Of a stretch of 64,000 bases of DNA, positions 1 to 64,000 are shown piece after piece; positions within the stretch are counted from its first letter, which is position 1, and every line of letters begins with the position of its first letter. The notes below the pieces were generated by a model. The model was not told where the DNA came from. It made no database searches and worked only from the letters and a program-made list of their open reading frames with translations. The stretch is taken from IMG/VR virus record IMGVR_UViG_3300044797_000094, positions 12,388 to 76,387 of that record; one strand, given 5' to 3'. The position numbers were made by a program, and so were the translations under genes. This DNA is from a virus.

Positions 1-9503: not shown

Positions 9504-9972
9504 TTGCCAGATTCGTTGGATGATTCTTCGAGACATGCCAAATATTCTGGCGATTGAAAAACGTGCGTTCGACTTTCCGTGGGATGAAGCCGACTTCAAA
9601 ACAGCCCTCAAGCGGCGGTCATGTATCGGGATGGTCGCGGAGGAACACGAAGCGATCGTCGGTTATTTCGTTTACGATTTGTGTGATGGATTTATTCACG
9701 TGCTCAATCTGGCTGTCGATCCGACTCATGCTCGGCGTGGAATCGGAACAAAACTCATCACTCGGTTGATTGAAAAGATCTCGCAGCAACGGCGAACGCG
9801 GATTTGCATGGAAGTTCGAGAGAGCAATCTTGGCGCTCAGTTGTTCTTGAAAAATCAAGGATTCGTCGCTCAATGCATCGTGAAGAATCATTATTGCGAC
9901 ACAGGCGAAGAATCCTACAGATTTGAGTACGAGCTGCCAGAATGCGGGATTCCGACGTTTGTTAAACGGTAA
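9475..9972 (+). CDS. rimI: GNAT acetyltransferase, RimI-like
   Basis: NLAVDPTHARRGIGTKL, EVRESNLGAQLF..GF, NHY..GEESY. Confidence 0.85.
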   Translation: MRTKQAAETDCQIRWMILRDMPNILAIEKRAFDFPWDEADFKTALKRRSCIGMVAEEHEAIVGYFVYDLCDGFIHVLNLAVDPTHARRGIGTKLITRLIEKISQQRRTRICMEVRESNLGAQLFLKNQGFVAQCIVKNHYCDTGEESYRFEYELPECGIPTFVKR

Positions 9973-10026
9973 TTATTTGGTCCGAGATCGAGCGAAGCGG
10001 CGTGACTTGTGGGACGTCCCTGCATA

Positions 10027-10932
10027 ATGGCTGAGTTGCCAAATAGATCCGATCTCGAAGCCCGATTCGCGAAACGGTTCGGCAGAATCGCTAGACGGCA
10101 CATGCGTGAATTCCGCCAGCTTCTCGGCGACCCCCCGAACATTGACAACGTTCCTGAAGCCTTCTACGAAAAGATGCAGCGTGAAGTGGACGCGGAAACC
10201 TACGCGATTCTGCTGCTGATCTTCGACGATTCGGCGTTGCTTCACGGATGGAGCGGTCCTGATCAAGCAATGGCGTCATACGGCTGGGCGAAACAGAGAG
10301 CCGATGCGTTCTCTCAATCGTGGGCCGAGTCGACGCGAACGAAGTTGGAAAAAGGCTTTGAGAGACTGGAGGGACCAATTGCTCAACGCGAAGAAACCAC
10401 AGAAGAGGCTAGAGAGTCGAATCGCACGATCCCCGCCGAACGAAAACCAGTCACTCAAAAAGAGGTCGATGAACTAATCGATTCGACATGGTCCCCGAAA
10501 ACGATCGAAAGATGGGCGGTCGACGAGACGACGACGGCGCAACACGCCGGCGGTGAAGCTGGCATTGAAGCGACGGTCGGCCTGAACGAAAACGACATTT
10601 GGCGTTGCGATTGGCGGCATGACAACGTGTGCGAGGAATGCTCGCCGCTTGACGAAAAGCCACGTTCTGTTTGGTCGGCAAAGTTCCCAGACGGTCCGCC
10701 GTCTCCACATTTTTTTTGCCGATGCTGGATTCAATATGCCCCAATTGGTGCGAATAAAAGCGCGGCGAGGAAAAGTCTTGAATCAAAAGCATTCGTCGAT
10801 GCCTGGCACCGCACAATCCCCGAAGCCGCCGAATGGCGTGCATATTGCCGAGAGAACGGCGTTGATGTCGAGAATCAAGCGAAATTCAAAGCATTCAATG
10901 TCAGCGAACCTCGGGCTTCAGATGGCGAATAG
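10027..10932 (+). CDS. MuF/SPP1 gp7-like minor head protein
   Basis: W..DNVCEECSPLD...GPPSPHFFCRC motif, in a head-gene neighbourhood. Confidence 0.8.
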   Translation: MAELPNRSDLEARFAKRFGRIARRHMREFRQLLGDPPNIDNVPEAFYEKMQREVDAETYAILLLIFDDSALLHGWSGPDQAMASYGWAKQRADAFSQSWAESTRTKLEKGFERLEGPIAQREETTEEARESNRTIPAERKPVTQKEVDELIDSTWSPKTIERWAVDETTTAQHAGGEAGIEATVGLNENDIWRCDWRHDNVCEECSPLDEKPRSVWSAKFPDGPPSPHFFCRCWIQYAPIGANKSAARKSLESKAFVDAWHRTIPEAAEWRAYCRENGVDVENQAKFKAFNVSEPRASDGE

Positions 10933-10936
10933 ATCG

Positions 10937-10982
10937 AAATTGTTGACGATTTATTGACATTGAGCCTTCAATCTGCTAAGAT
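10937..10982 (+). promoter_or_regulatory. Operator-like box plus strong promoter, likely driving the sugar/Cas operon
   Basis: AAATTGTTGACGATTT (10937-10952); TTGACA-N17-TAAGAT with extended TG. Confidence 0.75.
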
Positions 10983-11027
10983 GAGGTCCGTCAATCACGA
11001 AGCCATTAACAAAATAAGGAAGCGACG

Positions 11028-11444
11028 ATGTCTAAAGAATTTGGGATCGCAAGAAACACTGCGTCTGCTCAAGCGTGGCTTGATCAATGCGATGCGGTGT
11101 CGATCGTCGAAGAACTGAACGATGAGTGGTTGGAATTTGCCTTCGATCCGTCAATCGAAGTATTCGCGGTTCCCGATCATCTCGTATGGTTTGATCAAGG
11201 GGCGGCTCCCGCCGAAGCGACTGAGATATTGAATGCTCGTCACAATACGAGCGATGACGAGGAATGGTTGAAAAGGCTTTTGTGTCGCATCGCGAGCGGT
11301 GACCAGGATATGGTCGCTGCGGAATTCCAAAAGATACCTTGTCTTGATAATGGATGGGACTGGGGAGACGTCTTGAATAAATTGCAAACTGGGGAAATCA
11401 CCAGGGAAGATATTGAGTATGCAATTCATGCGCCGCTTTGCTGA
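11028..11444 (+). CDS. Hypothetical protein
   Basis: TAAGGA RBS; 138 aa. Confidence 0.65.
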   Translation: MSKEFGIARNTASAQAWLDQCDAVSIVEELNDEWLEFAFDPSIEVFAVPDHLVWFDQGAAPAEATEILNARHNTSDDEEWLKRLLCRIASGDQDMVAAEFQKIPCLDNGWDWGDVLNKLQTGEITREDIEYAIHAPLC

Positions 11445-11453
11445 TCGGAGAAG

Positions 11454-11642
11454 GTGATGCTTCTTGGCCGCTTTTACAGATTTCAATGCGATACCTGCGG
11501 CAAAACCGTCGAATGCACGATCCTTCCAAAGAATTGGGTATGGATTAAAGGCGGACCGGAAGGCTTCAAGAAACACGCCTGCGAAGTCTGCAAATCTACA
11601 ATTCCGAAAGAGATTCGTCGTCCGTCAGGAATTCCGAACTGA
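11454..11642 (+). CDS. Small Zn-finger protein
   Basis: CDTC...LPKNW...HACEVC. Confidence 0.6.
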   Translation: MMLLGRFYRFQCDTCGKTVECTILPKNWVWIKGGPEGFKKHACEVCKSTIPKEIRRPSGIPN

Positions 11643-11645
11643 AAG

Positions 11646-12593
11646 ATGCGGCCAATGAAAATCCTCGTCACCGGCGGAGCTGGCTACCTCGGGTCCGTGC
11701 TCGTAACGGATCTGCTGTATTCCGGATACGACGTCACAGTCCTGGATTTGTTCAAAGGCGATTCAAGCCGATCTTTGGTTGAATTGTGCGGATCGAAGGA
11801 AGTGCGGTTCACGCCGATCAAGGGGGATGTCCGCAACTTGACTGACCTCAGCGTCGCAATGGCTCGATGCGACATCCTAATTCCATTGGCGGCTATTGTT
11901 GGCGCTCCAGCATGCGAGGATGATTGGGGCGCGACCAGCACAAACCTCAGCGCCATCGAACAAATGATTGGATTGCGATCGCAGAGCCAGGCAATCCTTT
12001 TTCCATGCACAAACAGCGGCTACGGAATCAGCAGGCATCATGAAATCTGCGACGAAGAATCGCCACTGGCACCGATCAGTAAATATGGCAGATTGAAGGT
12101 AGCGGCCGAGAGGATCGTCTTGAATGACGGAAACAGCGTGACATTCCGCTTCGCCACCCTGTTCGGTTGTTCCCCTCGAATGCGACTGGATTTGCTCGTC
12201 AATGACTTCGTTTATCGGGCCGTGAAAGACCGGTCGATCATCGTGTTTGAGGGACACGCCAAGCGAAACTACTTGCACGTGCGAGATGCCTCAAGAGCCT
12301 TTCTCCACGCAATCGAAAACTTCGAAGCGATGGAAGGCCGCCCGTACAATGTGGGCCTGTCAGACGCGAACCTGTCCAAGCTGGAGTTGTGCGAGCGAAT
12401 CAAGCGACATGTGCCGGAACTGTTTTACAGCGAATCGCCGATTGGAGAAGATCCAGACAAGCGGGACTACGTCGTGTCGAACAAGCGAATTGAAGCGACT
12501 GGCTTCAAACCGAAGTATTCGCTGGACGATGGGATCAGGGAATTGATCAAGGCGTATTTGATGCTGGATGCCGCGAGATACAGGAACGCTTGA
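11646..12593 (+). CDS. NAD-dependent NDP-sugar epimerase/dehydratase
   Basis: TGGAGYLGS, LAAIVGAPAC, YGRLK. Confidence 0.9.
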   Translation: MRPMKILVTGGAGYLGSVLVTDLLYSGYDVTVLDLFKGDSSRSLVELCGSKEVRFTPIKGDVRNLTDLSVAMARCDILIPLAAIVGAPACEDDWGATSTNLSAIEQMIGLRSQSQAILFPCTNSGYGISRHHEICDEESPLAPISKYGRLKVAAERIVLNDGNSVTFRFATLFGCSPRMRLDLLVNDFVYRAVKDRSIIVFEGHAKRNYLHVRDASRAFLHAIENFEAMEGRPYNVGLSDANLSKLELCERIKRHVPELFYSESPIGEDPDKRDYVVSNKRIEATGFKPKYSLDDGIRELIKAYLMLDAARYRNA

Positions 12594-12769
12594 TGGAACG
12601 CTTCAATGAGCGAGCGATCTGGGTTGCAGCGTGCGGCATTCTCATCGTCTGCAATCTCTTGCTTCGTGCCGATCTCGGAAACACTCAACATGATTTACGG
12701 ATGGCGATTGAGCGTGAGCGAACATTGAATCGAATGTTGGACGTCATGATAGACAAGGACAATCGGTGA
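12593..12769 (+). CDS. Small membrane-anchored protein (58 aa, below the ORF-track cut-off)
   Basis: Manual translation MERFNERAIWVAACGILIVCNLLL...; overlaps both neighbours. Confidence 0.5.
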   Translation: MERFNERAIWVAACGILIVCNLLLRADLGNTQHDLRMAIERERTLNRMLDVMIDKDNR

Positions 12770-13986
12770 GCCTTACAAACTGCCGCATATGCGATTCCAC
12801 AAAACTGGATTTAATCCTCGATCTCGGCATGCAACCCTGGGCAAATCACTTTCTCAAGAAAGAGGAGTGTGGCACAGAACCGAAATATCCGCTTCGATTG
12901 GTTCGTTGCGACGAATGTTCGCTCGCTCAATTGGATTTCACCGTGCCGAAAGAAACGATGTTCGTCGATCACACGTATCTGAGCGGCACGACGAAATCTC
13001 TCGGCACCCATTTCAAGAAAGTTGCGGATGATGTGGTTGATCGATTCTTCGGACCGTACCCGCGAAATCGATCTGTTCTTGACATTGGATCGAACGACGG
13101 GACACAGCTCAGGAATTACAAGGAGAAGGGATGGCGAGTCCTGGGATGCGAACCGTGCAATAGCGCGGCGAAGATGGCGAACGATTCAGGAATTCCCACA
13201 TTGATCAATTTTTTCAGGGCCGGTTTTTCGGAGGCATGTGGGACATTTGACGTCATCAATGCTTCTGGCGTCCTGTTCCATTTGGAGGATCTTCATTCTG
13301 TCATGGAGGAAATTCGCCGAGCATTGAAGCCGCAGGGGATCTTCGTCGCCCAATTCCTCTACATGCCCAGCATCGTCGAAAACTGCGCCTTCGATCAAAT
13401 CTATCACGAACACTTGCTTTACTACACGATGAAGACGTTTTGCGACCTGATTGAACGACACGGACTACACTGCTTCGATGCTTATTTTTCGCCGATCCAC
13501 GGAGGGTCAATCGTCGCGTTCTGTGAGCACAAAAGCATCGACAATCTGACATCGTATCGGCTCGATCAATTGCGGGGCGGAGAAGAAGAAATTGGAGCGA
13601 ACATGAAAGAGACGTACGAAGGGTTCGCCAGGTCAGTGTTTGCGAAGCGACTTGAACAGAGGAAGCAATTAAACGGCTGGCGGATGCTGGACAAAAAGGT
13701 GTTCGGATTAGGCGCTCCGGTTAAAGGCAACACATTGCTGAATTACTGCCGAGTCGGGCCTGAATTGATCGAGTGTCTCGTCGAACGCAATTCGCTCCGT
13801 CGCGGACTCTGTGCCCCCGGCTCGCATATTCCTGTCGTGATGGAGGACGAACTGACGGAAGATCCAGACGTCTATTATGTTCTGGCGTGGAATTACAAGG
13901 GTGAGATTCTGGAACGGTACGAGGATAAGATCGAAGCGGGCGTCGAGTTTTACTTTCCGATCAATCCGAAAGGTGTCGCATCGTGA
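12766..13986 (+). CDS. NDP-sugar C-methyltransferase-like SAM-dependent methyltransferase
   Basis: CRIC Zn motif, LDIGSNDG, DQIYHEH, IHGGS, GAPVKGNTLLNY, LAWNY. Confidence 0.9.
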   Translation: MSLTNCRICDSTKLDLILDLGMQPWANHFLKKEECGTEPKYPLRLVRCDECSLAQLDFTVPKETMFVDHTYLSGTTKSLGTHFKKVADDVVDRFFGPYPRNRSVLDIGSNDGTQLRNYKEKGWRVLGCEPCNSAAKMANDSGIPTLINFFRAGFSEACGTFDVINASGVLFHLEDLHSVMEEIRRALKPQGIFVAQFLYMPSIVENCAFDQIYHEHLLYYTMKTFCDLIERHGLHCFDAYFSPIHGGSIVAFCEHKSIDNLTSYRLDQLRGGEEEIGANMKETYEGFARSVFAKRLEQRKQLNGWRMLDKKVFGLGAPVKGNTLLNYCRVGPELIECLVERNSLRRGLCAPGSHIPVVMEDELTEDPDVYYVLAWNYKGEILERYEDKIEAGVEFYFPINPKGVAS

Positions 13987-14264
13987 GAACAGCATTCAAG
14001 AGACCGTGGCCGAGCGATGCGGTCATCATCGTTTGCGCGTCGCCGGAAGACGCGAATCGAAGCAACATGTCGTCGATCCAGTCCGGAAAGTGTCGAGACT
14101 GCGGCGATGACATCCTGGTCGATGGAAAATCGATCGACTCGGGGATGCGGATGAATGAGCGATGTGGAAGACCGGTCGAATTCCTGTGTGTGGATTGCGC
14201 CGTTGAATACGACATGCATACGATCGAGAAACTGGTTGACCATCGAAAGAAATCCGGAACATGA
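13983..14264 (+). CDS. Small Zn-binding protein
   Basis: CRDC...CVDC; coupled overlaps. Confidence 0.55.
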   Translation: MRTAFKRPWPSDAVIIVCASPEDANRSNMSSIQSGKCRDCGDDILVDGKSIDSGMRMNERCGRPVEFLCVDCAVEYDMHTIEKLVDHRKKSGT

Positions 14265-15190
14265 ACATCTTCGTCACCGGCGCAACGGGCTTCCTTGGTC
14301 GTCATCTTTGCAGGCGATTAAGCAAGGACGGTCATCGAGTCGCCGAAATCGACTCTCATCAATGCGACCTCACAAAACCGATCGAGCAACAAATCAGACT
14401 TGGCTTCGACGTCGATGTGATCTTCCATCTGGCCGCGTGGACGCAGGCCGGGGACTTTTGCTTGCATCATCCCGGAGAACAATGGCTGATCAACCAAAAG
14501 ATCAACACGAACGTCCTGGACTGGTGGCGTCAGGAAAATCCAGAGGCGAAACTGATCTCGATCGGCAGCAGTTGCGCCTACGATCCAGATGGCGACATGC
14601 GTGAGGAAAACTATCTTCGAGGAACGCCGCACCACGACCTTTTCGCCTACGCGACGGCCAAACGAATGCTCCATGTAGGGCAACTCGCGATGGAGATCCA
14701 ATACGGGATGAAATCCCTGACGCTCGCCCCGGCGACGCTCTACGGCGTCGCTTATCACACGGACGAACGTCAGCCGCATTTTATCTTCGATATCGTCCGA
14801 AAGATTCTTAGAGGAAAACAGAATGCGGAACCTGTCATCCTCTGGGGCTCGGGCTTCCAAAAGCGGGACGCGATTCATGTGGGCGACTTCGTGGAAATCG
14901 CCGTCCAATGTCTTGGGACCTCGCCGTGCGGAATTTTGAACATCGGCCCAGGTTCCGCTTTGACGATCCGCGAATACGCTCGCGTCGTCTGCGATCTTAT
15001 TGGCTTTGAATCTGAAATGATTCAGTACGATCACGACGCTTATTCAGGCCAAAAATCAAAAATTCTGGACGTCGGTCGGCTTCGAAGAACGTTCCCTGGA
15101 TTTCTTAATACGCCGCTGAACATTGGACTTCAGCAGGTGATTGATTGGTACAAGGCTAATCCGCAACTCCTCGCGCCGAAAGGTGAGTGA
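14261..15190 (+). CDS. GDP-fucose-synthase-like epimerase/reductase
   Basis: TGATGFLG, HLAA, GSSCAY, YATAK, LWGSG..RD. Confidence 0.9.
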   Translation: MNIFVTGATGFLGRHLCRRLSKDGHRVAEIDSHQCDLTKPIEQQIRLGFDVDVIFHLAAWTQAGDFCLHHPGEQWLINQKINTNVLDWWRQENPEAKLISIGSSCAYDPDGDMREENYLRGTPHHDLFAYATAKRMLHVGQLAMEIQYGMKSLTLAPATLYGVAYHTDERQPHFIFDIVRKILRGKQNAEPVILWGSGFQKRDAIHVGDFVEIAVQCLGTSPCGILNIGPGSALTIREYARVVCDLIGFESEMIQYDHDAYSGQKSKILDVGRLRRTFPGFLNTPLNIGLQQVIDWYKANPQLLAPKGE

Positions 15191-15840
15191 TGTCAATCAT
15201 TGGAGCGTCAAGCCTACTCGCGGTAAACGTCGGCGATGATCACTGCTTCTATTGCGGCGACAAGGCTAATCGATCATTGAAAGTCTCCGACACATTTGCC
15301 GATGGCTGGTGCGTCGCGTATCCGCAGTCGAAAATGATGTGCTGCGGCTGTGAGATGAGCCTTGACGAAAAGATCGCGATTGCAGGCAAGGAAAAGCCAC
15401 AAAAGTTCCGCAATTATTCGTGGCATATAAGCCGATCAAAGGCAACCCCCATGACTAAGGCCAACAAGCGGGAGATGACGGGGCTGTTACTTGAGCCGCC
15501 GAGTGAGCCTTGGGCGTTCGCGATTGCCGAGAGCGGCCAGAAGCATCTCGTTTATCGAACACCAGCGAATCTCGGTGACGGGCCGTTCGTCGTTCGTCTT
15601 GAAGATGAACTCGTTGTGTACTCGCCTCGATCGCTGCGTGACAGAATTGATTTGTGCAGAGCTGTCGTGGCTGTCGTCGGCCATAAGGGCGCCAACGATT
15701 TCTCGGTGACGTCCGTGATCGCTCTCGGTTTAGAATTGGCGCTGCAATGGGAAGCGGTCTATCGAGAGCCATTAACACGCCTGGCGTTATTCGTAACGCC
15801 TGGGAAATCCGAGTGTGAAGAAATTGAGGATGACTTATGA
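15187..15840 (+). CDS. csf1: Type IV CRISPR large subunit Csf1 (Cas8-like)
   Basis: CFYCG..CCGC Zn finger; LLEPP.EPWAFAIAESGQKHL motif; first gene of the Csf cluster. Confidence 0.8.
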   Translation: MMSIIGASSLLAVNVGDDHCFYCGDKANRSLKVSDTFADGWCVAYPQSKMMCCGCEMSLDEKIAIAGKEKPQKFRNYSWHISRSKATPMTKANKREMTGLLLEPPSEPWAFAIAESGQKHLVYRTPANLGDGPFVVRLEDELVVYSPRSLRDRIDLCRAVVAVVGHKGANDFSVTSVIALGLELALQWEAVYREPLTRLALFVTPGKSECEEIEDDL

Positions 15841-16319
15841 TCAAGATTCTGGACTGTGCGGAGTATCGACGGCAGCTTGCTGGCCTGGCTGACGTCTCGG
15901 GGGGCGAAGATTCATTCGCCGACGAATACCGGGAGATGACGAGCGAATGCGTGTTGCTACTGGCGATCTGTTTCAATCGACGACAGCTTGAGGCGGTCAC
16001 GATCTGGAGTCGTATCGACGCGGCGATACAGAAGGGCCTCGCTGATTGCGACGGCGAGGACGTCGATCGATTCCTGTCAACGTGTCTGGAGCACGTCCTC
16101 GCGAATATCAGCGTCGTCGCATCACAACCGGACGCGATCAGAATTCAGCAGTCGATCCTGAAGCTGAGCGGCGACGAACGAGTCTATTTCCTCCAGTACC
16201 TCGCGAAGCATAGATACGTCGCCATCGTGCTCGGTCGAGAAAAGTGGGAGATGCGGAAGGCGGAAATCGCGGCGCAATTAAAGTCGCTCGACACGACGGA
16301 AACGGCGGTGTCCGAATGA
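15837..16319 (+). CDS. cas11: Type IV-B small helical subunit (Cas11-like)
   Basis: 160-aa helical protein between csf1 and csf2; positional inference. Confidence 0.6.
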   Translation: MIKILDCAEYRRQLAGLADVSGGEDSFADEYREMTSECVLLLAICFNRRQLEAVTIWSRIDAAIQKGLADCDGEDVDRFLSTCLEHVLANISVVASQPDAIRIQQSILKLSGDERVYFLQYLAKHRYVAIVLGREKWEMRKAEIAAQLKSLDTTETAVSE

Positions 16320-17170
16320 AGGTGTTCTGCGCATCGACAAACATTAGTCCGGTCAGTCATCAACTCGGAACCGTTGGCAACGAATCGATCGTGAATGTCG
16401 AGGACGTCCGAACGCCGCTGGGTTCGAGAAAAGTTCCGGTCCTCAGCGGGAACGCGATTCGGCATCGGATGATCAGGGCTCCCGGCGCGGATTATCTCAT
16501 TGACGCCCTGGGCCTTCATGGAAAGCTGTCGCGGGACGTTCTTAATCTTCTTTATCACGGAGGAATCAAACGAGAAAAAGGGAAAAGCCCATCGCTGGCG
16601 AGAATCGCGGATATGCATCGGTTGTTTCCGCTGCTGCGATTACTCGGTGCTTGCCTGCCGGAAGCGATCGTCGCCGGTGAACTCACGGCGCATCGAGCCA
16701 TGCTGGCGTGCCGAGAGAATCAGTCGCGGATCAATGCCATCGCTCCGAAAGGCTGGGAATTTGAAGGACACCTCGCGCCTGCGACGTCGTTCATCGAGAG
16801 GTGGCAATACGTGCGAGGCGTGATGAAGCATTCACTCGCGCATTCGGCCACTGACACGACCGACAAGGATGAATCGACAATGATGCCCTTCGCGGGAACG
16901 TGCGTGATTCCCGGAGCGGTCTGGGTTCATGGGTTCTCGATGTCGATATGTTCGCAAATTGAGTTCGGTTGCCTTTTGCATTGTCTGCGGAAATGGGATG
17001 CGGACGGTGCGACGATCGGCGGACAATCATCGCGAGGGCATGGTATTCTGCAATTGTCGATTTGGACAGACGCCGAGTTTGATCACGATGAATCGATATC
17101 AGCATACGAAGAGCACGTCGATGACAATAAGGGCGATTGCGTGGAATTTCTTCGAGGTTGCTATTCATGA
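16316..17170 (+). CDS. csf2: Type IV Cas7 backbone Csf2
   Basis: SPVSH, VPVLSGNAIRHRMIR, FPLLRLLG, G-loop IGGQSSRGHG. Confidence 0.85.
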   Translation: MKVFCASTNISPVSHQLGTVGNESIVNVEDVRTPLGSRKVPVLSGNAIRHRMIRAPGADYLIDALGLHGKLSRDVLNLLYHGGIKREKGKSPSLARIADMHRLFPLLRLLGACLPEAIVAGELTAHRAMLACRENQSRINAIAPKGWEFEGHLAPATSFIERWQYVRGVMKHSLAHSATDTTDKDESTMMPFAGTCVIPGAVWVHGFSMSICSQIEFGCLLHCLRKWDADGATIGGQSSRGHGILQLSIWTDAEFDHDESISAYEEHVDDNKGDCVEFLRGCYS

Positions 17171-17892
17171 GCCTGATTAAGTCGCCAAAGCACACGGCTT
17201 CGGACTTGACTGTCTGGCGCGAATTGGAATACGCGGATCGAGTCCATGCCAGGCATGGAGCGCTGCGAAGAAAATGGGACAGGTGCTTAAGTCTCGCGAA
17301 AGAATTCGCCGATGGTGGACCTTGTCACTGCTCGACGAGCTGGGGAAAGGACTCCGTGGTGACGGCATTCGCGGTAATGACTGTCGCTCCGAAAACTCCG
17401 CTGTGCTGGATCAGGGTAGAACCCGTCAAGTCGCCAGAATGCGTTCTTGTGCGAGACGTTTTTCTGAGGAGATTCCCGAAATGCGATTACCACGAGACCG
17501 AGGTCGTCTGCGAGAAAGATGAGGATGGATGGCATGCGACGGGAACGCTCGAAAAAGGAATCAAGATTCTTGATGAGCGATTCGGCCCGCGAACGATCCT
17601 CGGTATTCGAGCCGAAGAATCGTCTCACCGTTTCCTGAGTATCGCATCAAGCGGTTGCAACACGAAGAATAAATCGAGGCCGTGCGGATCGCTGACAGAG
17701 AAAGACGTCTTCGGATTGCTGAGCATGCACGATCTGCCGATCCATCCCGCATATGCGATGACCGGCGGCGGAAGGTGGCCCCGAGAACACTTACGGGTCG
17801 CGTCGCTCGGCGGAAAGCGTGGGCAGGGCTTCGGGCGGCTGGAATGGGAGCGTGAATATTACGCAGACGAACTTCGGAGGATTGGAGAATGA
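17167..17892 (+). CDS. CysH/PAPS-reductase-like protein of the type IV-B system
   Basis: PP-loop SWGKDS, GIRAEES..R, LPIHPAY. Confidence 0.85.
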   Translation: MSLIKSPKHTASDLTVWRELEYADRVHARHGALRRKWDRCLSLAKEFADGGPCHCSTSWGKDSVVTAFAVMTVAPKTPLCWIRVEPVKSPECVLVRDVFLRRFPKCDYHETEVVCEKDEDGWHATGTLEKGIKILDERFGPRTILGIRAEESSHRFLSIASSGCNTKNKSRPCGSLTEKDVFGLLSMHDLPIHPAYAMTGGGRWPREHLRVASLGGKRGQGFGRLEWEREYYADELRRIGE

Positions 17893-18602
17893 AGACGCGA
17901 TTCGTCAAGGTGACGGCGCACCTGATATCGCCAGTCGCGTTGTCACCGGAAGGCGAAGCCCCGCATCTGGACGCGATTTGTGAACTTGTTCTCGCTCAGC
18001 ACACGAGATCGATCGCGGCATCCTCCAACGGAAATCGGCATCTTCTCGACGTCGCCAAGATTCGTGGACAGGAAGTGTCAGCTCAGGGGCAATTGCCGAT
18101 ACCGATCGTGCGTGAGAAGGTCGATGGCATCCCGGTTCCGCGATGTTCGTTCGGCATCATGGAAAAGACTCAAGAAACCGCCGAGCATTACCACTGCGCG
18201 TTCCCGATTGAACGGGCGATTGAGGTCAGCGAGAAGGAGCGGATTCAGATCAGGACGACGGGCGGCGTCTACAAATCGGTCAGGTTGCCGCTGCGATTGT
18301 CGACGACATCGCGGATTGTCTGGTTCGCCGAACTGCGAGAATCCCCATGCAAATTGCGAAAACTCGTCAATCAAATAGAAACGCTCGGAAAGAAATCGGT
18401 GTACGGTTATGGGCGAGTTTCGGAATGGACCGTGGAAGAAACCGATATCGACGCAAGTTGGTTTCATGGCGGCGTGTTGATGCGTGCTCTCCCGATTTCA
18501 GTCGTGTCCGACGACATTCAGGGGAAGCGACGATCATACGGAGCTGTCGCAGGCCCGTATTGGCAGCGATCATTTTTTGTCGATCGATACGTCCCGTATT
18601 AA
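17889..18602 (+). CDS. csf3: Type IV Cas5-like Csf3
   Basis: SPV..PHLDAI, G-loop LGKKSVYGYGRVSEW, MRALP, PYW. Confidence 0.85.
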   Translation: MKTRFVKVTAHLISPVALSPEGEAPHLDAICELVLAQHTRSIAASSNGNRHLLDVAKIRGQEVSAQGQLPIPIVREKVDGIPVPRCSFGIMEKTQETAEHYHCAFPIERAIEVSEKERIQIRTTGGVYKSVRLPLRLSTTSRIVWFAELRESPCKLRKLVNQIETLGKKSVYGYGRVSEWTVEETDIDASWFHGGVLMRALPISVVSDDIQGKRRSYGAVAGPYWQRSFFVDRYVPY

Positions 18603-19586
18603 CTAAGCCCGATAAATAATCTCGCTTCCTTTTGCGTTGATACGTATCGGAACTTCGGGGCAGCCCGGCAAAGCCGCGACGACGGACGCTCGTTTCTCGG
18701 GCGGAACGATGAACAAAAGGAAGCCGCCGCCTCCGGCCCCGAGAAGCTTTCCGCCCCATGCTCCGTGGCGAATCGCCGTTTCATAGAATTCGTCGATCTT
18801 TCCGCTTGAGATCCCGTCATCAAGCGTTTTCTTGCGAATCCATGTTTGATGCATGAGTGTTCCGAATTGATAAAACTCGCCGCCACGTAAAGCCGCCGCT
18901 CCGACGTCGACACATTCGTAAAGCTCTCGCAGAGTTGAAAGATTGTCGCCGATCTTGTCAATCTGCTTCGCGGCGATATCGCTCGCCCGCCTTCGGACGC
19001 CGGTGTAAACAAAAAGCAGATGCGACTCAAAATTGCGGATCAAATCGTCCGACAGATTCAGTGGATGAATGGAAAACTGTTCATGACCGCCAAATCGGAC
19101 GACATTCAGTCCGCCGTGCGATGCGGTAATCTGATCCTGATAGCCGACAGATTCACGGAGCGTCGTTCGCTCCACGTCAATCGCACATTCGGCAAGTCGA
19201 TGATTGCCGCCGACAATTCCGAGAAGGCCCCAAATCGTTCTCAGGAGCCCAACGACGAAGCTGGATGATGATCCAGTCCCGGAGAAGCTCGGCAAGTCGG
19301 CATGAAGGCTAAATTCGAGCCCGGACCGCAATCCGTGGAACTTGAGGATCTCGCGAAATGGCGTGTGTTCCATTTCCTCAAGTTCCTTCACGAGTTCGAC
19401 CTTGGAATAGGCGATGCGAAGCTTGTAGTCGAAAAGTTCCGGATTGAATCGACTCGCGGAAATGAAAATCGATTTGTCAATCGCCGTGGCGAGAACAGCG
19501 CCAGGTCCGTACTTCTCGAAATATTCCGGATAATCCGTTCCTCCGCCAAAAAAGCTGATCCGAAATGGAGTGCGAGAGATGATCAC
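18603..19586 (-). CDS. hddA: GHMP kinase, D-glycero-alpha-D-manno-heptose-7-phosphate kinase-like
   Basis: RTPFRISFFGGGTD, GTGSSSSF, GYQDQ, GGKLLGAGGGGF. Confidence 0.85.
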   Translation of the reverse strand: MIISRTPFRISFFGGGTDYPEYFEKYGPGAVLATAIDKSIFISASRFNPELFDYKLRIAYSKVELVKELEEMEHTPFREILKFHGLRSGLEFSLHADLPSFSGTGSSSSFVVGLLRTIWGLLGIVGGNHRLAECAIDVERTTLRESVGYQDQITASHGGLNVVRFGGHEQFSIHPLNLSDDLIRNFESHLLFVYTGVRRRASDIAAKQIDKIGDNLSTLRELYECVDVGAAALRGGEFYQFGTLMHQTWIRKKTLDDGISSGKIDEFYETAIRHGAWGGKLLGAGGGGFLLFIVPPEKRASVVAALPGCPEVPIRINAKGSEIIYRA

Positions 19587-20344
19587 GAAGGCTGCTTCCA
19601 ATGCTTCCAGTGCTTTGCAGTGAACTCGTCTGCGATTGCCAGAGATTCCGGCGTACCAATATCGATGAAATCGCCTTTGACGGGAATGACGCGAATCCGC
19701 GTTCCTAGAATCAGGCAGTTCGGAATCACAACTTCCTCAAAACTGACAGGAGACTCGAGAACACCTTTGCAGATCGGCAGTCCATCCGGAATGAATTCGA
19801 ACATTTCCGGTTTGATGAAATAAATTCCAGCGTTGATATAGCCGGGCGTCGATTCATTCTTTCGAATCGATCGCAACATCAGTTCCGCATTGAAGAGCAG
19901 CTTGCCAAATCGCGAACAATCCTCTTGCCAAGCGGCGAGCATCGAGATCCAGGCGTCGGACTGTTTTGGGATCGAGACGGCATATGGCAAGTCGTCGCTG
20001 ATCAGGAGTGAGTCTCCGTTGAAGACGATCGCTGAATGATCCTTGTATTGCTCCCAAGCGTTGCGGATCGCTCCGGCCGTCCCTCGCGGGGACCGCTCTT
20101 CGGCGACGTTCGTGAGCGGTGGCAAATCGAGCGTGTTCAAAATCTCGAACGCCTTTTCCCGTTGATAGCCGGTTGCAATCGCGGTTCTCTGAATTCCGAG
20201 CGACTTGATCTGCCAGAGCACACGCTGGATGAACGGATGGCCAGCGACTTCGATGAACGGCTTGGGGATGGTTGGATGCAAATGAGCGATGCGAGTACCT
20301 TTTCCGCCCGCAAGGACGATTGCGACGGGCTCATTCGAATCCAT
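19583..20344 (-). CDS. hddC: Sugar-1-phosphate nucleotidyltransferase, HddC-like
   Basis: LAGGKGTR, PKP, GTAGAI, NGDS, INAGIY, DIGTPES; coupled to hddA. Confidence 0.8.
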   Translation of the reverse strand: MDSNEPVAIVLAGGKGTRIAHLHPTIPKPFIEVAGHPFIQRVLWQIKSLGIQRTAIATGYQREKAFEILNTLDLPPLTNVAEERSPRGTAGAIRNAWEQYKDHSAIVFNGDSLLISDDLPYAVSIPKQSDAWISMLAAWQEDCSRFGKLLFNAELMLRSIRKNESTPGYINAGIYFIKPEMFEFIPDGLPICKGVLESPVSFEEVVIPNCLILGTRIRVIPVKGDFIDIGTPESLAIADEFTAKHWKHWKQPS

Positions 20345-20381
20345 AAATCAGCGACTTTCGGAATAATTGTCGATTTGGAAT

Positions 20382-20429
20382 AAATTGATGACGATTTCCA
20401 TTGACTGCTGATGAAAAGATAATTAGAAT
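20382..20429 (+). promoter_or_regulatory. Operator-like box plus promoter
   Basis: AAATTGATGACGATTT (20382-20397); TTGACT-N17-TAGAAT. Confidence 0.75.
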
Positions 20430-20494
20430 CTCTTTTAACGCATCGCAACGAAATCGTGGTGACGGATGCGGATTCTAAACAAAGGAGAGACGAA

Positions 20495-21241
20495 GTGGCA
20501 ACAACGCAGTTAATCGCTCATCGCGGTTCACGGATCGTGGAACGATCGGAAGTAGACGCTGTTGAACCGGTCGAAGGGACTGACACATGGGTGCCGACAC
20601 CTCATGGGTTTGTTTTGGAAACTGTCGAAACAATTTTGATGAACGCCGGATTCGGCATCGCGAAATCGCGGTATGCTTTGTCGAAAGATGACGCCAGGTT
20701 CTTCGGAACGCTTGATCTGACAAGTCCGATTTCGGAAGGCGTCTCTCTCGCTGTCGGAGTAAGGAACTCGATCGACAAGACGTTTCCGATTGGTCTTGTG
20801 GCAGGCTCAAGAGTCTTCGTATGCGACAATCTGGCCTTTAACAGCGATATCTACGTCAGCAAGAAGCACACACGATTTGGCAAGGAACGATTCGATGAAG
20901 GAATATCAAAAGCGTTGGTCGCATTGAGCCACTTCAAGACATTGGAGTCTCGACGGATCGAACATTATCGCAATTTCGAACTGACCGAGACGCAAGCGGC
21001 AGCGACTCTGCTTCATGGATTCGAGAACGGAATTCTGAGCACGCAACTACTGCCGATCGCACTCGAGGAATGGCGGAATTCGAAGCATGAGGAATTTAGG
21101 CCAAGAACCGCATGGAGCTTATTTAATAGCCTCACGGAAGCGGCGAAAGCGCGTGCCTTGAATCCGCAGAAGTTCGCGGCCATTACAATGAAAATGTATG
21201 GTCTAATCGATTCCGTGTGCGGCTTCAATGTCGCGGTCTGA
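20495..21241 (+). CDS. DUF932-family protein
   Basis: GVRNSIDK...GSRVFVCDNLAF...KHT...TAWSLFNSLTE. Confidence 0.8.
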   Translation: MATTQLIAHRGSRIVERSEVDAVEPVEGTDTWVPTPHGFVLETVETILMNAGFGIAKSRYALSKDDARFFGTLDLTSPISEGVSLAVGVRNSIDKTFPIGLVAGSRVFVCDNLAFNSDIYVSKKHTRFGKERFDEGISKALVALSHFKTLESRRIEHYRNFELTETQAAATLLHGFENGILSTQLLPIALEEWRNSKHEEFRPRTAWSLFNSLTEAAKARALNPQKFAAITMKMYGLIDSVCGFNVAV

Positions 21242-21310
21242 AGTCAATTCAACGTGGCCTCGTGTGATGTGAGGCCGCTCTTTCTGGTTGAAAACATTTT
21301 GGAGAATTCG

Positions 21311-22087
21311 ATGACTATGAGAATTGAAAATGGCTTTGTAATCGACGAACGAAACAATCGAGCAAGCATTCCTCAGTATGAATCGGAAGATGCCGCGAAA
21401 GCGGCTCTTGAAAGCTGCTCTGACTGCTCTGACTGCTCTGACTGCTCTGACTGCTATGGCTGCTCTCGCTGCTCTCGCTGCTCTCGCTGCTATGGCTGCT
21501 CTGACTGCTCTGGCTGCTCTGGCTGCTCTCGCTGCTCTCGCTGCTATGGCTGCTCTGGCTGCTCTGGCTGCTCTGACTGCTCTGACTGCTCTGACTGCTC
21601 TGGCTGCTCTGGCTGCTCTGACTGCTCTGGCTGCTCTGGCTGCTCTCGCTGCTCTCGCTGCTCTCGCTGCTCTCGCTGCTATGGCTGCTCTGACTGCTCT
21701 GGCTGCTCTGACTGCTCTGGCTGCTCTGACTGCTCTGACTGCTCTGACTGCTATGGCTGCTCTGACTGCTCTCGCTGCTCTCCAAAACAAATGTCCGAAG
21801 AGGCCCCAGTTATCGAAAAAATCCACAAAAAGATTTACGAAGCTGCGTCAGCTCCAGGTGCGTTTTGCATGAACGATTGGCATAAATGCAAAACAACACA
21901 TTGCCGAGCCGGATGGACAGTGGAGCTCGCCGGTGAGGCCGGTAAGAAATTGGAAGAGCGAACATCGACGCTGTTCGCGGCAATGCAAATCTACAAGGCA
22001 TCTGGATATCTGATATCTCCATGTCGATTCTTCGACAGCGACGAGAAGGCAATGGAAGACATGAAACGGCTGGCCGAACAATCCTGA
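21311..22087 (+). CDS. Cys-X-X repeat protein with C-terminal WH-C-TTHCRAGW domain
   Basis: 41 CxX units; C-terminal domain resembles that of phage pentapeptide-repeat proteins. Confidence 0.75.
   Translation: MTMRIENGFVIDERNNRASIPQYESEDAAKAALESCSDCSDCSDCSDCYGCSRCSRCSRCYGCSDCSGCSGCSRCSRCYGCSGCSGCSDCSDCSDCSGCSGCSDCSGCSGCSRCSRCSRCSRCYGCSDCSGCSDCSGCSDCSDCSDCYGCSDCSRCSPKQMSEEAPVIEKIHKKIYEAASAPGAFCMNDWHKCKTTHCRAGWTVELAGEAGKKLEERTSTLFAAMQIYKASGYLISPCRFFDSDEKAMEDMKRLAEQS
21416..21784 (+). repeat. 9-bp coding tandem repeat, ~41 units
   Basis: Units TGCTCTGAC, TGCTCTGGC, TGCTCTCGC, TGCTATGGC. Confidence 0.95.
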
Positions 22088-22193
22088 AAGGAAACCGGAA
22101 TATGGACGCTCATCATTACTTCTGCGGAACACTGGTCGTGTTCACGCTTGGTTATTTGTTGTGGCTGTTTGATTGTGTGTGACAGGCAAAATA

Positions 22194-22529
22194 ATGATTC
22201 ATCACAGAAAATGCTGGGCCTGCGGAAATATCGCGGAGCATACGGACAATGTCGTTCCGGCGGTTCTCTGTAAGAAATGCGGATCTCAAGACACGCGACC
22301 GCTCCGGAACTTTCGCGATGAGAAGCCAGAAGTGTTAAAGAACGACGGCCTGCAAAATCTAGCACTGCTCCTCAATGAGCAAATCCAAAAACTGAGAAGT
22401 CTGCAACGAGTGGACGTCGGTTGTTGGGGCGACGGAGGAATCGACGTCAATGAACGTGGCAATGGCGAATACGTCCACTACCTGGACCTGGATTCGGTCA
22501 TTCAGGAAATGGAAGAGAGGGCGAAGTGA
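22194..22529 (+). CDS. Zn-ribbon hypothetical protein
   Basis: CWACG...CKKCGS. Confidence 0.55.
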   Translation: MIHHRKCWACGNIAEHTDNVVPAVLCKKCGSQDTRPLRNFRDEKPEVLKNDGLQNLALLLNEQIQKLRSLQRVDVGCWGDGGIDVNERGNGEYVHYLDLDSVIQEMEERAK

Positions 22530-22756
22530 GCAGTCCATGCGTCGTCGAATTCCGAGGCCAACAAGCCAAAATCGACTTCCACTGGGTCTTTCCATATCCC
22601 TGGCCAAGATGGCTGGAAGACATCGAAGTTGAATGGAACTTCAGCGAGATCGGAATGGAGAAGTCCGAGTTGAATGTGACGCCCGAGGAAGACTTGGCAA
22701 TCAAATCGGCATGTATGGAACATGCGTACGATCAATCTTTAACGAATGCGTGGTGA
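22526..22756 (+). CDS. Hypothetical protein
   Basis: Coupled ORF. Confidence 0.5.
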   Translation: MSSPCVVEFRGQQAKIDFHWVFPYPWPRWLEDIEVEWNFSEIGMEKSELNVTPEEDLAIKSACMEHAYDQSLTNAW

Positions 22757-22937
22757 ACCTGTGCCACTTTCAAAAGAACAATTGGAAACGCGTCTAGATT
22801 GGATCGAAGGCCTGATCACAAAAGAGCGGGACGAAAAGAATCTGCCATATCTCAACGCGACCTATCAAAAGCTGATGGACAAACTCGTCCAGATCGATCT
22901 TGCGGAAGAAGACAGACGAAAGGCCATCCCTAAATGA
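22746..22937 (+). CDS. Hypothetical protein
   Basis: Coupled ORF, helical. Confidence 0.45.
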   Translation: MRGEPVPLSKEQLETRLDWIEGLITKERDEKNLPYLNATYQKLMDKLVQIDLAEEDRRKAIPK

Positions 22938-23617
22938 AGAAAACATTCGCCATATTCTCGAATGTTCGAACGACTCGCTTCATGCAAGCGGCGAACGTTT
23001 TCGAGAAGTTCAAGGTCATCGGCATCCATGCGGTTCTGACGTTCGACGACGGAATAGATCCGGCCGACTCATCACGAAAGCTGTTCGACAAATGCAAAGG
23101 CCAGCCATTTCAACTGGTCGCGTGCTTCGACTTCGATGAAATCTACTTCCGCGACGAGACAGTCAAGGCCGTCAGCGATGGCGATCGATGGGAAACGCTC
23201 GAAGATTTGATTGAACGGAAGCAGTCGGCGAATCCGCTGAGAATAGAAAAAGAAAGCGTGCCTAAACGCGATGCGAGTGATGATTCACGGGACGGTTGTC
23301 GATTATCAACTGTAAGCACGTTTTCGAAAGGCAATGGCATGAAATTCAGAAAATGGGACGTGACGATTGAACGCGGAAAATACATCGACGGAAACAGGAT
23401 GTGCTTGACACTCCTCGACGAGAATACCGGCGAGAAAATCGCGGTGGCAACCGTGAATCTGCCGGATCAACCCCTGAAGGAAAATGAAGTCTTCATCAAT
23501 GACTACAGCGAAAACCACGGAATGCTGGAATTCCTGGAATCCAACGGCATCGTCAAATCGACTGGAGAATTCATCAAGTCTGGATACGTCATGATTCCGA
23601 AGTGCGTGCTGCTATGA
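22934..23617 (+). CDS. Hypothetical protein, C-terminal DUF4313-like domain
   Basis: ATVNLP...VFIND...LEFLESNGI...SGYV. Confidence 0.6.
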   Translation: MKKTFAIFSNVRTTRFMQAANVFEKFKVIGIHAVLTFDDGIDPADSSRKLFDKCKGQPFQLVACFDFDEIYFRDETVKAVSDGDRWETLEDLIERKQSANPLRIEKESVPKRDASDDSRDGCRLSTVSTFSKGNGMKFRKWDVTIERGKYIDGNRMCLTLLDENTGEKIAVATVNLPDQPLKENEVFINDYSENHGMLEFLESNGIVKSTGEFIKSGYVMIPKCVLL

Positions 23618-23639
23618 AATGATCTGCGACATTCAGTCG

Positions 23640-23677
23640 AGCCTTCCTGATTCATGGTTGGGAAGGCTTTTTCTTTT
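23640..23677 (+). terminator. Intrinsic terminator
   Basis: AGCCTTCC-loop-GGAAGGCT followed by a T tract. Confidence 0.7.
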
Positions 23678-23745
23678 GGCGTTGTCGAAAAATTAGAAAT
23701 CTCGGATAACCTCTCTCGCAATGACTTTCAATGCGAGGAGCGTAA

Positions 23746-23979
23746 ATGTTGATCAAGAAAAAAGGGATGGAAGGCCAAAGGGCGAAACGTTCCTACGTGC
23801 CGTGGTACCTTCTCGAAGTCCCCGCTCCACGCTGTCCAATTCATGGCTGCATCTGCCAAGTCGATCACACTGAAAACCGATCTGACGGCAGCGTGATTCA
23901 GTACCGCTATTGCGTCCATGAGGATTGCCCGACCTCGATGAAGACGGTGATCCCCGCTCCGACGTCTGTGATCAAATAG
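23746..23979 (+). CDS. Ogr/Delta-like Zn-finger protein (possible late activator)
   Basis: CPIHG...YRYCVHEDC..SMKT; directly upstream of the head genes. Confidence 0.5.
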   Translation: MLIKKKGMEGQRAKRSYVPWYLLEVPAPRCPIHGCICQVDHTENRSDGSVIQYRYCVHEDCPTSMKTVIPAPTSVIK

Positions 23980-24071
23980 CGATCGACTCTATTGTCACAA
24001 TTCCAATCAATTGGAAAACTCCCTCCCATTGCCGTATCGGCATTTTATCTCAATCCGTCTAATCAGACCGC

Positions 24072-25508
24072 ATGAGTGCGGGCCAATCTTTACCGAGACG
24101 TAGAACGGCAGGTTGGCTGTACTCCATCAAGGCGGAAGGCATCTCGCCGAATTCCTTGATGCTCGACCATGTGGATTCAGTTCCGCCTTACGTCGATCAA
24201 CAGAAAATGAGCGTTCGGGCCAGAATCTCGAACGCGGCGATTGATCGAGTCGGCGACGTGCTGGTTCCACGTGGATGCCAGGTCGAAAATTACAGACTCA
24301 ATCCTGTCGTACTGTGGAACCACGGACTCGATCCATCGCTCACCAAACCGCTCGGAATGTCTGAAGACGAAGATGGCAATCTTTCTATTGAGATTACTGA
24401 CGACGACGTATTTGCAACGTGCTTTTTTAGCCAAAAAGACGCCGATGCCGCTCAGTTTTTCTCTCTCATCGCAGAAAAAATCATCAGGGCCACAAGCGTT
24501 CGGGAAACGCCCGTGGAAGGGTTTTCGAAAGACGTTTGGCGGAATGGTCAACGCGTTAAGCAGGTTGGTCGGTGGGATCTCGAAGAGTGGTCGTTTTGTT
24601 CTGTTGGGGTCAATCCAGAGGCTATCGCGAAATGCCTTTCTCGTAATCGACTTGACGGAAGGCGAATCTCGGAACCGATTTACAAATCTCTTTCAGCGGT
24701 CGCTCCCAAGCCACAAAAACCCGGCATCGGCTTTGATTTGAAGGAAACGCCAATGGTCGAAAAACTTCGCATGCCGAACGACATGGACGACGACGGGGAA
24801 GAGAAGGATGTCACAAAAATGAACGGCCCAACCGACGACAACGACAAAAAAGACCCCGGAGAAGTTCCCGCCGACCAAGCACGTGGAACCGACGTGGAAG
24901 ACGATTCGGACGATGACGAGGACACGACGCAAATCGCTCCTGAGCCCGAGCCCGGCGGAGACCCGAGCAAGCAACCGTATGGCTCGCAAGTCATCAAATG
25001 CCTCCACGGTGCCCTCAAGTCCGCCTGCAAGGCGACGAATGAATGCCTCGGACCGCAATTGGAACACCAAGGCGTCAAAGACGACGTCGGAGCGGTCAAT
25101 GATGTAATGAAGGGCCAGATGAAAGCGTTGGAAGGTTCCCACCTGAAGCACTATCCAGCAATGAAATGCGACCTGAAGTCCGACGACATGGATGGCGACG
25201 ATGACGAAGAATCCGGCGAAGACTCGACCGGCGATTCCGACATGAAGGCGTTTCTGGCCGGAGCGACAGGACGTCAACATCAGATCTTCGGTGTGGCTCA
25301 TCGCCTGAAAGAACTGTCGAAGTCAAAATCATTGACAGTCGCCGAACGCCGAATGCTCAAGTCCGACATCGAACATCTTGATTGGTTGATGGACCAAGCC
25401 AAATCCCAGGCCAAGGCAATCGCCAAAGCGGCGAGAAAGAAGCCGAGCACGAACGAGGCTCAACGCCTCAAAGCCCTCGAAGACCGATTGAACAAAGCCC
25501 TGTCCTGA
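24072..25508 (+). CDS. HK97-family prohead protease with acidic C-terminal extension
   Basis: DRVGD, NPVVLWNH, ATSV, LEEWSFCSVGVNPEA. Confidence 0.85.
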   Translation: MSAGQSLPRRRTAGWLYSIKAEGISPNSLMLDHVDSVPPYVDQQKMSVRARISNAAIDRVGDVLVPRGCQVENYRLNPVVLWNHGLDPSLTKPLGMSEDEDGNLSIEITDDDVFATCFFSQKDADAAQFFSLIAEKIIRATSVRETPVEGFSKDVWRNGQRVKQVGRWDLEEWSFCSVGVNPEAIAKCLSRNRLDGRRISEPIYKSLSAVAPKPQKPGIGFDLKETPMVEKLRMPNDMDDDGEEKDVTKMNGPTDDNDKKDPGEVPADQARGTDVEDDSDDDEDTTQIAPEPEPGGDPSKQPYGSQVIKCLHGALKSACKATNECLGPQLEHQGVKDDVGAVNDVMKGQMKALEGSHLKHYPAMKCDLKSDDMDGDDDEESGEDSTGDSDMKAFLAGATGRQHQIFGVAHRLKELSKSKSLTVAERRMLKSDIEHLDWLMDQAKSQAKAIAKAARKKPSTNEAQRLKALEDRLNKALS

Positions 25509-25565
25509 CCCGTGGCCGATTGAAGGCCCAGGTTTCACGACCACGATCAAAAGGAATGAATCAAC

Positions 25566-26951
25566 ATGGCTGATCTCGCAACCCTCGAAACTCGCGTCGA
25601 AGACCTCGTCAAGAAGAACGAGGCATTGGCGTCGGAAAATAAGTCCTTTAAGTCGCAAATCGATAAGCTTGCGGAAACTCCAAATCATGCCGGAATCCAT
25701 GCGGCCCCCGGCGTCACATCGTCCTTCGACGACAACGACGTCGAATCCGCCACGCTCGTCTACGATTTCACGTCGTCGTATCGCGGGAATATGGCGACCC
25801 AGACCGGCGGACAAACTCGATCAGACCGGCATACGGCGATGAAGTCGATCTGGAAAACTCTGAAATCCAGTGGATATCAGCGATGCGGCGCGACGGGATC
25901 AGGCTTCAAGAGCTTTAAGGATTTCGTGCTCCAGGGACTCGAAGACAACGGGCGCACTCAGGGCTTCCGCGACAACTACAAAAAGCACATGGATCCTGTC
26001 TTCAAGACAATTCAGGGGATGTCCGAATCCATCGGCACTGACGGTGGATTTGGCGTGATTCCTGAATTCAACCTGAAGATCCATGAGCACGTCTACGCAA
26101 ATAATCTTTTCGCCCGCACTGACGGCTATACCGTTTCCGGCAACAACATGACGTTTCTGGCGAATGCTGAAACGAGCCGAAAAACGGGCTTCCGGGCTGG
26201 CGGCCTGCAAGCCTATTGGACGGGTGAAGGTTCTTCGATCACCCCGAGCAAGCCGACGATCCGCGAAATCCAGATGAAGCTGCAAAAGCTGGCCGTCGTG
26301 GTCTATCTGACGGATGAGCTTCTCAAGGACAATGCGATTGCCCTGGAGCAATACGTCACCCGCAAGGTGTCGGACGAATTCGCGTGGATGATGGGCAACA
26401 GCCTGTTCAACGGAACCGGCGCTGGTCAGCCGCTCGGAATCATCAACTGCCCGAGTCTCCTGGTCATCGCGGCGGTCGGAGGCCAATCAACGCTCACGAT
26501 CGTCAGCGGCAACATCATCACGATGCAAAACCGCCTGTTCGCTCCCTATATGGAAAATGCAAGCTGGTTCGTGAATCAAGACACGATTCAACAGTTGATG
26601 CAACTCACGTTGGCTACTGGAACGTATTCCGGTCAATTGGTCTACATGCCGCCGACAGGGTTGGCGGGATTGCCTTACGGAACGCTGGGTGGTCGGCCTG
26701 TCGAGCCGATCGAATTCGCGGCGAGCCTCACGACTCAGGGCGATATCACATTGGCTGATTTGGGTCAAATCATCTCGATCACGAAAGGTGGAATTCAGCA
26801 GGCGGTTTCCATGCATGTGGAATTCCTGACCGATCAGATGGCGCTGAGATTCACGATGCGACTCAATGCTCAACCGTGGGAGAACAGCCCGATCACTCCG
26901 GCAAACGGCACGAACACTCAGTCCAGCTTCATTCAATTGGCTTCGCGATAA
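25566..26951 (+). CDS. Major capsid protein (HK97 fold)
   Basis: Coiled-coil delta domain, DGGFGVIPE, WTGEG, TDELLKD, GTGAGQPLGI, LGGRPV. Confidence 0.92.
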   Translation: MADLATLETRVEDLVKKNEALASENKSFKSQIDKLAETPNHAGIHAAPGVTSSFDDNDVESATLVYDFTSSYRGNMATQTGGQTRSDRHTAMKSIWKTLKSSGYQRCGATGSGFKSFKDFVLQGLEDNGRTQGFRDNYKKHMDPVFKTIQGMSESIGTDGGFGVIPEFNLKIHEHVYANNLFARTDGYTVSGNNMTFLANAETSRKTGFRAGGLQAYWTGEGSSITPSKPTIREIQMKLQKLAVVVYLTDELLKDNAIALEQYVTRKVSDEFAWMMGNSLFNGTGAGQPLGIINCPSLLVIAAVGGQSTLTIVSGNIITMQNRLFAPYMENASWFVNQDTIQQLMQLTLATGTYSGQLVYMPPTGLAGLPYGTLGGRPVEPIEFAASLTTQGDITLADLGQIISITKGGIQQAVSMHVEFLTDQMALRFTMRLNAQPWENSPITPANGTNTQSSFIQLASR

Positions 26952-27016
26952 TCCTCGCGGTTTCGATGGTTTTTGACTCGGATCACAAAACGCGGCGAGT
27001 CCGCAAAGGATGAAAC

Positions 27017-27535
27017 ATGTCCGATTTCAATCATGAGTTCAGCGAAATCGCGGATATCATTCCGGCGTTTGTCCCTGTCAATCTGTCGACGGGCAGCAAT
27101 GCCGGACAATGGGTCAACATGAGCAAGATCCAGCGCCTTGTCATCGTGTTTTTTAAGGGGGCTGGCATCACCGGCGACGATCCGCAGATTCAGGTCTCAC
27201 AAGCGACGAACAACGCTGGAGCGAACGCCAAGGCACTGAACTTCAATCGAATCCGCACAAAACAGGGCGGAATAAGTTCGAATTCCCAGTACACGTTGAC
27301 GACATGGACGCAGGGCTCAAGCAGTTCGACCCAAACCGGAGCGGCGGGAGCGCCTGATTTGGCGGTCATTGAGGTCCAAGCGTCCGACCTTGACGGCAAC
27401 AACACGACGGTCGGACCGTACAACCACGTCCTCATGACCGTGGGCCAGACGAATTCGACTCAGTACGGTTGCGGCTTCTACATCGCCTATGGATACCGAT
27501 ATCCGCAATCAATCCTGCCGTCGAATATCAGCTAA
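27017..27535 (+). CDS. Putative head decoration protein
   Basis: Beta-rich 172-aa ORF directly after the capsid gene. Confidence 0.55.
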   Translation: MSDFNHEFSEIADIIPAFVPVNLSTGSNAGQWVNMSKIQRLVIVFFKGAGITGDDPQIQVSQATNNAGANAKALNFNRIRTKQGGISSNSQYTLTTWTQGSSSSTQTGAAGAPDLAVIEVQASDLDGNNTTVGPYNHVLMTVGQTNSTQYGCGFYIAYGYRYPQSILPSNIS

Positions 27536-27591
27536 TCGAATCGGGGCGGCAATGTGCTCGCCCAATCGTTGTTCTTGCGTGAGTTGAAATC

Positions 27592-28107
27592 ATGGCCGAA
27601 GACAAAAACAATTCCGAACGAGTCCGACTGGCCCGTGAAACCTACATCGCGATGCTCGCCCACGGTGGCGGCCACGCGAATCCGACCGATCTGGCGACGC
27701 GGTGCTTCCATTATGCCGATGCGTTCATGGAAGTCGAACTTCGGGACGCCTGCGGCGAACTTTCCGGACCGGAAGATTTGAATCCGCTCGACGATGCGTT
27801 TGCCCCGAACGTCCCGAACGCCTTGAAGCATCCCGTGAACATGATCTCGAAAGCGGCAATGAGAGCGGGAGAGACCCCTGAGACCGTGGTCAATCGGGTC
27901 GCGAAGCATTGGGAAAACGTCAAGAATCTTCGCCGAGAACAGTTTAGCGACATGCCGCGTGATGCCGTGGTCTATGCCGAATTGGACTGGCGGCTTGAGC
28001 AACTGACGCAGGCCCAATCGATCTGGCCGGCATTCCTGGCGAAAGCCGAGAAGCTCCAACAGAAGGCGAAGGACCGCAAAGGCGTGGCGAAAACCCTGGC
28101 CAAATGA
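27592..28107 (+). CDS. Hypothetical protein
   Basis: ORF in the head module. Confidence 0.6.
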   Translation: MAEDKNNSERVRLARETYIAMLAHGGGHANPTDLATRCFHYADAFMEVELRDACGELSGPEDLNPLDDAFAPNVPNALKHPVNMISKAAMRAGETPETVVNRVAKHWENVKNLRREQFSDMPRDAVVYAELDWRLEQLTQAQSIWPAFLAKAEKLQQKAKDRKGVAKTLAK

Positions 28108-28114
28108 GGATTGA

Positions 28115-28333
28115 ATGACCCCCGGACAAATCTCCTACGAAGCCTGGTGCGCCGTTCATGACGTGAATGAGCCATATCCGCATCCATCATGGGATAAAGT
28201 CCCCGCGAAAGCACGGGCGGCATGGGAAGCGGTGGCGTTGGCAAATCAGTCGACGTCCGATGCATCCGTCGTCGCGCAAGTCGACGCGACCGTTGAAAAG
28301 GCTGTCGACGCGGCATTGAAGGCGAAGAAATAA
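28115..28333 (+). CDS. Hypothetical protein (PGQIxYEA family)
   Basis: GAGGA RBS; similar to 51107..51400. Confidence 0.6.
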   Translation: MTPGQISYEAWCAVHDVNEPYPHPSWDKVPAKARAAWEAVALANQSTSDASVVAQVDATVEKAVDAALKAKK

Positions 28334-28345
28334 TGAGGCGATGCC

Positions 28346-28999
28346 GTGGCACTGACGAATCGCAACTCAGTGAAAAAGCAGGCGAATATCTCGCCTCAAG
28401 ACACGTCGCTCGACCTTCAGATTGACGCCTTCATAGCTGGCGTATCGGGCCGAATCAAACGCCAGTTCAATCGCAACATCGAAACGCAAACGCTGACGGA
28501 ATACTATTCAGGCGACAATTCGCCGATCCTGTTTCTGAAGCAGTTTCCGATCATTTCGGTGGCCTCTGTGATCATTGACGATACATTCTGGTTCGGCCAA
28601 GGGCCAGGTTCAACGCCGCAGGTTCTCGTCCAAGGAACCGATTATACGATCATGGCCGGATACTACGGAATTGGCTCAAGCGGAGCGTTGCGGCGGATCA
28701 ACGGAATGTGGTACGCATGGGATTCGAGACGCTGGGGGCTTGTCTCAAAACAGCCGCCTTTGCCGAACGGCAACATTCAGGTTGTCTATACGGCCGGGCT
28801 TTCGCCTGTTCCTCCGGAAATCGAGATGGCCGTGAATTTGGCGGTCATGAAGATGATTCAAATGAGCCAGACTGGAACCGCGATCGCGAGCAATAATTAT
28901 CAAGACGCGGCGGAATCGTATTTCAGCCCCGAGCTTCAATCGCAGGTATTTGGCTCGATCGAGAATTGTTTGGCTCCGTTTACGATGCCGGTGATTTGA
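28346..28999 (+). CDS. Head-tail connector (gp6-like)
   Basis: FPIISVASV, NIQVVYTAG..VPPEIEMA. Confidence 0.8.
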   Translation: MALTNRNSVKKQANISPQDTSLDLQIDAFIAGVSGRIKRQFNRNIETQTLTEYYSGDNSPILFLKQFPIISVASVIIDDTFWFGQGPGSTPQVLVQGTDYTIMAGYYGIGSSGALRRINGMWYAWDSRRWGLVSKQPPLPNGNIQVVYTAGLSPVPPEIEMAVNLAVMKMIQMSQTGTAIASNNYQDAAESYFSPELQSQVFGSIENCLAPFTMPVI

Positions 29000-29370
29000 T
29001 GATTTCCGCGGAATCTATCGATTGCAGAGTGTTTAATTCGCGTGAGGAATGCGAGTCTCATGGGAAAGACGCGATTCGTTACTATTATGCGGAACACGGC
29101 GATCTGAGCTTTCCCGAAGATGTCACGCACGTATTGATTATGATGCCCGTGACATATGACCAAGCATACGCTGGAAAAGAAATCGTCGCGGAGTTCATTG
29201 GAAAGTTCGTGGAAGTTGGGTGGGCCGTGAGGCATCGCGAGAACGATGGCCAAAGAAACCAATGGGAACTGTCCGGAACGAGAGAGAAGCCGACGCTTTC
29301 GCCGAGTCTGTTCTGGCTTCCTGATGTCTGGCACGGATTTCTGAGAAACGGTCGATTGGAAAGCTGCTGA
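28999..29370 (+). CDS. Hypothetical protein, DUF6527-like C-terminus
   Basis: W..SG..EKPTLSPSL....WHGFLRNG. Confidence 0.55.
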   Translation: MISAESIDCRVFNSREECESHGKDAIRYYYAEHGDLSFPEDVTHVLIMMPVTYDQAYAGKEIVAEFIGKFVEVGWAVRHRENDGQRNQWELSGTREKPTLSPSLFWLPDVWHGFLRNGRLESC

Positions 29371-29371
29371 A

Positions 29372-29989
29372 ATGCTGACTCAACGCCAAGCCCGAAGCCA
29401 TATCCGCCTCGTTCCAGGTCGCGGAGCGGCGACTGTGACGCTTAACCCGGACTTCATGGCCGTTCCGCAGGCAGGCACGATTTCAGCGTCAGGAAGCACG
29501 ATCACAGGAGTTGGAACGGCATTCAAAAGCGGGCCCGTGCCGATCCTGATCGGAAGCGTTTTGGTCGCGAATTCGACGAGCGGCAACCAAAACTACATCT
29601 CTGGAGGAACTAACGTCGTCACGAATGGAACGCTGTTGAACGTCACGGCCGTTTCGTCGGACACAATCATCACCGTCTCGCAGACCGGGCTTTCCTTCAG
29701 CGATGCAAGCTTCTTCGCCAACAATTCAACAATCGTCCAATGCTACAATGCATGGGAAAAACCAATCAGCAGCAGACTCGCGGACTATGGTCGACTCAAG
29801 CTTCAAGGCGACGAAACGTTAATCAACGTTCCCGATTCCGAACTGAATCCGATTCAAAACGGTCGAGAAATCAGGGCCGAAGACTGGATTCAGTGGAATG
29901 GCGTGACATATATTGTGACCGACGCGGGAACGACGGAAAAGACCCTGCATACGGACTGGCAGTGCGTGTGCCGAAAATTAATGTCATGA
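29372..29989 (+). CDS. Putative head-closure protein with inserted beta-rich domain
   Basis: Position after the connector; insert GTISASGSTITGVGTAF. Confidence 0.55.
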   Translation: MLTQRQARSHIRLVPGRGAATVTLNPDFMAVPQAGTISASGSTITGVGTAFKSGPVPILIGSVLVANSTSGNQNYISGGTNVVTNGTLLNVTAVSSDTIITVSQTGLSFSDASFFANNSTIVQCYNAWEKPISSRLADYGRLKLQGDETLINVPDSELNPIQNGREIRAEDWIQWNGVTYIVTDAGTTEKTLHTDWQCVCRKLMS

Positions 29990-30099
29990 GCGGACGAGTC
30001 AAAAATCACGACGATGAGCCAGAATCTCTTTCATCGCTCATTGCCGCTTTCGTTATAGTGGTTGCCCTGTATTTCCTCTTGAAACACTGAAGGAAGTCT

Positions 30100-30576
30100 G
30101 TGCCCGGAATCTCCAACCACTTCGATACGATCACAGTCATCCAGGCCACGATTCAGGCGCTGAACCTGACCGGGTTGAATGGCGGCGTCATTGTGCAGGA
30201 GGTCTCAAATTATCAGGACGGGCAGTCCGTACTGCCGTTCGTCTCGATCTGCCCATACGGCCCGGAGGTCATGGGCGATGAGCTGAATGACCGAGACGGC
30301 GTTTACTACGGAACGGCCGTGTTCATTATCGCACAACCACAGGTGACGTCTCTTGAGCAACGTTTGGGCTGGCGTCAATCGATTCGCAGAAATCTGCACA
30401 ATCAAGCGATTAGCGACCTGATCGCGAAATATTCTCTGCCGAATCCGGCAATGCCGATGAATTATCAACTCCTCGTCGAACCGGGAGCGGTCGTCGAACC
30501 GAAAGCGTGGCTTGAACGGAAGGCGTTTGTGAGCGGCATGATCATTCGGGCGAAGTTCCAGGAGCCACGGCAATGA
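30100..30576 (+). CDS. Putative tail terminator
   Basis: Position; LPFVSI-type motif. Confidence 0.5.
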   Translation: MPGISNHFDTITVIQATIQALNLTGLNGGVIVQEVSNYQDGQSVLPFVSICPYGPEVMGDELNDRDGVYYGTAVFIIAQPQVTSLEQRLGWRQSIRRNLHNQAISDLIAKYSLPNPAMPMNYQLLVEPGAVVEPKAWLERKAFVSGMIIRAKFQEPRQ

Positions 30577-31013
30577 TCCAAGAATCGCAAGCCATCCTCG
30601 TCGAACTCGAATCGCAAGTCCGCAATATGGACTATTTCGACGTCCTGACGGCATTTCAGGAAACCATCGCGGAAGGCGAAGCGGAAGCGTTTCACGAAGA
30701 AAGAGAGCCTGGCGGAAGCCCGTGGGCTCCGTTGGCTCCGTCGACTGTTAAGAAAAAGGGCCACAACATTATTCTGTTCGAAACAGGGACGTTATTGGGA
30801 TCTCTGGTGACGGTTGGCGGACCTGGAAACGTGAGTGCTGTCTCGTCTCGCGGATCGATTTTCGGCACCGACGTTCCCTACGCGATTTTCCACGATCAAG
30901 GCACGTCAAAAATGCCAGCAAGGCCGCCTGTCGGAATTTCCGAGGAGCGTGTAGACTTACTCGCCGAGCGGATCGCGGACGAAACAGTGAGACAATTGGC
31001 CAGCGGGAGATGA
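30573..31013 (+). CDS. Phage virion morphogenesis protein (Mu gpG-like)
   Basis: WAPLAPST, LFETGTL, GTDVPYAIFHDQG, MPARP. Confidence 0.85.
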   Translation: MIQESQAILVELESQVRNMDYFDVLTAFQETIAEGEAEAFHEEREPGGSPWAPLAPSTVKKKGHNIILFETGTLLGSLVTVGGPGNVSAVSSRGSIFGTDVPYAIFHDQGTSKMPARPPVGISEERVDLLAERIADETVRQLASGR

Positions 31014-31016
31014 TCG

Positions 31017-31544
31017 ATGCATATCAATGCGTGTCACCTGATCCACAAGGTCAATGCGGATGGAGTCGAGGGATTTGAGGTTACCGTCTTTCGCTGGGTC
31101 GGTCACAGCGACAATACGCAAGTGGCCCCGTCGCATCTTGAGAAAGTCGCGAAAGGGCCGTTCTATTCGATTCCCGAGGCGAAGCGCTACGCGAAGTCAT
31201 GGAAGGATGCGAAGTCGCCCCCTCCAATGGAAGTCCATCCAACGCTGACGGTCAACGGATGCCTGGTGGAAACGAAGGAAGATGAACGAGCGATTGATGG
31301 GGTCGTGACGATTGTGTCACGCTCGGTGGAAGTGCCTAGCGAAGCGAATGCGGACAATCCGAATCCCGGGCCGACGACGATGAAGGTTGAGCGTGGATTA
31401 TTTGAGCGGATGAAAGACGCGGTTGACTTCGCCCATTCATGGAGCGACATTGAAACCCCTCCTCCAATGCCGGCTGAAGGAATTCTTTCAGAACCCGTCG
31501 TCGAGGAAGCATCAAGCTCCGCGGAAGAATCGAAGGTGGCCTGA
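31017..31544 (+). CDS. Hypothetical protein with internal duplication
   Basis: Two copies of G.F....A..(Y/F)A.SW.D...PPPM. Confidence 0.6.
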   Translation: MHINACHLIHKVNADGVEGFEVTVFRWVGHSDNTQVAPSHLEKVAKGPFYSIPEAKRYAKSWKDAKSPPPMEVHPTLTVNGCLVETKEDERAIDGVVTIVSRSVEVPSEANADNPNPGPTTMKVERGLFERMKDAVDFAHSWSDIETPPPMPAEGILSEPVVEEASSSAEESKVA

Positions 31545-31999
31545 TGTCCTTCAAAAATCTCCGACTACCAATGATTGAAGATGGTCGCACGGTTCTGCGA
31601 ACGAAAGCGGAATTGAAGGCCGACCAACCGACAGTCGGCGGAATGGATGGCTTTGATTCGGCAAAAATCCAAGCGTCAAAAGAAGCATGGGACGCGACAA
31701 AACGAGCGAACAAGCTGACATTGCGAGCCACGGCTGGAACCGGCAAAATTGCGGCGAGATCGAAAGACATCAAAGGGCAGCCGATGACTCAAGGATCGGC
31801 GCTGGGGCTTGATGACGCCGCAATGATGCATCTGGAAGCCGCGAATGAGCATGGGGCGTGCGCCGACATGCACGACGATTCAGGAATCAGCGGCGGTGGA
31901 TCTGCAATGGCGGAATTGCATGACGATGCGGCGGAAGCTCACAGGGCGGCTCAAGCGGCCCACGAGTTCGCGGCGAAAGCGATGACAGCGAAGAAATGA
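31544..31999 (+). CDS. Hypothetical protein, His/Ala-rich C-terminus
   Basis: HxxAAxxH repeats. Confidence 0.55.
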   Translation: MSFKNLRLPMIEDGRTVLRTKAELKADQPTVGGMDGFDSAKIQASKEAWDATKRANKLTLRATAGTGKIAARSKDIKGQPMTQGSALGLDDAAMMHLEAANEHGACADMHDDSGISGGGSAMAELHDDAAEAHRAAQAAHEFAAKAMTAKK

Positions 32000-32051
32000 G
32001 TCGCAAAGCGATGAAAACATCGCAGAGGGACGTAGGATAAGGAGTTGACTC

Positions 32052-32915
32052 GTGACAGAGCAGATGGGCTACAGATCGAGGATGACTATCGGCGGCACGC
32101 TCGTCGAATTCGTCTCCGAGTCGATCAAGGAAGTCATTGAAATCGTGCAGGACGATGGTTTGCGTGGCACGAGAACACGTCAGATGGAACGGCTCGCTCA
32201 GGGTCTTATCCATGTCGCCGGTGATATCGTAATGAATCCGACGCCCGTTGAGCTGGAAGCGGTTCTCTGGCCGGCGCTGAACTCCGCAACCGCCACATAC
32301 ACGCTCACTGATTCGCTTTCGGATCTTACCGTCGTCGTCGACAACGGAACGGCGACATACACGTATGTGCTTCGCGTCAATGTGATGACGTACGAAGGTG
32401 CTCCCGGCGAGAAAATGAAGTTGACGCTCAGTTGCGTCGGCAAGACTCTGGCGATCACTTCTGGCGGGTCTCTATCGGGCGCTCCGGATGTCACGAATCG
32501 CGAATTCATGTTCTCGGATCTCGGTTCAGGCGTAACGATTGGCGGCACAGCGTACTCAATCGACCGTTTCATCTTGCGATTCGACAACAAGATCATTCCG
32601 ACATACATGCAAGGCCAATCGGCGACGGACCTGGAGCCCACAGACCGAGTCATCACGCTCGGACTGCAAACAAAATACACGTCAACCGAAGCGGGTCTCT
32701 TGACGGCGAATCGAAGCCAGCCGGCGATAGGAAGCGCCATTACTGGGAGCCTTGCGTTCACGAACGGATCGGATTCATTGGCGTTTACGATGGCCGCATT
32801 GGTCGCGACTTCCGAAAGCGTTACCGTGCCTGGAAGGCAGCATTTGCGTCTGCCATTAAATTATCAGGTGTTCGGTTTAAGTAGCGTTAAGGAAGTGGTT
32901 ACGACCATCAATTGA
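32052..32915 (+). CDS. Tail tube (major tail) protein
   Basis: TAAGGAG RBS; Thr-rich beta protein with GLRGTR, upstream of the chaperone and tape measure genes. Confidence 0.7.
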   Translation: MTEQMGYRSRMTIGGTLVEFVSESIKEVIEIVQDDGLRGTRTRQMERLAQGLIHVAGDIVMNPTPVELEAVLWPALNSATATYTLTDSLSDLTVVVDNGTATYTYVLRVNVMTYEGAPGEKMKLTLSCVGKTLAITSGGSLSGAPDVTNREFMFSDLGSGVTIGGTAYSIDRFILRFDNKIIPTYMQGQSATDLEPTDRVITLGLQTKYTSTEAGLLTANRSQPAIGSAITGSLAFTNGSDSLAFTMAALVATSESVTVPGRQHLRLPLNYQVFGLSSVKEVVTTIN

Positions 32916-32925
32916 TCGACAGTCG

Positions 32926-33162
32926 TTATTGCCTCTTGATATCTTTTTCGAACACGGTCATCGACACCTGTCCGAACTCAAGAGCGTCGACCAATCGATT
33001 GTGTGCTATCGCCAGGTCGAACACACAACTTGCGAGCAGCTTTTCGAGCGTCGTTGAATGCGGATCGTTAAATACGATCTTCGCGTTGTCGAACACGTGC
33101 GGATCAACGTGCTTGCAGCAGGCTTCAAGTTGAAAATGAAGCTTTTCGGAATCGTTGGACAT
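32926..33162 (-). CDS. Hypothetical protein inserted antisense in the tail operon
   Basis: GGAGG RBS; fills the intergenic gap. Confidence 0.5.
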   Translation of the reverse strand: MSNDSEKLHFQLEACCKHVDPHVFDNAKIVFNDPHSTTLEKLLASCVFDLAIAHNRLVDALEFGQVSMTVFEKDIKRQ

Positions 33163-33219
33163 TGTGTGCCTCCGATTCGAATCCTATCAAAACAGTCAAC
33201 AATTTAGAAGAAGGAGCCT

Positions 33220-33645
33220 ATGAACAGCGGATATATCCCAGATGGCTACACGCGGCATGATGGATTCGTGAAGGCGTCCGAGGCGAACGAAGCGGGCCAA
33301 CGGCTCTGGGGCGATCTTGAATTCACCTATCGCCCGGCGGCGAGATCAGAGAATGTCCGGCACGACGCGGAGGTCGCGATTGCGTTGCGGGACGAATTCA
33401 AAGATCCGTCCTGCGCCGAGAAGGCTGAAAAGCTCGCCTGCGAATTCGTGGCCAAGAAAATCGTGACATGGACCATGAAAGACTCATTTGAGCAGCCTGT
33501 GGCATGCACTGCGGCGACGTGCGCGAGGATCAATGCGGGCCTGTTCCATCGCGTCTACTCGATCATTCGCGGAAGCCAGTTGAGCGACGTCAAGCCGGGC
33601 CAGGAGACGCCCGTCGAATCTAAGGAAGAGATGCAAAAAAACTGA
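33220..33645 (+). CDS. Tail assembly chaperone (G)
   Basis: Position; ends in slippery A AAA AAC TGA. Confidence 0.75.
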   Translation: MNSGYIPDGYTRHDGFVKASEANEAGQRLWGDLEFTYRPAARSENVRHDAEVAIALRDEFKDPSCAEKAEKLACEFVAKKIVTWTMKDSFEQPVACTAATCARINAGLFHRVYSIIRGSQLSDVKPGQETPVESKEEMQKN

Positions 33646-33998
33646 GGGAGGGTATCTGGCTGTTGCTGAGATACCCGAAGGTCGCTACCCGAGATTGTGC
33701 CGTTTGTAAGATCTACGGTTTCGACGAGAATACCGGCCTGATGGAGCTTCTGAGGGATGGTGAGCCAGCGAAGAGGTTGCGGGCGAACCCGGCCCCGTGC
33801 GTGACGCGAATTGGTTGCATGAAAGGGACATGGGAAAGGCCGATCGAACTGAGCGATTCGAATCAACTGTGCTATGAGCATTATTTGGAATGTCGAGCGG
33901 TCGGAGTCTTTCCAGATGATCCGCTCGTAAAAGAAAATGCGGCGGTCATTCGGTCAATTGAGGATCGGCTTGAACGATCAGAGCGGCGAGAGTTCTAA
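33642..33998 (+). CDS. -1 frameshift extension of the tail chaperone (GT)
   Basis: The -1 frame is open from the slippery site to 33998. Confidence 0.7.
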   Translation: MREGIWLLLRYPKVATRDCAVCKIYGFDENTGLMELLRDGEPAKRLRANPAPCVTRIGCMKGTWERPIELSDSNQLCYEHYLECRAVGVFPDDPLVKENAAVIRSIEDRLERSERREF

Positions 33999-34027
33999 TC
34001 GACCATCATCGGACTTGCGGGGCTGAG

Positions 34028-36427
34028 ATGACGACGATACGAGAAGTTGTCGTAAAAGTGAATGTGGAGGCGGGGAGTGTGTCTCTCAATGCCGTGCAAG
34101 ATCACATTCAAGCTTGCGTCGACGCGGCGCAGAAGCAGTTGTCGGATATTGGATCGTTTCAAAACACATCATCGTTTCCAGGTCCGGTCGTCGGTGGACT
34201 GAATTTTGGCGGCGGTCGGCCACGTCGACGCGGAGTCATGCAATTGACTCATCCGGGCGGTGACAATACCGTCAGCGAATCCGACGAACGCATGATGCGT
34301 GGAGAAGCCGTCAGCATGTTCGAGCGGCAAGATAGAATTGCTTCGCTCCACACGACACGCGACGCGATGAAGCGCGGCGACGAAACAGCGAAGGCACAAG
34401 CCAAGGGCGCGAAAGAGGCGGCGGATGCGACTGAGGCCGCAAATCAGTCAATGATCAAGCTCAGCAAAGGGCTCGCCCAGGTCGCGGCGTCAGCGTCCAG
34501 CACAAATGCGGAGCTTGTCCGATCAATCGTTGTTATTGAGGGGCTGGCGAATGCGGCGGGGGGATCTAAAGCCGGCGTCATCGCATCAATCGGAGCACAG
34601 ATCGTTCAGATCGGCGCGGACGTCGCGAACATCTTCAACGATGCATATCTGCGTGAGGAAGAAATCCGGCACGTCCGCAGCAGGAATGTCGCCGCAACGC
34701 AGTCGATGATGTCGCGTCACGCGGAAGCTCAGTACAGCATTGAGTTGCAGCGCCACATGACGATGGCGATGCAACATCCGACGCTGGAGACCGAAAGATA
34801 TGTCCCGTGGGCGATGAAGCAGCGAATCTCCTACGCCGCGATGAAGTCGTCCTTGAACTCTGACGGTGGAAGCTCTCCCGAAACGCGGGGGCATTTGCGC
34901 CATACTCTGGAAATTGAGCAATCTGGCATCGACGAAATGACGCAACAGGAGGGCCATATTCGCGGGCTCCTGGAGAAGAAATCGCTTCTTGACGCCACGC
35001 CGCAAAACTGGGATGAGCGTCGTGCGGGCGTCATTGAGAAGCACAAAAAAGAGCGGGAGGAAATCAAGCGGCGAATCAAGGAAATCCACGACATGCCGGA
35101 CACGGGAGCGCTCGGCAATTTGGCCGCATGGACATCGTCTACGGCCGTCGGTGCGTATAAGGGCGTCGTTGACACTGGTCCACAGGCGCTCCGGAGTCCA
35201 CTTCAGACTCTCAGATTGGGACAAGAAAAGGAAAAGGCGGCAAAAAGCCACTTAGACGAAGAGCGGGAACTCAACAAAATCGAGGAAGAAAAGAAGTCCT
35301 ATCTGGAACAACAAGCAAGACTGCACGAAGACATCTTGAATAAGCTGAACAATGAGCACAAAACAGGCATTCAGATCAAGCAAAACTTCGCCGACAATGT
35401 GCGGTCGCTCAAGGACGCGAAGGACAGCATGCTGGCGCATATTGGCGGCATGGCCCCAGGCCAGCAGTTGCAGGCGATGAATGCACTGAAGCTAAATAAG
35501 CAACTCGCGCAGGCATTTAAAGACCGCGATGCCGGTAAGATGGTTCCAATTCCTGGAGCGGCGGCGAGAAACGCCGCGAAGAAAGCGGCCGCCGACAAGG
35601 AAGCGAGACTCGCCAAGGTTGCGGCGGAGAATGCGGCGGCTCGGCCTAAGAAGGAGATGCCAAACGAGAGAAGCGCCCGACTCGATAAGATCAAATCCGA
35701 TGCCACCGCGAAACGGAAAGCGCAAGAAAACGAACGCCTGGATCGCAATGCGATCGCGAAATTTAAAAAGGCGGAGAAGACATTTACGCGTGCGCAATAT
35801 CTCGCGATCGATAGAAATTCCGCAGCCATGAATAAGAAAGGCGCCTCGATACACGAGAAGGTCGAGGCTGCTCAAAAACTTTTTCCAGAAGCATTTGCCG
35901 TCAAGAATCGCACTCCCGCCGACATCATGAACAAGAGCAAAGCGAATGCTCGTGCCAAAAAAGAGCGCGTCGGAGAACACGAGAAGGAACAGGCATCGGC
36001 CGAAGCGATCACGCCGAAGCCAATTGAGTACGAACCGGAAATGCAATTGACGCCTCGTCCGTATGTGGCCCCATTCCAAAAGGAGCGGATTCAGGCCGCT
36101 GGCGGTTCTGATGAATTAAGAAGGTTGAACATAGAAGAGGCTAAGGAAAAGGGAGCCGAGGATTTAATCCCCGAGGAGCACGACAAGGCGATTGAAGACG
36201 CGAAGGCCAAAGAAAAATCCGGTGGAGCATTCATTGACTCTCTCACGGCCGCCGCCGAAAAACTGGCGCCTGAGATTGCGAAGCGGAATGAAAAGATCGC
36301 AGGCCAGATTGTCGAGGTGTTTTCGAAACTGTTCGGCGGAATGGCCGCGATAGACAAGGCTCTTCAGCGAGTTGAACAGCAGAAAATAGACACCGATACC
36401 TCCGTCATCATGAGGCAGAATCAGTAA
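34028..36427 (+). CDS. Tape-measure-like protein
   Basis: 799 aa, Ala/Lys-rich and helical, after G/GT. Confidence 0.7.
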   Translation: MTTIREVVVKVNVEAGSVSLNAVQDHIQACVDAAQKQLSDIGSFQNTSSFPGPVVGGLNFGGGRPRRRGVMQLTHPGGDNTVSESDERMMRGEAVSMFERQDRIASLHTTRDAMKRGDETAKAQAKGAKEAADATEAANQSMIKLSKGLAQVAASASSTNAELVRSIVVIEGLANAAGGSKAGVIASIGAQIVQIGADVANIFNDAYLREEEIRHVRSRNVAATQSMMSRHAEAQYSIELQRHMTMAMQHPTLETERYVPWAMKQRISYAAMKSSLNSDGGSSPETRGHLRHTLEIEQSGIDEMTQQEGHIRGLLEKKSLLDATPQNWDERRAGVIEKHKKEREEIKRRIKEIHDMPDTGALGNLAAWTSSTAVGAYKGVVDTGPQALRSPLQTLRLGQEKEKAAKSHLDEERELNKIEEEKKSYLEQQARLHEDILNKLNNEHKTGIQIKQNFADNVRSLKDAKDSMLAHIGGMAPGQQLQAMNALKLNKQLAQAFKDRDAGKMVPIPGAAARNAAKKAAADKEARLAKVAAENAAARPKKEMPNERSARLDKIKSDATAKRKAQENERLDRNAIAKFKKAEKTFTRAQYLAIDRNSAAMNKKGASIHEKVEAAQKLFPEAFAVKNRTPADIMNKSKANARAKKERVGEHEKEQASAEAITPKPIEYEPEMQLTPRPYVAPFQKERIQAAGGSDELRRLNIEEAKEKGAEDLIPEEHDKAIEDAKAKEKSGGAFIDSLTAAAEKLAPEIAKRNEKIAGQIVEVFSKLFGGMAAIDKALQRVEQQKIDTDTSVIMRQNQ

Positions 36428-36429
36428 TC

Positions 36430-37146
36430 ATGCAATTTTTCTATGGGGGATTCACGCACGCCGACAATGAGGTCGCCTACGACTCGATTCAGAAGGCGTT
36501 CATCCGCGGAGCGACTCAGAGAGCCCACTTGCTGCATGTTGTGTGGAATCTGCGTGGAAAGCTGCTCGGCACGCAATCATCGATCTTCTCTCAATACAAC
36601 ACTCTTTTGCTGGCCTATCAACAGGATGGGTTTAGTGCTGGATTCAATGGAACTCCATTCACGATCAATGGCCAGCAGGCAATCGGCGGGTGCCGAGTCG
36701 TGAGTCCGATCAGTCACGGCGACTTGGGCGGCGCAGAGATGGTGACGTACCTGAAATACACTTTCGCTCTCGAAGCGGATTTCATGTGGGCGTCGCCGAC
36801 AGATCCACTTTCATTTCAGGAGACAACGACGTTCACGGACAACTATGGTTTTCCGATGTATATTGAACTTCTGCCAGTTTCCGGATTGCCGATACTCCAG
36901 CAGGTCACGGATTCATCGTGGTATTTCGGAACGCAATCGGGAAGCCTGACGCAAGCCGGTCCGGGGCCGGTTCCAATGCCACCGCTATTTCCGGGTAATT
37001 TGAGGACGTCGGCAGGCGCGGCCAGAACGCTGAGTTGGGGAAGCCCGAAGATGATCAGAGGAAATCCGATCGAGTATTCCGTGAACTGGCGGTACGAATA
37101 TATTTCGAGTTTGCCATTTCAAGCGTACCCGAACCAAGTAGGATAA
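36430..37146 (+). CDS. Putative distal tail protein
   Basis: Position after the tape measure gene. Confidence 0.5.
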   Translation: MQFFYGGFTHADNEVAYDSIQKAFIRGATQRAHLLHVVWNLRGKLLGTQSSIFSQYNTLLLAYQQDGFSAGFNGTPFTINGQQAIGGCRVVSPISHGDLGGAEMVTYLKYTFALEADFMWASPTDPLSFQETTTFTDNYGFPMYIELLPVSGLPILQQVTDSSWYFGTQSGSLTQAGPGPVPMPPLFPGNLRTSAGAARTLSWGSPKMIRGNPIEYSVNWRYEYISSLPFQAYPNQVG

Positions 37147-37154
37147 TGAGTTAA

Positions 37155-38396
37155 ATGTCAAGCAAGCAATGGGTCGGAAATGCCGCCGCGGTCTTGGACG
37201 TCTGGGTCATAAGTCTCTCAGGCACCGTCACAAGCCAAACCTACAGCGTCACAATCAACAGCAAGTCCATTACGTATGTGGCCGGGAGCGGCGATACGGT
37301 GGCGACGATCCTCGCGGGGCTTGTCACTGCGTGGCAAAACCTTCAGATTCCGCCTCCGGTCGAATTCAGTGAATTGACTCCAGTGGTGTCCGGTACAACG
37401 ATCGTCGCCACGGCGAATGCGGCTGGAAATCCATGCGTGATTTCAGTGTCAACGGGCGGTAGTGCGACGTTCACAATCGCGCACACACAATCGGCGACAG
37501 GACCGAACGATTTCGCGAACGCTCAAAACTGGGTTGGGGGCGTCGCACCGGCCAATGGCGACACCCTGATCTTCGACAACGGATCAACAAGCTGCCTGTT
37601 CGGACTCTCGACATCGCTGACGGGAATCACCGTGAACGTCAATCCGGGATTTTCCGGAAACATCGGGCTGCCGATCATCAACAGCAATAACAGCACTCCG
37701 TACGCGGAATATCGAACTCGGGCATTGACGTTGACCGGTGGGACGGCGGTCATAAATTCCGGTTCACTTTCTCGGTGCAATCTGGCATTCGGATCGACGG
37801 CCGCCACGGTGCGGGCTCAGCAGACGGGCAGGCGAATCGACGCGAATACGCCCGTCGTGTTGATCACGGGTGGAGCGAGCGGAAGTCAACTGGATGTCAG
37901 TAAAGGGGATGTCGGAGTTGCGTTCTATCAGACCGATACAGCGAACTTCCCGACGATCCTGACGACGTATATCAGCAATGCATTGACCGACGTGACGCTC
38001 TACTGCGGACCAGGGGCGACTCTGGGAACGATCACCGCCAATGGCGGGAACATGACGATCAACAGCAATGTGACGACATTGACGATGGGGACCGGAGGCG
38101 GAATTCTTCTCATCAACGCGGGTGCCGTCACAACACTGACGGCCGACAATGGGACGATCCTATACAACTCGACCGGCACTCTTGGAACATGCATTCTCGC
38201 CGGAAACGCGACCCTTTCATTCGATCAAGATCCGAGAGCCAAGACGTTAACTAATCCTATCGAAGTCTACGGAAACTCCGCGATCGTCGCGGACAACAAT
38301 AAAGTCGTAAATTCCGGAACTCTGAGCGTTACGACTTACCTCACGACGGCAATTAATGTTCAGCACGGTGCTGGATCGGCCATGACGTTCACGTGA
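37155..38396 (+). CDS. Virion structural protein, G/T/S/N-rich beta-helix-like
   Basis: Composition; NAQNWVGGVAP.NGDTL motif. Confidence 0.6.
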   Translation: MSSKQWVGNAAAVLDVWVISLSGTVTSQTYSVTINSKSITYVAGSGDTVATILAGLVTAWQNLQIPPPVEFSELTPVVSGTTIVATANAAGNPCVISVSTGGSATFTIAHTQSATGPNDFANAQNWVGGVAPANGDTLIFDNGSTSCLFGLSTSLTGITVNVNPGFSGNIGLPIINSNNSTPYAEYRTRALTLTGGTAVINSGSLSRCNLAFGSTAATVRAQQTGRRIDANTPVVLITGGASGSQLDVSKGDVGVAFYQTDTANFPTILTTYISNALTDVTLYCGPGATLGTITANGGNMTINSNVTTLTMGTGGGILLINAGAVTTLTADNGTILYNSTGTLGTCILAGNATLSFDQDPRAKTLTNPIEVYGNSAIVADNNKVVNSGTLSVTTYLTTAINVQHGAGSAMTFT

Positions 38397-38412
38397 TACG
38401 ATGGCATGAATA

Positions 38413-40293
38413 ATGACGAGCACGAATAAAGGCGTCTTCTCGTATCCAGGTGTTTCACCGGTCGGCTGGCTGTCGTTCAGCTTCACCGACTGGGCCGGTA
38501 TCAGCCCAGCCATCGGCCTTTTGAAGATGGTGCCGCAACTTGGATTTCCAGATCTCAATGGAAACATTGTTCTCACATACAACAACACGACGGTCGTCCT
38601 GCAAAACTGTCATATCGATGCGATCTTTTTCGAACGTGGCAGCGGCGGAAAGATCCTCAACGTCCGTTTCTTCGACGAACGATGGGCCTGGAAGGACCGA
38701 TCGATCACGGGCAACTACAATTTCCTTCTACCGAATGGCTGGGTAGATCCGCTACATGAGGCCGATCCGCAGACCTTGGTGTCACTGTGCTTTCAGGCGC
38801 TGGGGGTCCAGAATTACGACGTGTCGGCTCTGCCGTTGGATGCGAGGCCGATCGTCGACTGGGACCACGCCAATGCGGCCGAGGCGGCGGCCGACATCTG
38901 CGATCAATTGGGCTGCCGGATCGTACCGCAGAGATCAACGGGAGCGTGGGTCGTCTGCTTCACTGGAGTTGGTAACACCCTGCCGAATAACTGGCCGTAT
39001 CGAGACCCGGGCGACGGAATCGATCCGCAGGAAGTTCCGGATTACATTAAAATCGTGTCGGCTCCGATCGACTATCAGATGGCTGTTCGCCTTGAGGCCG
39101 TCGGACGTGACCGAAATCTTGGATGGCAACGGATTGACTATCTGAAGTACGCGCCAGACCCGCACGGTGATAGCCCCTATGGATTCGATTTGGGCTCTGT
39201 CGACTTCGCGTCGCTTAATCCCAATCGATTTCGGCTACCAGATGGCACGGTGACCAGCGATCGAGAATTGGCGTTGCAGACGATCTGCAAATGTTTCCGG
39301 ATTCGTGATACATATCCGTTTCAATTCGCGGCGACGCCCACGAAGAAAAACCCGATACCCGATCCAACAAAAGCCACAATCACGGTCCCTGGGTATCCGA
39401 CAAAGGTCTTTCGAAAGCAGATGATTCTGAGCAATCGCTTGGTCACGACGTATGTCGACGCATGGAACGAGCAACACACCAGGCCGGCATTTATCAGCGG
39501 TCTGTTTTGGAGTCCAAATGGCATGTCGGCTGGCGGCAACTTTCCATTCGGAAAACGAATCGACTCGCAGGTTAAAAACTACGATCAGATCAGCGAGGAA
39601 GACCAGACGACGTTCAGTCTGTCTCTTGACGAAGTCGATTCAGACCGCTCAATCATCACCCTCTCCCAGGCGCTGCGGTACAACAAGAGCGTGAGCTTCC
39701 AGGATGTCGATATGGACGTGCCACAATTGTGGTTGACGTGCGCCGTGAATGTCCGCGATCTCTACACGTGGCAACCCGTCCGCAACGAGTTCTTTTATCA
39801 AATTGGAAACGGCACCGACACGACGTTTTGCCGAACCGTGATCCAGGAAGACGTCAAACCCTATTATGTCACGACGTATCTGCCGGAAGTTGACGCCAAC
39901 GGCGACTTGAAGTATTCCACTGTCGAGGGAAATAGCGGAAAGAACATCCCAGGAACCGTCGACAATAGCGATGAAGTGGCGGCGATGAGCCTCTATTACG
40001 CTCAGCAAATCGCACAAACCTACATCACGCAAAACACGTCCGAGAAAACGTATCTTGGAATTTTCCCTCTTGATATGGACGGAGCGGTCCAGCAAATCAG
40101 CTATTCAATCGGCGGTACAAATGGAGGAACAACGATGAGGGCGTCCCTGAATACCGAACATGATTGGCGGCTGCCGGGATATGACGAACGCCGACAGCGC
40201 GACGGACGGCACAATATCATCGAGAAAATGATTCTGCAAAAAGAAATCGGCTATCGACGAGCCCAGAGAGCACGTGGAGGCGTCGACACGTGA
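38413..40293 (+). CDS. Putative tail tip/hub protein
   Basis: 626 aa in the tail module. Confidence 0.55.
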   Translation: MTSTNKGVFSYPGVSPVGWLSFSFTDWAGISPAIGLLKMVPQLGFPDLNGNIVLTYNNTTVVLQNCHIDAIFFERGSGGKILNVRFFDERWAWKDRSITGNYNFLLPNGWVDPLHEADPQTLVSLCFQALGVQNYDVSALPLDARPIVDWDHANAAEAAADICDQLGCRIVPQRSTGAWVVCFTGVGNTLPNNWPYRDPGDGIDPQEVPDYIKIVSAPIDYQMAVRLEAVGRDRNLGWQRIDYLKYAPDPHGDSPYGFDLGSVDFASLNPNRFRLPDGTVTSDRELALQTICKCFRIRDTYPFQFAATPTKKNPIPDPTKATITVPGYPTKVFRKQMILSNRLVTTYVDAWNEQHTRPAFISGLFWSPNGMSAGGNFPFGKRIDSQVKNYDQISEEDQTTFSLSLDEVDSDRSIITLSQALRYNKSVSFQDVDMDVPQLWLTCAVNVRDLYTWQPVRNEFFYQIGNGTDTTFCRTVIQEDVKPYYVTTYLPEVDANGDLKYSTVEGNSGKNIPGTVDNSDEVAAMSLYYAQQIAQTYITQNTSEKTYLGIFPLDMDGAVQQISYSIGGTNGGTTMRASLNTEHDWRLPGYDERRQRDGRHNIIEKMILQKEIGYRRAQRARGGVDT

Positions 40294-41360
40294 GCGATCG
40301 CGATCCGCAAATCGGCGTACTCGTACAAAACGATTCCGGCTTGGATATTCCGCCAAGATCGGTCGTCGTGATCGATTGGGTGGAAATCACGCCGACGTAC
40401 GAGATGAATGAGTCGATCGCGATTCACCACATCGTGCGGTACACCGGTCAAGCGGGCAATCTTCTCGTTACCAGCAACTCCATACTCAAGGCTGGCCAGA
40501 CCAGTTCGTCAAGCAGCATTCAGGCCCCACCGTCGACGGCCTCCGCGTCTGACAGCTCGACGGGAATTGGATGGTGGAACCCCGCGAACTCCTATGGACG
40601 AGCCTTCGCGGATCAACGCATTTGCGTGGCTCTTGATCCAACCGTCGCGCCTCCATTGCCAGGCGAGGAATGGGGGCCGACTCCGAATCAATGGTACATC
40701 ACAAGAGGCGGAGTCGGATTTCAGTCGGATGGGTATCCGACCGGGGATGATGGGTCGGCGAGTTCGTCGACGATTTGGATACCGTCCGGGTCATCGTCGT
40801 ATTCGAGTTCTGGTTTCACATTTCCGTATGGGCAGTTCGATGTATTCTTTCGCGGAGCCACGGCATCCGGATCAGGAGGAGGAGGAGGAGGCGGGGGTGC
40901 GGGCGCCTATGGCGGTTGTCCAAACTGCTTTGTCTGTCCTGGGACGCCAACGATTTTTTCATGCGATGCAGCCCCGAGCGGGGCGTATCTTCAATATTTC
41001 ATTCAGAGCATCGATTGGGCGGACCCGTATAGCGTTTTTGCTCCTGATGGAACGATCACTATATGGTACGCGGTGGCCAGCGACTGCGGATCATCGGCAA
41101 GTGTTGGAAGTTCCGCATCAAGCAGCGGAAGCGGATGCATCTGGTACTCATGCCCGATCATTATTTGTCAAACTCCATCAAGCAGCTCGAGCTCGGGAAG
41201 CTCCAGTAGTTCGTCAACTTGCGGGACGTACCAATGGCAGATGGAGATCGTCACTATAACAGACGCATTTGGAAACTCAGTTCCGGCGATGCAGATGGTG
41301 CCGTTCTTTCTTTCCGGGACGGATTGGCTGCCGGACGGATTCTCGGAGACGCTCTCATGA
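40290..41360 (+). CDS. Tail fibre-like protein with poly-Ser/Gly tracts and a Cys-rich domain
   Basis: VQNDSGLDIPP N-terminus; several SSSSS tracts. Confidence 0.6.
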   Translation: MSDRDPQIGVLVQNDSGLDIPPRSVVVIDWVEITPTYEMNESIAIHHIVRYTGQAGNLLVTSNSILKAGQTSSSSSIQAPPSTASASDSSTGIGWWNPANSYGRAFADQRICVALDPTVAPPLPGEEWGPTPNQWYITRGGVGFQSDGYPTGDDGSASSSTIWIPSGSSSYSSSGFTFPYGQFDVFFRGATASGSGGGGGGGGAGAYGGCPNCFVCPGTPTIFSCDAAPSGAYLQYFIQSIDWADPYSVFAPDGTITIWYAVASDCGSSASVGSSASSSGSGCIWYSCPIIICQTPSSSSSSGSSSSSSTCGTYQWQMEIVTITDAFGNSVPAMQMVPFFLSGTDWLPDGFSETLS

Positions 41361-41530
41361 GGGTGCAGTCCCTTCAACCATTCAATCCATTATGTGGATC
41401 TAACGTCGTGTTTTTAAGACGAGAAACGCTGCCACAGCAAATGCCGGTGGCATGCATGACCTGCATCACCCCGTCGACGCCGCCGCCGGCGTCGTCCAGC
41501 AGCGACTCTTCAAGCGGCTCCAGCAGCTAA
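41357..41530 (+). CDS. 57-aa FxPLC mini-protein with Ser tail
   Basis: MRVQSLQPFNPLCGS...TLP...CMTC...SSSSDSSSGSSS; ATGA overlap. Confidence 0.6.
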   Translation: MRVQSLQPFNPLCGSNVVFLRRETLPQQMPVACMTCITPSTPPPASSSSDSSSGSSS

Positions 41531-41544
41531 AGCGGCGTCGGAAG

Positions 41545-42630
41545 ATGAAATTCATCAGTACAAAATTATTTGATCCGCTCTGTTCATCGACGTTATCGCT
41601 CGTCCGTGCCGACACTTTACCGCCGACAGTTTTAGGCGCTGGCTCAGGATGCATTTTCTGCCTCGGAGCCAATGGATCGCCCCCCTACCAACCATGTCAA
41701 GGTGACTCGTTTAATGTCAATTGCTGCTGTTCGTGTTTTAACGCTGAATGGCCTGGCGGAGGCGGCGATACGCCGAGCAACGCAGAACCGAGCGTTCCGA
41801 TTGGTTTTCAGAACTCCGTGACGCTTCTCGGCAGCGGACCGCCATACGTGACAGGCAGCACTGTCATAAACGACACGTGTGGTCAATATTACCGGCCCTT
41901 CACTTATGCACCGAACACGCCCTATTGGGGATACACAATCAATCCTGGTGGCATCGGCGATTGCCCATGCGTTTACAATCTTTCTGATGTTCCCACCGGA
42001 ATGGTCGCAACATTGTTTCAACAGCCAGACACGGTAGATTCTGATGGAAATCTCATCTGGGAACTCGGAATCCAATTCGCGACGTGTGGAAGTCTTGAAC
42101 CCACCTTCTGGCTGCATTATGCGTGCGACAAATTTTCCTGCAAAAAAGGAGGCGTCTTTATTTTCGATGGGCATCAAAGCGGTACGCTCTATGGCGGCGG
42201 AACTATTCCAGATCAGGTCACCGTCGTTCCGGCTACGTCATGCAATACGGAGTCATATGACGCGCTCGCGGGCGTCACATCGATCTCATGCACATTCGAT
42301 TCTACATTTGCCTCTTCTCCTTTTTATTCTCCGTGCCCAAATCCAATTACGGCTACAGGCGCATTCGGACCTGGTGGGTGGCAGGGGAATTGCGCAGCCA
42401 GGTTTGGAATAACAATCATCTGTGTTGCTGGTGGCATATACGTTTACGCAGGGTCCAATCCCAGTGGATTCGGGAACGAATTCGCGTATTATTATTCAAC
42501 AGATGTCTCAAATGGCATGACCCTCGACACGTCGAACATTTATCGCGTCCTGGATAACTATTATCCCGACTGCAACACGACGCTGCTGCCGAATACCATT
42601 ATTCCGTACTCAATCCAGTTGAATTGGTAA
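41545..42630 (+). CDS. Cys-rich tail fibre/receptor-binding-like protein with FxPLC N-terminus
   Basis: MKFISTKLFDPLCSS...TLP...CIFC. Confidence 0.6.
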   Translation: MKFISTKLFDPLCSSTLSLVRADTLPPTVLGAGSGCIFCLGANGSPPYQPCQGDSFNVNCCCSCFNAEWPGGGGDTPSNAEPSVPIGFQNSVTLLGSGPPYVTGSTVINDTCGQYYRPFTYAPNTPYWGYTINPGGIGDCPCVYNLSDVPTGMVATLFQQPDTVDSDGNLIWELGIQFATCGSLEPTFWLHYACDKFSCKKGGVFIFDGHQSGTLYGGGTIPDQVTVVPATSCNTESYDALAGVTSISCTFDSTFASSPFYSPCPNPITATGAFGPGGWQGNCAARFGITIICVAGGIYVYAGSNPSGFGNEFAYYYSTDVSNGMTLDTSNIYRVLDNYYPDCNTTLLPNTIIPYSIQLNW

Positions 42631-42633
42631 TCC

Positions 42634-42813
42634 ATGAGAATCGTGTCAGAGTCAGGATTCAGTCCTCTTTGCAACTCGCTCTTGATTGTGCAAGACCGGA
42701 GCACATTGCCGACGACGCCCTACGGACTAGGCGGACCATTATTTCCCGCCGGATGCTATATTTGTCTTGTTCCCGTTTCCACTTCAAGTAGCTCGGGAAG
42801 CAGCAGTTCATGA
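42634..42813 (+). CDS. 59-aa FxPLC mini-protein with Ser tail (not in ORF track)
   Basis: Manual translation MRIVSESGFSPLCNS...TLP...CYIC...STSSSSGSSSS; ATGA overlap with the glycosyltransferase. Confidence 0.65.
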   Translation: MRIVSESGFSPLCNSLLIVQDRSTLPTTPYGLGGPLFPAGCYICLVPVSTSSSSGSSSS

Positions 42814-43913
42814 ACCGCTATTTCGATCGCACAGTCGTCATTAATCTTCAGCGGCGTCCAGACAGACGGTCGCAGATTCTTGACGAATTCAAAAAAGGCT
42901 GGCCGTTCGCTGATCCGACGTTCTTCAACGCGATCGATGGCAGGAAACTTATGTGCCCCGTTGGATTCAACGAAGGAAACTTCGCATGGGCGTGTTTTCA
43001 GTCGTTTCGGAGAGTTGTGGAGTTGGCGGTCAATGATGGAATTGAATCGCTTTTGATCCTTGAAGATGACGCCGTTCTGTGCGAAAACTTCTCTGAAAAA
43101 GCCTCGGCGTTCATGGCCGACGTTCCCGAAGATTGGGACTTCGTCTGGTTCGGCGGCCATCACATGAACACTCCGAAATTCGTGAAGCCGGGTTACATGC
43201 AATCCGTCCACATGGATCGCAACCACGGATTCGGTGTGCGCGGCAAAGCATTGAAGGAACTCTATCGCTATTGGCATCAATGGCACGTCGGCCATTGCGA
43301 CTGGGCGATAAGCCAATGGGTTTCGAGGTGGCGTTCGTATTGCCCTGAAGGCGACTGGCTCATCGGCCAACGCGGCGGCTGGTCGGACATCAAATTCCAG
43401 AACAAGCCGCAGGAATGGTGGAACGCAAGCGGGTACGTTCCGCCGCCGATTCCGAATCCAATACGAAGCGGAATGCCATTTGTTCCGGGTCGTCGTCAAT
43501 TTGTTGGCAAAATTATTCCAGGGGTTGTGATCATGGAAGGCGTCGGAAGAGAAGTTGAAAAGATCCTGAAATCGTTCGGCGTGGCAATGCCGATATGCGG
43601 CGAGTGCAGGCTGTGGATCGATCGCATGAATAAATGGGGGCCAGATGGCTGCGAACAAAATCGCGAGGAGATCCTCAAGCGGCTCCGTCAACACGCGGTC
43701 GCACTGAACATCCGCGATAAATTGCGTATGGGAATCGGCGCGTTCTATACTGGTTTCTGGCGAAAGGTCCGCTGGTACGATCCCGCTCCCGGAATTCTTG
43801 ATGAGGCGATTCGAATTGTGAAAGAACGCGAATCCAAGATTGTGACGGATCAGGACTTCGTTTCGTCCATGCTGACGAAGGCCGGAGTTCCGATAGAACT
43901 TGCGGAGAAATGA
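42810..43913 (+). CDS. GT25-like glycosyltransferase with C-terminal Cys domain
   Basis: VINLQRRPDR, AIDG, ILEDDA, PEDWDFVWFGG. Confidence 0.8.
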   Translation: MNRYFDRTVVINLQRRPDRRSQILDEFKKGWPFADPTFFNAIDGRKLMCPVGFNEGNFAWACFQSFRRVVELAVNDGIESLLILEDDAVLCENFSEKASAFMADVPEDWDFVWFGGHHMNTPKFVKPGYMQSVHMDRNHGFGVRGKALKELYRYWHQWHVGHCDWAISQWVSRWRSYCPEGDWLIGQRGGWSDIKFQNKPQEWWNASGYVPPPIPNPIRSGMPFVPGRRQFVGKIIPGVVIMEGVGREVEKILKSFGVAMPICGECRLWIDRMNKWGPDGCEQNREEILKRLRQHAVALNIRDKLRMGIGAFYTGFWRKVRWYDPAPGILDEAIRIVKERESKIVTDQDFVSSMLTKAGVPIELAEK

Positions 43914-43920
43914 ACTGGCG

Positions 43921-44059
43921 TTGATTTTTTACTCACCTTCATTCATCATTCGTCTCGCAAGTCGAATCCAGCGACTTTACAATGAGAACGCACCGGATTT
44001 ATTTCCGTCGCGGCCCAAAGTGAACTGCTGGATTCAGTTTGCCGCGGGCTTTTTCTTTT
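43921..44059 (+). promoter_or_regulatory. Promoter plus kissing-loop attenuator-like leader
   Basis: TTGATT-N17-CATCAT; complementary hairpin loops AATCCAG and CTGGATT; CGCGGC/GCCGCG stem with T tract. Confidence 0.55.
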
Positions 44060-44448
44060 GATGGGCTCGCGTAACTGAGAAAAGAGGCCAGTTATGTTTC
44101 AGAGAACTTTGCACGTTAAAAGAACTCTGCGGGTTCAGCCCCGAATGGATGCGATTCAAATCTCTCGCAGTAAGCTCCGATCGACGAAAGGTATGTTCCG
44201 CATCATGCGGTTTTCCTGGGAACGGGTTGGTAGTTGATCCAACACAAGAGCGACGTCCAGGTCCATATCCGAAAGAAACAAAAACGACCACATTAAGTTG
44301 ACCGAAGCTTTTTACCATAGCACGCCTCTGATTGTGCGAGATCCTTTCTGGACGTTGGCGAAAGCCTTATTCGGAGGGGATGCTCTTTTGACTTGAGGCG
44401 AATCGCATGCAACAATCCTGACCGACATTTACTCATGAGGAGCTTGAT

Positions 44449-46092
44449 TTGGCTGATCTTCTGAATACTTTCCAGCGTGTTGTCGTCATCAATCTTTCCC
44501 GCCGCATCGACCGTAAGGAATCGGTCACGAAAGAACTGGCGAACTGGCCCTTTAAGCAGCCGATCTTCCAAGTCGGCGTCGACGGAGAAATGGTCACCGC
44601 TCCTGATGGATTCCGAGAAGGCAACAATGTCTGGGGTTGTCTGCAAAGCCACAGGCACGCCTTGGAAGACGCTCTGAACAACGATTGCGACTCATTGCTC
44701 GTCCTGGAGGACGACGTCGTCCTATGCCCCGATTTCAACGCCATGGCGGAACAGTTCATTTCTGAAATGCCGGAAGACTGGGAAATCTGCTTTCTTGGCG
44801 GCCACCATATGGTTTCTCCGATGGATCTGTCGGAAAACGTCGTCCGATGTGTTCAGATGGACCGCTGTCACGCTTATGCGCTGAAGGGACGCGGACTTCG
44901 GGAACTTTACCGATATTGGCACCAATGGCATCCAGGCCATTGTGACCACGCAATTTCGAAATGGGTCGCGGACTACAAAGCCTATGCGCCGAAAAGCTGG
45001 CTGATCGGCCAAAAAGGCGGCTACAGCGACATTCTGCGGGACAACGACGAGCAACTGTTGAAGGGCGAGGAATGGTGGAATCCGGGAACGCCAATTCCGT
45101 TAGACCGAGTCGCTCGATCGATCAACGATCTGCCCTGCAAATTTCGCGGAGAATTCGCTGGCGTTCGCGACGTTTATACGCCGATGTGGAAATGCTCCGA
45201 AGAATCGAACAAACTCGGCCTGACGACGTTCTGGCAGTACAAACTGGATCAGCCGGAATTCAATTGTTCGAGTTGCGATAAGCGACCGAGAACACCAGAG
45301 GAAATCCGGTTCGACGAAATCAAAATTGCATGGAAGAATCGCAAGGAAGTCAAAACATCGGAGAAGCCGATCCTGACGGCCGCTTTGCCCACAAGGGGCA
45401 GGGGCGAGCAATGCAAGAAATCAATCCAATCGTTCTACGAAACAACCAGGGGCCACGATCGGGAATGCGTCGTGGTAAGTCATCCAGACTCCGCCGTGCC
45501 GATTCTACGCGAAATGGAACTCCGTCAAGACCTGTATCCGGGACTGCGGGTGTTTGTTGAAGACACAGACGCGATCTCGGCATGGAACATCGCGTTCAAG
45601 CATTCGCGTGGGTTTTTCATTTCGATCTCGGACGATGACCTTGAATACGCATTTGGATGGTTTGAAGCACTATTAAAGAAGTGGGAAGGATACGGCGGAC
45701 CGGAGGTTGCGCTTCTGGGCCTGTGGGATCCAGACGCGCGCGTTCAACGCGGGGAATTGTTCACGAGGTCCGTCCTGACGAGGCCGTTTTGCATGACGGT
45801 CATGGGGGGCGTTCTTTGCGTGCCGTATGTCAAAAGGTGGTGGAACGATAACAGCACCACTCTCCTCGCGCGGAAGGCCAATTGTGCGTATCCGTGTTTT
45901 GAGGCGGTGATCAAGCATCATCAAGCGGCGCTCGGGCTTAGTGTCTGGGATGAAACAGCGGAGATCGGAAAACAACGCGGCATCAACGACCAGAGACTGT
46001 TTGAGGAATGGAAGGCGCGTGGAGCGAAGATTGAATGGAAGTCTATATTCGATGAAGCAAATCAAACACAGTTGACGGGAGCCGAGCGCTGA
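44449..46092 (+). CDS. Bifunctional glycosyltransferase (GT25-like plus GT2-like)
   Basis: VINLSRRIDR, CLQSH, VLEDD; second domain LPTRGR, AWN, SDDD, WWND. Confidence 0.8.
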   Translation: MADLLNTFQRVVVINLSRRIDRKESVTKELANWPFKQPIFQVGVDGEMVTAPDGFREGNNVWGCLQSHRHALEDALNNDCDSLLVLEDDVVLCPDFNAMAEQFISEMPEDWEICFLGGHHMVSPMDLSENVVRCVQMDRCHAYALKGRGLRELYRYWHQWHPGHCDHAISKWVADYKAYAPKSWLIGQKGGYSDILRDNDEQLLKGEEWWNPGTPIPLDRVARSINDLPCKFRGEFAGVRDVYTPMWKCSEESNKLGLTTFWQYKLDQPEFNCSSCDKRPRTPEEIRFDEIKIAWKNRKEVKTSEKPILTAALPTRGRGEQCKKSIQSFYETTRGHDRECVVVSHPDSAVPILREMELRQDLYPGLRVFVEDTDAISAWNIAFKHSRGFFISISDDDLEYAFGWFEALLKKWEGYGGPEVALLGLWDPDARVQRGELFTRSVLTRPFCMTVMGGVLCVPYVKRWWNDNSTTLLARKANCAYPCFEAVIKHHQAALGLSVWDETAEIGKQRGINDQRLFEEWKARGAKIEWKSIFDEANQTQLTGAER

Positions 46093-46391
46093 CGACAACC
46101 TTCTGCCTCGATTTCGACAATACATATACGAAAGACCCGATCATTTGGATGCTGTTCGTTCAGCGAGCGCAGCTCTTCGGTCATCGCGTAATTTGCATCA
46201 CGAGCCGGACAAATCCGAACAAGAGCCTTGTCACAGATGAATTGCCGTCCGGGGTCGATGCTTATTTTGCATTGAATGTTCCAAAGAAACAATTCGCCGA
46301 AACTCTTGGAATCAAAGTCGACGTCTGGATCGACGACGATCCAAAAACAATCGATCCGGCGAGTTATGAAGGGAGAATTGAAAATTCTTGA
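46089..46391 (+). CDS. Minimal HAD-family phosphatase-like protein
   Basis: LDFDNTY (upstream of the track start), ITSR, WIDDDP; probable CTG start. Confidence 0.65.
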   Translation: MTTTFCLDFDNTYTKDPIIWMLFVQRAQLFGHRVICITSRTNPNKSLVTDELPSGVDAYFALNVPKKQFAETLGIKVDVWIDDDPKTIDPASYEGRIENS

Positions 46392-46593
46392 AGTCATCGC
46401 CTGTGGTGAAAAGGTCTCGATCGGAGCCGATGGCCTAATTACCGGCACGATCACAGCATTCAGTTGCCGCTTCGGCAGGATTCAATACGAGGTCACGTGG
46501 TGGAGCGGAGCGGATCATAAAACCGAATGGCTTGAAGAATGTGAAGTCATCCCACAAACCCATGTCACAACGCGAATCGGCTTCAAGAGATGA
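46378..46593 (+). CDS. Hypothetical protein
   Basis: QYEVTWW...EWL...RIGF; GGGAG RBS. Confidence 0.55.
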   Translation: MKILEVIACGEKVSIGADGLITGTITAFSCRFGRIQYEVTWWSGADHKTEWLEECEVIPQTHVTTRIGFKR

Positions 46594-46603
46594 TCGGAAG
46601 TTA

Positions 46604-46753
46604 ATGAGAGGTCTAATTTTCGTATTCGGATGTTTGCTATTCTGGACGTGCGTCGGATGGTGCATCGAAGGGACTCTTGGCGGCGCTGTCGGCGGATTCA
46701 CGTTTGGACTCGGAGTTATGCTATTATTCGTCTTCTGCTTCGCCGGAAAGTGA
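46604..46753 (+). CDS. Small two-TM membrane protein
   Basis: Two hydrophobic stretches. Confidence 0.45.
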   Translation: MRGLIFVFGCLLFWTCVGWCIEGTLGGAVGGFTFGLGVMLLFVFCFAGK

Positions 46754-46940
46754 AATCCGATGTCCGCCAAGATGGCTCAGTCGCCGCCATGCAAAACATG
46801 CGGGAAGCTACCGAAAATGAATTGGAAATGGGACAACCGGATTTGCGAGTATCTGCCAGCGCCGATCAAATGCGCGTGCTACGATAAGCCAACCGAAAAC
46901 AGCCCGCGGACGACGTCGCCAGCGTTACCGAAGTGATTCG

Positions 46941-48056
46941 ATGCGTAAAAAGCTGCTCTTCATTTCGCGATACGTCCTTGACGAGCCGTGCGCAACCGGG
47001 CGAACGATCATTGACTTAATCCAATATTGCCAATCACTCAGCTTCAACGTCACCTTCCTGAATCTCGCAAGCTCGCCGTCATTCGATCTTGAGGCCGCGC
47101 TCACTTGCAATGTGATTTCCGCTGGACTGGGGACAAGATTTTACGACTCTCCATCGACAGACACGGAACGCGATTTCGTTCGCGACACATTTCAGCGGAT
47201 CGAACCGTCGATTGTGATCACGGACTATGCATGGACGGCGGGTAACTTTGATCTGCTGCCTGGATTTGTCGAAAAGATGATTCTCGTTCACGATCTCAGA
47301 ACGCGGATTGTTTCTGGCCTTGAATCGCACGGACATTCGCACGCTCATCATCCGTGGAACAAATCGACCGAGAGCTTTTATCTTCAGAAGGCCGACGCGA
47401 TTATCGTCCTGAATGAGGAAGATGCCGACGAATGCCGGGAAATGGCACAATTCGCGAACGTCCTTCAAATCGGACTGTCATCTGATTTGCGTTTCTCTGG
47501 TGGCTCCTCAGTCGTTCCGGGTCGCGTTCTTTACGTGGCGTCGAGCTTCGGAGCAAATAAGGAAGCGATCGAACGGTTCGTTATCGACTGCTGGCCAACG
47601 ATTCGGAATCGCATTCCAAACGCGACCCTCCACATCTGCGGCGGGGTGTCTGACAGAGTAAATGGCGAGATCGCGAGTGAGAGCAACGGCGTCTTTTTGA
47701 GAGGCCGTGTCGACGACATTGACACGGAACACATCGAAGCCGCGGTCTGCATTGTGCCAATTCGTCACGTCGGCACGAAACGCAAATTTGCGGATGCGTT
47801 GGCACACGGAAAAGCTGTCGTCTCAACGAAAGTCGGCATCGATGGATTTCCGGAAGCGTATGAAAAATGTGCCTTAATCGCTGACGATATCGGCGAACAG
47901 TTTGCGGATCATGTGGCCAATGTGTTATCGTCCGACGAACTTCGGCACTCATTGGAAAACGAAGCGAGAGCATTGGCGGAGAAGCGGCTTCCGCCTGAAA
48001 ATGCCTACAGGAACCTCGTCGAACATTTCAAAATGAAAAGCCTTTTGGAAACATAG
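46941..48056 (+). CDS. GT4-like (GT-B) glycosyltransferase
   Basis: LVHDL, LRGRVDD, IVPI..GTKRKFADALAHGKAVVST. Confidence 0.8.
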   Translation: MRKKLLFISRYVLDEPCATGRTIIDLIQYCQSLSFNVTFLNLASSPSFDLEAALTCNVISAGLGTRFYDSPSTDTERDFVRDTFQRIEPSIVITDYAWTAGNFDLLPGFVEKMILVHDLRTRIVSGLESHGHSHAHHPWNKSTESFYLQKADAIIVLNEEDADECREMAQFANVLQIGLSSDLRFSGGSSVVPGRVLYVASSFGANKEAIERFVIDCWPTIRNRIPNATLHICGGVSDRVNGEIASESNGVFLRGRVDDIDTEHIEAAVCIVPIRHVGTKRKFADALAHGKAVVSTKVGIDGFPEAYEKCALIADDIGEQFADHVANVLSSDELRHSLENEARALAEKRLPPENAYRNLVEHFKMKSLLET

Positions 48057-48057
48057 A

Positions 48058-49164
48058 ATGCCTAAATCGGTCATGTTCGTCTCCCGCTATCTCGCTGAAT
48101 CAAACAACGGAAGCGGCGAAATGAACCTCGGCTTTATTCGCTACCTCAAGCGAATTGGATTCGACGTCACCTTTCTGCTTCTCGGCGGTTCCCGCGCGGT
48201 CGGGGAGGAATTGAAGTCGCTCTGCACGATGATGGCCGGAAACCAAGACGCTCCCTATTACGATTCGCCGGTCACGGACGGAGAAAGGCGAGTCATCCGG
48301 TGGGCCGTCGAAAAGATCAATCCGCAGATCGTGGTCGCCGATTATTCGTGGATTGCCGGATGCCTTGACGAAGTTCCGTCGACCGTTGAAAAGATGATCC
48401 TCGTTCACGATCTTCGAACCCGCATCATCGCCGACTTTGAAAAGGAAGGTTTCTTTCACTGCCATCATCCGTGGGACGAGCGGCAGGAATCGGAGTGCCT
48501 CCGAAAAGCCTCAACGATCATCGCGATTCAGGACAAGGACGCGGATGAGTGCCGCAGGATGGCTCCTGAGGCGAAGATCATCCAGATCAACCTGTCTGCG
48601 GAACTGAAGTTCTCCGACGAATCGTTAGTCGTTCAAGGTCGAGTGTTCTATGTGGCTTCTGGAGTCGACGAAAACAAAATTGCGATTGAGCGATTCATTG
48701 ACAACTGTTGGCCGAAAATTCGGAGTGAGGCCACGAACGCAAGCCTTCATATCGCCGGCGGTGTCTGCGGGCGACTTCAGATCGCTCACGATTCAGGGAT
48801 CTCGCTTCTCGGATATGTGCCGGATCTCGATCAAGAATACGCCGAAGCAGCGGTGTGCATCGTGCCAGTCTTTCACGGAGGAGGAACGAAACTGAAGTTC
48901 ATCGGCGGACTCTCGCACGGAAAGGCGATGGTCGGGAACAGTTTCGCAATCGACGGTTTCCCGACGGCGGAGCAGTGCCTGTGTGTGTGCGACGGCATCG
49001 CGGAGGAATTCGCCAATTCAGTGATCATGCTGCTTCAAATGCCAGACATACGAGAAGCGGCGCGGGTCTTCGCGCAACACATCGCCAGCGAGACTCTTCC
49101 GATGGAAATCGCCTACAAAAATCTGACCGACCATTTCCAGTCAAAAGGCTTCGCCGATGCGTGA
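48058..49164 (+). CDS. GT4-like glycosyltransferase, paralogue of the previous gene
   Basis: Shared VEKMILVHDLRTRI and HHPW; GGGTKLK. Confidence 0.8.
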   Translation: MPKSVMFVSRYLAESNNGSGEMNLGFIRYLKRIGFDVTFLLLGGSRAVGEELKSLCTMMAGNQDAPYYDSPVTDGERRVIRWAVEKINPQIVVADYSWIAGCLDEVPSTVEKMILVHDLRTRIIADFEKEGFFHCHHPWDERQESECLRKASTIIAIQDKDADECRRMAPEAKIIQINLSAELKFSDESLVVQGRVFYVASGVDENKIAIERFIDNCWPKIRSEATNASLHIAGGVCGRLQIAHDSGISLLGYVPDLDQEYAEAAVCIVPVFHGGGTKLKFIGGLSHGKAMVGNSFAIDGFPTAEQCLCVCDGIAEEFANSVIMLLQMPDIREAARVFAQHIASETLPMEIAYKNLTDHFQSKGFADA

Positions 49165-49987
49165 GAAAATCATCATCGCCGGCGCATCTGGGTATATCGG
49201 CGAGTTCTTAAGCCGTCGATTGTCGCAAGATGGGCATAAAATAAAACCTCTGGACAGGACCCACGGATGCGACATCAGAAACAAGCAAAACGTCGCGAAT
49301 CTATTCGCTGATTTCATGCCAACTGTCGTTATTGATTGCTTGGATTTCGGAACACTGAAAGAGGTGCAAGAAAACCAAGAAAAGGCATCGTCCGTAATAG
49401 TCGGCGGCGCAAATACTTTGGCGGGGCTCGCGAAGATCCACGATGCGTACATCATTCAAATGTCGACGTCCTATGTATTCGCGGGGAACGGCATCAAACA
49501 CAATGAATTTGACACGCCGAAACCATTCAACGCCTACGCGGCACTCAAGCTCATCGCGGAATCGGCGTGTCACAAATCCGGCCTGATTCTCCGCATGAGC
49601 GGCGTCTACGGCTATAAGCGAGAAAAAAGCGACAATCTTGATTTATGGGCAATCTCCGAATGGAAAAAAGGAAGCATCATCAAGGCGTTTGAACTCTACT
49701 ATTCGACGCCGACATTCATAGGCGATTTGGCGGATGTGGTTTCCAACGCCATCAAGTCGCGTGCAACTGATCTTTATCATGTCGCCGGACCGGACCGTAT
49801 GAACCGCTACGATTTCTTCCTCAAACTCGCCGAACGAATGGGTCACGACTGGACATGCGTCGTTCCGAGCCGCGAAATTGACGGCTTGCGGCCATTGGAC
49901 GGCTCGCTTGACTCAAGTCTCGTCCAGCGGGAACTTGGCGTAGAAATGCACGATGTCAGGGACGGGATGCTGCTGGCGGATTACTGA
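49157..49987 (+). CDS. rmlD: dTDP-4-dehydrorhamnose reductase-like SDR
   Basis: GASGYIG, STSYVFAG, YAALK, TPT, RP..GSLD. Confidence 0.75.
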   Translation: MREKIIIAGASGYIGEFLSRRLSQDGHKIKPLDRTHGCDIRNKQNVANLFADFMPTVVIDCLDFGTLKEVQENQEKASSVIVGGANTLAGLAKIHDAYIIQMSTSYVFAGNGIKHNEFDTPKPFNAYAALKLIAESACHKSGLILRMSGVYGYKREKSDNLDLWAISEWKKGSIIKAFELYYSTPTFIGDLADVVSNAIKSRATDLYHVAGPDRMNRYDFFLKLAERMGHDWTCVVPSREIDGLRPLDGSLDSSLVQRELGVEMHDVRDGMLLADY

Positions 49988-50077
49988 CTGGGATGTGCAT
50001 GCACACGCCTAGCACTATCCATCCAAGCCAATCGCAGATGTTACGCAGGTGCTGCGACAAATTGCAAAAAAGCATGA

Positions 50078-50122
50078 AAATGGTTGACGATTATTGACAG
50101 GTCGCCGAACCGATCGTATAAA
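50078..50122 (+). promoter_or_regulatory. Operator-like box plus promoter
   Basis: AAATGGTTGACGATTA (50078-50093); TTGACA-N17-TATAAA. Confidence 0.7.
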
Positions 50123-50154
50123 GCTTCTGTCGACAATTGCGAAAAGGAAGCACA

Positions 50155-50559
50155 ATGGAAACCAGCACGCTCTTGGAAATCCCTGAATCTCTCAAGAATC
50201 AGCCGAGCAAAAAAGTTCCTCAACTACGCAACCGCTGGTTCGCCGAAGCCTCCCATTTTTGGATTCAGTGTGTTAGGTCTGGCGAAGATCCCCACGCGGC
50301 CGGGAAACGCATCGGAGTCTGTCGCGATGCTGTCGGACGCTGGATCAGAGATCGAAGGGCCGACGCTTCCCCGAGACGCTCGCTCGTCGTCAAACGTGCG
50401 ATGATTTCCGCGAAGCCGCCTGCCGAGTCAGTCGATAATCTTTGGGAGCGATATTTCGCGTCTGCGCCCGGTTCTGTGGAAGCGGCTAATTTGATGCGTA
50501 AGATCCGAGAATCTAGTCCGTCAATCGACGCGACTGAGGATGATGAGGCCGACGAATGA
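50155..50559 (+). CDS. Hypothetical, possible HTH protein
   Basis: AAGKRIGVCRDAVGRW helix-turn-helix-like segment. Confidence 0.55.
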   Translation: METSTLLEIPESLKNQPSKKVPQLRNRWFAEASHFWIQCVRSGEDPHAAGKRIGVCRDAVGRWIRDRRADASPRRSLVVKRAMISAKPPAESVDNLWERYFASAPGSVEAANLMRKIRESSPSIDATEDDEADE

Positions 50560-51110
50560 AGCGACAGGACGCCAAACGACGGCGAAGCCAAAAAAAGAAA
50601 AGGGTTGTGGACCATTCCGTCGCTGAAGAGTGCATGGAATATCGCAAGCAGTTTAGCGAATTCGTCTGCGAAACGTGTGAGTTTCTTCGAAAACATCCAC
50701 CAGCGAGAGAATGGATCGAAGTGCGAAAGGCGGCGCAATTTACCCTTCGAACGGAGGTTCATCACATTTTCCGGCGTGGGAAGGCCCCAGAATTGGGATG
50801 GTTCTGCTGTCTTGTATTGATCTGTCCCGCATGCCACGGCTACGGCCATGATGTCAATGAGTCCCATTTGAAATTGTGCTCATTGATGGCAAAAATTGAA
50901 CGGCATAAACGACATGAGGAACTTCAGTTGATTGGATTGGAGCCAGCGGAAACACCTCCAGAACGACTGCACAAGAACGTCTCGGCGTGGAACAAGGTCT
51001 GCGGAAGCCCAACTCTGATAGGCCGAATTGAAGCGTTGCTTTTGCCGAAGATCGATGGAACGGTATTTGAGTCGATGTGCTGTGATTTATTGAAGGAAAT
51101 TTCGCGATGA
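50556..51110 (+). CDS. HNH-fold nuclease-like protein
   Basis: CETC...EVHHI...LICPACH..H. Confidence 0.65.
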   Translation: MKRQDAKRRRSQKKKRVVDHSVAEECMEYRKQFSEFVCETCEFLRKHPPAREWIEVRKAAQFTLRTEVHHIFRRGKAPELGWFCCLVLICPACHGYGHDVNESHLKLCSLMAKIERHKRHEELQLIGLEPAETPPERLHKNVSAWNKVCGSPTLIGRIEALLLPKIDGTVFESMCCDLLKEISR

Positions 51111-51400
51111 CCGAGAAAGATAAATCGCCAGGGCAAATCAATTACGAAGCTGTCTTCGCTCCAAAGAATGGTGTGATTGATGTGGTTGTTCCTCCCGCTA
51201 TTTATATTTGGGAGGAAACGGCAGACGAGATTCGGCAGCGGTTTGAATCAGCGGCGCAACAAGTCCGCCAGCCTTTACTGAAAATCATTCGACAGATGCG
51301 GGAGGAGCTGCGTTATCTCGCAATTCTGTCTCGCCAGCAGAAACGAGGTCGCGTCGTAGAGGTCTTAGACAGAGCCGATGCCGAACTGGAGAGGTGGTGA
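51107..51400 (+). CDS. Hypothetical protein (PGQIxYEA family)
   Basis: Coupled ORF. Confidence 0.55.
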   Translation: MTEKDKSPGQINYEAVFAPKNGVIDVVVPPAIYIWEETADEIRQRFESAAQQVRQPLLKIIRQMREELRYLAILSRQQKRGRVVEVLDRADAELERW

Positions 51401-51609
51401 AACGGCAAGACAGCGATCTGAGATACGAAGAACTCCGCAAAATGTTTTGCCGACGAGGCGAGTTCTGCCAAATGCTGATTGCCCAGCAAGATTGCCTTTT
51501 GGGTGCCGTCAAGTTCATTCTGCCGTTCGTGGACGACGCAATGAAAAATTATCTTAGAAACGCGATCGAACGCATTGAATCTCTTGAAGCGACTTACAAG
51601 GAAAGGTAA
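51394..51609 (+). CDS. Hypothetical protein
   Basis: Coupled ORF. Confidence 0.45.
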   Translation: MVKRQDSDLRYEELRKMFCRRGEFCQMLIAQQDCLLGAVKFILPFVDDAMKNYLRNAIERIESLEATYKER

Positions 51610-51613
51610 GAAA

Positions 51614-52339
51614 ATGTCGACGATGATTGATGAGAATCTTCGGGTCCACGTCGTGGACCTGGAAACAACCGGTCTTGATCCGGAAAAAGACAAGGTGATT
51701 GAATTCGCTGAAGTCATTGTGGGCTTTGACGGAATCGAGGACCAGCGATCGCAACTATACAGCCCTGGAATTCCAATCAACCCAGCGGCCTCGGCGGCTC
51801 ATCATCTGGTTGACGAAGATGTGATCGACTGTCAGCCGAGTCCGCCAAGAGATGGCTATTGGAGCGTCCCGGCGGTCTATGCCTGCCACAATGCGGCGTT
51901 CGATACGAGCTTCATCATGTTTCCAGGTCCGGTCGTTTGCACAATGCGGCTTGCTCAGAAACTGTGGCCGGATCTGGAGCGGTATGATAATCAGTTTCTT
52001 CGCTACTTTCACGAGCTCGATGTTCCGGTCCCAAAAGGCTCGTCGATGCATCGTGCTCTGCCGGACGCAACTGTTACAGCATGCCTGTTACTTCACGAGC
52101 TAAAAGAGGTATTAAGTCGCAGTGATGTACCGATGACTATCGAGCAGTTGATCGACTGGATCGAAACGCCGATGCTCTTACATCGCGTGCGCTTCGGGAA
52201 GCACGGTCCGAAAGATGGAAAGCCTGGGCTTCTCTGGAGCGAAGTTCCGAAGGATTATCTGAGGTGGATTTTGAAGAGCTTCACGGACGCCGATCGAGAC
52301 ACGGTCTATACCGCGAAGCATTACCTTGGGCAACGATGA
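51614..52339 (+). CDS. DEDDh 3'-5' exonuclease, ExoX-like
   Basis: DLETTG, HNAAFD, HRALPD, C-terminal FGKH...VPKDYLRW. Confidence 0.85.
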   Translation: MSTMIDENLRVHVVDLETTGLDPEKDKVIEFAEVIVGFDGIEDQRSQLYSPGIPINPAASAAHHLVDEDVIDCQPSPPRDGYWSVPAVYACHNAAFDTSFIMFPGPVVCTMRLAQKLWPDLERYDNQFLRYFHELDVPVPKGSSMHRALPDATVTACLLLHELKEVLSRSDVPMTIEQLIDWIETPMLLHRVRFGKHGPKDGKPGLLWSEVPKDYLRWILKSFTDADRDTVYTAKHYLGQR

Positions 52340-53028
52340 CGCTTTTGAAATGTAACAATATGAAGACTTTGCGGCAATTGGAAAATAAGCTATCCGAAAA
52401 ACAAAAGCGAGCCACTGAATCGCTGTTGATGGTATTCGCGGCCACGCCAGCGCAAATCGACGAATCGCTGCGAATCGCAAGCAAGCACGTCAATAGCTTC
52501 GTGACATCGCATCGGCACGTCGAGCAGGTGCGAAACGGGGTCGCGGCCACAACTGGCATCAAATATCGGTTGCGAACGCGCCGGATGGACGAAGGGTTTA
52601 CTGTCGAGGTGCATCACCTGTCGGAAGGAGTGTTTATAACAGATGCTATAACGCATGTTATGGAGTCTGTTAAAGAGGCAACTAATGAAGCTGTGAAGTG
52701 GGCCGATGAACACGACATTAAACTGCGGATTTCGTACCGCCCGAGAATCTATTACGAAGGCGAGCGAAAATACGACATGGACATCAAGATGATCAGTGCC
52801 GAGCGAGAAGCAGTCGTCGGCAAGGTTCGTCTTGTGCTCGCACAGGCGTCGAAGCCAAACGCGAACGCCTATGATCTGATGCAACCGCTCGCTCCGGCGC
52901 TGGATCGCTTTCAATCGCTTCTTGTCGAGTTCCGACTGTGGTGGAATTCGGACGGGAAGTGGATCGGAAGGAAACGGAAAGCTTCAAAACCAAAGGCGGC
53001 TCCTGAAATCCAATCGTCAGTCTCTTGA
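52336..53028 (+). CDS. Hypothetical protein
   Basis: Coupled ORF. Confidence 0.55.
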   Translation: MTLLKCNNMKTLRQLENKLSEKQKRATESLLMVFAATPAQIDESLRIASKHVNSFVTSHRHVEQVRNGVAATTGIKYRLRTRRMDEGFTVEVHHLSEGVFITDAITHVMESVKEATNEAVKWADEHDIKLRISYRPRIYYEGERKYDMDIKMISAEREAVVGKVRLVLAQASKPNANAYDLMQPLAPALDRFQSLLVEFRLWWNSDGKWIGRKRKASKPKAAPEIQSSVS

Positions 53029-53058
53029 TTTCTCGCGTGGGAGTCTGATAATGCGAAC

Positions 53059-53157
53059 GCGACTTCTGAAGGGGTTGCCGCCACAATCCACAAAATCGGA
53101 TTCATCCGTACGAACAAAGCCTTGGTGAGAGACCTTCAGCTCTTGCCAAGGCTTTTT
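53059..53157 (+). promoter_or_regulatory. Kissing-loop attenuator-like leader of the replication gene
   Basis: Loops contain CTGAAGG and CCTTCAG; AAAGCCTTGG/CCAAGGCTTT stem with T tract. Confidence 0.55.
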
Positions 53158-53203
53158 CGTGCCATTTCGAAAACGTCTGACACGTTTCCAGGAAGGACAC
53201 TGG

Positions 53204-54178
53204 ATGAGCGGGCCAATAGACGCCATCAATGATGGCAAATCTTGGATAAAGCTACACAGATCGCTTTTAGAAAGCCCAGTCTTCACTAACGACGGGTTGT
53301 TTCGCCTCTGGTCGTTCATACTCCTTTCCGCAAATTGGCGAGACAGAAAAGTGTTAATACCCGGCACGCTTTCGGAGATCGTCGTGCCACGCGGTTCGTT
53401 AGTCACAGGACGATTTGCCTTGCATGCGAAGCTCTATCCGGCTCGTGACGAGAATGGGCGTTTAATTAGGCATGAACACGTCCCGCACCAAACAACTGTC
53501 TGGAGACGACTTGTCTGCCTCAGAGACATGAAATGCATAACTATCACATCACTGCTCAGCAAGTGCTCATTGATAAGTGTAATAAACTACGACACTTACC
53601 AAAACAACAATGAGGCGTGTGCTCAGGTCAGTGCGCAGGTCGATGCTCAGGTCACGCTCAGGTCACGCTCAGGTGACGCTCAAGTGACGCTCACTCCTAA
53701 AGAATTTAAGAATTTAAGAATAGAAGAAAGAGAAGAAAAGAGCGACATTTTCGCTTTTGAAGAAATTGAAGAAGAATCGCTTCAAAAGGCAATCGACGGT
53801 CATGGGGCGGCATTGGAAGCGATCGGCGCCGCCGGCGTCTTCAAGGTCGGACCATCAAGGGAATGTCGAGAATGGTTTGAAATCTATCCAGAACATCGTC
53901 GAGTGAACATCCGAGATTGCATTGTGCAATTCGAAGCGACGATCGAGGAAATCAAGGCCGGGAAAAAATGCGACCGTGAAGCTGCCGTCAAATGGCTGAT
54001 GGCACACACAATCGAGTTTTCGAAGTCATGGAAGGGAAAACACCCAGACTTCTGCTGGTCGGCAAGAAACTTCCTTGACGGCAACTGGAAGATCAAAAAA
54101 GAAAGCTGGCAAGAGCCAAAATCGAACTCGAAGCCAAGGCCGAAAGTTCAACCCCTCAACGGGCGAAAAATGATATGA
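53204..54178 (+). CDS. Phage replication initiator (lambda O/DnaD-like)
   Basis: WIKLHRSL, LLSAN, PRGSLVTG, VINYDTYQ; upstream of the helicase. Confidence 0.8.
   Translation: MSGPIDAINDGKSWIKLHRSLLESPVFTNDGLFRLWSFILLSANWRDRKVLIPGTLSEIVVPRGSLVTGRFALHAKLYPARDENGRLIRHEHVPHQTTVWRRLVCLRDMKCITITSLLSKCSLISVINYDTYQNNNEACAQVSAQVDAQVTLRSRSGDAQVTLTPKEFKNLRIEEREEKSDIFAFEEIEEESLQKAIDGHGAALEAIGAAGVFKVGPSRECREWFEIYPEHRRVNIRDCIVQFEATIEEIKAGKKCDREAAVKWLMAHTIEFSKSWKGKHPDFCWSARNFLDGNWKIKKESWQEPKSNSKPRPKVQPLNGRKMI
53621..53745. repeat. Iteron array plus AT/purine-rich tract: probable replication origin
   Basis: GCTCAGGT(C/G)AC-like units at 53621, 53633, 53645, 53656, 53667, 53678, then AAGAATTT repeats. Confidence 0.75.
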
Positions 54179-55524
54179 GCCGGTCCGACGGAATTCCGCC
54201 GAACAACCTTGAAGCCGAGCGATCGGTTTTGGGGTGTTGCCTGCTTGATGGAGGGAAAGTCGAAGCCGTTAGCGACATTCTGAGCGACGGGGCGGCATTC
54301 TACTCGGACGTTCATTCGACGATCTTTCGATCAGCGATTCGAGCGGTGGAGAAAAACAATGGGAATGTCGACGTGATTTTGGCGGCGAGCGAACTGGAGT
54401 TGATGGGAAAGCTGAATGACGTTGGCGGACCGACATACTTGCTGGAATGCCTGAACACGGTCCCACATTCGGCGCACGCGGAATATTACGCGGAAATCGT
54501 CGCTTCGCATCACCGACGTCGGCAGATGCTGGCAATCGGCGAGAAGCTCATTACCGGGGCTCACGACATTTCCAAGAGCGATCAGGACGTCATCGATGAC
54601 GCCCATGACGCGGCAATGCAGATGGCGGAAGTTTTGATGGTCAAGCGGTCAAGGCCGAGATTACTCAAGGACCACGCATTCGAATTGACCGAGTTACTGG
54701 ATCGAGGCGAATCGCCAGCGGTGTTTCATGGGATTCCAGACGTTGACTCGCTGATTCGCGGAGTATGGCCAGGAGAACTGATTGTCATCGGCGCGAGACC
54801 TGGCCATGGTAAGAGTCTCCTTGGGCTTCAATGGCTTGATTTATCAGCCACGCACGGAGAAAACTCGCTCATGATCTCTGAAGAAATGGAAGCCGCTTCA
54901 CTGGCATCACGAACGCTTGCGTATCTCTCACCGATTCATCCAGAGCAGTGGCGGGCGCAATCTGCGAGCCTGCGACAATCAGCCGAAGAACATTTCAAAG
55001 CTCGGTCAGGAGTTCTGATTGCCGAACGATGTTCATCAATCGCGTCGGTCGAGCGAACGATTAGCCGAGCGGTCCAGTCCCACAGAATCAAGCTCGTCGC
55101 TGTGGACTATGCTCAACTGATCGACGGAGACGGGGAAACGAAGGAACAGAGGGTCAGTAATGTCTCTTCAAGACTGAAAACAGCGGCTATGAAACATTCA
55201 ATCGTGATCATCCTTTTGGCCCAACTCAATCGGGCTGTTGAGACGAGGGATGACCTGACGCCGAGAATATCCGACTTGAAAGATTCCGGAGGATTGGAAG
55301 CCGATGCGGATGTCGTCTTGCTGCCATACTGCCCTTCGATATTCGACAAGGACTACGAAAATAAAGATGAGTATCGAGTCATCTGCGCCAAAAACAGAAG
55401 TCGCAAGGGGCGTGGAGAAGTGATTGAAATGCGTTGTGATTTCGCCCGACAGAGGATTCTGTCGATCAGCGAATCGGATGGTCGTCAGTATTCGGATGCT
55501 GATGTGGATCGATTTTGGAAGTGA
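54175..55524 (+). CDS. dnaB: Replicative DNA helicase
   Basis: PPNNLEAERSVLG, GARPGHGKS, VDYAQL, AQLNR, DLKDSGGLEADAD, KNR. Confidence 0.92.
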   Translation: MSRSDGIPPNNLEAERSVLGCCLLDGGKVEAVSDILSDGAAFYSDVHSTIFRSAIRAVEKNNGNVDVILAASELELMGKLNDVGGPTYLLECLNTVPHSAHAEYYAEIVASHHRRRQMLAIGEKLITGAHDISKSDQDVIDDAHDAAMQMAEVLMVKRSRPRLLKDHAFELTELLDRGESPAVFHGIPDVDSLIRGVWPGELIVIGARPGHGKSLLGLQWLDLSATHGENSLMISEEMEAASLASRTLAYLSPIHPEQWRAQSASLRQSAEEHFKARSGVLIAERCSSIASVERTISRAVQSHRIKLVAVDYAQLIDGDGETKEQRVSNVSSRLKTAAMKHSIVIILLAQLNRAVETRDDLTPRISDLKDSGGLEADADVVLLPYCPSIFDKDYENKDEYRVICAKNRSRKGRGEVIEMRCDFARQRILSISESDGRQYSDADVDRFWK

Positions 55525-55536
55525 AAGGAAAAAGAA

Positions 55537-56253
55537 ATGGGCGGATTGATGTCTGGGGCCAGGGCGTTGCGATTACCAAATGAGGCTGGCCAAAAGGAAA
55601 AATGCGTCGAAGCAGCGAAGCGGCTCGTCAAGACGTTGAGAAAGTGCGGCGCGATTGATGAGGCGAGTCTTGATGAGCTTGTCACTCAATGCGTCATTTA
55701 CCGAATGACGAACGCGATGAGAAAATCGAGCGTGATCTCTAAAGCTGATGCTGATGCGGTTCTAGGAAAATTCTCCGAGTACCAAAAAAAGCGAACGACA
55801 GTCGGTGTGTCAAGAGACGAACAAGCCGCCTACGAAATCGCGAAAGCGGCCACAAGTGGCACCAACGGACGGCGGATTCCAATTACGACAATGGACGGCA
55901 AGGAGTTGTGCGGCTCAATATGCCGCGATGCGACGGATGCAACAGAAGACCGCATCGGCGACATGTCCGGCATGGACTGGAAGTTTGTCGAATGCGACCA
56001 TATTGGAGAACTCAAGATCGCGGATCTCGAAAACACATGGACAATCGAAATACGACCATTGCAACAGAAAATCTACAAATGTGCTTGCGGTGAATTTGAA
56101 ACGCTCAACGAATGCGTCACCTCAATCCGTCGCTCAGTGAACCTGGCAAAAAACACAAAGGAACCAACACGCGAAGAACTGCTGAAAACCATCGAAGAAC
56201 TCCGTGGAAAACTCGCTTGCATGGAAGCCGCAGGGGCCAATGATGGAAAATAA
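55537..56253 (+). CDS. Hypothetical protein
   Basis: 238-aa ORF with RBS. Confidence 0.6.
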   Translation: MGGLMSGARALRLPNEAGQKEKCVEAAKRLVKTLRKCGAIDEASLDELVTQCVIYRMTNAMRKSSVISKADADAVLGKFSEYQKKRTTVGVSRDEQAAYEIAKAATSGTNGRRIPITTMDGKELCGSICRDATDATEDRIGDMSGMDWKFVECDHIGELKIADLENTWTIEIRPLQQKIYKCACGEFETLNECVTSIRRSVNLAKNTKEPTREELLKTIEELRGKLACMEAAGANDGK

Positions 56254-56578
56254 ACCGCCTCTCATTCTCGTCGTCGAAAACGTTTTGGACACCGGCGAAT
56301 CGATCACGCTGAGCATCGAACATGAGTTTCCAAACATGCACAGCGCCCCGGCCAACGCGAAGCTGTGGCCAGACCTCCCAGAGGGATTTACCTGGTTCTA
56401 TGGACATCTCATTGAGCCTTCGCCAAATGCGGTTCTTTATGATTTGTTTGGCGTCGCCACGCCGCGACTGGACCAGCTTCCATGTGTATTCAAAATCAGT
56501 AACGATGGAATTGAATCGGCGTTCAATCAGACTGCCGATCAGATGTGTCAATGGATTAAAGAAAGGCTGCCACGATGA
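56240..56578 (+). CDS. Hypothetical protein
   Basis: Coupled ORF. Confidence 0.5.
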   Translation: MMENKPPLILVVENVLDTGESITLSIEHEFPNMHSAPANAKLWPDLPEGFTWFYGHLIEPSPNAVLYDLFGVATPRLDQLPCVFKISNDGIESAFNQTADQMCQWIKERLPR

Positions 56579-57192
56579 ATGCGATATGTATTGACGCCGA
56601 TTATGTCGGCGGTCGCCTTCACTTGGGGCGCGAGTACGATATTCAACAACATTCGCCAGGATTTGTGACCACTGCGAATAACGAAAATCAGCGCGAAATA
56701 TTCAGGGCCGACAGATTCAAGCCCGCCCAGGAAAACGAATCCGCGAAAATCCATTCACGGATTCAACGCTTCGAATCCGGAGACATCGTCCGAGCAATCA
56801 AGGATCATTCCGCTTGTAGTTATCTTGACGGCCAACAATTCACGGTCCAGCTTTGGATTGAATCCAGCGACGGAAATCACCGAGTGACATTCAGGGAAAT
56901 CGCCTTGGCACATGATCCGCGTGATTTCGTGCTCGTGAAAAAGAAAGAGCCAGAACACGCCGAAGGCCCAAGCGGTTTCTGGATGGTCAAGGGAAGCGGC
57001 CCGACGTCGTATGAGCACACATGCCTTGAATCCGCCGAACGAGAGGCGATGCGATTGGCGAAAGAGGCACCAGGCACAACCTTCACGGTTCTTGGCCCAA
57101 TCTGCTCGTATGTGACGAGTGAATTCCAGCGATACGATCTCACGAAGATCGCGGAAGACGGCGAAGATCTGGGGCGAGCGATTCCATTTTGA
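56575..57192 (+). CDS. Hypothetical protein
   Basis: FWMV...H..LESAEREAMRLA...PG..F.VL phage domain; C-terminal IPF. Confidence 0.6.
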   Translation: MNAICIDADYVGGRLHLGREYDIQQHSPGFVTTANNENQREIFRADRFKPAQENESAKIHSRIQRFESGDIVRAIKDHSACSYLDGQQFTVQLWIESSDGNHRVTFREIALAHDPRDFVLVKKKEPEHAEGPSGFWMVKGSGPTSYEHTCLESAEREAMRLAKEAPGTTFTVLGPICSYVTSEFQRYDLTKIAEDGEDLGRAIPF

Positions 57193-57203
57193 AATGTCAA
57201 GCC

Positions 57204-57440
57204 ATGTCGTACATCCTAAATGACGTTGTGCTCGTTGCGGAAACTGCCGATGCGTGGCTGCTTCGCATGACCTACGAGACAGAGGCCGAGATCCCCGATG
57301 AATTCGAAGCGGACGTCAATCAATGGTGGGTTCCGCTGAGCCAGATCGAGGACACCGACATCGAAGAAATCGGCGACCAGGGATACGTGGAAATGCCATC
57401 GTGGATCGCACGACAAAAAGAAATGCCCGACACAAAATAG
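57204..57440 (+). CDS. Hypothetical protein
   Basis: ET..AWL...WVPLSQI...MPSWIA phage family. Confidence 0.6.
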   Translation: MSYILNDVVLVAETADAWLLRMTYETEAEIPDEFEADVNQWWVPLSQIEDTDIEEIGDQGYVEMPSWIARQKEMPDTK

Positions 57441-57482
57441 TCAACAATTTCTCTTGCAATGCGGATCGACAGTCGATAAAAT
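57435..57482 (+). promoter_or_regulatory. Operator-like box plus promoter
   Basis: AAATAGTCAACAATTT (57435-57450); TTGCAA-N17-TAAAAT. Confidence 0.7.
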
Positions 57483-57524
57483 TACTCTCAGTGGTGAATC
57501 GCAATTCAAAATTGGAGGAAATTC

Positions 57525-57923
57525 ATGTCAAGCTGGAGTAACGTCCCAGGTGAATTTGGACTGGAATTGGACATTGACGAGGACGGCGATCTATTTGACT
57601 GTGGAACTGAAGTCGGTTGCGGAAATGCTGATTTGGAATTCCTGAAGCCGCATGTCGAGTTTCTTTTCCCGTCCGGTCCCAGCGTCGAAGTCTTCATCAA
57701 TTTCACGTCAACCGGATCGCACCAGTATGCTTCGATGTACGGCGGATGTGACAATCTCGGTTGGCCAGAAGAATTCGAAGAAGAGCGGTCATTCGAATCG
57801 GCGGAAATCTTCGTTGATGGCAAGCGTGTCGCAACGCTGCCGCAAAACGTCGGCCTAAAACTGTTCGATCTATTCGAGGAGCGAATCCAGAAGGTTGAAT
57901 TGGAAAGCGAGCGATGCGAATGA
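57525..57923 (+). CDS. Hypothetical acidic protein
   Basis: GGAGG RBS after the promoter. Confidence 0.65.
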   Translation: MSSWSNVPGEFGLELDIDEDGDLFDCGTEVGCGNADLEFLKPHVEFLFPSGPSVEVFINFTSTGSHQYASMYGGCDNLGWPEEFEEERSFESAEIFVDGKRVATLPQNVGLKLFDLFEERIQKVELESERCE

Positions 57924-58171
57924 AGGTTATCGGCATGAACTTCGAAATCTCTCGCAACGAAGAAAACGAGATCGAGCCTTGTGGGTGCTGCAAATATCCG
58001 GCGCCGACTCGCATCCATGAGGACAGTGAAGGTCGCGTCCGCATCTGTGAGATTTGTTCAAGTACATTTCTCGCAATGACACGATCGACCGATATCTGAG
58101 CAGTGGAATCGCGTGGATCGGAAACAAGATCCTCGACGAGATTCGATCCCTGAAAATTGAAAGGCCAAACC

Positions 58172-59212
58172 ATGTCGACTGAACTCGCGGTTCTCGAAAA
58201 ACCAGAAGCCAAGCTCGCTGAAATCCGTTTCAGCGTCACTGAAACAACCATCAAGGAAACGATCGCAAAATTCGTTGATCTGAAAATCAACGGAATCGAT
58301 GACGAAGAGGGTTTCGCGAAAGTGAAGCGGGCTCGCCTTGATTGCGTCAAGGCCCGGACGACGATCGACAAAGAGCGGCTTGCGGCCGGCGCTGAGTTTC
58401 GAGAACAAATCAAGAAAGTCGATGCGTCAGCGAAAAATCTGCTGTCAATGCTGGAACCGACAGAATGCCGATTGAAAAACCTTGAGGACGGCGTCGAGAA
58501 AGAGCGTCAGAAAATCGCCGAACAAAAGCTCGACGTCCGCCATCGAATCCGACAAAACAAAATCAAAGAAGCTGGTGGAGCGCACACGAGGGACAGCGTG
58601 CGAATGTGGACCGATGAAGCATTTGAAAGCTACTTGGTCGAGTGCGCCGAGTTCAACCGTCAACGCAAGGAACGCGAAGCGGAAGAGGCCAAAATCGCGG
58701 ACGCGAATCGACTCAAGCAAGAGGAGTTGAAAAAAGCCGAAGCCGCTCTCGCCGAACGGAAGCGAAAACTAGACGAACAAGCGGTTGAGCAAAATCGGAT
58801 TCAGGATGAACTCGCCGAAAAAGAGAGACTGTCAAAAGCGATCGGGACAATGACGGAACCTGTTATGCCGGGCATTCCATTCGACGCAGTGCCGACTGAC
58901 GAGGCGAACGAGATATCAAGAGATGGATACATCGGGTTTGAGATCAAGCCGGCCGACAGATTCTTTTCCGGATTACCGACCTCACTCGGTAAGGCAAAAC
59001 GAGATCCCCGCGAAGACTACGAGCGAGTCATGGAGTTCGCCGAAAAGGTCACCGACCTAAAATCGCCAAGGCTTTCCAGTGAGAATCAGGACGACGAACG
59101 AGCGATCGGAAAAGCTCATGGAGAATTCTTGAGAATCGTCCTGGGCATCGCCGACAAGTACGAAGACCAATTGGAATCAAGGCCACGAGAAAATCAGTTC
59201 GTGGCAGGGTAA
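58172..59212 (+). CDS. Coiled-coil phage protein (DUF1351-like)
   Basis: VKRARLDCVKARTTIDKER...VDASAK; long coiled coil. Confidence 0.55.
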   Translation: MSTELAVLEKPEAKLAEIRFSVTETTIKETIAKFVDLKINGIDDEEGFAKVKRARLDCVKARTTIDKERLAAGAEFREQIKKVDASAKNLLSMLEPTECRLKNLEDGVEKERQKIAEQKLDVRHRIRQNKIKEAGGAHTRDSVRMWTDEAFESYLVECAEFNRQRKEREAEEAKIADANRLKQEELKKAEAALAERKRKLDEQAVEQNRIQDELAEKERLSKAIGTMTEPVMPGIPFDAVPTDEANEISRDGYIGFEIKPADRFFSGLPTSLGKAKRDPREDYERVMEFAEKVTDLKSPRLSSENQDDERAIGKAHGEFLRIVLGIADKYEDQLESRPRENQFVAG

Positions 59213-59389
59213 GGCACGAGGCGCCGTTGACCTGATGGTTGTGGGTCGTGCCGAGTCCTTATGTGAGGGGCCAAAGCGGGCCAGCGGGTCGTATCCGTTG
59301 CTCGGCAATGTGAAAACGGTTAATAATTAACGAACCGAAATTGAAAATGAATTGTCCGCAGCATCAACTGCCGGTCAGGAGTACATCTA

Positions 59390-59656
59390 ATGTCAACTTG
59401 CGAATCGCAACAAAATAAAGAAAATTCTCAAGTGATTGTCCGCGCCTATGGCGGAGAACCGGTACGACTCTGCTGCGTTGCACGAGATGGCGATGTTGTG
59501 GAAGTATCTGGTAGCGATCCAGGGAAGACGTTAGCGCTTCCGCGACAACTCGTGATCTCATTCAATCAATTTGTGTTTGATCGGCTTGAGAAAGCGTTCA
59601 GAACGGGAGAGCCTCACGCGATCGACGAAGCGTGGAAAGCGGCCAAGACAGCATAG
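59390..59656 (+). CDS. Hypothetical protein nested in Y-RNA-like flanks
   Basis: AGGAG RBS; VIVRAYGGEP...LWK-type small protein. Confidence 0.55.
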   Translation: MSTCESQQNKENSQVIVRAYGGEPVRLCCVARDGDVVEVSGSDPGKTLALPRQLVISFNQFVFDRLEKAFRTGEPHAIDEAWKAAKTA

Positions 59657-59683
59657 CACAAATCGTCGAGCGAGTTTTGAAAC

Positions 59684-59820
59684 AACGGTCTGACTGCCAT
59701 GATTGGAGTACATCTCTTGTAAAGATGAGATGCTGGTTCGAATCCAGCCGGACTCCGCAAGGGGAACGTCGTCTAATGGTAGGATGCAAAACCCTCTGAT
59801 CAAATCTTCGTCAGGCCGTT
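59684..59820 (+). ncRNA. yrlA: YrlA-like Y RNA with permuted tRNA-like domain
   Basis: AACGGTCTGAC/GTCAGGCCGTT terminal stem; TGATTGGAG/CTCTGATCA stem; T arm GCTGG-TTCGAAT-CCAGC precedes a GCAA-capped stem and D arm CGTC-TAATGGTAG-GATG; adjacent to TROVE. Confidence 0.8.
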
Positions 59821-59829
59821 TTTGAAATG

Positions 59830-59894
59830 AGCGATTCAACTGCCTTACCGGACTACATTTTATTGCGTCTGGTGAACAACTTCGTTGGGTCGCT
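59830..59894 (+). ncRNA. Short second Y RNA (Ro-binding stem only)
   Basis: AGCGATTCAAC/GTTGGGTCGCT and TTACCGGAC/GTCTGGTGA stems; same ACTGCC, TACAT and CTTCGT motifs. Confidence 0.7.
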
Positions 59895-59927
59895 TTTCGT
59901 CGAACACTAGCTGCAAAGTAACTTCTC

Positions 59928-61559
59928 ATGGCCAATCCAGAACTATTCACGAGTGCGACCGCATCTCTTCCACCGGCAACGACCACAAACGCAGCGGGTG
60001 GTCCGGCATACGCATTCGGGCCAAAGCACGCCCTGGCACAACTCGCGGCAACCGGCTGTTTCAACGGCACGTTCTATGTCGATGCCAAATCGCAATTGGA
60101 TACGCTTAAAGCCTTGATAGCCAAGGTTGATGACGGTCAGTTCCTGGCCAAGCTCGCAATCTACAGTCGTGAACGGGCATTCATGAAAGACATGCCAGCG
60201 GCCTTGACAGCGGCGCTGGCTTCTCATGATACCGTTCTATTTCACAAGGTGTTCGATCGAGTCATCGACAATGGCCGAGTTCTGCGGACGCTGTTCCAGA
60301 TGATCCGCTCTGGCCAGTTCGGCAAGAAAAGTCTGTCGAGTTCCGTTCAGCGTGCTTTTCAGAGATGGCTGAATACCGCGTCGGTTGAGAAGCTGCTTTC
60401 CGCATCGATCGGCGACAAGCCGAGCTTGCGGGATGTTCTGCGGATGGCGAGGCCAACTCCGATCGACAATGAGCGACGGGCGGCGTTTGGATGGCTCGCT
60501 GGAAAGGATGCTGAAAAGTGGCTGCCAGCAACCGCGAATGACCTACCGTCGCAAATCAGATTATTGAACGCCTTTCGTGGAGCGACCACAGAGGGCCAAC
60601 AGCTTGAATTGATCGGCGACCTTCATGCCCGATGGGACATGTTGTCGGATACCGCGAAAGGTCCGAAGGTCTGGTCGGCGATCGCGAAGAACATGGGTTT
60701 GCAAGCCTTGCGGATGAATCTGAACACGCTCAAGCGGCACGGAGTATTCGAAGTCGACGGAATGATCAATGAAGTCGCTGGGCGCCTGTCGGACGAAAAC
60801 GAGATCAAGAAGTCCAGACAATTCCCCTATCAATTCTTCGCGGCCTATATGAACGCCTCGGATGAAATCCCACACGCAATTCGATCGTCGCTTCACAAGG
60901 CGGCGGAAATCGCTTGTGGCAGCGTTCCGGAGTTGTCAGGGCCGGTCGTCATCGGCGTTGACGTCTCGGGCTCGATGCGATCGCCAGTGACCGGCAATCG
61001 TGGCGATGGAGCGACGTCAAAAATGCGATGCGTGGACGTCGCGGCATTGGTTGCAGCGGCAATTCTGCGGCGTAATCCAGACAGCATTGTTATCCCATTC
61101 GATGTGAATGCATTCGATGTGCGAGTTGATCCATCCGACTCAATTCTGAGTCTGTCTGAACGATTGGCACAATTCGGCGGCGGTGGGACGGATTGCACGC
61201 TGCCGATCCGCAAGGCGAACACTGAGTTGTCGCATCGTAAATTCGCGGGAGTTGTGCTGGTCAGCGACAATGAAAGCTGGATCAACGCAGGTCGAGGCTG
61301 GGGATATTGTCGAAATGGTTCGACCGGCGTCATGAATGAATGGCAAACGTTCGTGAAAAACCAGAAGCAGTTGAACCCGTCAGCATTGCCGAAACTCATC
61401 TGTATCGACCTTCAGCCAAACACGAGCACGCAAGCGCCGGACCGCTCGGACATTCTGAATGTCGGCGGATTCAGCGATGCAGTGTTCGATGTCGTGTCGT
61501 CGTTCATGAGTGGTGATGCTGGACGATTCGTGACAGAGATCGAAGCTATTGAAATATAG
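59928..61559 (+). CDS. rsr: Ro60/Rsr TROVE-domain RNA-binding protein
   Basis: [23 protein letters not shown], vWA DVSGSM, GGGTD, SDNESW, GGFSD. Confidence 0.92.
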
Positions 61560-61738
61560 GCTTGTCGATCGCATCCTTGAGTAAGATGCGTCCCGACCGG
61601 TGCGGGGAAAATGCTCTTGGGGCTCGACGAACGGAAACGCCGAACCCTGAAAAGGTGAGTTGGCCGATCCTGACAGTACCGACCAGTGGAAAGACACAGG
61701 GTATTTGCGGACTCGCAATTCGTTTCACGGAGGGAATT

Positions 61739-61960
61739 ATGCTTGTTTTGTCTCGTGGCCTGAAGGAAGAAGTTGTGATCGGGAAAGCTGGGCAAGTTCT
61801 GAGCGGCCCAATCATTGTCTCCATCGAGGCATTCCGGCTCGGGAAGGTGCAGCTTGGATTTCATTGCGATCGAGAAATACCAGTCCATCGCAAAGAGGTC
61901 CAGGAGCGCATTGACGAGGAATGTGACGACCGCAATTCCGGAAGAAATAGTGATCTATGA
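61739..61960 (+). CDS. csrA: CsrA/RsmA-like translational regulator
   Basis: MLVLSR..KEEVVIG...KVQLGF....IPVHRKEV. Confidence 0.85.
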   Translation: MLVLSRGLKEEVVIGKAGQVLSGPIIVSIEAFRLGKVQLGFHCDREIPVHRKEVQERIDEECDDRNSGRNSDL

Positions 61961-62088
61961 TACAGGTCGCATGCGCGGCAACTGGCGAGACGATCGAATG
62001 CAAAGAGACTGCCAAGGGAAATCCGAAACTCTCCCGCGGTCGGAAATGGCGCGGCGATAAAGCGTATTCTGCGGAAAACGCCGAGTCA

Positions 62089-62136
62089 AAATCGTCATCA
62101 ATTTCCATTGACGACGCGATATCCAGAGGCTAGAAT
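62089..62136 (+). promoter_or_regulatory. Operator-like box plus promoter
   Basis: AAATCGTCATCAATTT (62089-62104); TTGACG-N17-TAGAAT. Confidence 0.75.
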
Positions 62137-62183
62137 CAAAGCCGTGGTGATGCACGGTCCTCATGAAATCTGGAGCGAAAATC

Positions 62184-62501
62184 ATGGAGCAATTCGAAGT
62201 CAATCAGCAGATCGCAATGAGCCGTCGAGACGAAAAGCTTCGCGAAGTCTACGACTCGTGGAAAGCGAACTTCCCAGCCTACGAAGAATTTGAACTATTC
62301 GCCGATCTTGGCGTCTGTGAATTCGACGTCAATGAGTGCGTTGAATGCAACGATGGCCGGAGCGGAATGGTTGTCGGAACCGACATCGACGAAGACGGGC
62401 GACGTAAATACCGCATCGAGTTCCCTGATCCAGATAATCTCGATGACGAATCAATGAATGAGTGCGATTGGTACTTCGAGCGCGAATTAGCTCATGCATG
62501 A
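62184..62501 (+). CDS. Hypothetical protein
   Basis: GGAG RBS after the promoter. Confidence 0.6.
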   Translation: MEQFEVNQQIAMSRRDEKLREVYDSWKANFPAYEEFELFADLGVCEFDVNECVECNDGRSGMVVGTDIDEDGRRKYRIEFPDPDNLDDESMNECDWYFERELAHA

Positions 62502-63105
62502 TCGGTGCGGCGATGTGGGTCTGTTTACCATCCATCTGTTCAGTGGAATCGGAGGCGGCATCCTCGGAGATTTGCTCCTTGGCCACGTCCCTATCTGCGC
62601 CGTCGAGATCGAACCGTATCCCAGGAGAGTTCTGTTGCAACGACAACTTGATGGAATTCTTCCGGTCTTTCCAATTTGGGACAATATTGAAACGTTTCGA
62701 CATGACAATCCGGAAACCGCTGAATTCTTCCAGAGAGCCAGCGCAGTCAGAAGTCGGCTGTGCATCGCGGGCGGGTTCCCTTGTCAAGACATCAGCAGCG
62801 CCGGGAAAGGCAAAGGGATCACAGGGCCGAAAAGTCGGCTCTGGAAAGAAATGGCCAGAATCATTGGCGAAATACGACCGGCGTTCGCGTTCATTGAAAA
62901 CAGCCCAAATCTCGTTGTTCGGGGGCTTGATCGAGTTCTCTGCGATCTTGCCGAGATGGGGTACGATGCGGAATGGGCGGTTGTATCGGCGCGAGATGCC
63001 ATCTGGAATCAAGCGTGTCCGAGCGTTGATCACGAAAGAAAAAGAACCTGGATTCGTGCTCACTATGCCGACCCTGAATTGCGACGGGTATCGAAGCGAC
63101 GGTGA
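62494..63105 (+). CDS. C5-cytosine DNA methyltransferase, N-terminal/catalytic part (motifs I-VIII)
   Basis: LFSGIGG, GGFPCQDIS, IENSPNL, HERKRTWI. Confidence 0.85.
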   Translation: MHDRCGDVGLFTIHLFSGIGGGILGDLLLGHVPICAVEIEPYPRRVLLQRQLDGILPVFPIWDNIETFRHDNPETAEFFQRASAVRSRLCIAGGFPCQDISSAGKGKGITGPKSRLWKEMARIIGEIRPAFAFIENSPNLVVRGLDRVLCDLAEMGYDAEWAVVSARDAIWNQACPSVDHERKRTWIRAHYADPELRRVSKRR

Positions 63106-63754
63106 ACTGCGAATTCTGGCGCGACTGTTCGATGAAGACGAATTGCGATGTCTGGCGGATCGGGCGGCTGAGTCGAAGATCGAAAAAGCGATTCAAACCG
63201 TGCCGACTATAACAGTTTGCGGAAACAACAACCGGAAGGGCGTCAGCGATAAAGCAGGAGATGGATTGGCGACATTTGTAAAACGATTTCCGACACCGAC
63301 ATCTCATGATGCGAAAGACACTAATGCGCCAAGCGAAAGAGAACGAAACTCGCCGTCGCGAGCGACGGCGGTTACCCATCTGCCGACGCTCATCAAGTCA
63401 GATGCGGATAGTTGGAACAACACAATAGCCGAAAAGCGGGCCAACGGCGGATTGTATGTCCGGCTCGGAAATGCATTGACAGAAAATGGACTTCCGGTCG
63501 GAGGAAAGCTAAATCCAGATTGGTCCGAGTTCCTGATGGGATTTCCGATCGGCTGGACGAAATTGGAACCGCTGGATCAATCAGTGATTCGTGATTGGAT
63601 GAACCAAGCCAGCTTATGGGCGGAAGAACCAGTCCCGAGAATTGCAATGACATCGCCGAAACGATCGTCGAGAATCGCGGCTCTTGGGAACGCTCAGGTT
63701 CCACATCAAGCGAAGCTCGCGTGGGAAATTTTATCAATGGAGGAAGCAAAGTGA
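62497..63754 (+). CDS. Overlapping-frame partner of the C5 methyltransferase (PT-repeat region plus motifs IX-X); start uncertain
   Basis: PT repeats, LNPDWSEFLMGFPIGWT, RIAALGNAQVP. Confidence 0.7.
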
Positions 63755-64000
63755 CAGAATCAGCCCTCGAAGAAACTGAAGTCGCCGAACTTGGCGACAC
63801 AGAAAAAAATGTCGGCTGCGACTCGTGCGAGTCGTGTTTCTTTTGGAAAGTCAAAGGAAAAAGCCACATATCGGTGTATGGCGACTGCCACCGGTTTCCA
63901 CCGAAGAACGAAGGTGATGATAGGCCAGTCTTTCCGAATACTTGGGCGGCTACGTGGTGTGGCGAGTACAAGCGTGAGCCAGGAAGTCCGATTGATCGGC
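63751..64000 (+). CDS. Hypothetical Cys-rich protein, 3'-truncated
   Basis: GGAGG RBS, GTG start; CESCFFW...GDCHRFPP...WCGEY. Confidence 0.55.
   Translation, partial: MTESALEETEVAELGDTEKNVGCDSCESCFFWKVKGKSHISVYGDCHRFPPKNEGDDRPVFPNTWAATWCGEYKREPGSPIDR

Follow-up and report, generated by a model that had tools for sequence, protein, structure and literature searches.

Two sugar-gene loci of a phage and the predicted glycosylation of its tail tip

Gene content and gene neighbourhood suggest that this phage probably coats its own tail tip with sugar. The best reading, which we favour tentatively and at a little short of even confidence, is virion O-glycosylation of the tail tip with a modified GDP-heptose that the phage itself would supply. 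We analysed a window of 64,000 nt (positions 12,388 to 76,387 of IMG/VR record IMGVR_UViG_3300044797_000094) and scanned the 76-kb record, whose estimated completeness is only 72%; gene identities in both loci, checked by Pfam, NCBIfam and PDB searches, are at the family level. Locus 1 holds five sugar genes, encoding an SDR, a 3-C-methyltransferase, an Fcl-like SDR, an HddA-like kinase and an HddC-like nucleotidyltransferase. Locus 2 encodes a GT25 enzyme, a GT25-GT2 fusion, two GT4 paralogues, an RmlD-like reductase and a HAD-like ORF of about 100 aa; its five glycosyltransferase domains lie directly 3′ of tail-tip proteins ending in serine runs. The carrier of both loci is an uncultured peat phage.

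The first gene of locus 1 (11646-12593, plus strand) encodes a candidate Cj1427-type GDP-heptose C4-dehydrogenase, an SDR whose full-length alignment to PDB 6VO6/6VO8 shows 53% identity (335 bits, 3e-99) and in which Y147-x3-K151 (YxxxK) is conserved. We take 6VO6 to be the Campylobacter jejuni GDP-heptose C4-dehydrogenase Cj1427. The original prediction had described this gene and the Fcl-like gene as epimerase/reductases; both genes stand, the first now being a close relative of 6VO6. The sugar 3-C-methyltransferase of the TylC3/TcaB9/MtmC type (12766-13986, plus strand) matches Methyltransf_13 (72.7 bits), Methyltransf_14 (136 bits) and Methyltransf_23, in agreement with the predicted C-methyltransferase; its PDB matches are solely 3-C-methyltransferases of NDP-4-keto sugars, headed by the D-mycarose enzyme 4RV9 (9e-68) and followed by TcaB9 and 5T64. 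It is followed on the same strand by a GDP-fucose-synthase-like C4 reductase that may double as an epimerase (14261-15190), with GSSC and YxxxK motifs, 113 bits to NCBIfam GDPFucSynFcl (below the cut-off of 500) and matches to PDB GDP-L-fucose synthases (2e-23). Two small plus-strand ORFs lie between these genes, neither with a counterpart in bacterial cassettes: a 59-aa ORF with one hydrophobic segment, 4-nt overlaps with both neighbours and no family match (12590-12769), and a 93-aa CxxC...CxxC ORF (13983-14264) that fills the gap between methyltransferase and reductase, its start and stop overlapping the neighbouring genes.

The remaining two sugar genes lie on the minus strand, and family and PDB searches agree with their prediction as HddA- and HddC-like. 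The HddA-like heptose-7-phosphate kinase (18603-19601) carries the GHMP motif GTGSSSS and scores 144 bits to NCBIfam GlMnHpPKinHddA, below the cut-off of 600; its best relatives are the C. jejuni and Bacteroides heptose kinases and WcbL (PDB 4USK/4USM, 7e-41; 4N3O, 6e-38). The HddC/ManC-like sugar-1-phosphate guanylyltransferase (19583-20344) has a GGKGTR motif and matches NTP_transferase (77 bits) and, each under its NCBIfam cut-off, Man1P-GTase (104 bits) and HddC (79 bits). Its top PDB match is 5XHW/6JQ8 (2e-21), annotated as '6-deoxy-D-mannoheptose pathway protein' (Yersinia HddC structures). The stretch from 11646 to 20344, first described as one locus, retains its sugar genes but is discontinuous: a 3.4-kb plus-strand type IV-B Cas-like cassette of csf1, cas11-like, csf2, cysH-like and csf3-like genes (15187-18602) splits them. 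It was recognized by NCBIfam and Pfam (TIGR03114 Csf1, 3e-14; TIGR03115 Csf2, 2e-9; PAPS_reduct, 7e-4) and has 4-nt overlaps, one of them with the Fcl-like gene. As far as shown, the cassette stands outside the glycan pathway.

The predicted product of locus 1 is GDP-3-C-methyl-heptose. SDR homologues occur in 53 of 401 Verrucomicrobiota genomes, with HddA/HddC-like genes within 10 kb at 18 of 20 Verrucomicrobiota loci, and such genes flank the homologue in 55 of 80 viral loci. The GDP-heptose reading of the donor side is strengthened and made more specific, both because the kinase and nucleotidyltransferase find their best structural relatives among enzymes of the GDP-heptose pathway and because the SDR is a 6VO6 relative with homologues beside HddA/HddC genes. 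Of the methylated heptose or deoxysugar proposed originally, the heptose is supported by the relatives of these three enzymes and the methyl group by the 3-C-type methyltransferase; the deoxysugar is unsupported because no 4,6-dehydratase is indicated. To our knowledge 3-C-methyl-heptose has not been described, nor did a literature search turn one up. In two Verrucomicrobiota genomes (L042 and L047) all five sugar genes are contiguous, at 50-57% identity, and there, too, GmhA is unlinked to the cassette. In the 76-kb record, about 72% complete, we found no GmhA/SIS, flippase, polymerase, integrase or base-hydroxymethylase family, as had been noted for the first, second and third of these.

In the C. 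jejuni capsular GDP-heptose pathway, GmhA, HddA, GmhB and HddC are joined by the C4-dehydrogenase Cj1427, the epimerase Cj1430 and the C4-reductase Cj1428 (PMC10680097, which also describes Cj1427 function). The phage shares with it an HddA-like kinase, an HddC-like guanylyltransferase, the 6VO6-related SDR and a GDP-fucose-synthase-type C4 reductase, and the logic of C4 oxidation, editing and reduction is common to both. Unlike C. jejuni, the phage has no GmhA, cupin-type C3/C5 epimerase or canonical GmhB, and it places a 3-C-methyltransferase, none being described there, between oxidation and reduction; the C. jejuni acceptor is the capsule, whereas that of the phage is likely protein. Like MtmC/TylC3, TcaB9 and KijD1, the phage methyltransferase has three domains (a Zn-binding N-domain, a SAM domain and a C-terminal domain; 9e-68), and as with other NDP-4-keto-sugar 3-C-methyltransferases, methylation beside the 4-keto group would be followed by reduction. 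Known enzymes of this kind belong to antibiotic pathways, where their substrates are dTDP-2,6-dideoxy or amino sugars, whereas the phage partner genes suggest a GDP-4-keto-heptose that keeps its 6-OH. A GDP-route to virenose has been proposed in Coxiella (PMC3539893).

On the acceptor side, all genes lie on the plus strand. A baseplate-hub/Tal-like tail protein (38413-40293; weak Atlas structure matches to gpD, VgrG and baseplate V proteins, TM 0.39-0.47) is encoded 3′ of a 799-aa tape-measure-like gene and 5′ of the serine-tract genes. The candidate acceptor that follows, a 356-aa tail protein (40290-41360), contains 17% Ser and has poly-Ser tracts flanked by pairs of Cys; its C-terminal part shares 41% identity with an ORF lying 5′ of GT25 in locus L021. 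Its Ser codons mix AGY and TCN, which argues for selection acting on the protein sequence of the serine run. A 57-aa protein (41357-41530, sharing an ATGA overlap with the upstream gene) and a 59-aa protein (42634-42813, its stop overlapping the GT25 start) each combine a Cys-containing N-module with a C-terminal poly-Ser tail; between them lies a Cys-rich protein of 361 aa that shares this N-module (41545-42630), a candidate receptor-binding or tip protein with no family or Atlas match. The N-module recurs in L020:376 and L021:3895. Among the real genes of the window, only three contain poly-Ser stretches, and all of these lie no more than 2.6 kb 5′ of the first GT25 gene, in keeping with the predicted Ser-rich tail genes immediately upstream of the glycosyltransferases; this phage's capsid and tube proteins carry no serine tail. 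Family searches recognized no structural family in the serine-tract proteins, so their virion location rests on gene position.

Pfam likewise agrees with the predicted GT25, GT2-fused, GT4 and RmlD genes of locus 2. The GT25 enzyme (42810-43913; PF01755, 41.1 bits, cut-off 24) has a Cys-containing C-terminal domain and an EDD motif invariant across its subfamily; PDB matches to its profile are limited to procollagen galactosyltransferase 1 (COLGALT1, 2e-11) and mimivirus R655. The GT25-GT2 fusion (44449-46092; PF01755, 35.6 bits; PF00535, 31.1 bits), also present in L020 and P0006, has a GT25 domain 48% identical to the first. The two GT4-type paralogues (46941-48056, PF13692, 60 bits; 48058-49164, PF13692, 51.6 bits) share 46% identity, and no membrane segments were predicted in the glycosyltransferases. 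The RmlD-like NDP-4-keto-sugar reductase (49157-49987) matches PF04321 (125 bits), TIGR01214 (123 bits, short of the 224 cut-off) and PDB 2GGS (3e-25), and contains YxxxK. The predicted HAD phosphatase, a candidate heptose-bisphosphate phosphatase (46089-46391), is partly borne out: its DxDxT, T/S, K and DD motifs (DFDNT, ITSR, K, WIDDD) are conserved with three homologues of 89-96 aa. It has no Pfam or NCBIfam match and no ATG, GTG or TTG before motif I; ACG stands at the homologues' Met position, and the upstream TGA shares bases with a CTG. The fold prediction for this ORF is weak (pLDDT 66; best match the minimal protein 2OBB, E 0.02).

We compared GT25 loci from IMG/VR and metagenomes, 18 of them independent and with upstream sequence. 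Same-strand poly-Ser ORFs lie directly upstream of GT25 in 8 of the 18; 10 of 72 ORFs within 3 kb upstream are poly-Ser, against 0/310 elsewhere in the same loci (Fisher 3e-8). Background counts are 3/1567 ORFs for 80 unrelated viral loci and 0/391 for bacterial ones. Such an ORF is missing from about half of the GT25 loci. GT25 neighbourhoods consist of phage capsid, portal, tail and lysis genes, with a capsid gene followed by GT25 in L007 and L008, and the closest relatives, L020 and L021, share the order N-module protein, poly-Ser, GT25 genes. Start/stop codon coupling runs from the tail genes into GT25. The earlier proposal of virion-protein glycosylation is carried by this comparative genomics alone: GT25 genes lie in phage structural modules and, in many unrelated viral contigs, directly 3′ of poly-Ser genes.

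We infer each chemical step, the acceptor and a connection between the loci as follows. D-glycero-D-manno-heptose 7-phosphate from host GmhA would be phosphorylated at C1 by the HddA-like kinase, and its 7-phosphate removed by the minimal HAD-like protein or host GmhB. The Cj1427-type SDR would oxidize C4, the TylC3-type enzyme would methylate C3 with SAM as donor, and the Fcl-like enzyme would reduce C4, giving GDP-3-C-methyl-heptose of unspecified configuration; the RmlD-like reductase of locus 2 may allow a second C4 outcome. Soluble glycosyltransferases would then O-glycosylate the tail-tip serine runs in the cytoplasm, before or during assembly, a GT25 enzyme starting on the poly-Ser of the 356-aa protein and the two small serine-tailed proteins, and the GT25-GT2 fusion and both GT4 paralogues extending the glycan, with at least one enzyme using the heptose donor. 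A link between the loci is suggested because locus 1 has no phosphatase and locus 2 a phosphatase-like gene, and because locus 2 has a lone 4-keto reductase and no enzyme making a 4-keto sugar. For the virion reading we count the GT25/poly-Ser adjacency, the structural-module placement, the start/stop coupling, the mixed Ser codons, the lack of membrane segments and COLGALT1 and R655 as the only solved GT25 relatives. Counted against it are the sub-threshold NCBIfam equivalog scores of the kinase, nucleotidyltransferase, Fcl-like and RmlD-like proteins, the start and fold model of the HAD-like ORF, the lack of GmhA in the record, the GT25 loci without poly-Ser, the placement of the serine-tract proteins in the virion by gene position, the separate occurrence of the two gene sets in other loci and the bacterial cassette in a surface-polysaccharide locus described below.

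Host-surface remodelling, which we consider unlikely, would also make a modified GDP-heptose from host heptose phosphate, with peripheral phage glycosyltransferases altering LPS, capsule or a lipid-linked glycan by way of the host flippase and polymerase, and poly-Ser serving as mere flexible tail-fibre linkers; superinfection would be blocked, or progeny kept from sticking to debris. GT25, GT2 and GT4 are classical LPS/CPS families, which favours it, as do one Verrucomicrobiota five-gene cassette whose polysaccharide locus also encodes a Wzx-type flippase and GT4, and at least 502 viral contigs with the SDR in large sugar-gene islands without GT25. In pelagimyophages, LPS sugar genes and glycosyltransferases that neighbour tail-fibre genes have been read in this way (PMC7029224). 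However, the record yielded no flippase, polymerase, initiating phosphoglycosyltransferase, Gtr-type gene or integrase, and remodelling leaves unexplained why poly-Ser ORFs, otherwise all but absent, stand directly 5′ of GT25 in many unrelated phages, and why the serine-tailed 59-aa gene is start/stop-coupled to GT25.

The two loci may instead be independent, an option we hold to be improbable: locus 2 would put ordinary host UDP-sugars on poly-Ser tail proteins, and locus 1, acquired separately, would act on the host glycan pool or otherwise, possibly tied to the coupled type IV-B genes. UDP-Gal and UDP-Glc are the usual GT25 donors, and translational coupling joins the plus-strand genes of locus 1 to Cas-like genes and to no glycosyltransferase. 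Elsewhere the loci do not travel together, since no other GT25 locus had heptose genes and none of 80 heptose-gene viral loci had GT25. Yet the phosphatase-like gene and lone 4-keto-sugar reductase of locus 2 are understandable only beside a sugar-nucleotide pathway such as locus 1, and the record holds no further one. DNA hypermodification, with a heptose-containing glycan on hydroxymethylated phage bases, seems very improbable despite known cases of DNA-hypermodifying phage glycosyltransferases (as cited in PMC12619734) and a record only about 72% complete. This alternative of the original prediction has no gene in its support: dCMP/dUMP hydroxymethylase, thymidylate-synthase-like, TET/JBP and DNA methyltransferase families are absent from all scanned ORFs, and the genes in question lie in structural modules, outside the replication module.

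Tail-tip O-glycosylation would have its nearest phage parallel in the mycobacteriophages Che8, Corndog and Myrna, whose virions are glycosylated, according to the accounts of Freeman et al. 2023 in PMC12363180 and PMC12619734. As those accounts present it, phage-encoded glycosyltransferases are thought to modify the phages' own structural proteins in the cytoplasm, and mass spectrometry placed the glycans at the C-terminal ends of their capsid and tail-tube subunits; here the case comes from genes, the candidate acceptors are poly-Ser tail-tip proteins and two mini-proteins, and the enzymes are GT25, GT2 and GT4 with the phage's own predicted donor synthesis. Serine-rich-repeat and SD-repeat glycoproteins of Gram-positive bacteria, modified by GtfA/GtfB and SdgA/SdgB (PMC8561734), likewise pair a long serine-based acceptor, a candidate here, with GT4-type paralogues. 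The similarity of the first GT4 enzyme to SdgB, its sole PDB match, is marginal (E 0.0015); the phage lacks the DUF1975 insertion domain by Pfam and an accessory Sec system, and the enzyme recurring beside poly-Ser in phages is GT25 rather than GT4. Within the GT25 family (the LPS galactosyl/glucosyltransferases Lic2A/LgtB, COLGALT1, mimivirus R655), the phage domain is above the Pfam cut-off with its EDD motif, and its profile reaches COLGALT1, a glycosyltransferase of a protein side chain. Unlike known members, it belongs to a phage-specific subfamily marked by Cys-rich extensions at the N- or C-terminus and by GT2 fusions, and its acceptor would be Ser in place of hydroxylysine or LPS core.

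Judging from their homologies, the donor-sugar genes at 11646–20344 (locus 1) very probably encode a heptose pathway. The first SDR (11646–12593) is 53% identical over its full length to PDB 6VO6/6VO8 (residues 4–314 versus 6VO6, 3e-99), with its catalytic Tyr-Lys pair, Y147 and K151, invariant across the alignment. We take 6VO6 to be C. jejuni Cj1427, a GDP-heptose C4-dehydrogenase. Full-length similarity, the catalytic residues and a GDP-heptose gene neighbourhood make the phage protein a candidate of the same type, which would oxidize C4 with α-ketoglutarate as co-substrate; the function of Cj1427 itself has been described (PMC10680097). The gene had originally been read as an epimerase/reductase; as a relative of 6VO6 the protein is specifically of the C4-dehydrogenase type. 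With no 4,6-dehydratase indicated here and no other dehydratase present, a deoxysugar is not expected, and the deoxysugar product of the original prediction was rejected.

The HddA-like kinase, on the reverse strand, retains the GHMP motif and has HddA as its best NCBIfam model (144 bits versus a cut-off of 600); its best PDB relatives are the heptose kinases WcbL, C. jejuni 4N3O and a Bacteroides enzyme (7e-41 to 4e-33). The HddC-like nucleotidyltransferase, also on the reverse strand, scores 79 bits against the HddC model (cut-off 300) and 104 bits against the Man1P-GTase model, and its best PDB match is Yersinia HddC, in structures labelled ‘6-deoxy-D-mannoheptose pathway protein’ (2e-21). 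As the donor enzymes all fall under NCBIfam equivalog cut-offs, their exact specificity is not established. The methyltransferase has all three domains of the TylC3/TcaB9-type 3-C-methyltransferases, namely the Zn-binding N-terminal domain (PF08421, 72.7 bits, cut-off 31.3), the SAM domain (PF13489, 66.8 bits, cut-off 27) and the C-terminal C-methyltransferase domain (PF08484, 136 bits, cut-off 23.5), and it matches solely NDP-4-keto-sugar 3-C-methyltransferases in the PDB (4RV9, 9e-68; TcaB9; 5T64). The second SDR (14261–15190) resembles GDP-fucose synthase and retains the GSSC and YxxxK motifs. In the most economical chemistry, GDP-heptose would be converted to its 4-keto form, methylated at C3 and reduced at C4 to give GDP-3-C-methyl-heptose; these assignments moderately favour a C3-methyl branch on the heptose. 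We know of no description of 3-C-methyl-heptose, and a literature search found none. For GmhA, there was no SIS_2 match among the ORFs scanned in the whole 76-kb record, which is ~72% complete.

Locus 1 had been described as one stretch. Its genes are there, but they are not contiguous, as 15187–18602 is occupied by a Cas-like cassette with matches to Csf1 (3e-14), Csf2 (2e-9) and, weakly, a PAPS reductase (cysH-like), coupled to the Fcl-like gene through a 4-nt overlap. The cassette is type IV-B-like; its own genes are likewise joined by 4-nt overlaps, the final one borders directly on the convergent hddA-like gene, and no CRISPR array was seen with it. Two small phage-specific ORFs also lie within the sugar operon, one of 59 aa with a hydrophobic segment and one of 93 aa with two CxxC pairs.

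Of 401 Verrucomicrobiota genomes sampled, 53 contain a homologue of the first SDR (48–60% identity), and 18 of the 20 Verrucomicrobiota loci that we fetched have an HddA-like and/or HddC-like gene within 10 kb of the homologue. In two of these genomes (G185 and G179), all five phage sugar genes lie side by side, at L042:5594–10453 and L047:8470–13493, respectively, with the SDR, methyltransferase and reductase 50–57% identical to those of the phage. The L042 cassette is flanked by genes for a Wzx-type flippase, a GT4 enzyme and RmlA/B/D-like proteins. These neighbourhoods mark the cassette as a bacterial surface-polysaccharide module that was taken up and rearranged by the phage. Cassette-bearing bacteria possess GmhA-like genes, but unlinked to the cassette, which makes supply by the host plausible; a phage without GmhA would meet no obstacle if its host has one. 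In the bacteria themselves, the five-gene cassette is a candidate route to 3-C-methyl-heptose.

Relatives of the first SDR that are more than 50% identical are also found on at least 502 IMG/VR contigs. In the neighbourhoods of the best 80 (L059–L138), the relatives sit inside islands of sugar-modifying genes, and 55 of these loci contain an HddA-like gene. Phage-borne heptose editing as such is thus widespread in metagenomes. Other neighbours in these loci encode radical SAM/B12 enzymes, DegT-type aminotransferases, TPP enzymes, methyltransferases, GT2 and GT10, and two of the loci, L137 and L138, also encode a 3-C-methyltransferase. Earlier studies have reported viral auxiliary genes for heptose and LPS sugars (LPS sugar genes: PMC7029224).

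The second set of sugar genes (locus 2, 42810–49987) encodes glycosyltransferases without membrane segments. The GT25 domains of the first gene (42810–43913) and of the GT25–GT2 fusion (44449–46092) score 41.1 and 35.6 bits against PF01755 (cut-off 24), and their acidic DXD-type motif, E85-D86-D87, is invariant in the subfamily. Among solved structures, the GT25 profile retrieved only procollagen galactosyltransferase 1 (2e-11) and mimivirus R655. The first of the two GT4 paralogues, GT4a (46941–48056), has a single, marginal PDB match to SdgB (E = 0.0015). SdgB glycosylates Ser-Asp repeats. The GtfA/GtfB and SdgA/SdgB systems comprise a GT4 enzyme with DUF1975 and a paralogue; the phage also has a GT4 pair, but Pfam reported no DUF1975 insertion domain in either enzyme, and the likeness to SdgB is marginal. 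Near the C terminus, a conserved G-T-K-x-K-F-x-[D/G] stretch ends in Asp in GT4a and in Gly in GT4b (48058–49164). Should this Asp be the acidic residue with which GT4 enzymes bind the nucleotide, GT4b might lack catalytic activity and partner GT4a in the way that GtfB partners GtfA.

Directly upstream of the GT25 genes lie the putative acceptors. Serine runs (≥8 Ser per 12 residues) are confined to three real genes of the window, consecutive or nearly so, which encode proteins of 356 aa (40290–41360), 57 aa (41357–41530) and 59 aa (42634–42813); the stop codon of the last overlaps the first GT25 start codon. The serine codons are mixed AGY and TCN, and the gene preceding the serine-tract genes is weakly baseplate-hub-like. 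Both small proteins share with the 361-aa Cys-rich protein between them an N-terminal module of ~45 residues with three conserved Cys. This module, with a conserved Cys and then CxxC-[IL]-x-P, heads three adjacent genes in 41357–42813 and recurs in two related metagenomic loci (L020:376–1656 and L021:3895–4095), there followed by poly-Ser. It matches no known family, and reading its PLC motif as that of a lipoprotein was rejected, as it lacks a hydrophobic signal segment and has the wrong residues ahead of the Cys. Searches of PHROGs gave no match for the tail-tip and most poly-Ser proteins, and the Atlas none for the 361-aa protein.

The pairing of serine runs with GT25 extends to other phages. 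With a profile built from GT25 homologues, we recovered 16 viral, 2 genomic and 3 metagenomic loci, of which 18 are independent and have upstream sequence (the identical pair L010/L011 counted once). At least one poly-Ser ORF lies directly upstream of GT25, on the same strand, in 8 of the 18 (L002, L006, L010/L011, L012, L014, L020 and L021). Across the GT25 loci, poly-Ser ORFs account for 10 of the 72 ORFs lying up to 3 kb upstream and for none of the 310 in the rest of the same loci (Fisher 3e-8); this count includes the duplicates L010 and L011 and omits the L002 ORF, which the greedy ORF caller missed. The background was 3 of 1,567 ORFs, from one family, in 80 unrelated viral loci, and 0 of 391 ORFs in bacterial loci. 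The entire design recurs in the closest loci, L020 and L021, with a protein bearing the N-terminal module, a 66-aa serine-tailed protein and a GT25–GT2 fusion. On this pattern, GT25 is reasonably likely to act on the poly-Ser proteins.

Structural genes are frequent company for GT25: homologue contigs carry neighbouring genes for capsid, portal, protease, tube, minor-tail, tail-lysozyme and amidase proteins, and in L007 and L008 a capsid gene is followed by the GT25 gene. The capsid homologues of these two loci have no S/T tail, and widening the acceptor criterion to Ser plus Thr added no further locus. One poly-Ser protein upstream of GT25 (L010:8560–9735), on a 184-kb viral contig, has weak matches to tail-fibre PHROGs. 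An Erv1/Alr sulfhydryl oxidase occurs in one GT25 neighbourhood, and sulfotransferase and FKRP-stem domains in others.

Between the GT25–GT2 and GT4 genes lies an ORF of ~100 aa (46089–46391), in the −1 frame relative to the GT25–GT2 gene, that had been named a HAD phosphatase. The catalytic motifs (DxDxT, T/S, K and DD) are all present, but a canonical start and a family match are not: Pfam and NCBIfam gave no match, and the fold model is weak (pLDDT 66; best fold match the small protein 2OBB, E = 0.02). Three homologues, of 89–96 aa, start with a Met six residues ahead of the first Asp; the phage has ACG at this codon, and its sole start-like codon is a CTG overlapping the TGA of the GT25–GT2 gene. 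This arrangement could reflect non-canonical initiation, re-initiation or a very recent loss of the start codon.

Whether the two loci form one pathway is the weakest link of our reading, and on gene content the matter is evenly poised. No other locus examined has both gene sets together, and next to the bacterial five-gene cassettes we found no counterparts of the phage glycosyltransferase, RmlD-like or HAD-like genes. Arguing for a single pathway, the loci are complementary, locus 1 having no phosphatase step and locus 2 a phosphatase-like gene, and locus 2 contains a lone 4-keto-sugar reductase with no substrate-making enzyme nearby. No other sugar-nucleotide pathway was found in the record (~72% complete), and we consider it unlikely that the loci are two independent systems. 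In environmental phages, the many glycosyltransferases beside tail-fibre genes are usually read as modifying the host O-antigen. Seroconverting phages of the Gtr type carry a flippase/GtrA, a bactoprenol glycosyltransferase, an integral-membrane serotype-specific glycosyltransferase and a lysogeny module; in the ~72% complete record, we found no Gtr-type families and no integrase, and the glycosyltransferases have no TM segments. We rate host-surface remodelling as unlikely, to the same degree as two independent systems. In no ORF of the record, at that completeness, was a flippase, polymerase, integrase or base-hydroxymethylating enzyme found; the missing GmhA, flippase and polymerase had been remarked on originally, and this is borne out across the record’s ORFs. 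Modification of the phage DNA by these sugars seems highly improbable.

The best explanation, which we hold tentatively and which falls a little short of an even chance, is that serine runs on tail-tip proteins are O-glycosylated in the cytoplasm and that the glycan includes a phage-made methyl-branched heptose. A fuller version is possible, if rather doubtful as a whole. Here, a TylC3-type methyltransferase inserted into a Cj1427-type oxidize-then-reduce route would make an undescribed GDP-activated 3-C-methyl-heptose; this sugar would be built into mucin-like glycans on tail-tip serine runs, including two 57–59-aa ‘mini-mucins’ in which a conserved Cys-containing module for docking or recognition carries a poly-Ser tail; GT25 would be a widespread family of phage Ser-O-glycosyltransferases; and in many environmental phages, the target of the glycosyltransferases encoded next to tail-fibre genes would be the virion, not the host.

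To our knowledge, a few mycobacteriophages are the only phages whose particles have been shown by experiment to be glycosylated. There, glycans were found on capsid and tail-tube subunits by mass spectrometry. Virion glycosylation as such is therefore already known; what differs is that mycobacteriophages use different enzymes and acceptors and do not make their own donor, whereas this phage is predicted to use GT25, GT2 and GT4 enzymes, serine runs and its own donor pathway. Its capsid (25566–26951) and tube-like (32052–32915) proteins have no Ser-rich C terminus, so the acceptor would differ from the mycobacteriophage type. In a phage whose host is very unlike mycobacteria, the proposal would unite in one small, testable package a donor-sugar pathway, five glycosyltransferase domains and obvious serine-run acceptors. 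If true, it would extend virion glycosylation to tail-tip proteins and a new enzyme family, GT25, give a biochemical explanation for the many glycosyltransferases adjoining tail-fibre genes in environmental phages, and reveal a route to a branched heptose, adding to the known means of editing GDP-heptose. A glycan coat on receptor-binding parts would also have consequences for host range, particle stability and antibody recognition. What makes the case attractive is that recombinant proteins suffice to test each step, with no need for phage culture.

The source record is single, 76,387 bp long, classed as linear and ~72% complete, and the window covers its bases 12388–76387. The stretch is present in two peat metagenome DNA runs from two studies, one of which is possibly its source; the second contains fragments identical to it, with zero differences. 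No RNA sequencing run containing the stretch is listed, which has no bearing on expression. The host is probably a PVC-type organism of peat. The head gene had neither a near nor a protein-level match in the phage GenBank collection, and single-protein IMG/VR scans with the 626-aa tail protein, with the first GT25 protein and with the GT4a/GT4b alignment retrieved no relatives.

Along the record, genes for a terminase, a GH123-like protein, a portal fusion protein, topoisomerase IB, GNAT and a MuF-like protein are followed by locus 1, then by capsid genes, a head–tail adaptor, a tube-like protein, a 799-aa tape-measure-like gene and tail-tip genes, and finally by locus 2, DnaB and a Ro60-like gene. 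This order puts locus 1 among the head genes, with locus 2 closing the tail part, as originally described; family searches recovered all the genes named in that description, with four corrections. A promoter and terminator scan of 33–52.5 kb gave signal at shuffle level, and Rfam had no match over either sugar locus. In or near the head-gene region are a protein with a GH123 N-terminal domain (L001:8884–10680) and a class-3 lipase (L001:1719–2339), both in the record’s bases before the window, and a GNAT acetyltransferase (window 9391–9972). Between locus 1 and the capsid genes, 21254–22087 encodes a 277-aa protein without family matches, the core of which, specified by a 9-bp repeat (21414–21781, 90% matches), strings together ~41 Cys-Ser-[Asp/Gly/Arg] tripeptides in tandem. 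Further downstream, an Rfam tRNA match at 59688–59754 (30 bits, barely over the gathering score) lies directly upstream of the Ro60 (TROVE-vWA) gene at 59928–61559.

What the first reader, a model, noticed from the sequence alone, without database searches (positions are those of the whole stretch)
15187..18602. Array-less type IV-B CRISPR-Cas module translationally coupled into a nucleotide-sugar operon
Seen: csf1-cas11-csf2-cysH-like-csf3, each joined by a 4-nt overlap. They continue an unbroken overlap chain from the epimerase at 11646, and csf3 ends 0 bp from the convergent hddA. No array, cas6, cas1/2 or dinG is in the window and there is no room for one next to the genes; cysH sits inside the effector genes. 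Known: IV-B systems typically lack arrays, carry CysH-like genes and have no established function. Inference: either an anti-CRISPR crRNA sponge, or a repurposed RAMP scaffold working with the PP-loop enzyme in the co-expressed modification pathway.
Basis: partly seen in the sequence, partly recalled or inferred. Interest (0 to 1): 0.82.

Follow-up and report, generated by a model that had tools for sequence, protein, structure and literature searches.

The report
Phage type IV-B CRISPR module
A peat-soil phage carries a complete, guide-array-less type IV-B CRISPR-like gene set fused into the same tight operon as sugar-building genes. No other IV-B locus or sugar locus examined shows this pairing, so it is a new example of a known but unexplained system, not a new pathway.

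Summary
Window 15187-18602 encodes csf1, cas11, csf2, a CysH-like PP-loop enzyme and csf3, all intact and joined by ATGA/GTGA overlaps. The overlaps continue a chain that starts at 11646, and csf3 abuts the convergent sugar kinase gene with 0 bp between them. The 76-kb phage record (about 72% complete) has no array, mini-array, cas1, cas2, cas6 or dinG.

The typing as subtype IV-B is supported. The functional link to the sugar pathway is not:
- None of 53 other IV-B loci has a sugar gene within 10 kb.
- None of 80 viral loci with the same sugar kinase has csf genes.
- The closest retrievable relative (Csf2 77% identical) is flanked by a lipase and a homing endonuclease.
- Related phages lack the whole 9.5-kb island.

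Most likely two cargo modules landed in one variable spot of the head-gene region.

Two smaller points are new. A small clade keeps cysH between csf2 and csf3, not after csf3. Within that clade, cysH has a history that disagrees with the other four genes, which suggests cassette exchange.

Phage-borne IV-B is already in the literature, and this scan has noted it in many other genomes. Its function remains unknown. I rate this a new member of a known kind, of modest interest.

The parts
10933..20455 (.). Accessory island in the head-gene region (sugar genes plus the IV-B module). Related phages lack it.
   Evidence: In related phage L053 the homologues of window genes 10009-10932 and 20456-21241 lie about 550 bp apart. 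In L059 the 10009 homologue is followed directly by the 24072 homologue. Five related phage records have no Csf2 or HddA homologue (positive controls 97, 98).
10954..10982 (+). Sigma-70-like promoter match (TTGACA-17-TAAGAT with TG) at the left edge of the island. Weak evidence only.
   Evidence: The number of promoter-like sites in the region is not above the shuffled expectation. No other + strand match lies between 11000 and 18600.
11646..12593 (+). SDR sugar epimerase/dehydratase, the first gene of the overlap chain
   Evidence: Pfam Epimerase 1.4e-27. NCBIfam hits are all below cut-off.
12593..12769 (+). 58-aa ORF that bridges the epimerase and the methyltransferase by overlaps of 1 and 4 nt
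   Evidence: No family match.
12766..13986 (+). Sugar C-methyltransferase
   Evidence: Pfam Methyltransf_14 1.2e-39 and Methyltransf_13 2.8e-20.
13983..14264 (+). 93-aa ORF of unknown function, overlap-coupled on both sides
   Evidence: no family.
14261..15190 (+). GDP-L-fucose-synthase-like SDR (3,5-epimerase/4-reductase type). Its stop overlaps the csf1 start.
   Evidence: Pfam Epimerase 5.5e-43. NCBIfam GDPFucSynFcl 2e-32, below cut-off. The best non-self homologue is only 56% identical.
15187..15840 (+). csf1 (type IV large subunit with a CxxC...CxxC zinc-finger motif)
   Evidence: PADLOC typeIV_Cas8 4.4e-54. TIGR03114 3e-14, below cut-off. C20, C23, C52 and C55 are conserved in alignment A6.
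15837..16319 (+). cas11 (small subunit)
   Evidence: PADLOC typeIV_Cas11 1.6e-33.
16316..17170 (+). csf2 (Cas7 backbone subunit)
   Evidence: PADLOC typeIV_Cas7 3e-71. A family profile hits the solved type IV Cas7 chains 11fs_C (IV-C, 5e-17) and 7jhy_e (IV-B Csf2, 7e-7). 90 homologues were found.
17167..17892 (+). CysH-like PP-loop ATP alpha-hydrolase (CasCysH), here placed between csf2 and csf3
   Evidence: PP-loop SWGKDS at residues 58-63, and all 22 invariant family residues are kept. AlphaFold model pLDDT 95. Top fold matches are PAPS reductases, the FAD synthase PAPS domain and CysD. A profile hits CysD at 1.9e-8 and PAPS reductases at about 1e-6. Pfam PAPS_reduct scores only 7e-4.
17889..18602 (+). 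csf3 (Cas5)
   Evidence: PADLOC typeIV_Cas5 1.4e-31.
18603..19601 (-). GHMP sugar kinase (HddA-like), convergent, 0 bp from csf3
   Evidence: Pfam GHMP_kinases_N/C. NCBIfam HddA 5e-42, but 144 bits against a 600-bit cut-off.
19583..20344 (-). Sugar-1-phosphate nucleotidyltransferase (HddC/ManC-like)
   Evidence: NCBIfam hits 8e-30 to 3e-22, all below cut-off.

Best explanation
This is an intact, array-less subtype IV-B CRISPR-Cas effector module carried as accessory cargo by a tailed phage from peat. It sits in a 9.5-kb variable island of the head-gene region, where a nucleotide-sugar operon also landed. The two have been compacted into one overlap-coupled transcription unit. The coupling is genomic packing and shared expression, not a shared pathway.

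Inferred from the solved IV-B complex and from the sequence features here:
- Csf2 and Cas11 form a helical filament on short RNA. Csf3 and the zinc-finger protein Csf1 cap it. Because there is no Cas6 and no array, the RNA comes from elsewhere (host guide RNAs or other small RNAs).
- The CysH-like enzyme keeps a PP-loop but lacks the catalytic cysteine. It uses ATP to adenylate, and so modify or mark, a substrate held by the complex.
- For a phage, the likeliest benefit is counter-defence or competition with other mobile elements.

Shown here: identity and intactness of the genes, purifying selection on them, absence of array and processing genes, and non-recurrence of the sugar linkage. Inferred: RNP assembly, the ATP-dependent modification step and the biological role.
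For: Identity of the genes:
- PADLOC type IV HMMs match at 1e-31 to 3e-71.
- The Csf2 family profile hits solved type IV Cas7 chains, including the IV-B complex 7JHY.
- Csf1 keeps its CxxC pairs.
- The CysH-like protein keeps the PP-loop and all 22 family-invariant residues. It folds with pLDDT 95 into the PAPS-reductase/ATP alpha-hydrolase fold.

Selection: dN between the window and L103 is 0.18-0.32 for the csf genes, with saturated dS. dN/dS is 0.05-0.11 where it can be computed.

Missing CRISPR parts: no array or mini-array, and no Cas1, Cas2, Cas6 or DinG.

Cargo status:
- Related phages lack the island.
- Five related phage records lack both Csf2 and HddA homologues (controls 97, 98).

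Linkage is not conserved:
- 0 of 53 other IV-B loci have homologues of the window's sugar genes within about 10 kb.
- 0 of 80 viral HddA loci have csf genes.
- L103 (Csf2 77% identical) is flanked by a lipase and a NUMOD4/HNH endonuclease.
- The best non-self homologues of the flanking sugar genes are 56% identical, against 81% for Csf2.

Overlap coupling is common in this genome: 10 of 51 same-strand junctions outside the chain are overlap-coupled.

Literature: the IV-B RNP binds heterogeneous RNA (PMC7937560). CasCysH is proposed to be an ATP alpha-hydrolase that AMPylates a substrate (PMC8175902, PMC13676074). IV-B has been reported in viruses (PMC10848311).
Against: - The sugar genes flank the module on both sides. 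The chain of nine consecutive overlaps is much tighter than the genome background of about 20%. No internal promoter-like site was found. So co-expression is real, and a functional tie cannot be excluded from sequence alone.
- Composition is uniform across the island, so there is no sign that the two modules arrived at different times.
- The contigs of the closest Csf2 relatives (57-81% identity, Logan/ENA) could not be fetched, so their neighbourhoods are unseen.
- The mechanism itself (which RNA is bound, and what CysH modifies) is untested for any IV-B system.
Confidence: 0.72

Rival explanations
1. Functional integration with the sugar pathway. The Csf scaffold and the PP-loop enzyme take part in the co-expressed glycan or modification pathway, for example by adenylating a sugar intermediate or directing glycosylation of a nucleic acid.
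For: The overlap chain runs unbroken from 11646 to 18602. Sugar genes lie on both flanks, and csf3 abuts the kinase gene with 0 bp between them. PP-loop enzymes do occur in some polysaccharide pathways (general knowledge, not tested here).
Against: - The linkage is not seen in any of 53 other IV-B loci or 80 viral HddA loci.
- The nearest relative, L103, lacks it.
- The CysH-like protein is an ordinary member of the IV-B-specific CysH family, with all invariant residues.
- The phage's glycosyltransferases are GT25/GT2/GT4 types next to the tail genes, and no hydroxymethylase-type gene is present. This points to virion or protein glycosylation, not nucleic-acid glycosylation.
Confidence: 0.06
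2. Pure guide-RNA sponge (anti-CRISPR). The complex soaks up host crRNAs or other guide RNAs and so disarms host immunity. The CysH-like enzyme has no essential catalytic role.
For: The module has no array and no Cas6, yet it is carried by a phage. The solved IV-B complex binds heterogeneous RNA (PMC7937560). The hypothesis is already in the literature (PMC7038947, PMC8175902).
Against: It does not explain why the CysH-like enzyme is kept with an intact PP-loop and 22 invariant residues. It also does not explain why related loci keep an enzyme in that slot. Pinilla-Redondo et al. themselves judged so complex an anti-CRISPR unlikely (PMC7038947). No host or host CRISPR is known for this phage.
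Confidence: 0.15
3. Guided interference in trans. The complex borrows crRNAs from a host array, or from an array in the unassembled part of the phage, and targets competing elements.
For: The record is only about 72% complete. A Fuxivirus IV-B locus has a mini-array (PMC10848311).
Against: No array, Cas6 or repeat-like element occurs in 76 kb. There is no intergenic space beside the genes. Most IV-B loci lack arrays (PMC12669027).
Confidence: 0.08
4. Decaying, non-functional remnant carried along passively.
For: It has no array and no nuclease, and it is cargo in a variable island.
Against: All five ORFs are intact and keep the family-invariant residues. dN/dS is well below 1. The translational coupling is tight. 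The CysH model is high-confidence.
Confidence: 0.03

Closest known systems
Subtype IV-B CRISPR-Cas (csf1-cas11-csf2-csf3 plus a cysH-like gene), e.g. the Mycobacterium sp. JS623 plasmid system, cryo-EM structure 7JHY (PMC7937560)
   Same: The same five gene families. No array, cas6, adaptation genes, dinG or nuclease. It is carried by a mobile element. The Csf2 family profile matches the 7JHY Csf2 chain.
   Different: - It is carried by a tailed phage, not an actinobacterial plasmid.
- cysH lies between csf2 and csf3, not after csf3.
- Csf2 is only distantly related to the solved one (E 7e-7). The profile scores better against the solved IV-C Cas7c (11fs, 5e-17).
- It is fused into an operon with sugar genes.
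Virus-borne type IV-B systems: Bathyarchaeia 'Fuxiviridae' (PMC10848311), and 35 IMG/VR viral loci found here (L002-L036)
   Same: An array-less or nearly array-less IV-B effector with a CysH-like gene on a viral genome. In L013, L015 and L020 the module also lies within a few kb of the portal gene.
   Different: - Fuxivirus has a mini-array and an archaeal host.
- In 40 of 41 comparison loci where csf2, csf3 and cysH are all detected, the order is csf3 then cysH (L005). L049 has no detectable csf3.
- None of them has sugar genes nearby.
- Several have an extra PAPS-reductase/DUF3440 gene plus a ParB-like gene between csf3 and cysH. The window has neither.
Metagenomic clade L103-L105 (VFSW01024966.1, SDBS01046439.1, Ga0136555_1006107)
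   Same: The same gene order, csf1-cas11-csf2-cysH-csf3, with Csf2 60-77% identical. The clade has 100/100 support in the Csf2 tree.
   Different: - No sugar genes beside L103.
- The cysH genes are only 43-44% identical to the window's and do not form a clade with it.
PAPS reductase / adenine-nucleotide alpha-hydrolase superfamily (CysH, CysD, FMN adenylyltransferase, TtuA, LarE)
   Same: The fold and the PP-loop.
   Different: There is no C-terminal catalytic cysteine motif. The Pfam PAPS_reduct score is below the gathering threshold. This is as described for CasCysH in PMC8175902.

Membership tests
Subtype IV-B CRISPR-Cas | Csf1 large subunit present | tested here: met
   PADLOC typeIV_Cas8 4.4e-54. 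TIGR03114 3e-14, below the curated cut-off. CxxC pairs are conserved.
Subtype IV-B CRISPR-Cas | Csf2 (Cas7) and Csf3 (Cas5) present | tested here: met
   PADLOC 3e-71 and 1.4e-31. The Csf2 profile hits 7jhy_e (IV-B Csf2) at 7e-7 and the IV-C Cas7c 11fs_C at 5e-17.
Subtype IV-B CRISPR-Cas | Cas11 small subunit present (it distinguishes IV-B/IV-C from IV-A) | tested here: met
   PADLOC typeIV_Cas11 1.6e-33.
Subtype IV-B CRISPR-Cas | Associated cysH-like gene with a PP-loop and no catalytic cysteine | tested here: met
   SWGKDS at residues 58-63 and no C-terminal Cys motif. PAPS-reductase fold. Profile hits to CysD and CysH.
Subtype IV-B CRISPR-Cas | No dinG or recD helicase, no Cas10-like HD subunit, no cas6, no adaptation genes | tested here: met
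   No Cas1, Cas2, Cas6_C or DEAD_2 domain in six frames of the 76-kb record. The large subunit is a 217-aa Csf1. Caveat: the record is about 72% complete.
Subtype IV-B CRISPR-Cas | No CRISPR array at the locus | tested here: met
   No repeat pair at 40-130 bp spacing in the whole record. The spacer on each side of the module is 0 bp.
Subtype IV-B CRISPR-Cas | Csf2 falls in the IV-B clade of a reference type IV Cas7 phylogeny | tested here: inconclusive
   No reference set of typed IV-A/B/C/D/E Cas7 sequences was available. The PADLOC model descriptions read 'CAS-IV-A' even for Cas11, so they do not resolve subtype. The profile scores higher against the IV-C Cas7c than against the actinobacterial IV-B Csf2. 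The subtype call rests on gene content.
Subtype IV-B CRISPR-Cas | Forms an RNP on RNA | not testable with these tools
   This needs purification and RNA sequencing. It is known only for the JS623 system (PMC7937560).
   HddA model: 144 bits against a 600-bit cut-off. HddC model: 79 bits against 300. They are best described as a GHMP sugar kinase and a sugar-1-phosphate nucleotidyltransferase of that general kind.
Csf1 with a C-terminal sliding-clamp docking peptide (lead from earlier scan reports) | C-terminal QxxLF-type motif | tested here: not met
   The window's Csf1 ends in an acidic tail (...SECEEIEDDL). Some relatives (L007, L009, L025) end in TLF, SLFE or RLFD.

The most novel reading that the evidence does not exclude
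The type IV-B Csf scaffold is a general platform whose enzyme slot is a swappable cassette. In this clade cysH sits inside the operon, and its history disagrees with that of the scaffold genes. In this phage the platform would have been recruited to the co-expressed nucleotide-sugar pathway, for example to mark or glycosylate an RNA or DNA held by the complex. The operon fusion would then reflect a real new function.
Probability: 0.05. Interest if true: 0.85.

Novelty: new member of a known kind. Interest (0 to 1): 0.3.

Why it matters
Type IV-B is among the few CRISPR-Cas subtypes whose function is still unknown (PMC13676074, Sept 2026). A conserved link to a defined metabolic pathway would have been a real clue. 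The survey here shows that the sugar link is a one-off, so it should not guide experiments.

Three results are still useful:
- IV-B modules are common on IMG/VR viral contigs: 35 loci from one scan.
- A distinct clade carries cysH inside the effector operon.
- In that clade cysH evolves or is exchanged independently of the scaffold genes. That fits the idea that the enzyme is a modular effector attached to a conserved RNA-binding scaffold.

This compact, five-gene, overlap-coupled phage operon would also be a convenient construct for purifying a complete IV-B complex together with its CysH partner.

Tried and rejected
The contigs of the closest Csf2 relatives (P0002-P0021, Logan/ENA/NCBI) could not be inspected. 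I used contig lengths as an indirect proxy instead.
- A single-protein scan of viral contigs with Csf2 found nothing. The alignment-based scan was needed.
- Megablast of 14000-20500 against GenBank phages gave no match.
- Complex prediction with Csf1 + Csf3 + CysH (CysH as partner) gave no verdict, score 0.01. This is not evidence either way.
- The look-up of sequencing runs listed no RNA holder, so co-transcription across the epi2/csf1 junction could not be tested.
- Read laying showed only that identical fragments of this phage occur in two peat metagenome studies. One run is probably the source. A single X2 joint, 14750->24431 with a 21-nt side, was disregarded as unreliable.
- The promoter/terminator scan did not exceed the shuffled expectation. 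I use it only as a weak pointer.
- DNA hypermodification as a reading of the sugar genes was rejected. There is no thymidylate-synthase-type hydroxymethylase, and the transferases are GT25/GT2/GT4 types beside the tail genes.
- The clamp-docking tail on Csf1 (an earlier scan lead) is absent in the window's protein.
- A composition test for separate acquisition was uninformative. GC and GC3 are uniform across the island.
- phmmer of the CysH-like protein alone against PDB found nothing. The family profile and the fold search were needed.


Full report
WHAT IS THERE

The window is bases 12388-76387 of a 76,387-bp IMG/VR virus record. The record is linear and CheckV estimates it at 72% complete. 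It is a tailed phage:
- a portal fused to a long C-terminal extension (32-4210)
- a major head protein (25566-26951)
- tail genes
- a DnaB-type helicase

The DNA comes from peat metagenomes. Identical fragments occur in runs of two studies, one of which is probably the source.

At 15187-18602 lie five intact ORFs. PADLOC type IV models match four of them strongly: Csf1/Cas8 4.4e-54, Cas11 1.6e-33, Csf2/Cas7 3e-71 and Csf3/Cas5 1.4e-31. The NCBIfam equivalog models for csf1, csf2 and csf3 match only weakly and below their cut-offs, so these are divergent members.

The fourth gene (17167-17892) reaches only 7e-4 on Pfam PAPS_reduct. Other evidence places it in the IV-B CysH-like family:
- It carries a PP-loop, SWGKDS, at residues 58-63.
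- It keeps all 22 residues that are invariant in an alignment of 30 IV-B-associated CysH-like proteins.
- It lacks a C-terminal catalytic cysteine.
- Its AlphaFold model is confident (pLDDT 95.2, pTM 0.92).
- The best structural matches are PAPS reductases, the PAPS domain of FAD synthase, the ATP sulfurylase subunit CysD, TtuA and LarE.
- A family profile also reaches CysD (1.9e-8) and PAPS reductases by sequence.

This agrees with the published description of CasCysH (PMC8175902).

CHECK OF THE OBSERVATION

All four internal junctions and the upstream junction with the epimerase gene are ATGA/GTGA overlaps. An in-frame ATG at 15190 would give a 1-nt overlap as an alternative csf1 start.

The chain back to 11646 is unbroken only if a 58-aa ORF at 12593-12769 is counted.

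The csf3 stop codon is followed immediately by the reverse-strand stop codon of the GHMP kinase gene.

No CRISPR-like repeat pair exists anywhere in the 76-kb record. The only repeat found is a 9-nt coding repeat at 21378-21800. No Cas1, Cas2, Cas6 or DinG-type domain is found in six frames. Each of these searches rang in control genomes. Rfam finds only a tRNA.

IS THE SUGAR LINKAGE MEANINGFUL?

This is the part of the finding that would have been new, so I tested it five ways.

1. Other IV-B loci.
   - An alignment-based scan found 35 IV-B loci on IMG/VR viral contigs and 14 on MAG or genome contigs, with Csf2 29-44% identical.
   - tblastn with the window's sugar proteins found no homologue within the +/-10 kb fetched at any of them.
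2. The closest retrievable relatives.
   - L103-L105 have Csf2 60-77% identical and share the window's gene order.
   - L103 is the only one with usable flanks. It has a class 3 lipase upstream and a NUMOD4/HNH homing endonuclease downstream, and no sugar genes.
3. The reverse survey. The GHMP kinase family is common in IMG/VR (452 hits). None of the best 80 loci carries any csf gene.
4. Related phages, found through the major head protein.
   - They keep the window's head and tail gene order but lack the whole segment 10933-20455.
   - In L053 the homologues of 10009-10932 and 20456-21241 are about 550 bp apart.
   - In L059 the 10009 homologue is followed by the 24072 homologue.
   - Five such phage records (46-100 kb) contain neither a Csf2 nor an HddA homologue (positive controls 97, 98).
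5. Similarity levels.
   - The best non-self homologues of the two genes flanking the module are only 56% identical. Csf2 has relatives at 81%.
   - No contig length is shared between the Csf2 relatives and the listed homologues of the sugar genes.

Overlap coupling is also a general habit of this genome: 10 of 51 same-strand junctions outside the chain are coupled. One extra coupled junction, between the epimerase and csf1, is therefore weak evidence of a functional tie.

The run of nine coupled junctions is exceptional, and no promoter-like site lies inside it. Co-transcription from the island's left edge is therefore likely. GC and GC3 are uniform across the island, which says nothing about the order of acquisition.

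The glycosyltransferases of this phage are GT25, GT2 and GT4 types next to the tail genes, and no hydroxymethylase-type gene is present. The sugar pathway therefore looks like virion or protein glycosylation, not nucleic-acid modification.

WHAT IS DISTINCTIVE ABOUT THIS MODULE

In the comparison loci where csf2, csf3 and cysH were all detected, cysH follows csf3, sometimes after 1-4 kb of other genes. The window and L103-L105 instead have cysH between csf2 and csf3. The four form a 100/100-supported clade in the Csf2 tree.

Within that clade the scaffold genes and cysH disagree:

| Comparison | Csf1 | Cas11 | Csf2 | Csf3 | CysH |
|---|---|---|---|---|---|
| Window vs L103, % identity | 64 | 75 | 77 | 77 | 43 |

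- The window's CysH is closest to that of L026 (52% identical), whose Csf2 is only 41% identical.
- In the CysH tree the window pairs with L026 (support 98/94) and L103 pairs with L024.
- An AU test rejects holding the four together (p = 0.021). The group was defined from the Csf2 tree and the gene order, but I had already seen a quick CysH tree, so this p-value should be read with some caution.
- dN for cysH is about 3.5 times that of the scaffold genes.

Either the cysH cassette has been exchanged between lineages, or it evolves much faster than the scaffold.

The scaffold genes are under purifying selection, with dN/dS 0.05-0.11 where dS can be estimated.

MOST LIKELY MECHANISM

Shown here:
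- a complete, conserved and selected IV-B gene set, including an apparently active PP-loop enzyme
- no means of making its own guides

Inferred:
- The closest experimentally characterised IV-B system (7JHY, PMC7937560) suggests that Csf2 and Cas11 assemble as a filament on short RNAs with little sequence preference.
- Csf3 and Csf1 complete the complex.
- The CysH-like enzyme uses ATP to adenylate a substrate associated with the complex, as proposed in PMC8175902 and repeated in PMC13676074.
- For a phage, the plausible benefit is counter-defence or competition with other mobile elements.

A pure guide-RNA sponge is an older hypothesis (PMC7038947). It does not explain the conserved enzyme.

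None of these functional steps can be tested with sequence tools. The one attempt to support a CysH-Csf1/Csf3 contact gave no verdict and is not used as evidence.

COMPARISON WITH WHAT IS KNOWN

By gene content this is subtype IV-B. The clade test could not be done properly, for two reasons:
- The PADLOC model labels do not resolve subtype.
- The Csf2 profile scores better against the recently solved IV-C Cas7c (11fs) than against the actinobacterial IV-B Csf2 (7jhy).

IV-B is known to be made of several divergent clades (PMC7038947).

Virus-borne IV-B is already published for Bathyarchaeia viruses. That paper also says type IV systems in general have been seen in prophages and several lytic phages (PMC10848311). 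Earlier reports of this scan describe phage IV-B modules in many other genomes. This one is therefore a new member of a known kind. It has a minor architectural variant (internal cysH) and an apparently incidental operon fusion.

VERDICT

- The IV-B typing is supported.
- The sugar-pathway interpretation is not supported.
- Interest is modest (0.3).
- The bold reading, real functional recruitment to the glycan pathway, keeps about 5% probability until the neighbourhoods of the closest relatives can be inspected.

Noticed in passing
L007:11820-15028; L009:2880-4538; L015:12451-14240; L021:12884-14568; L029:11557-13447 (= L035): In five distinct viral IV-B loci, two extra genes lie between csf3 and the CasCysH gene. 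One is a second PAPS-reductase-family gene with DUF3440 (IbrA-like architecture). The other is a ParB_N/HTH (IbrB-like) gene. The window has no homologue of either.
   Followed up: partly
window 17167-17892 versus L026:11523-12254, L103:5380-6108, L104:2447-3193: The history of CysH disagrees with that of the Csf scaffold. The window's CysH is 52% identical to L026 but 43% to L103, while Csf2 shows 41% and 77%. An AU test rejects a common CysH clade (p = 0.021). This suggests cassette exchange in the enzyme slot.
   Followed up: yes
window 21254-22087 (repeat at about 21378-21800): This gene encodes about 45 tandem Cys-Ser-X tripeptides (CSD/CSG/CSR, with occasional CYG), produced by a 9-nt DNA repeat. 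No family match. It lies two genes to the right of the island.
   Followed up: no
A1 profile versus PDB (11fs_C, 7jhy_e): The Csf2 family profile of these phage IV-B modules scores much better against the solved type IV-C Cas7c (5e-17) than against the solved actinobacterial IV-B Csf2 (7e-7), although the loci have Csf1 and no Cas10-like subunit.
   Followed up: no
L013:7123-8274; L015:17807-19803; L020:15972-18693: In three other distantly related phages the IV-B module lies 2-6 kb upstream of a portal homologue. L015 also has a homologue of window gene 24072-25508 there, and L020 a weak head-protein match. IV-B cargo next to the head module may recur.
   Followed up: partly
Csf1 C-termini in alignment A6 (L007, L009, L025): Some Csf1 relatives end in ...PTLF, ...VSLFE or ...TRLFD, which resemble clamp-docking peptides reported earlier in this scan. 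The window, L103 and L104 end in acidic tails instead.
   Followed up: partly
P0109 and P0220 (both on a 75,597-bp Logan contig): Homologues of the window's fucose-synthase-like gene (54% identical) and kinase gene (56%) share one contig length of 75,597 bp, close to this phage's size. No Csf2 relative is recorded on a contig of that length. It may be a relative that has the sugar genes but no IV-B module. The contig could not be fetched.
   Followed up: no
L053 (IMGVR_UViG_3300031251_000970): IMG/VR classes the closest long relative of this phage as a provirus, so the lineage may be temperate.
   Followed up: no
window 9391-9972: A GNAT acetyltransferase gene lies between the portal polyprotein region and the island. 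It is conserved in related phage L053 (43% identical).
   Followed up: no
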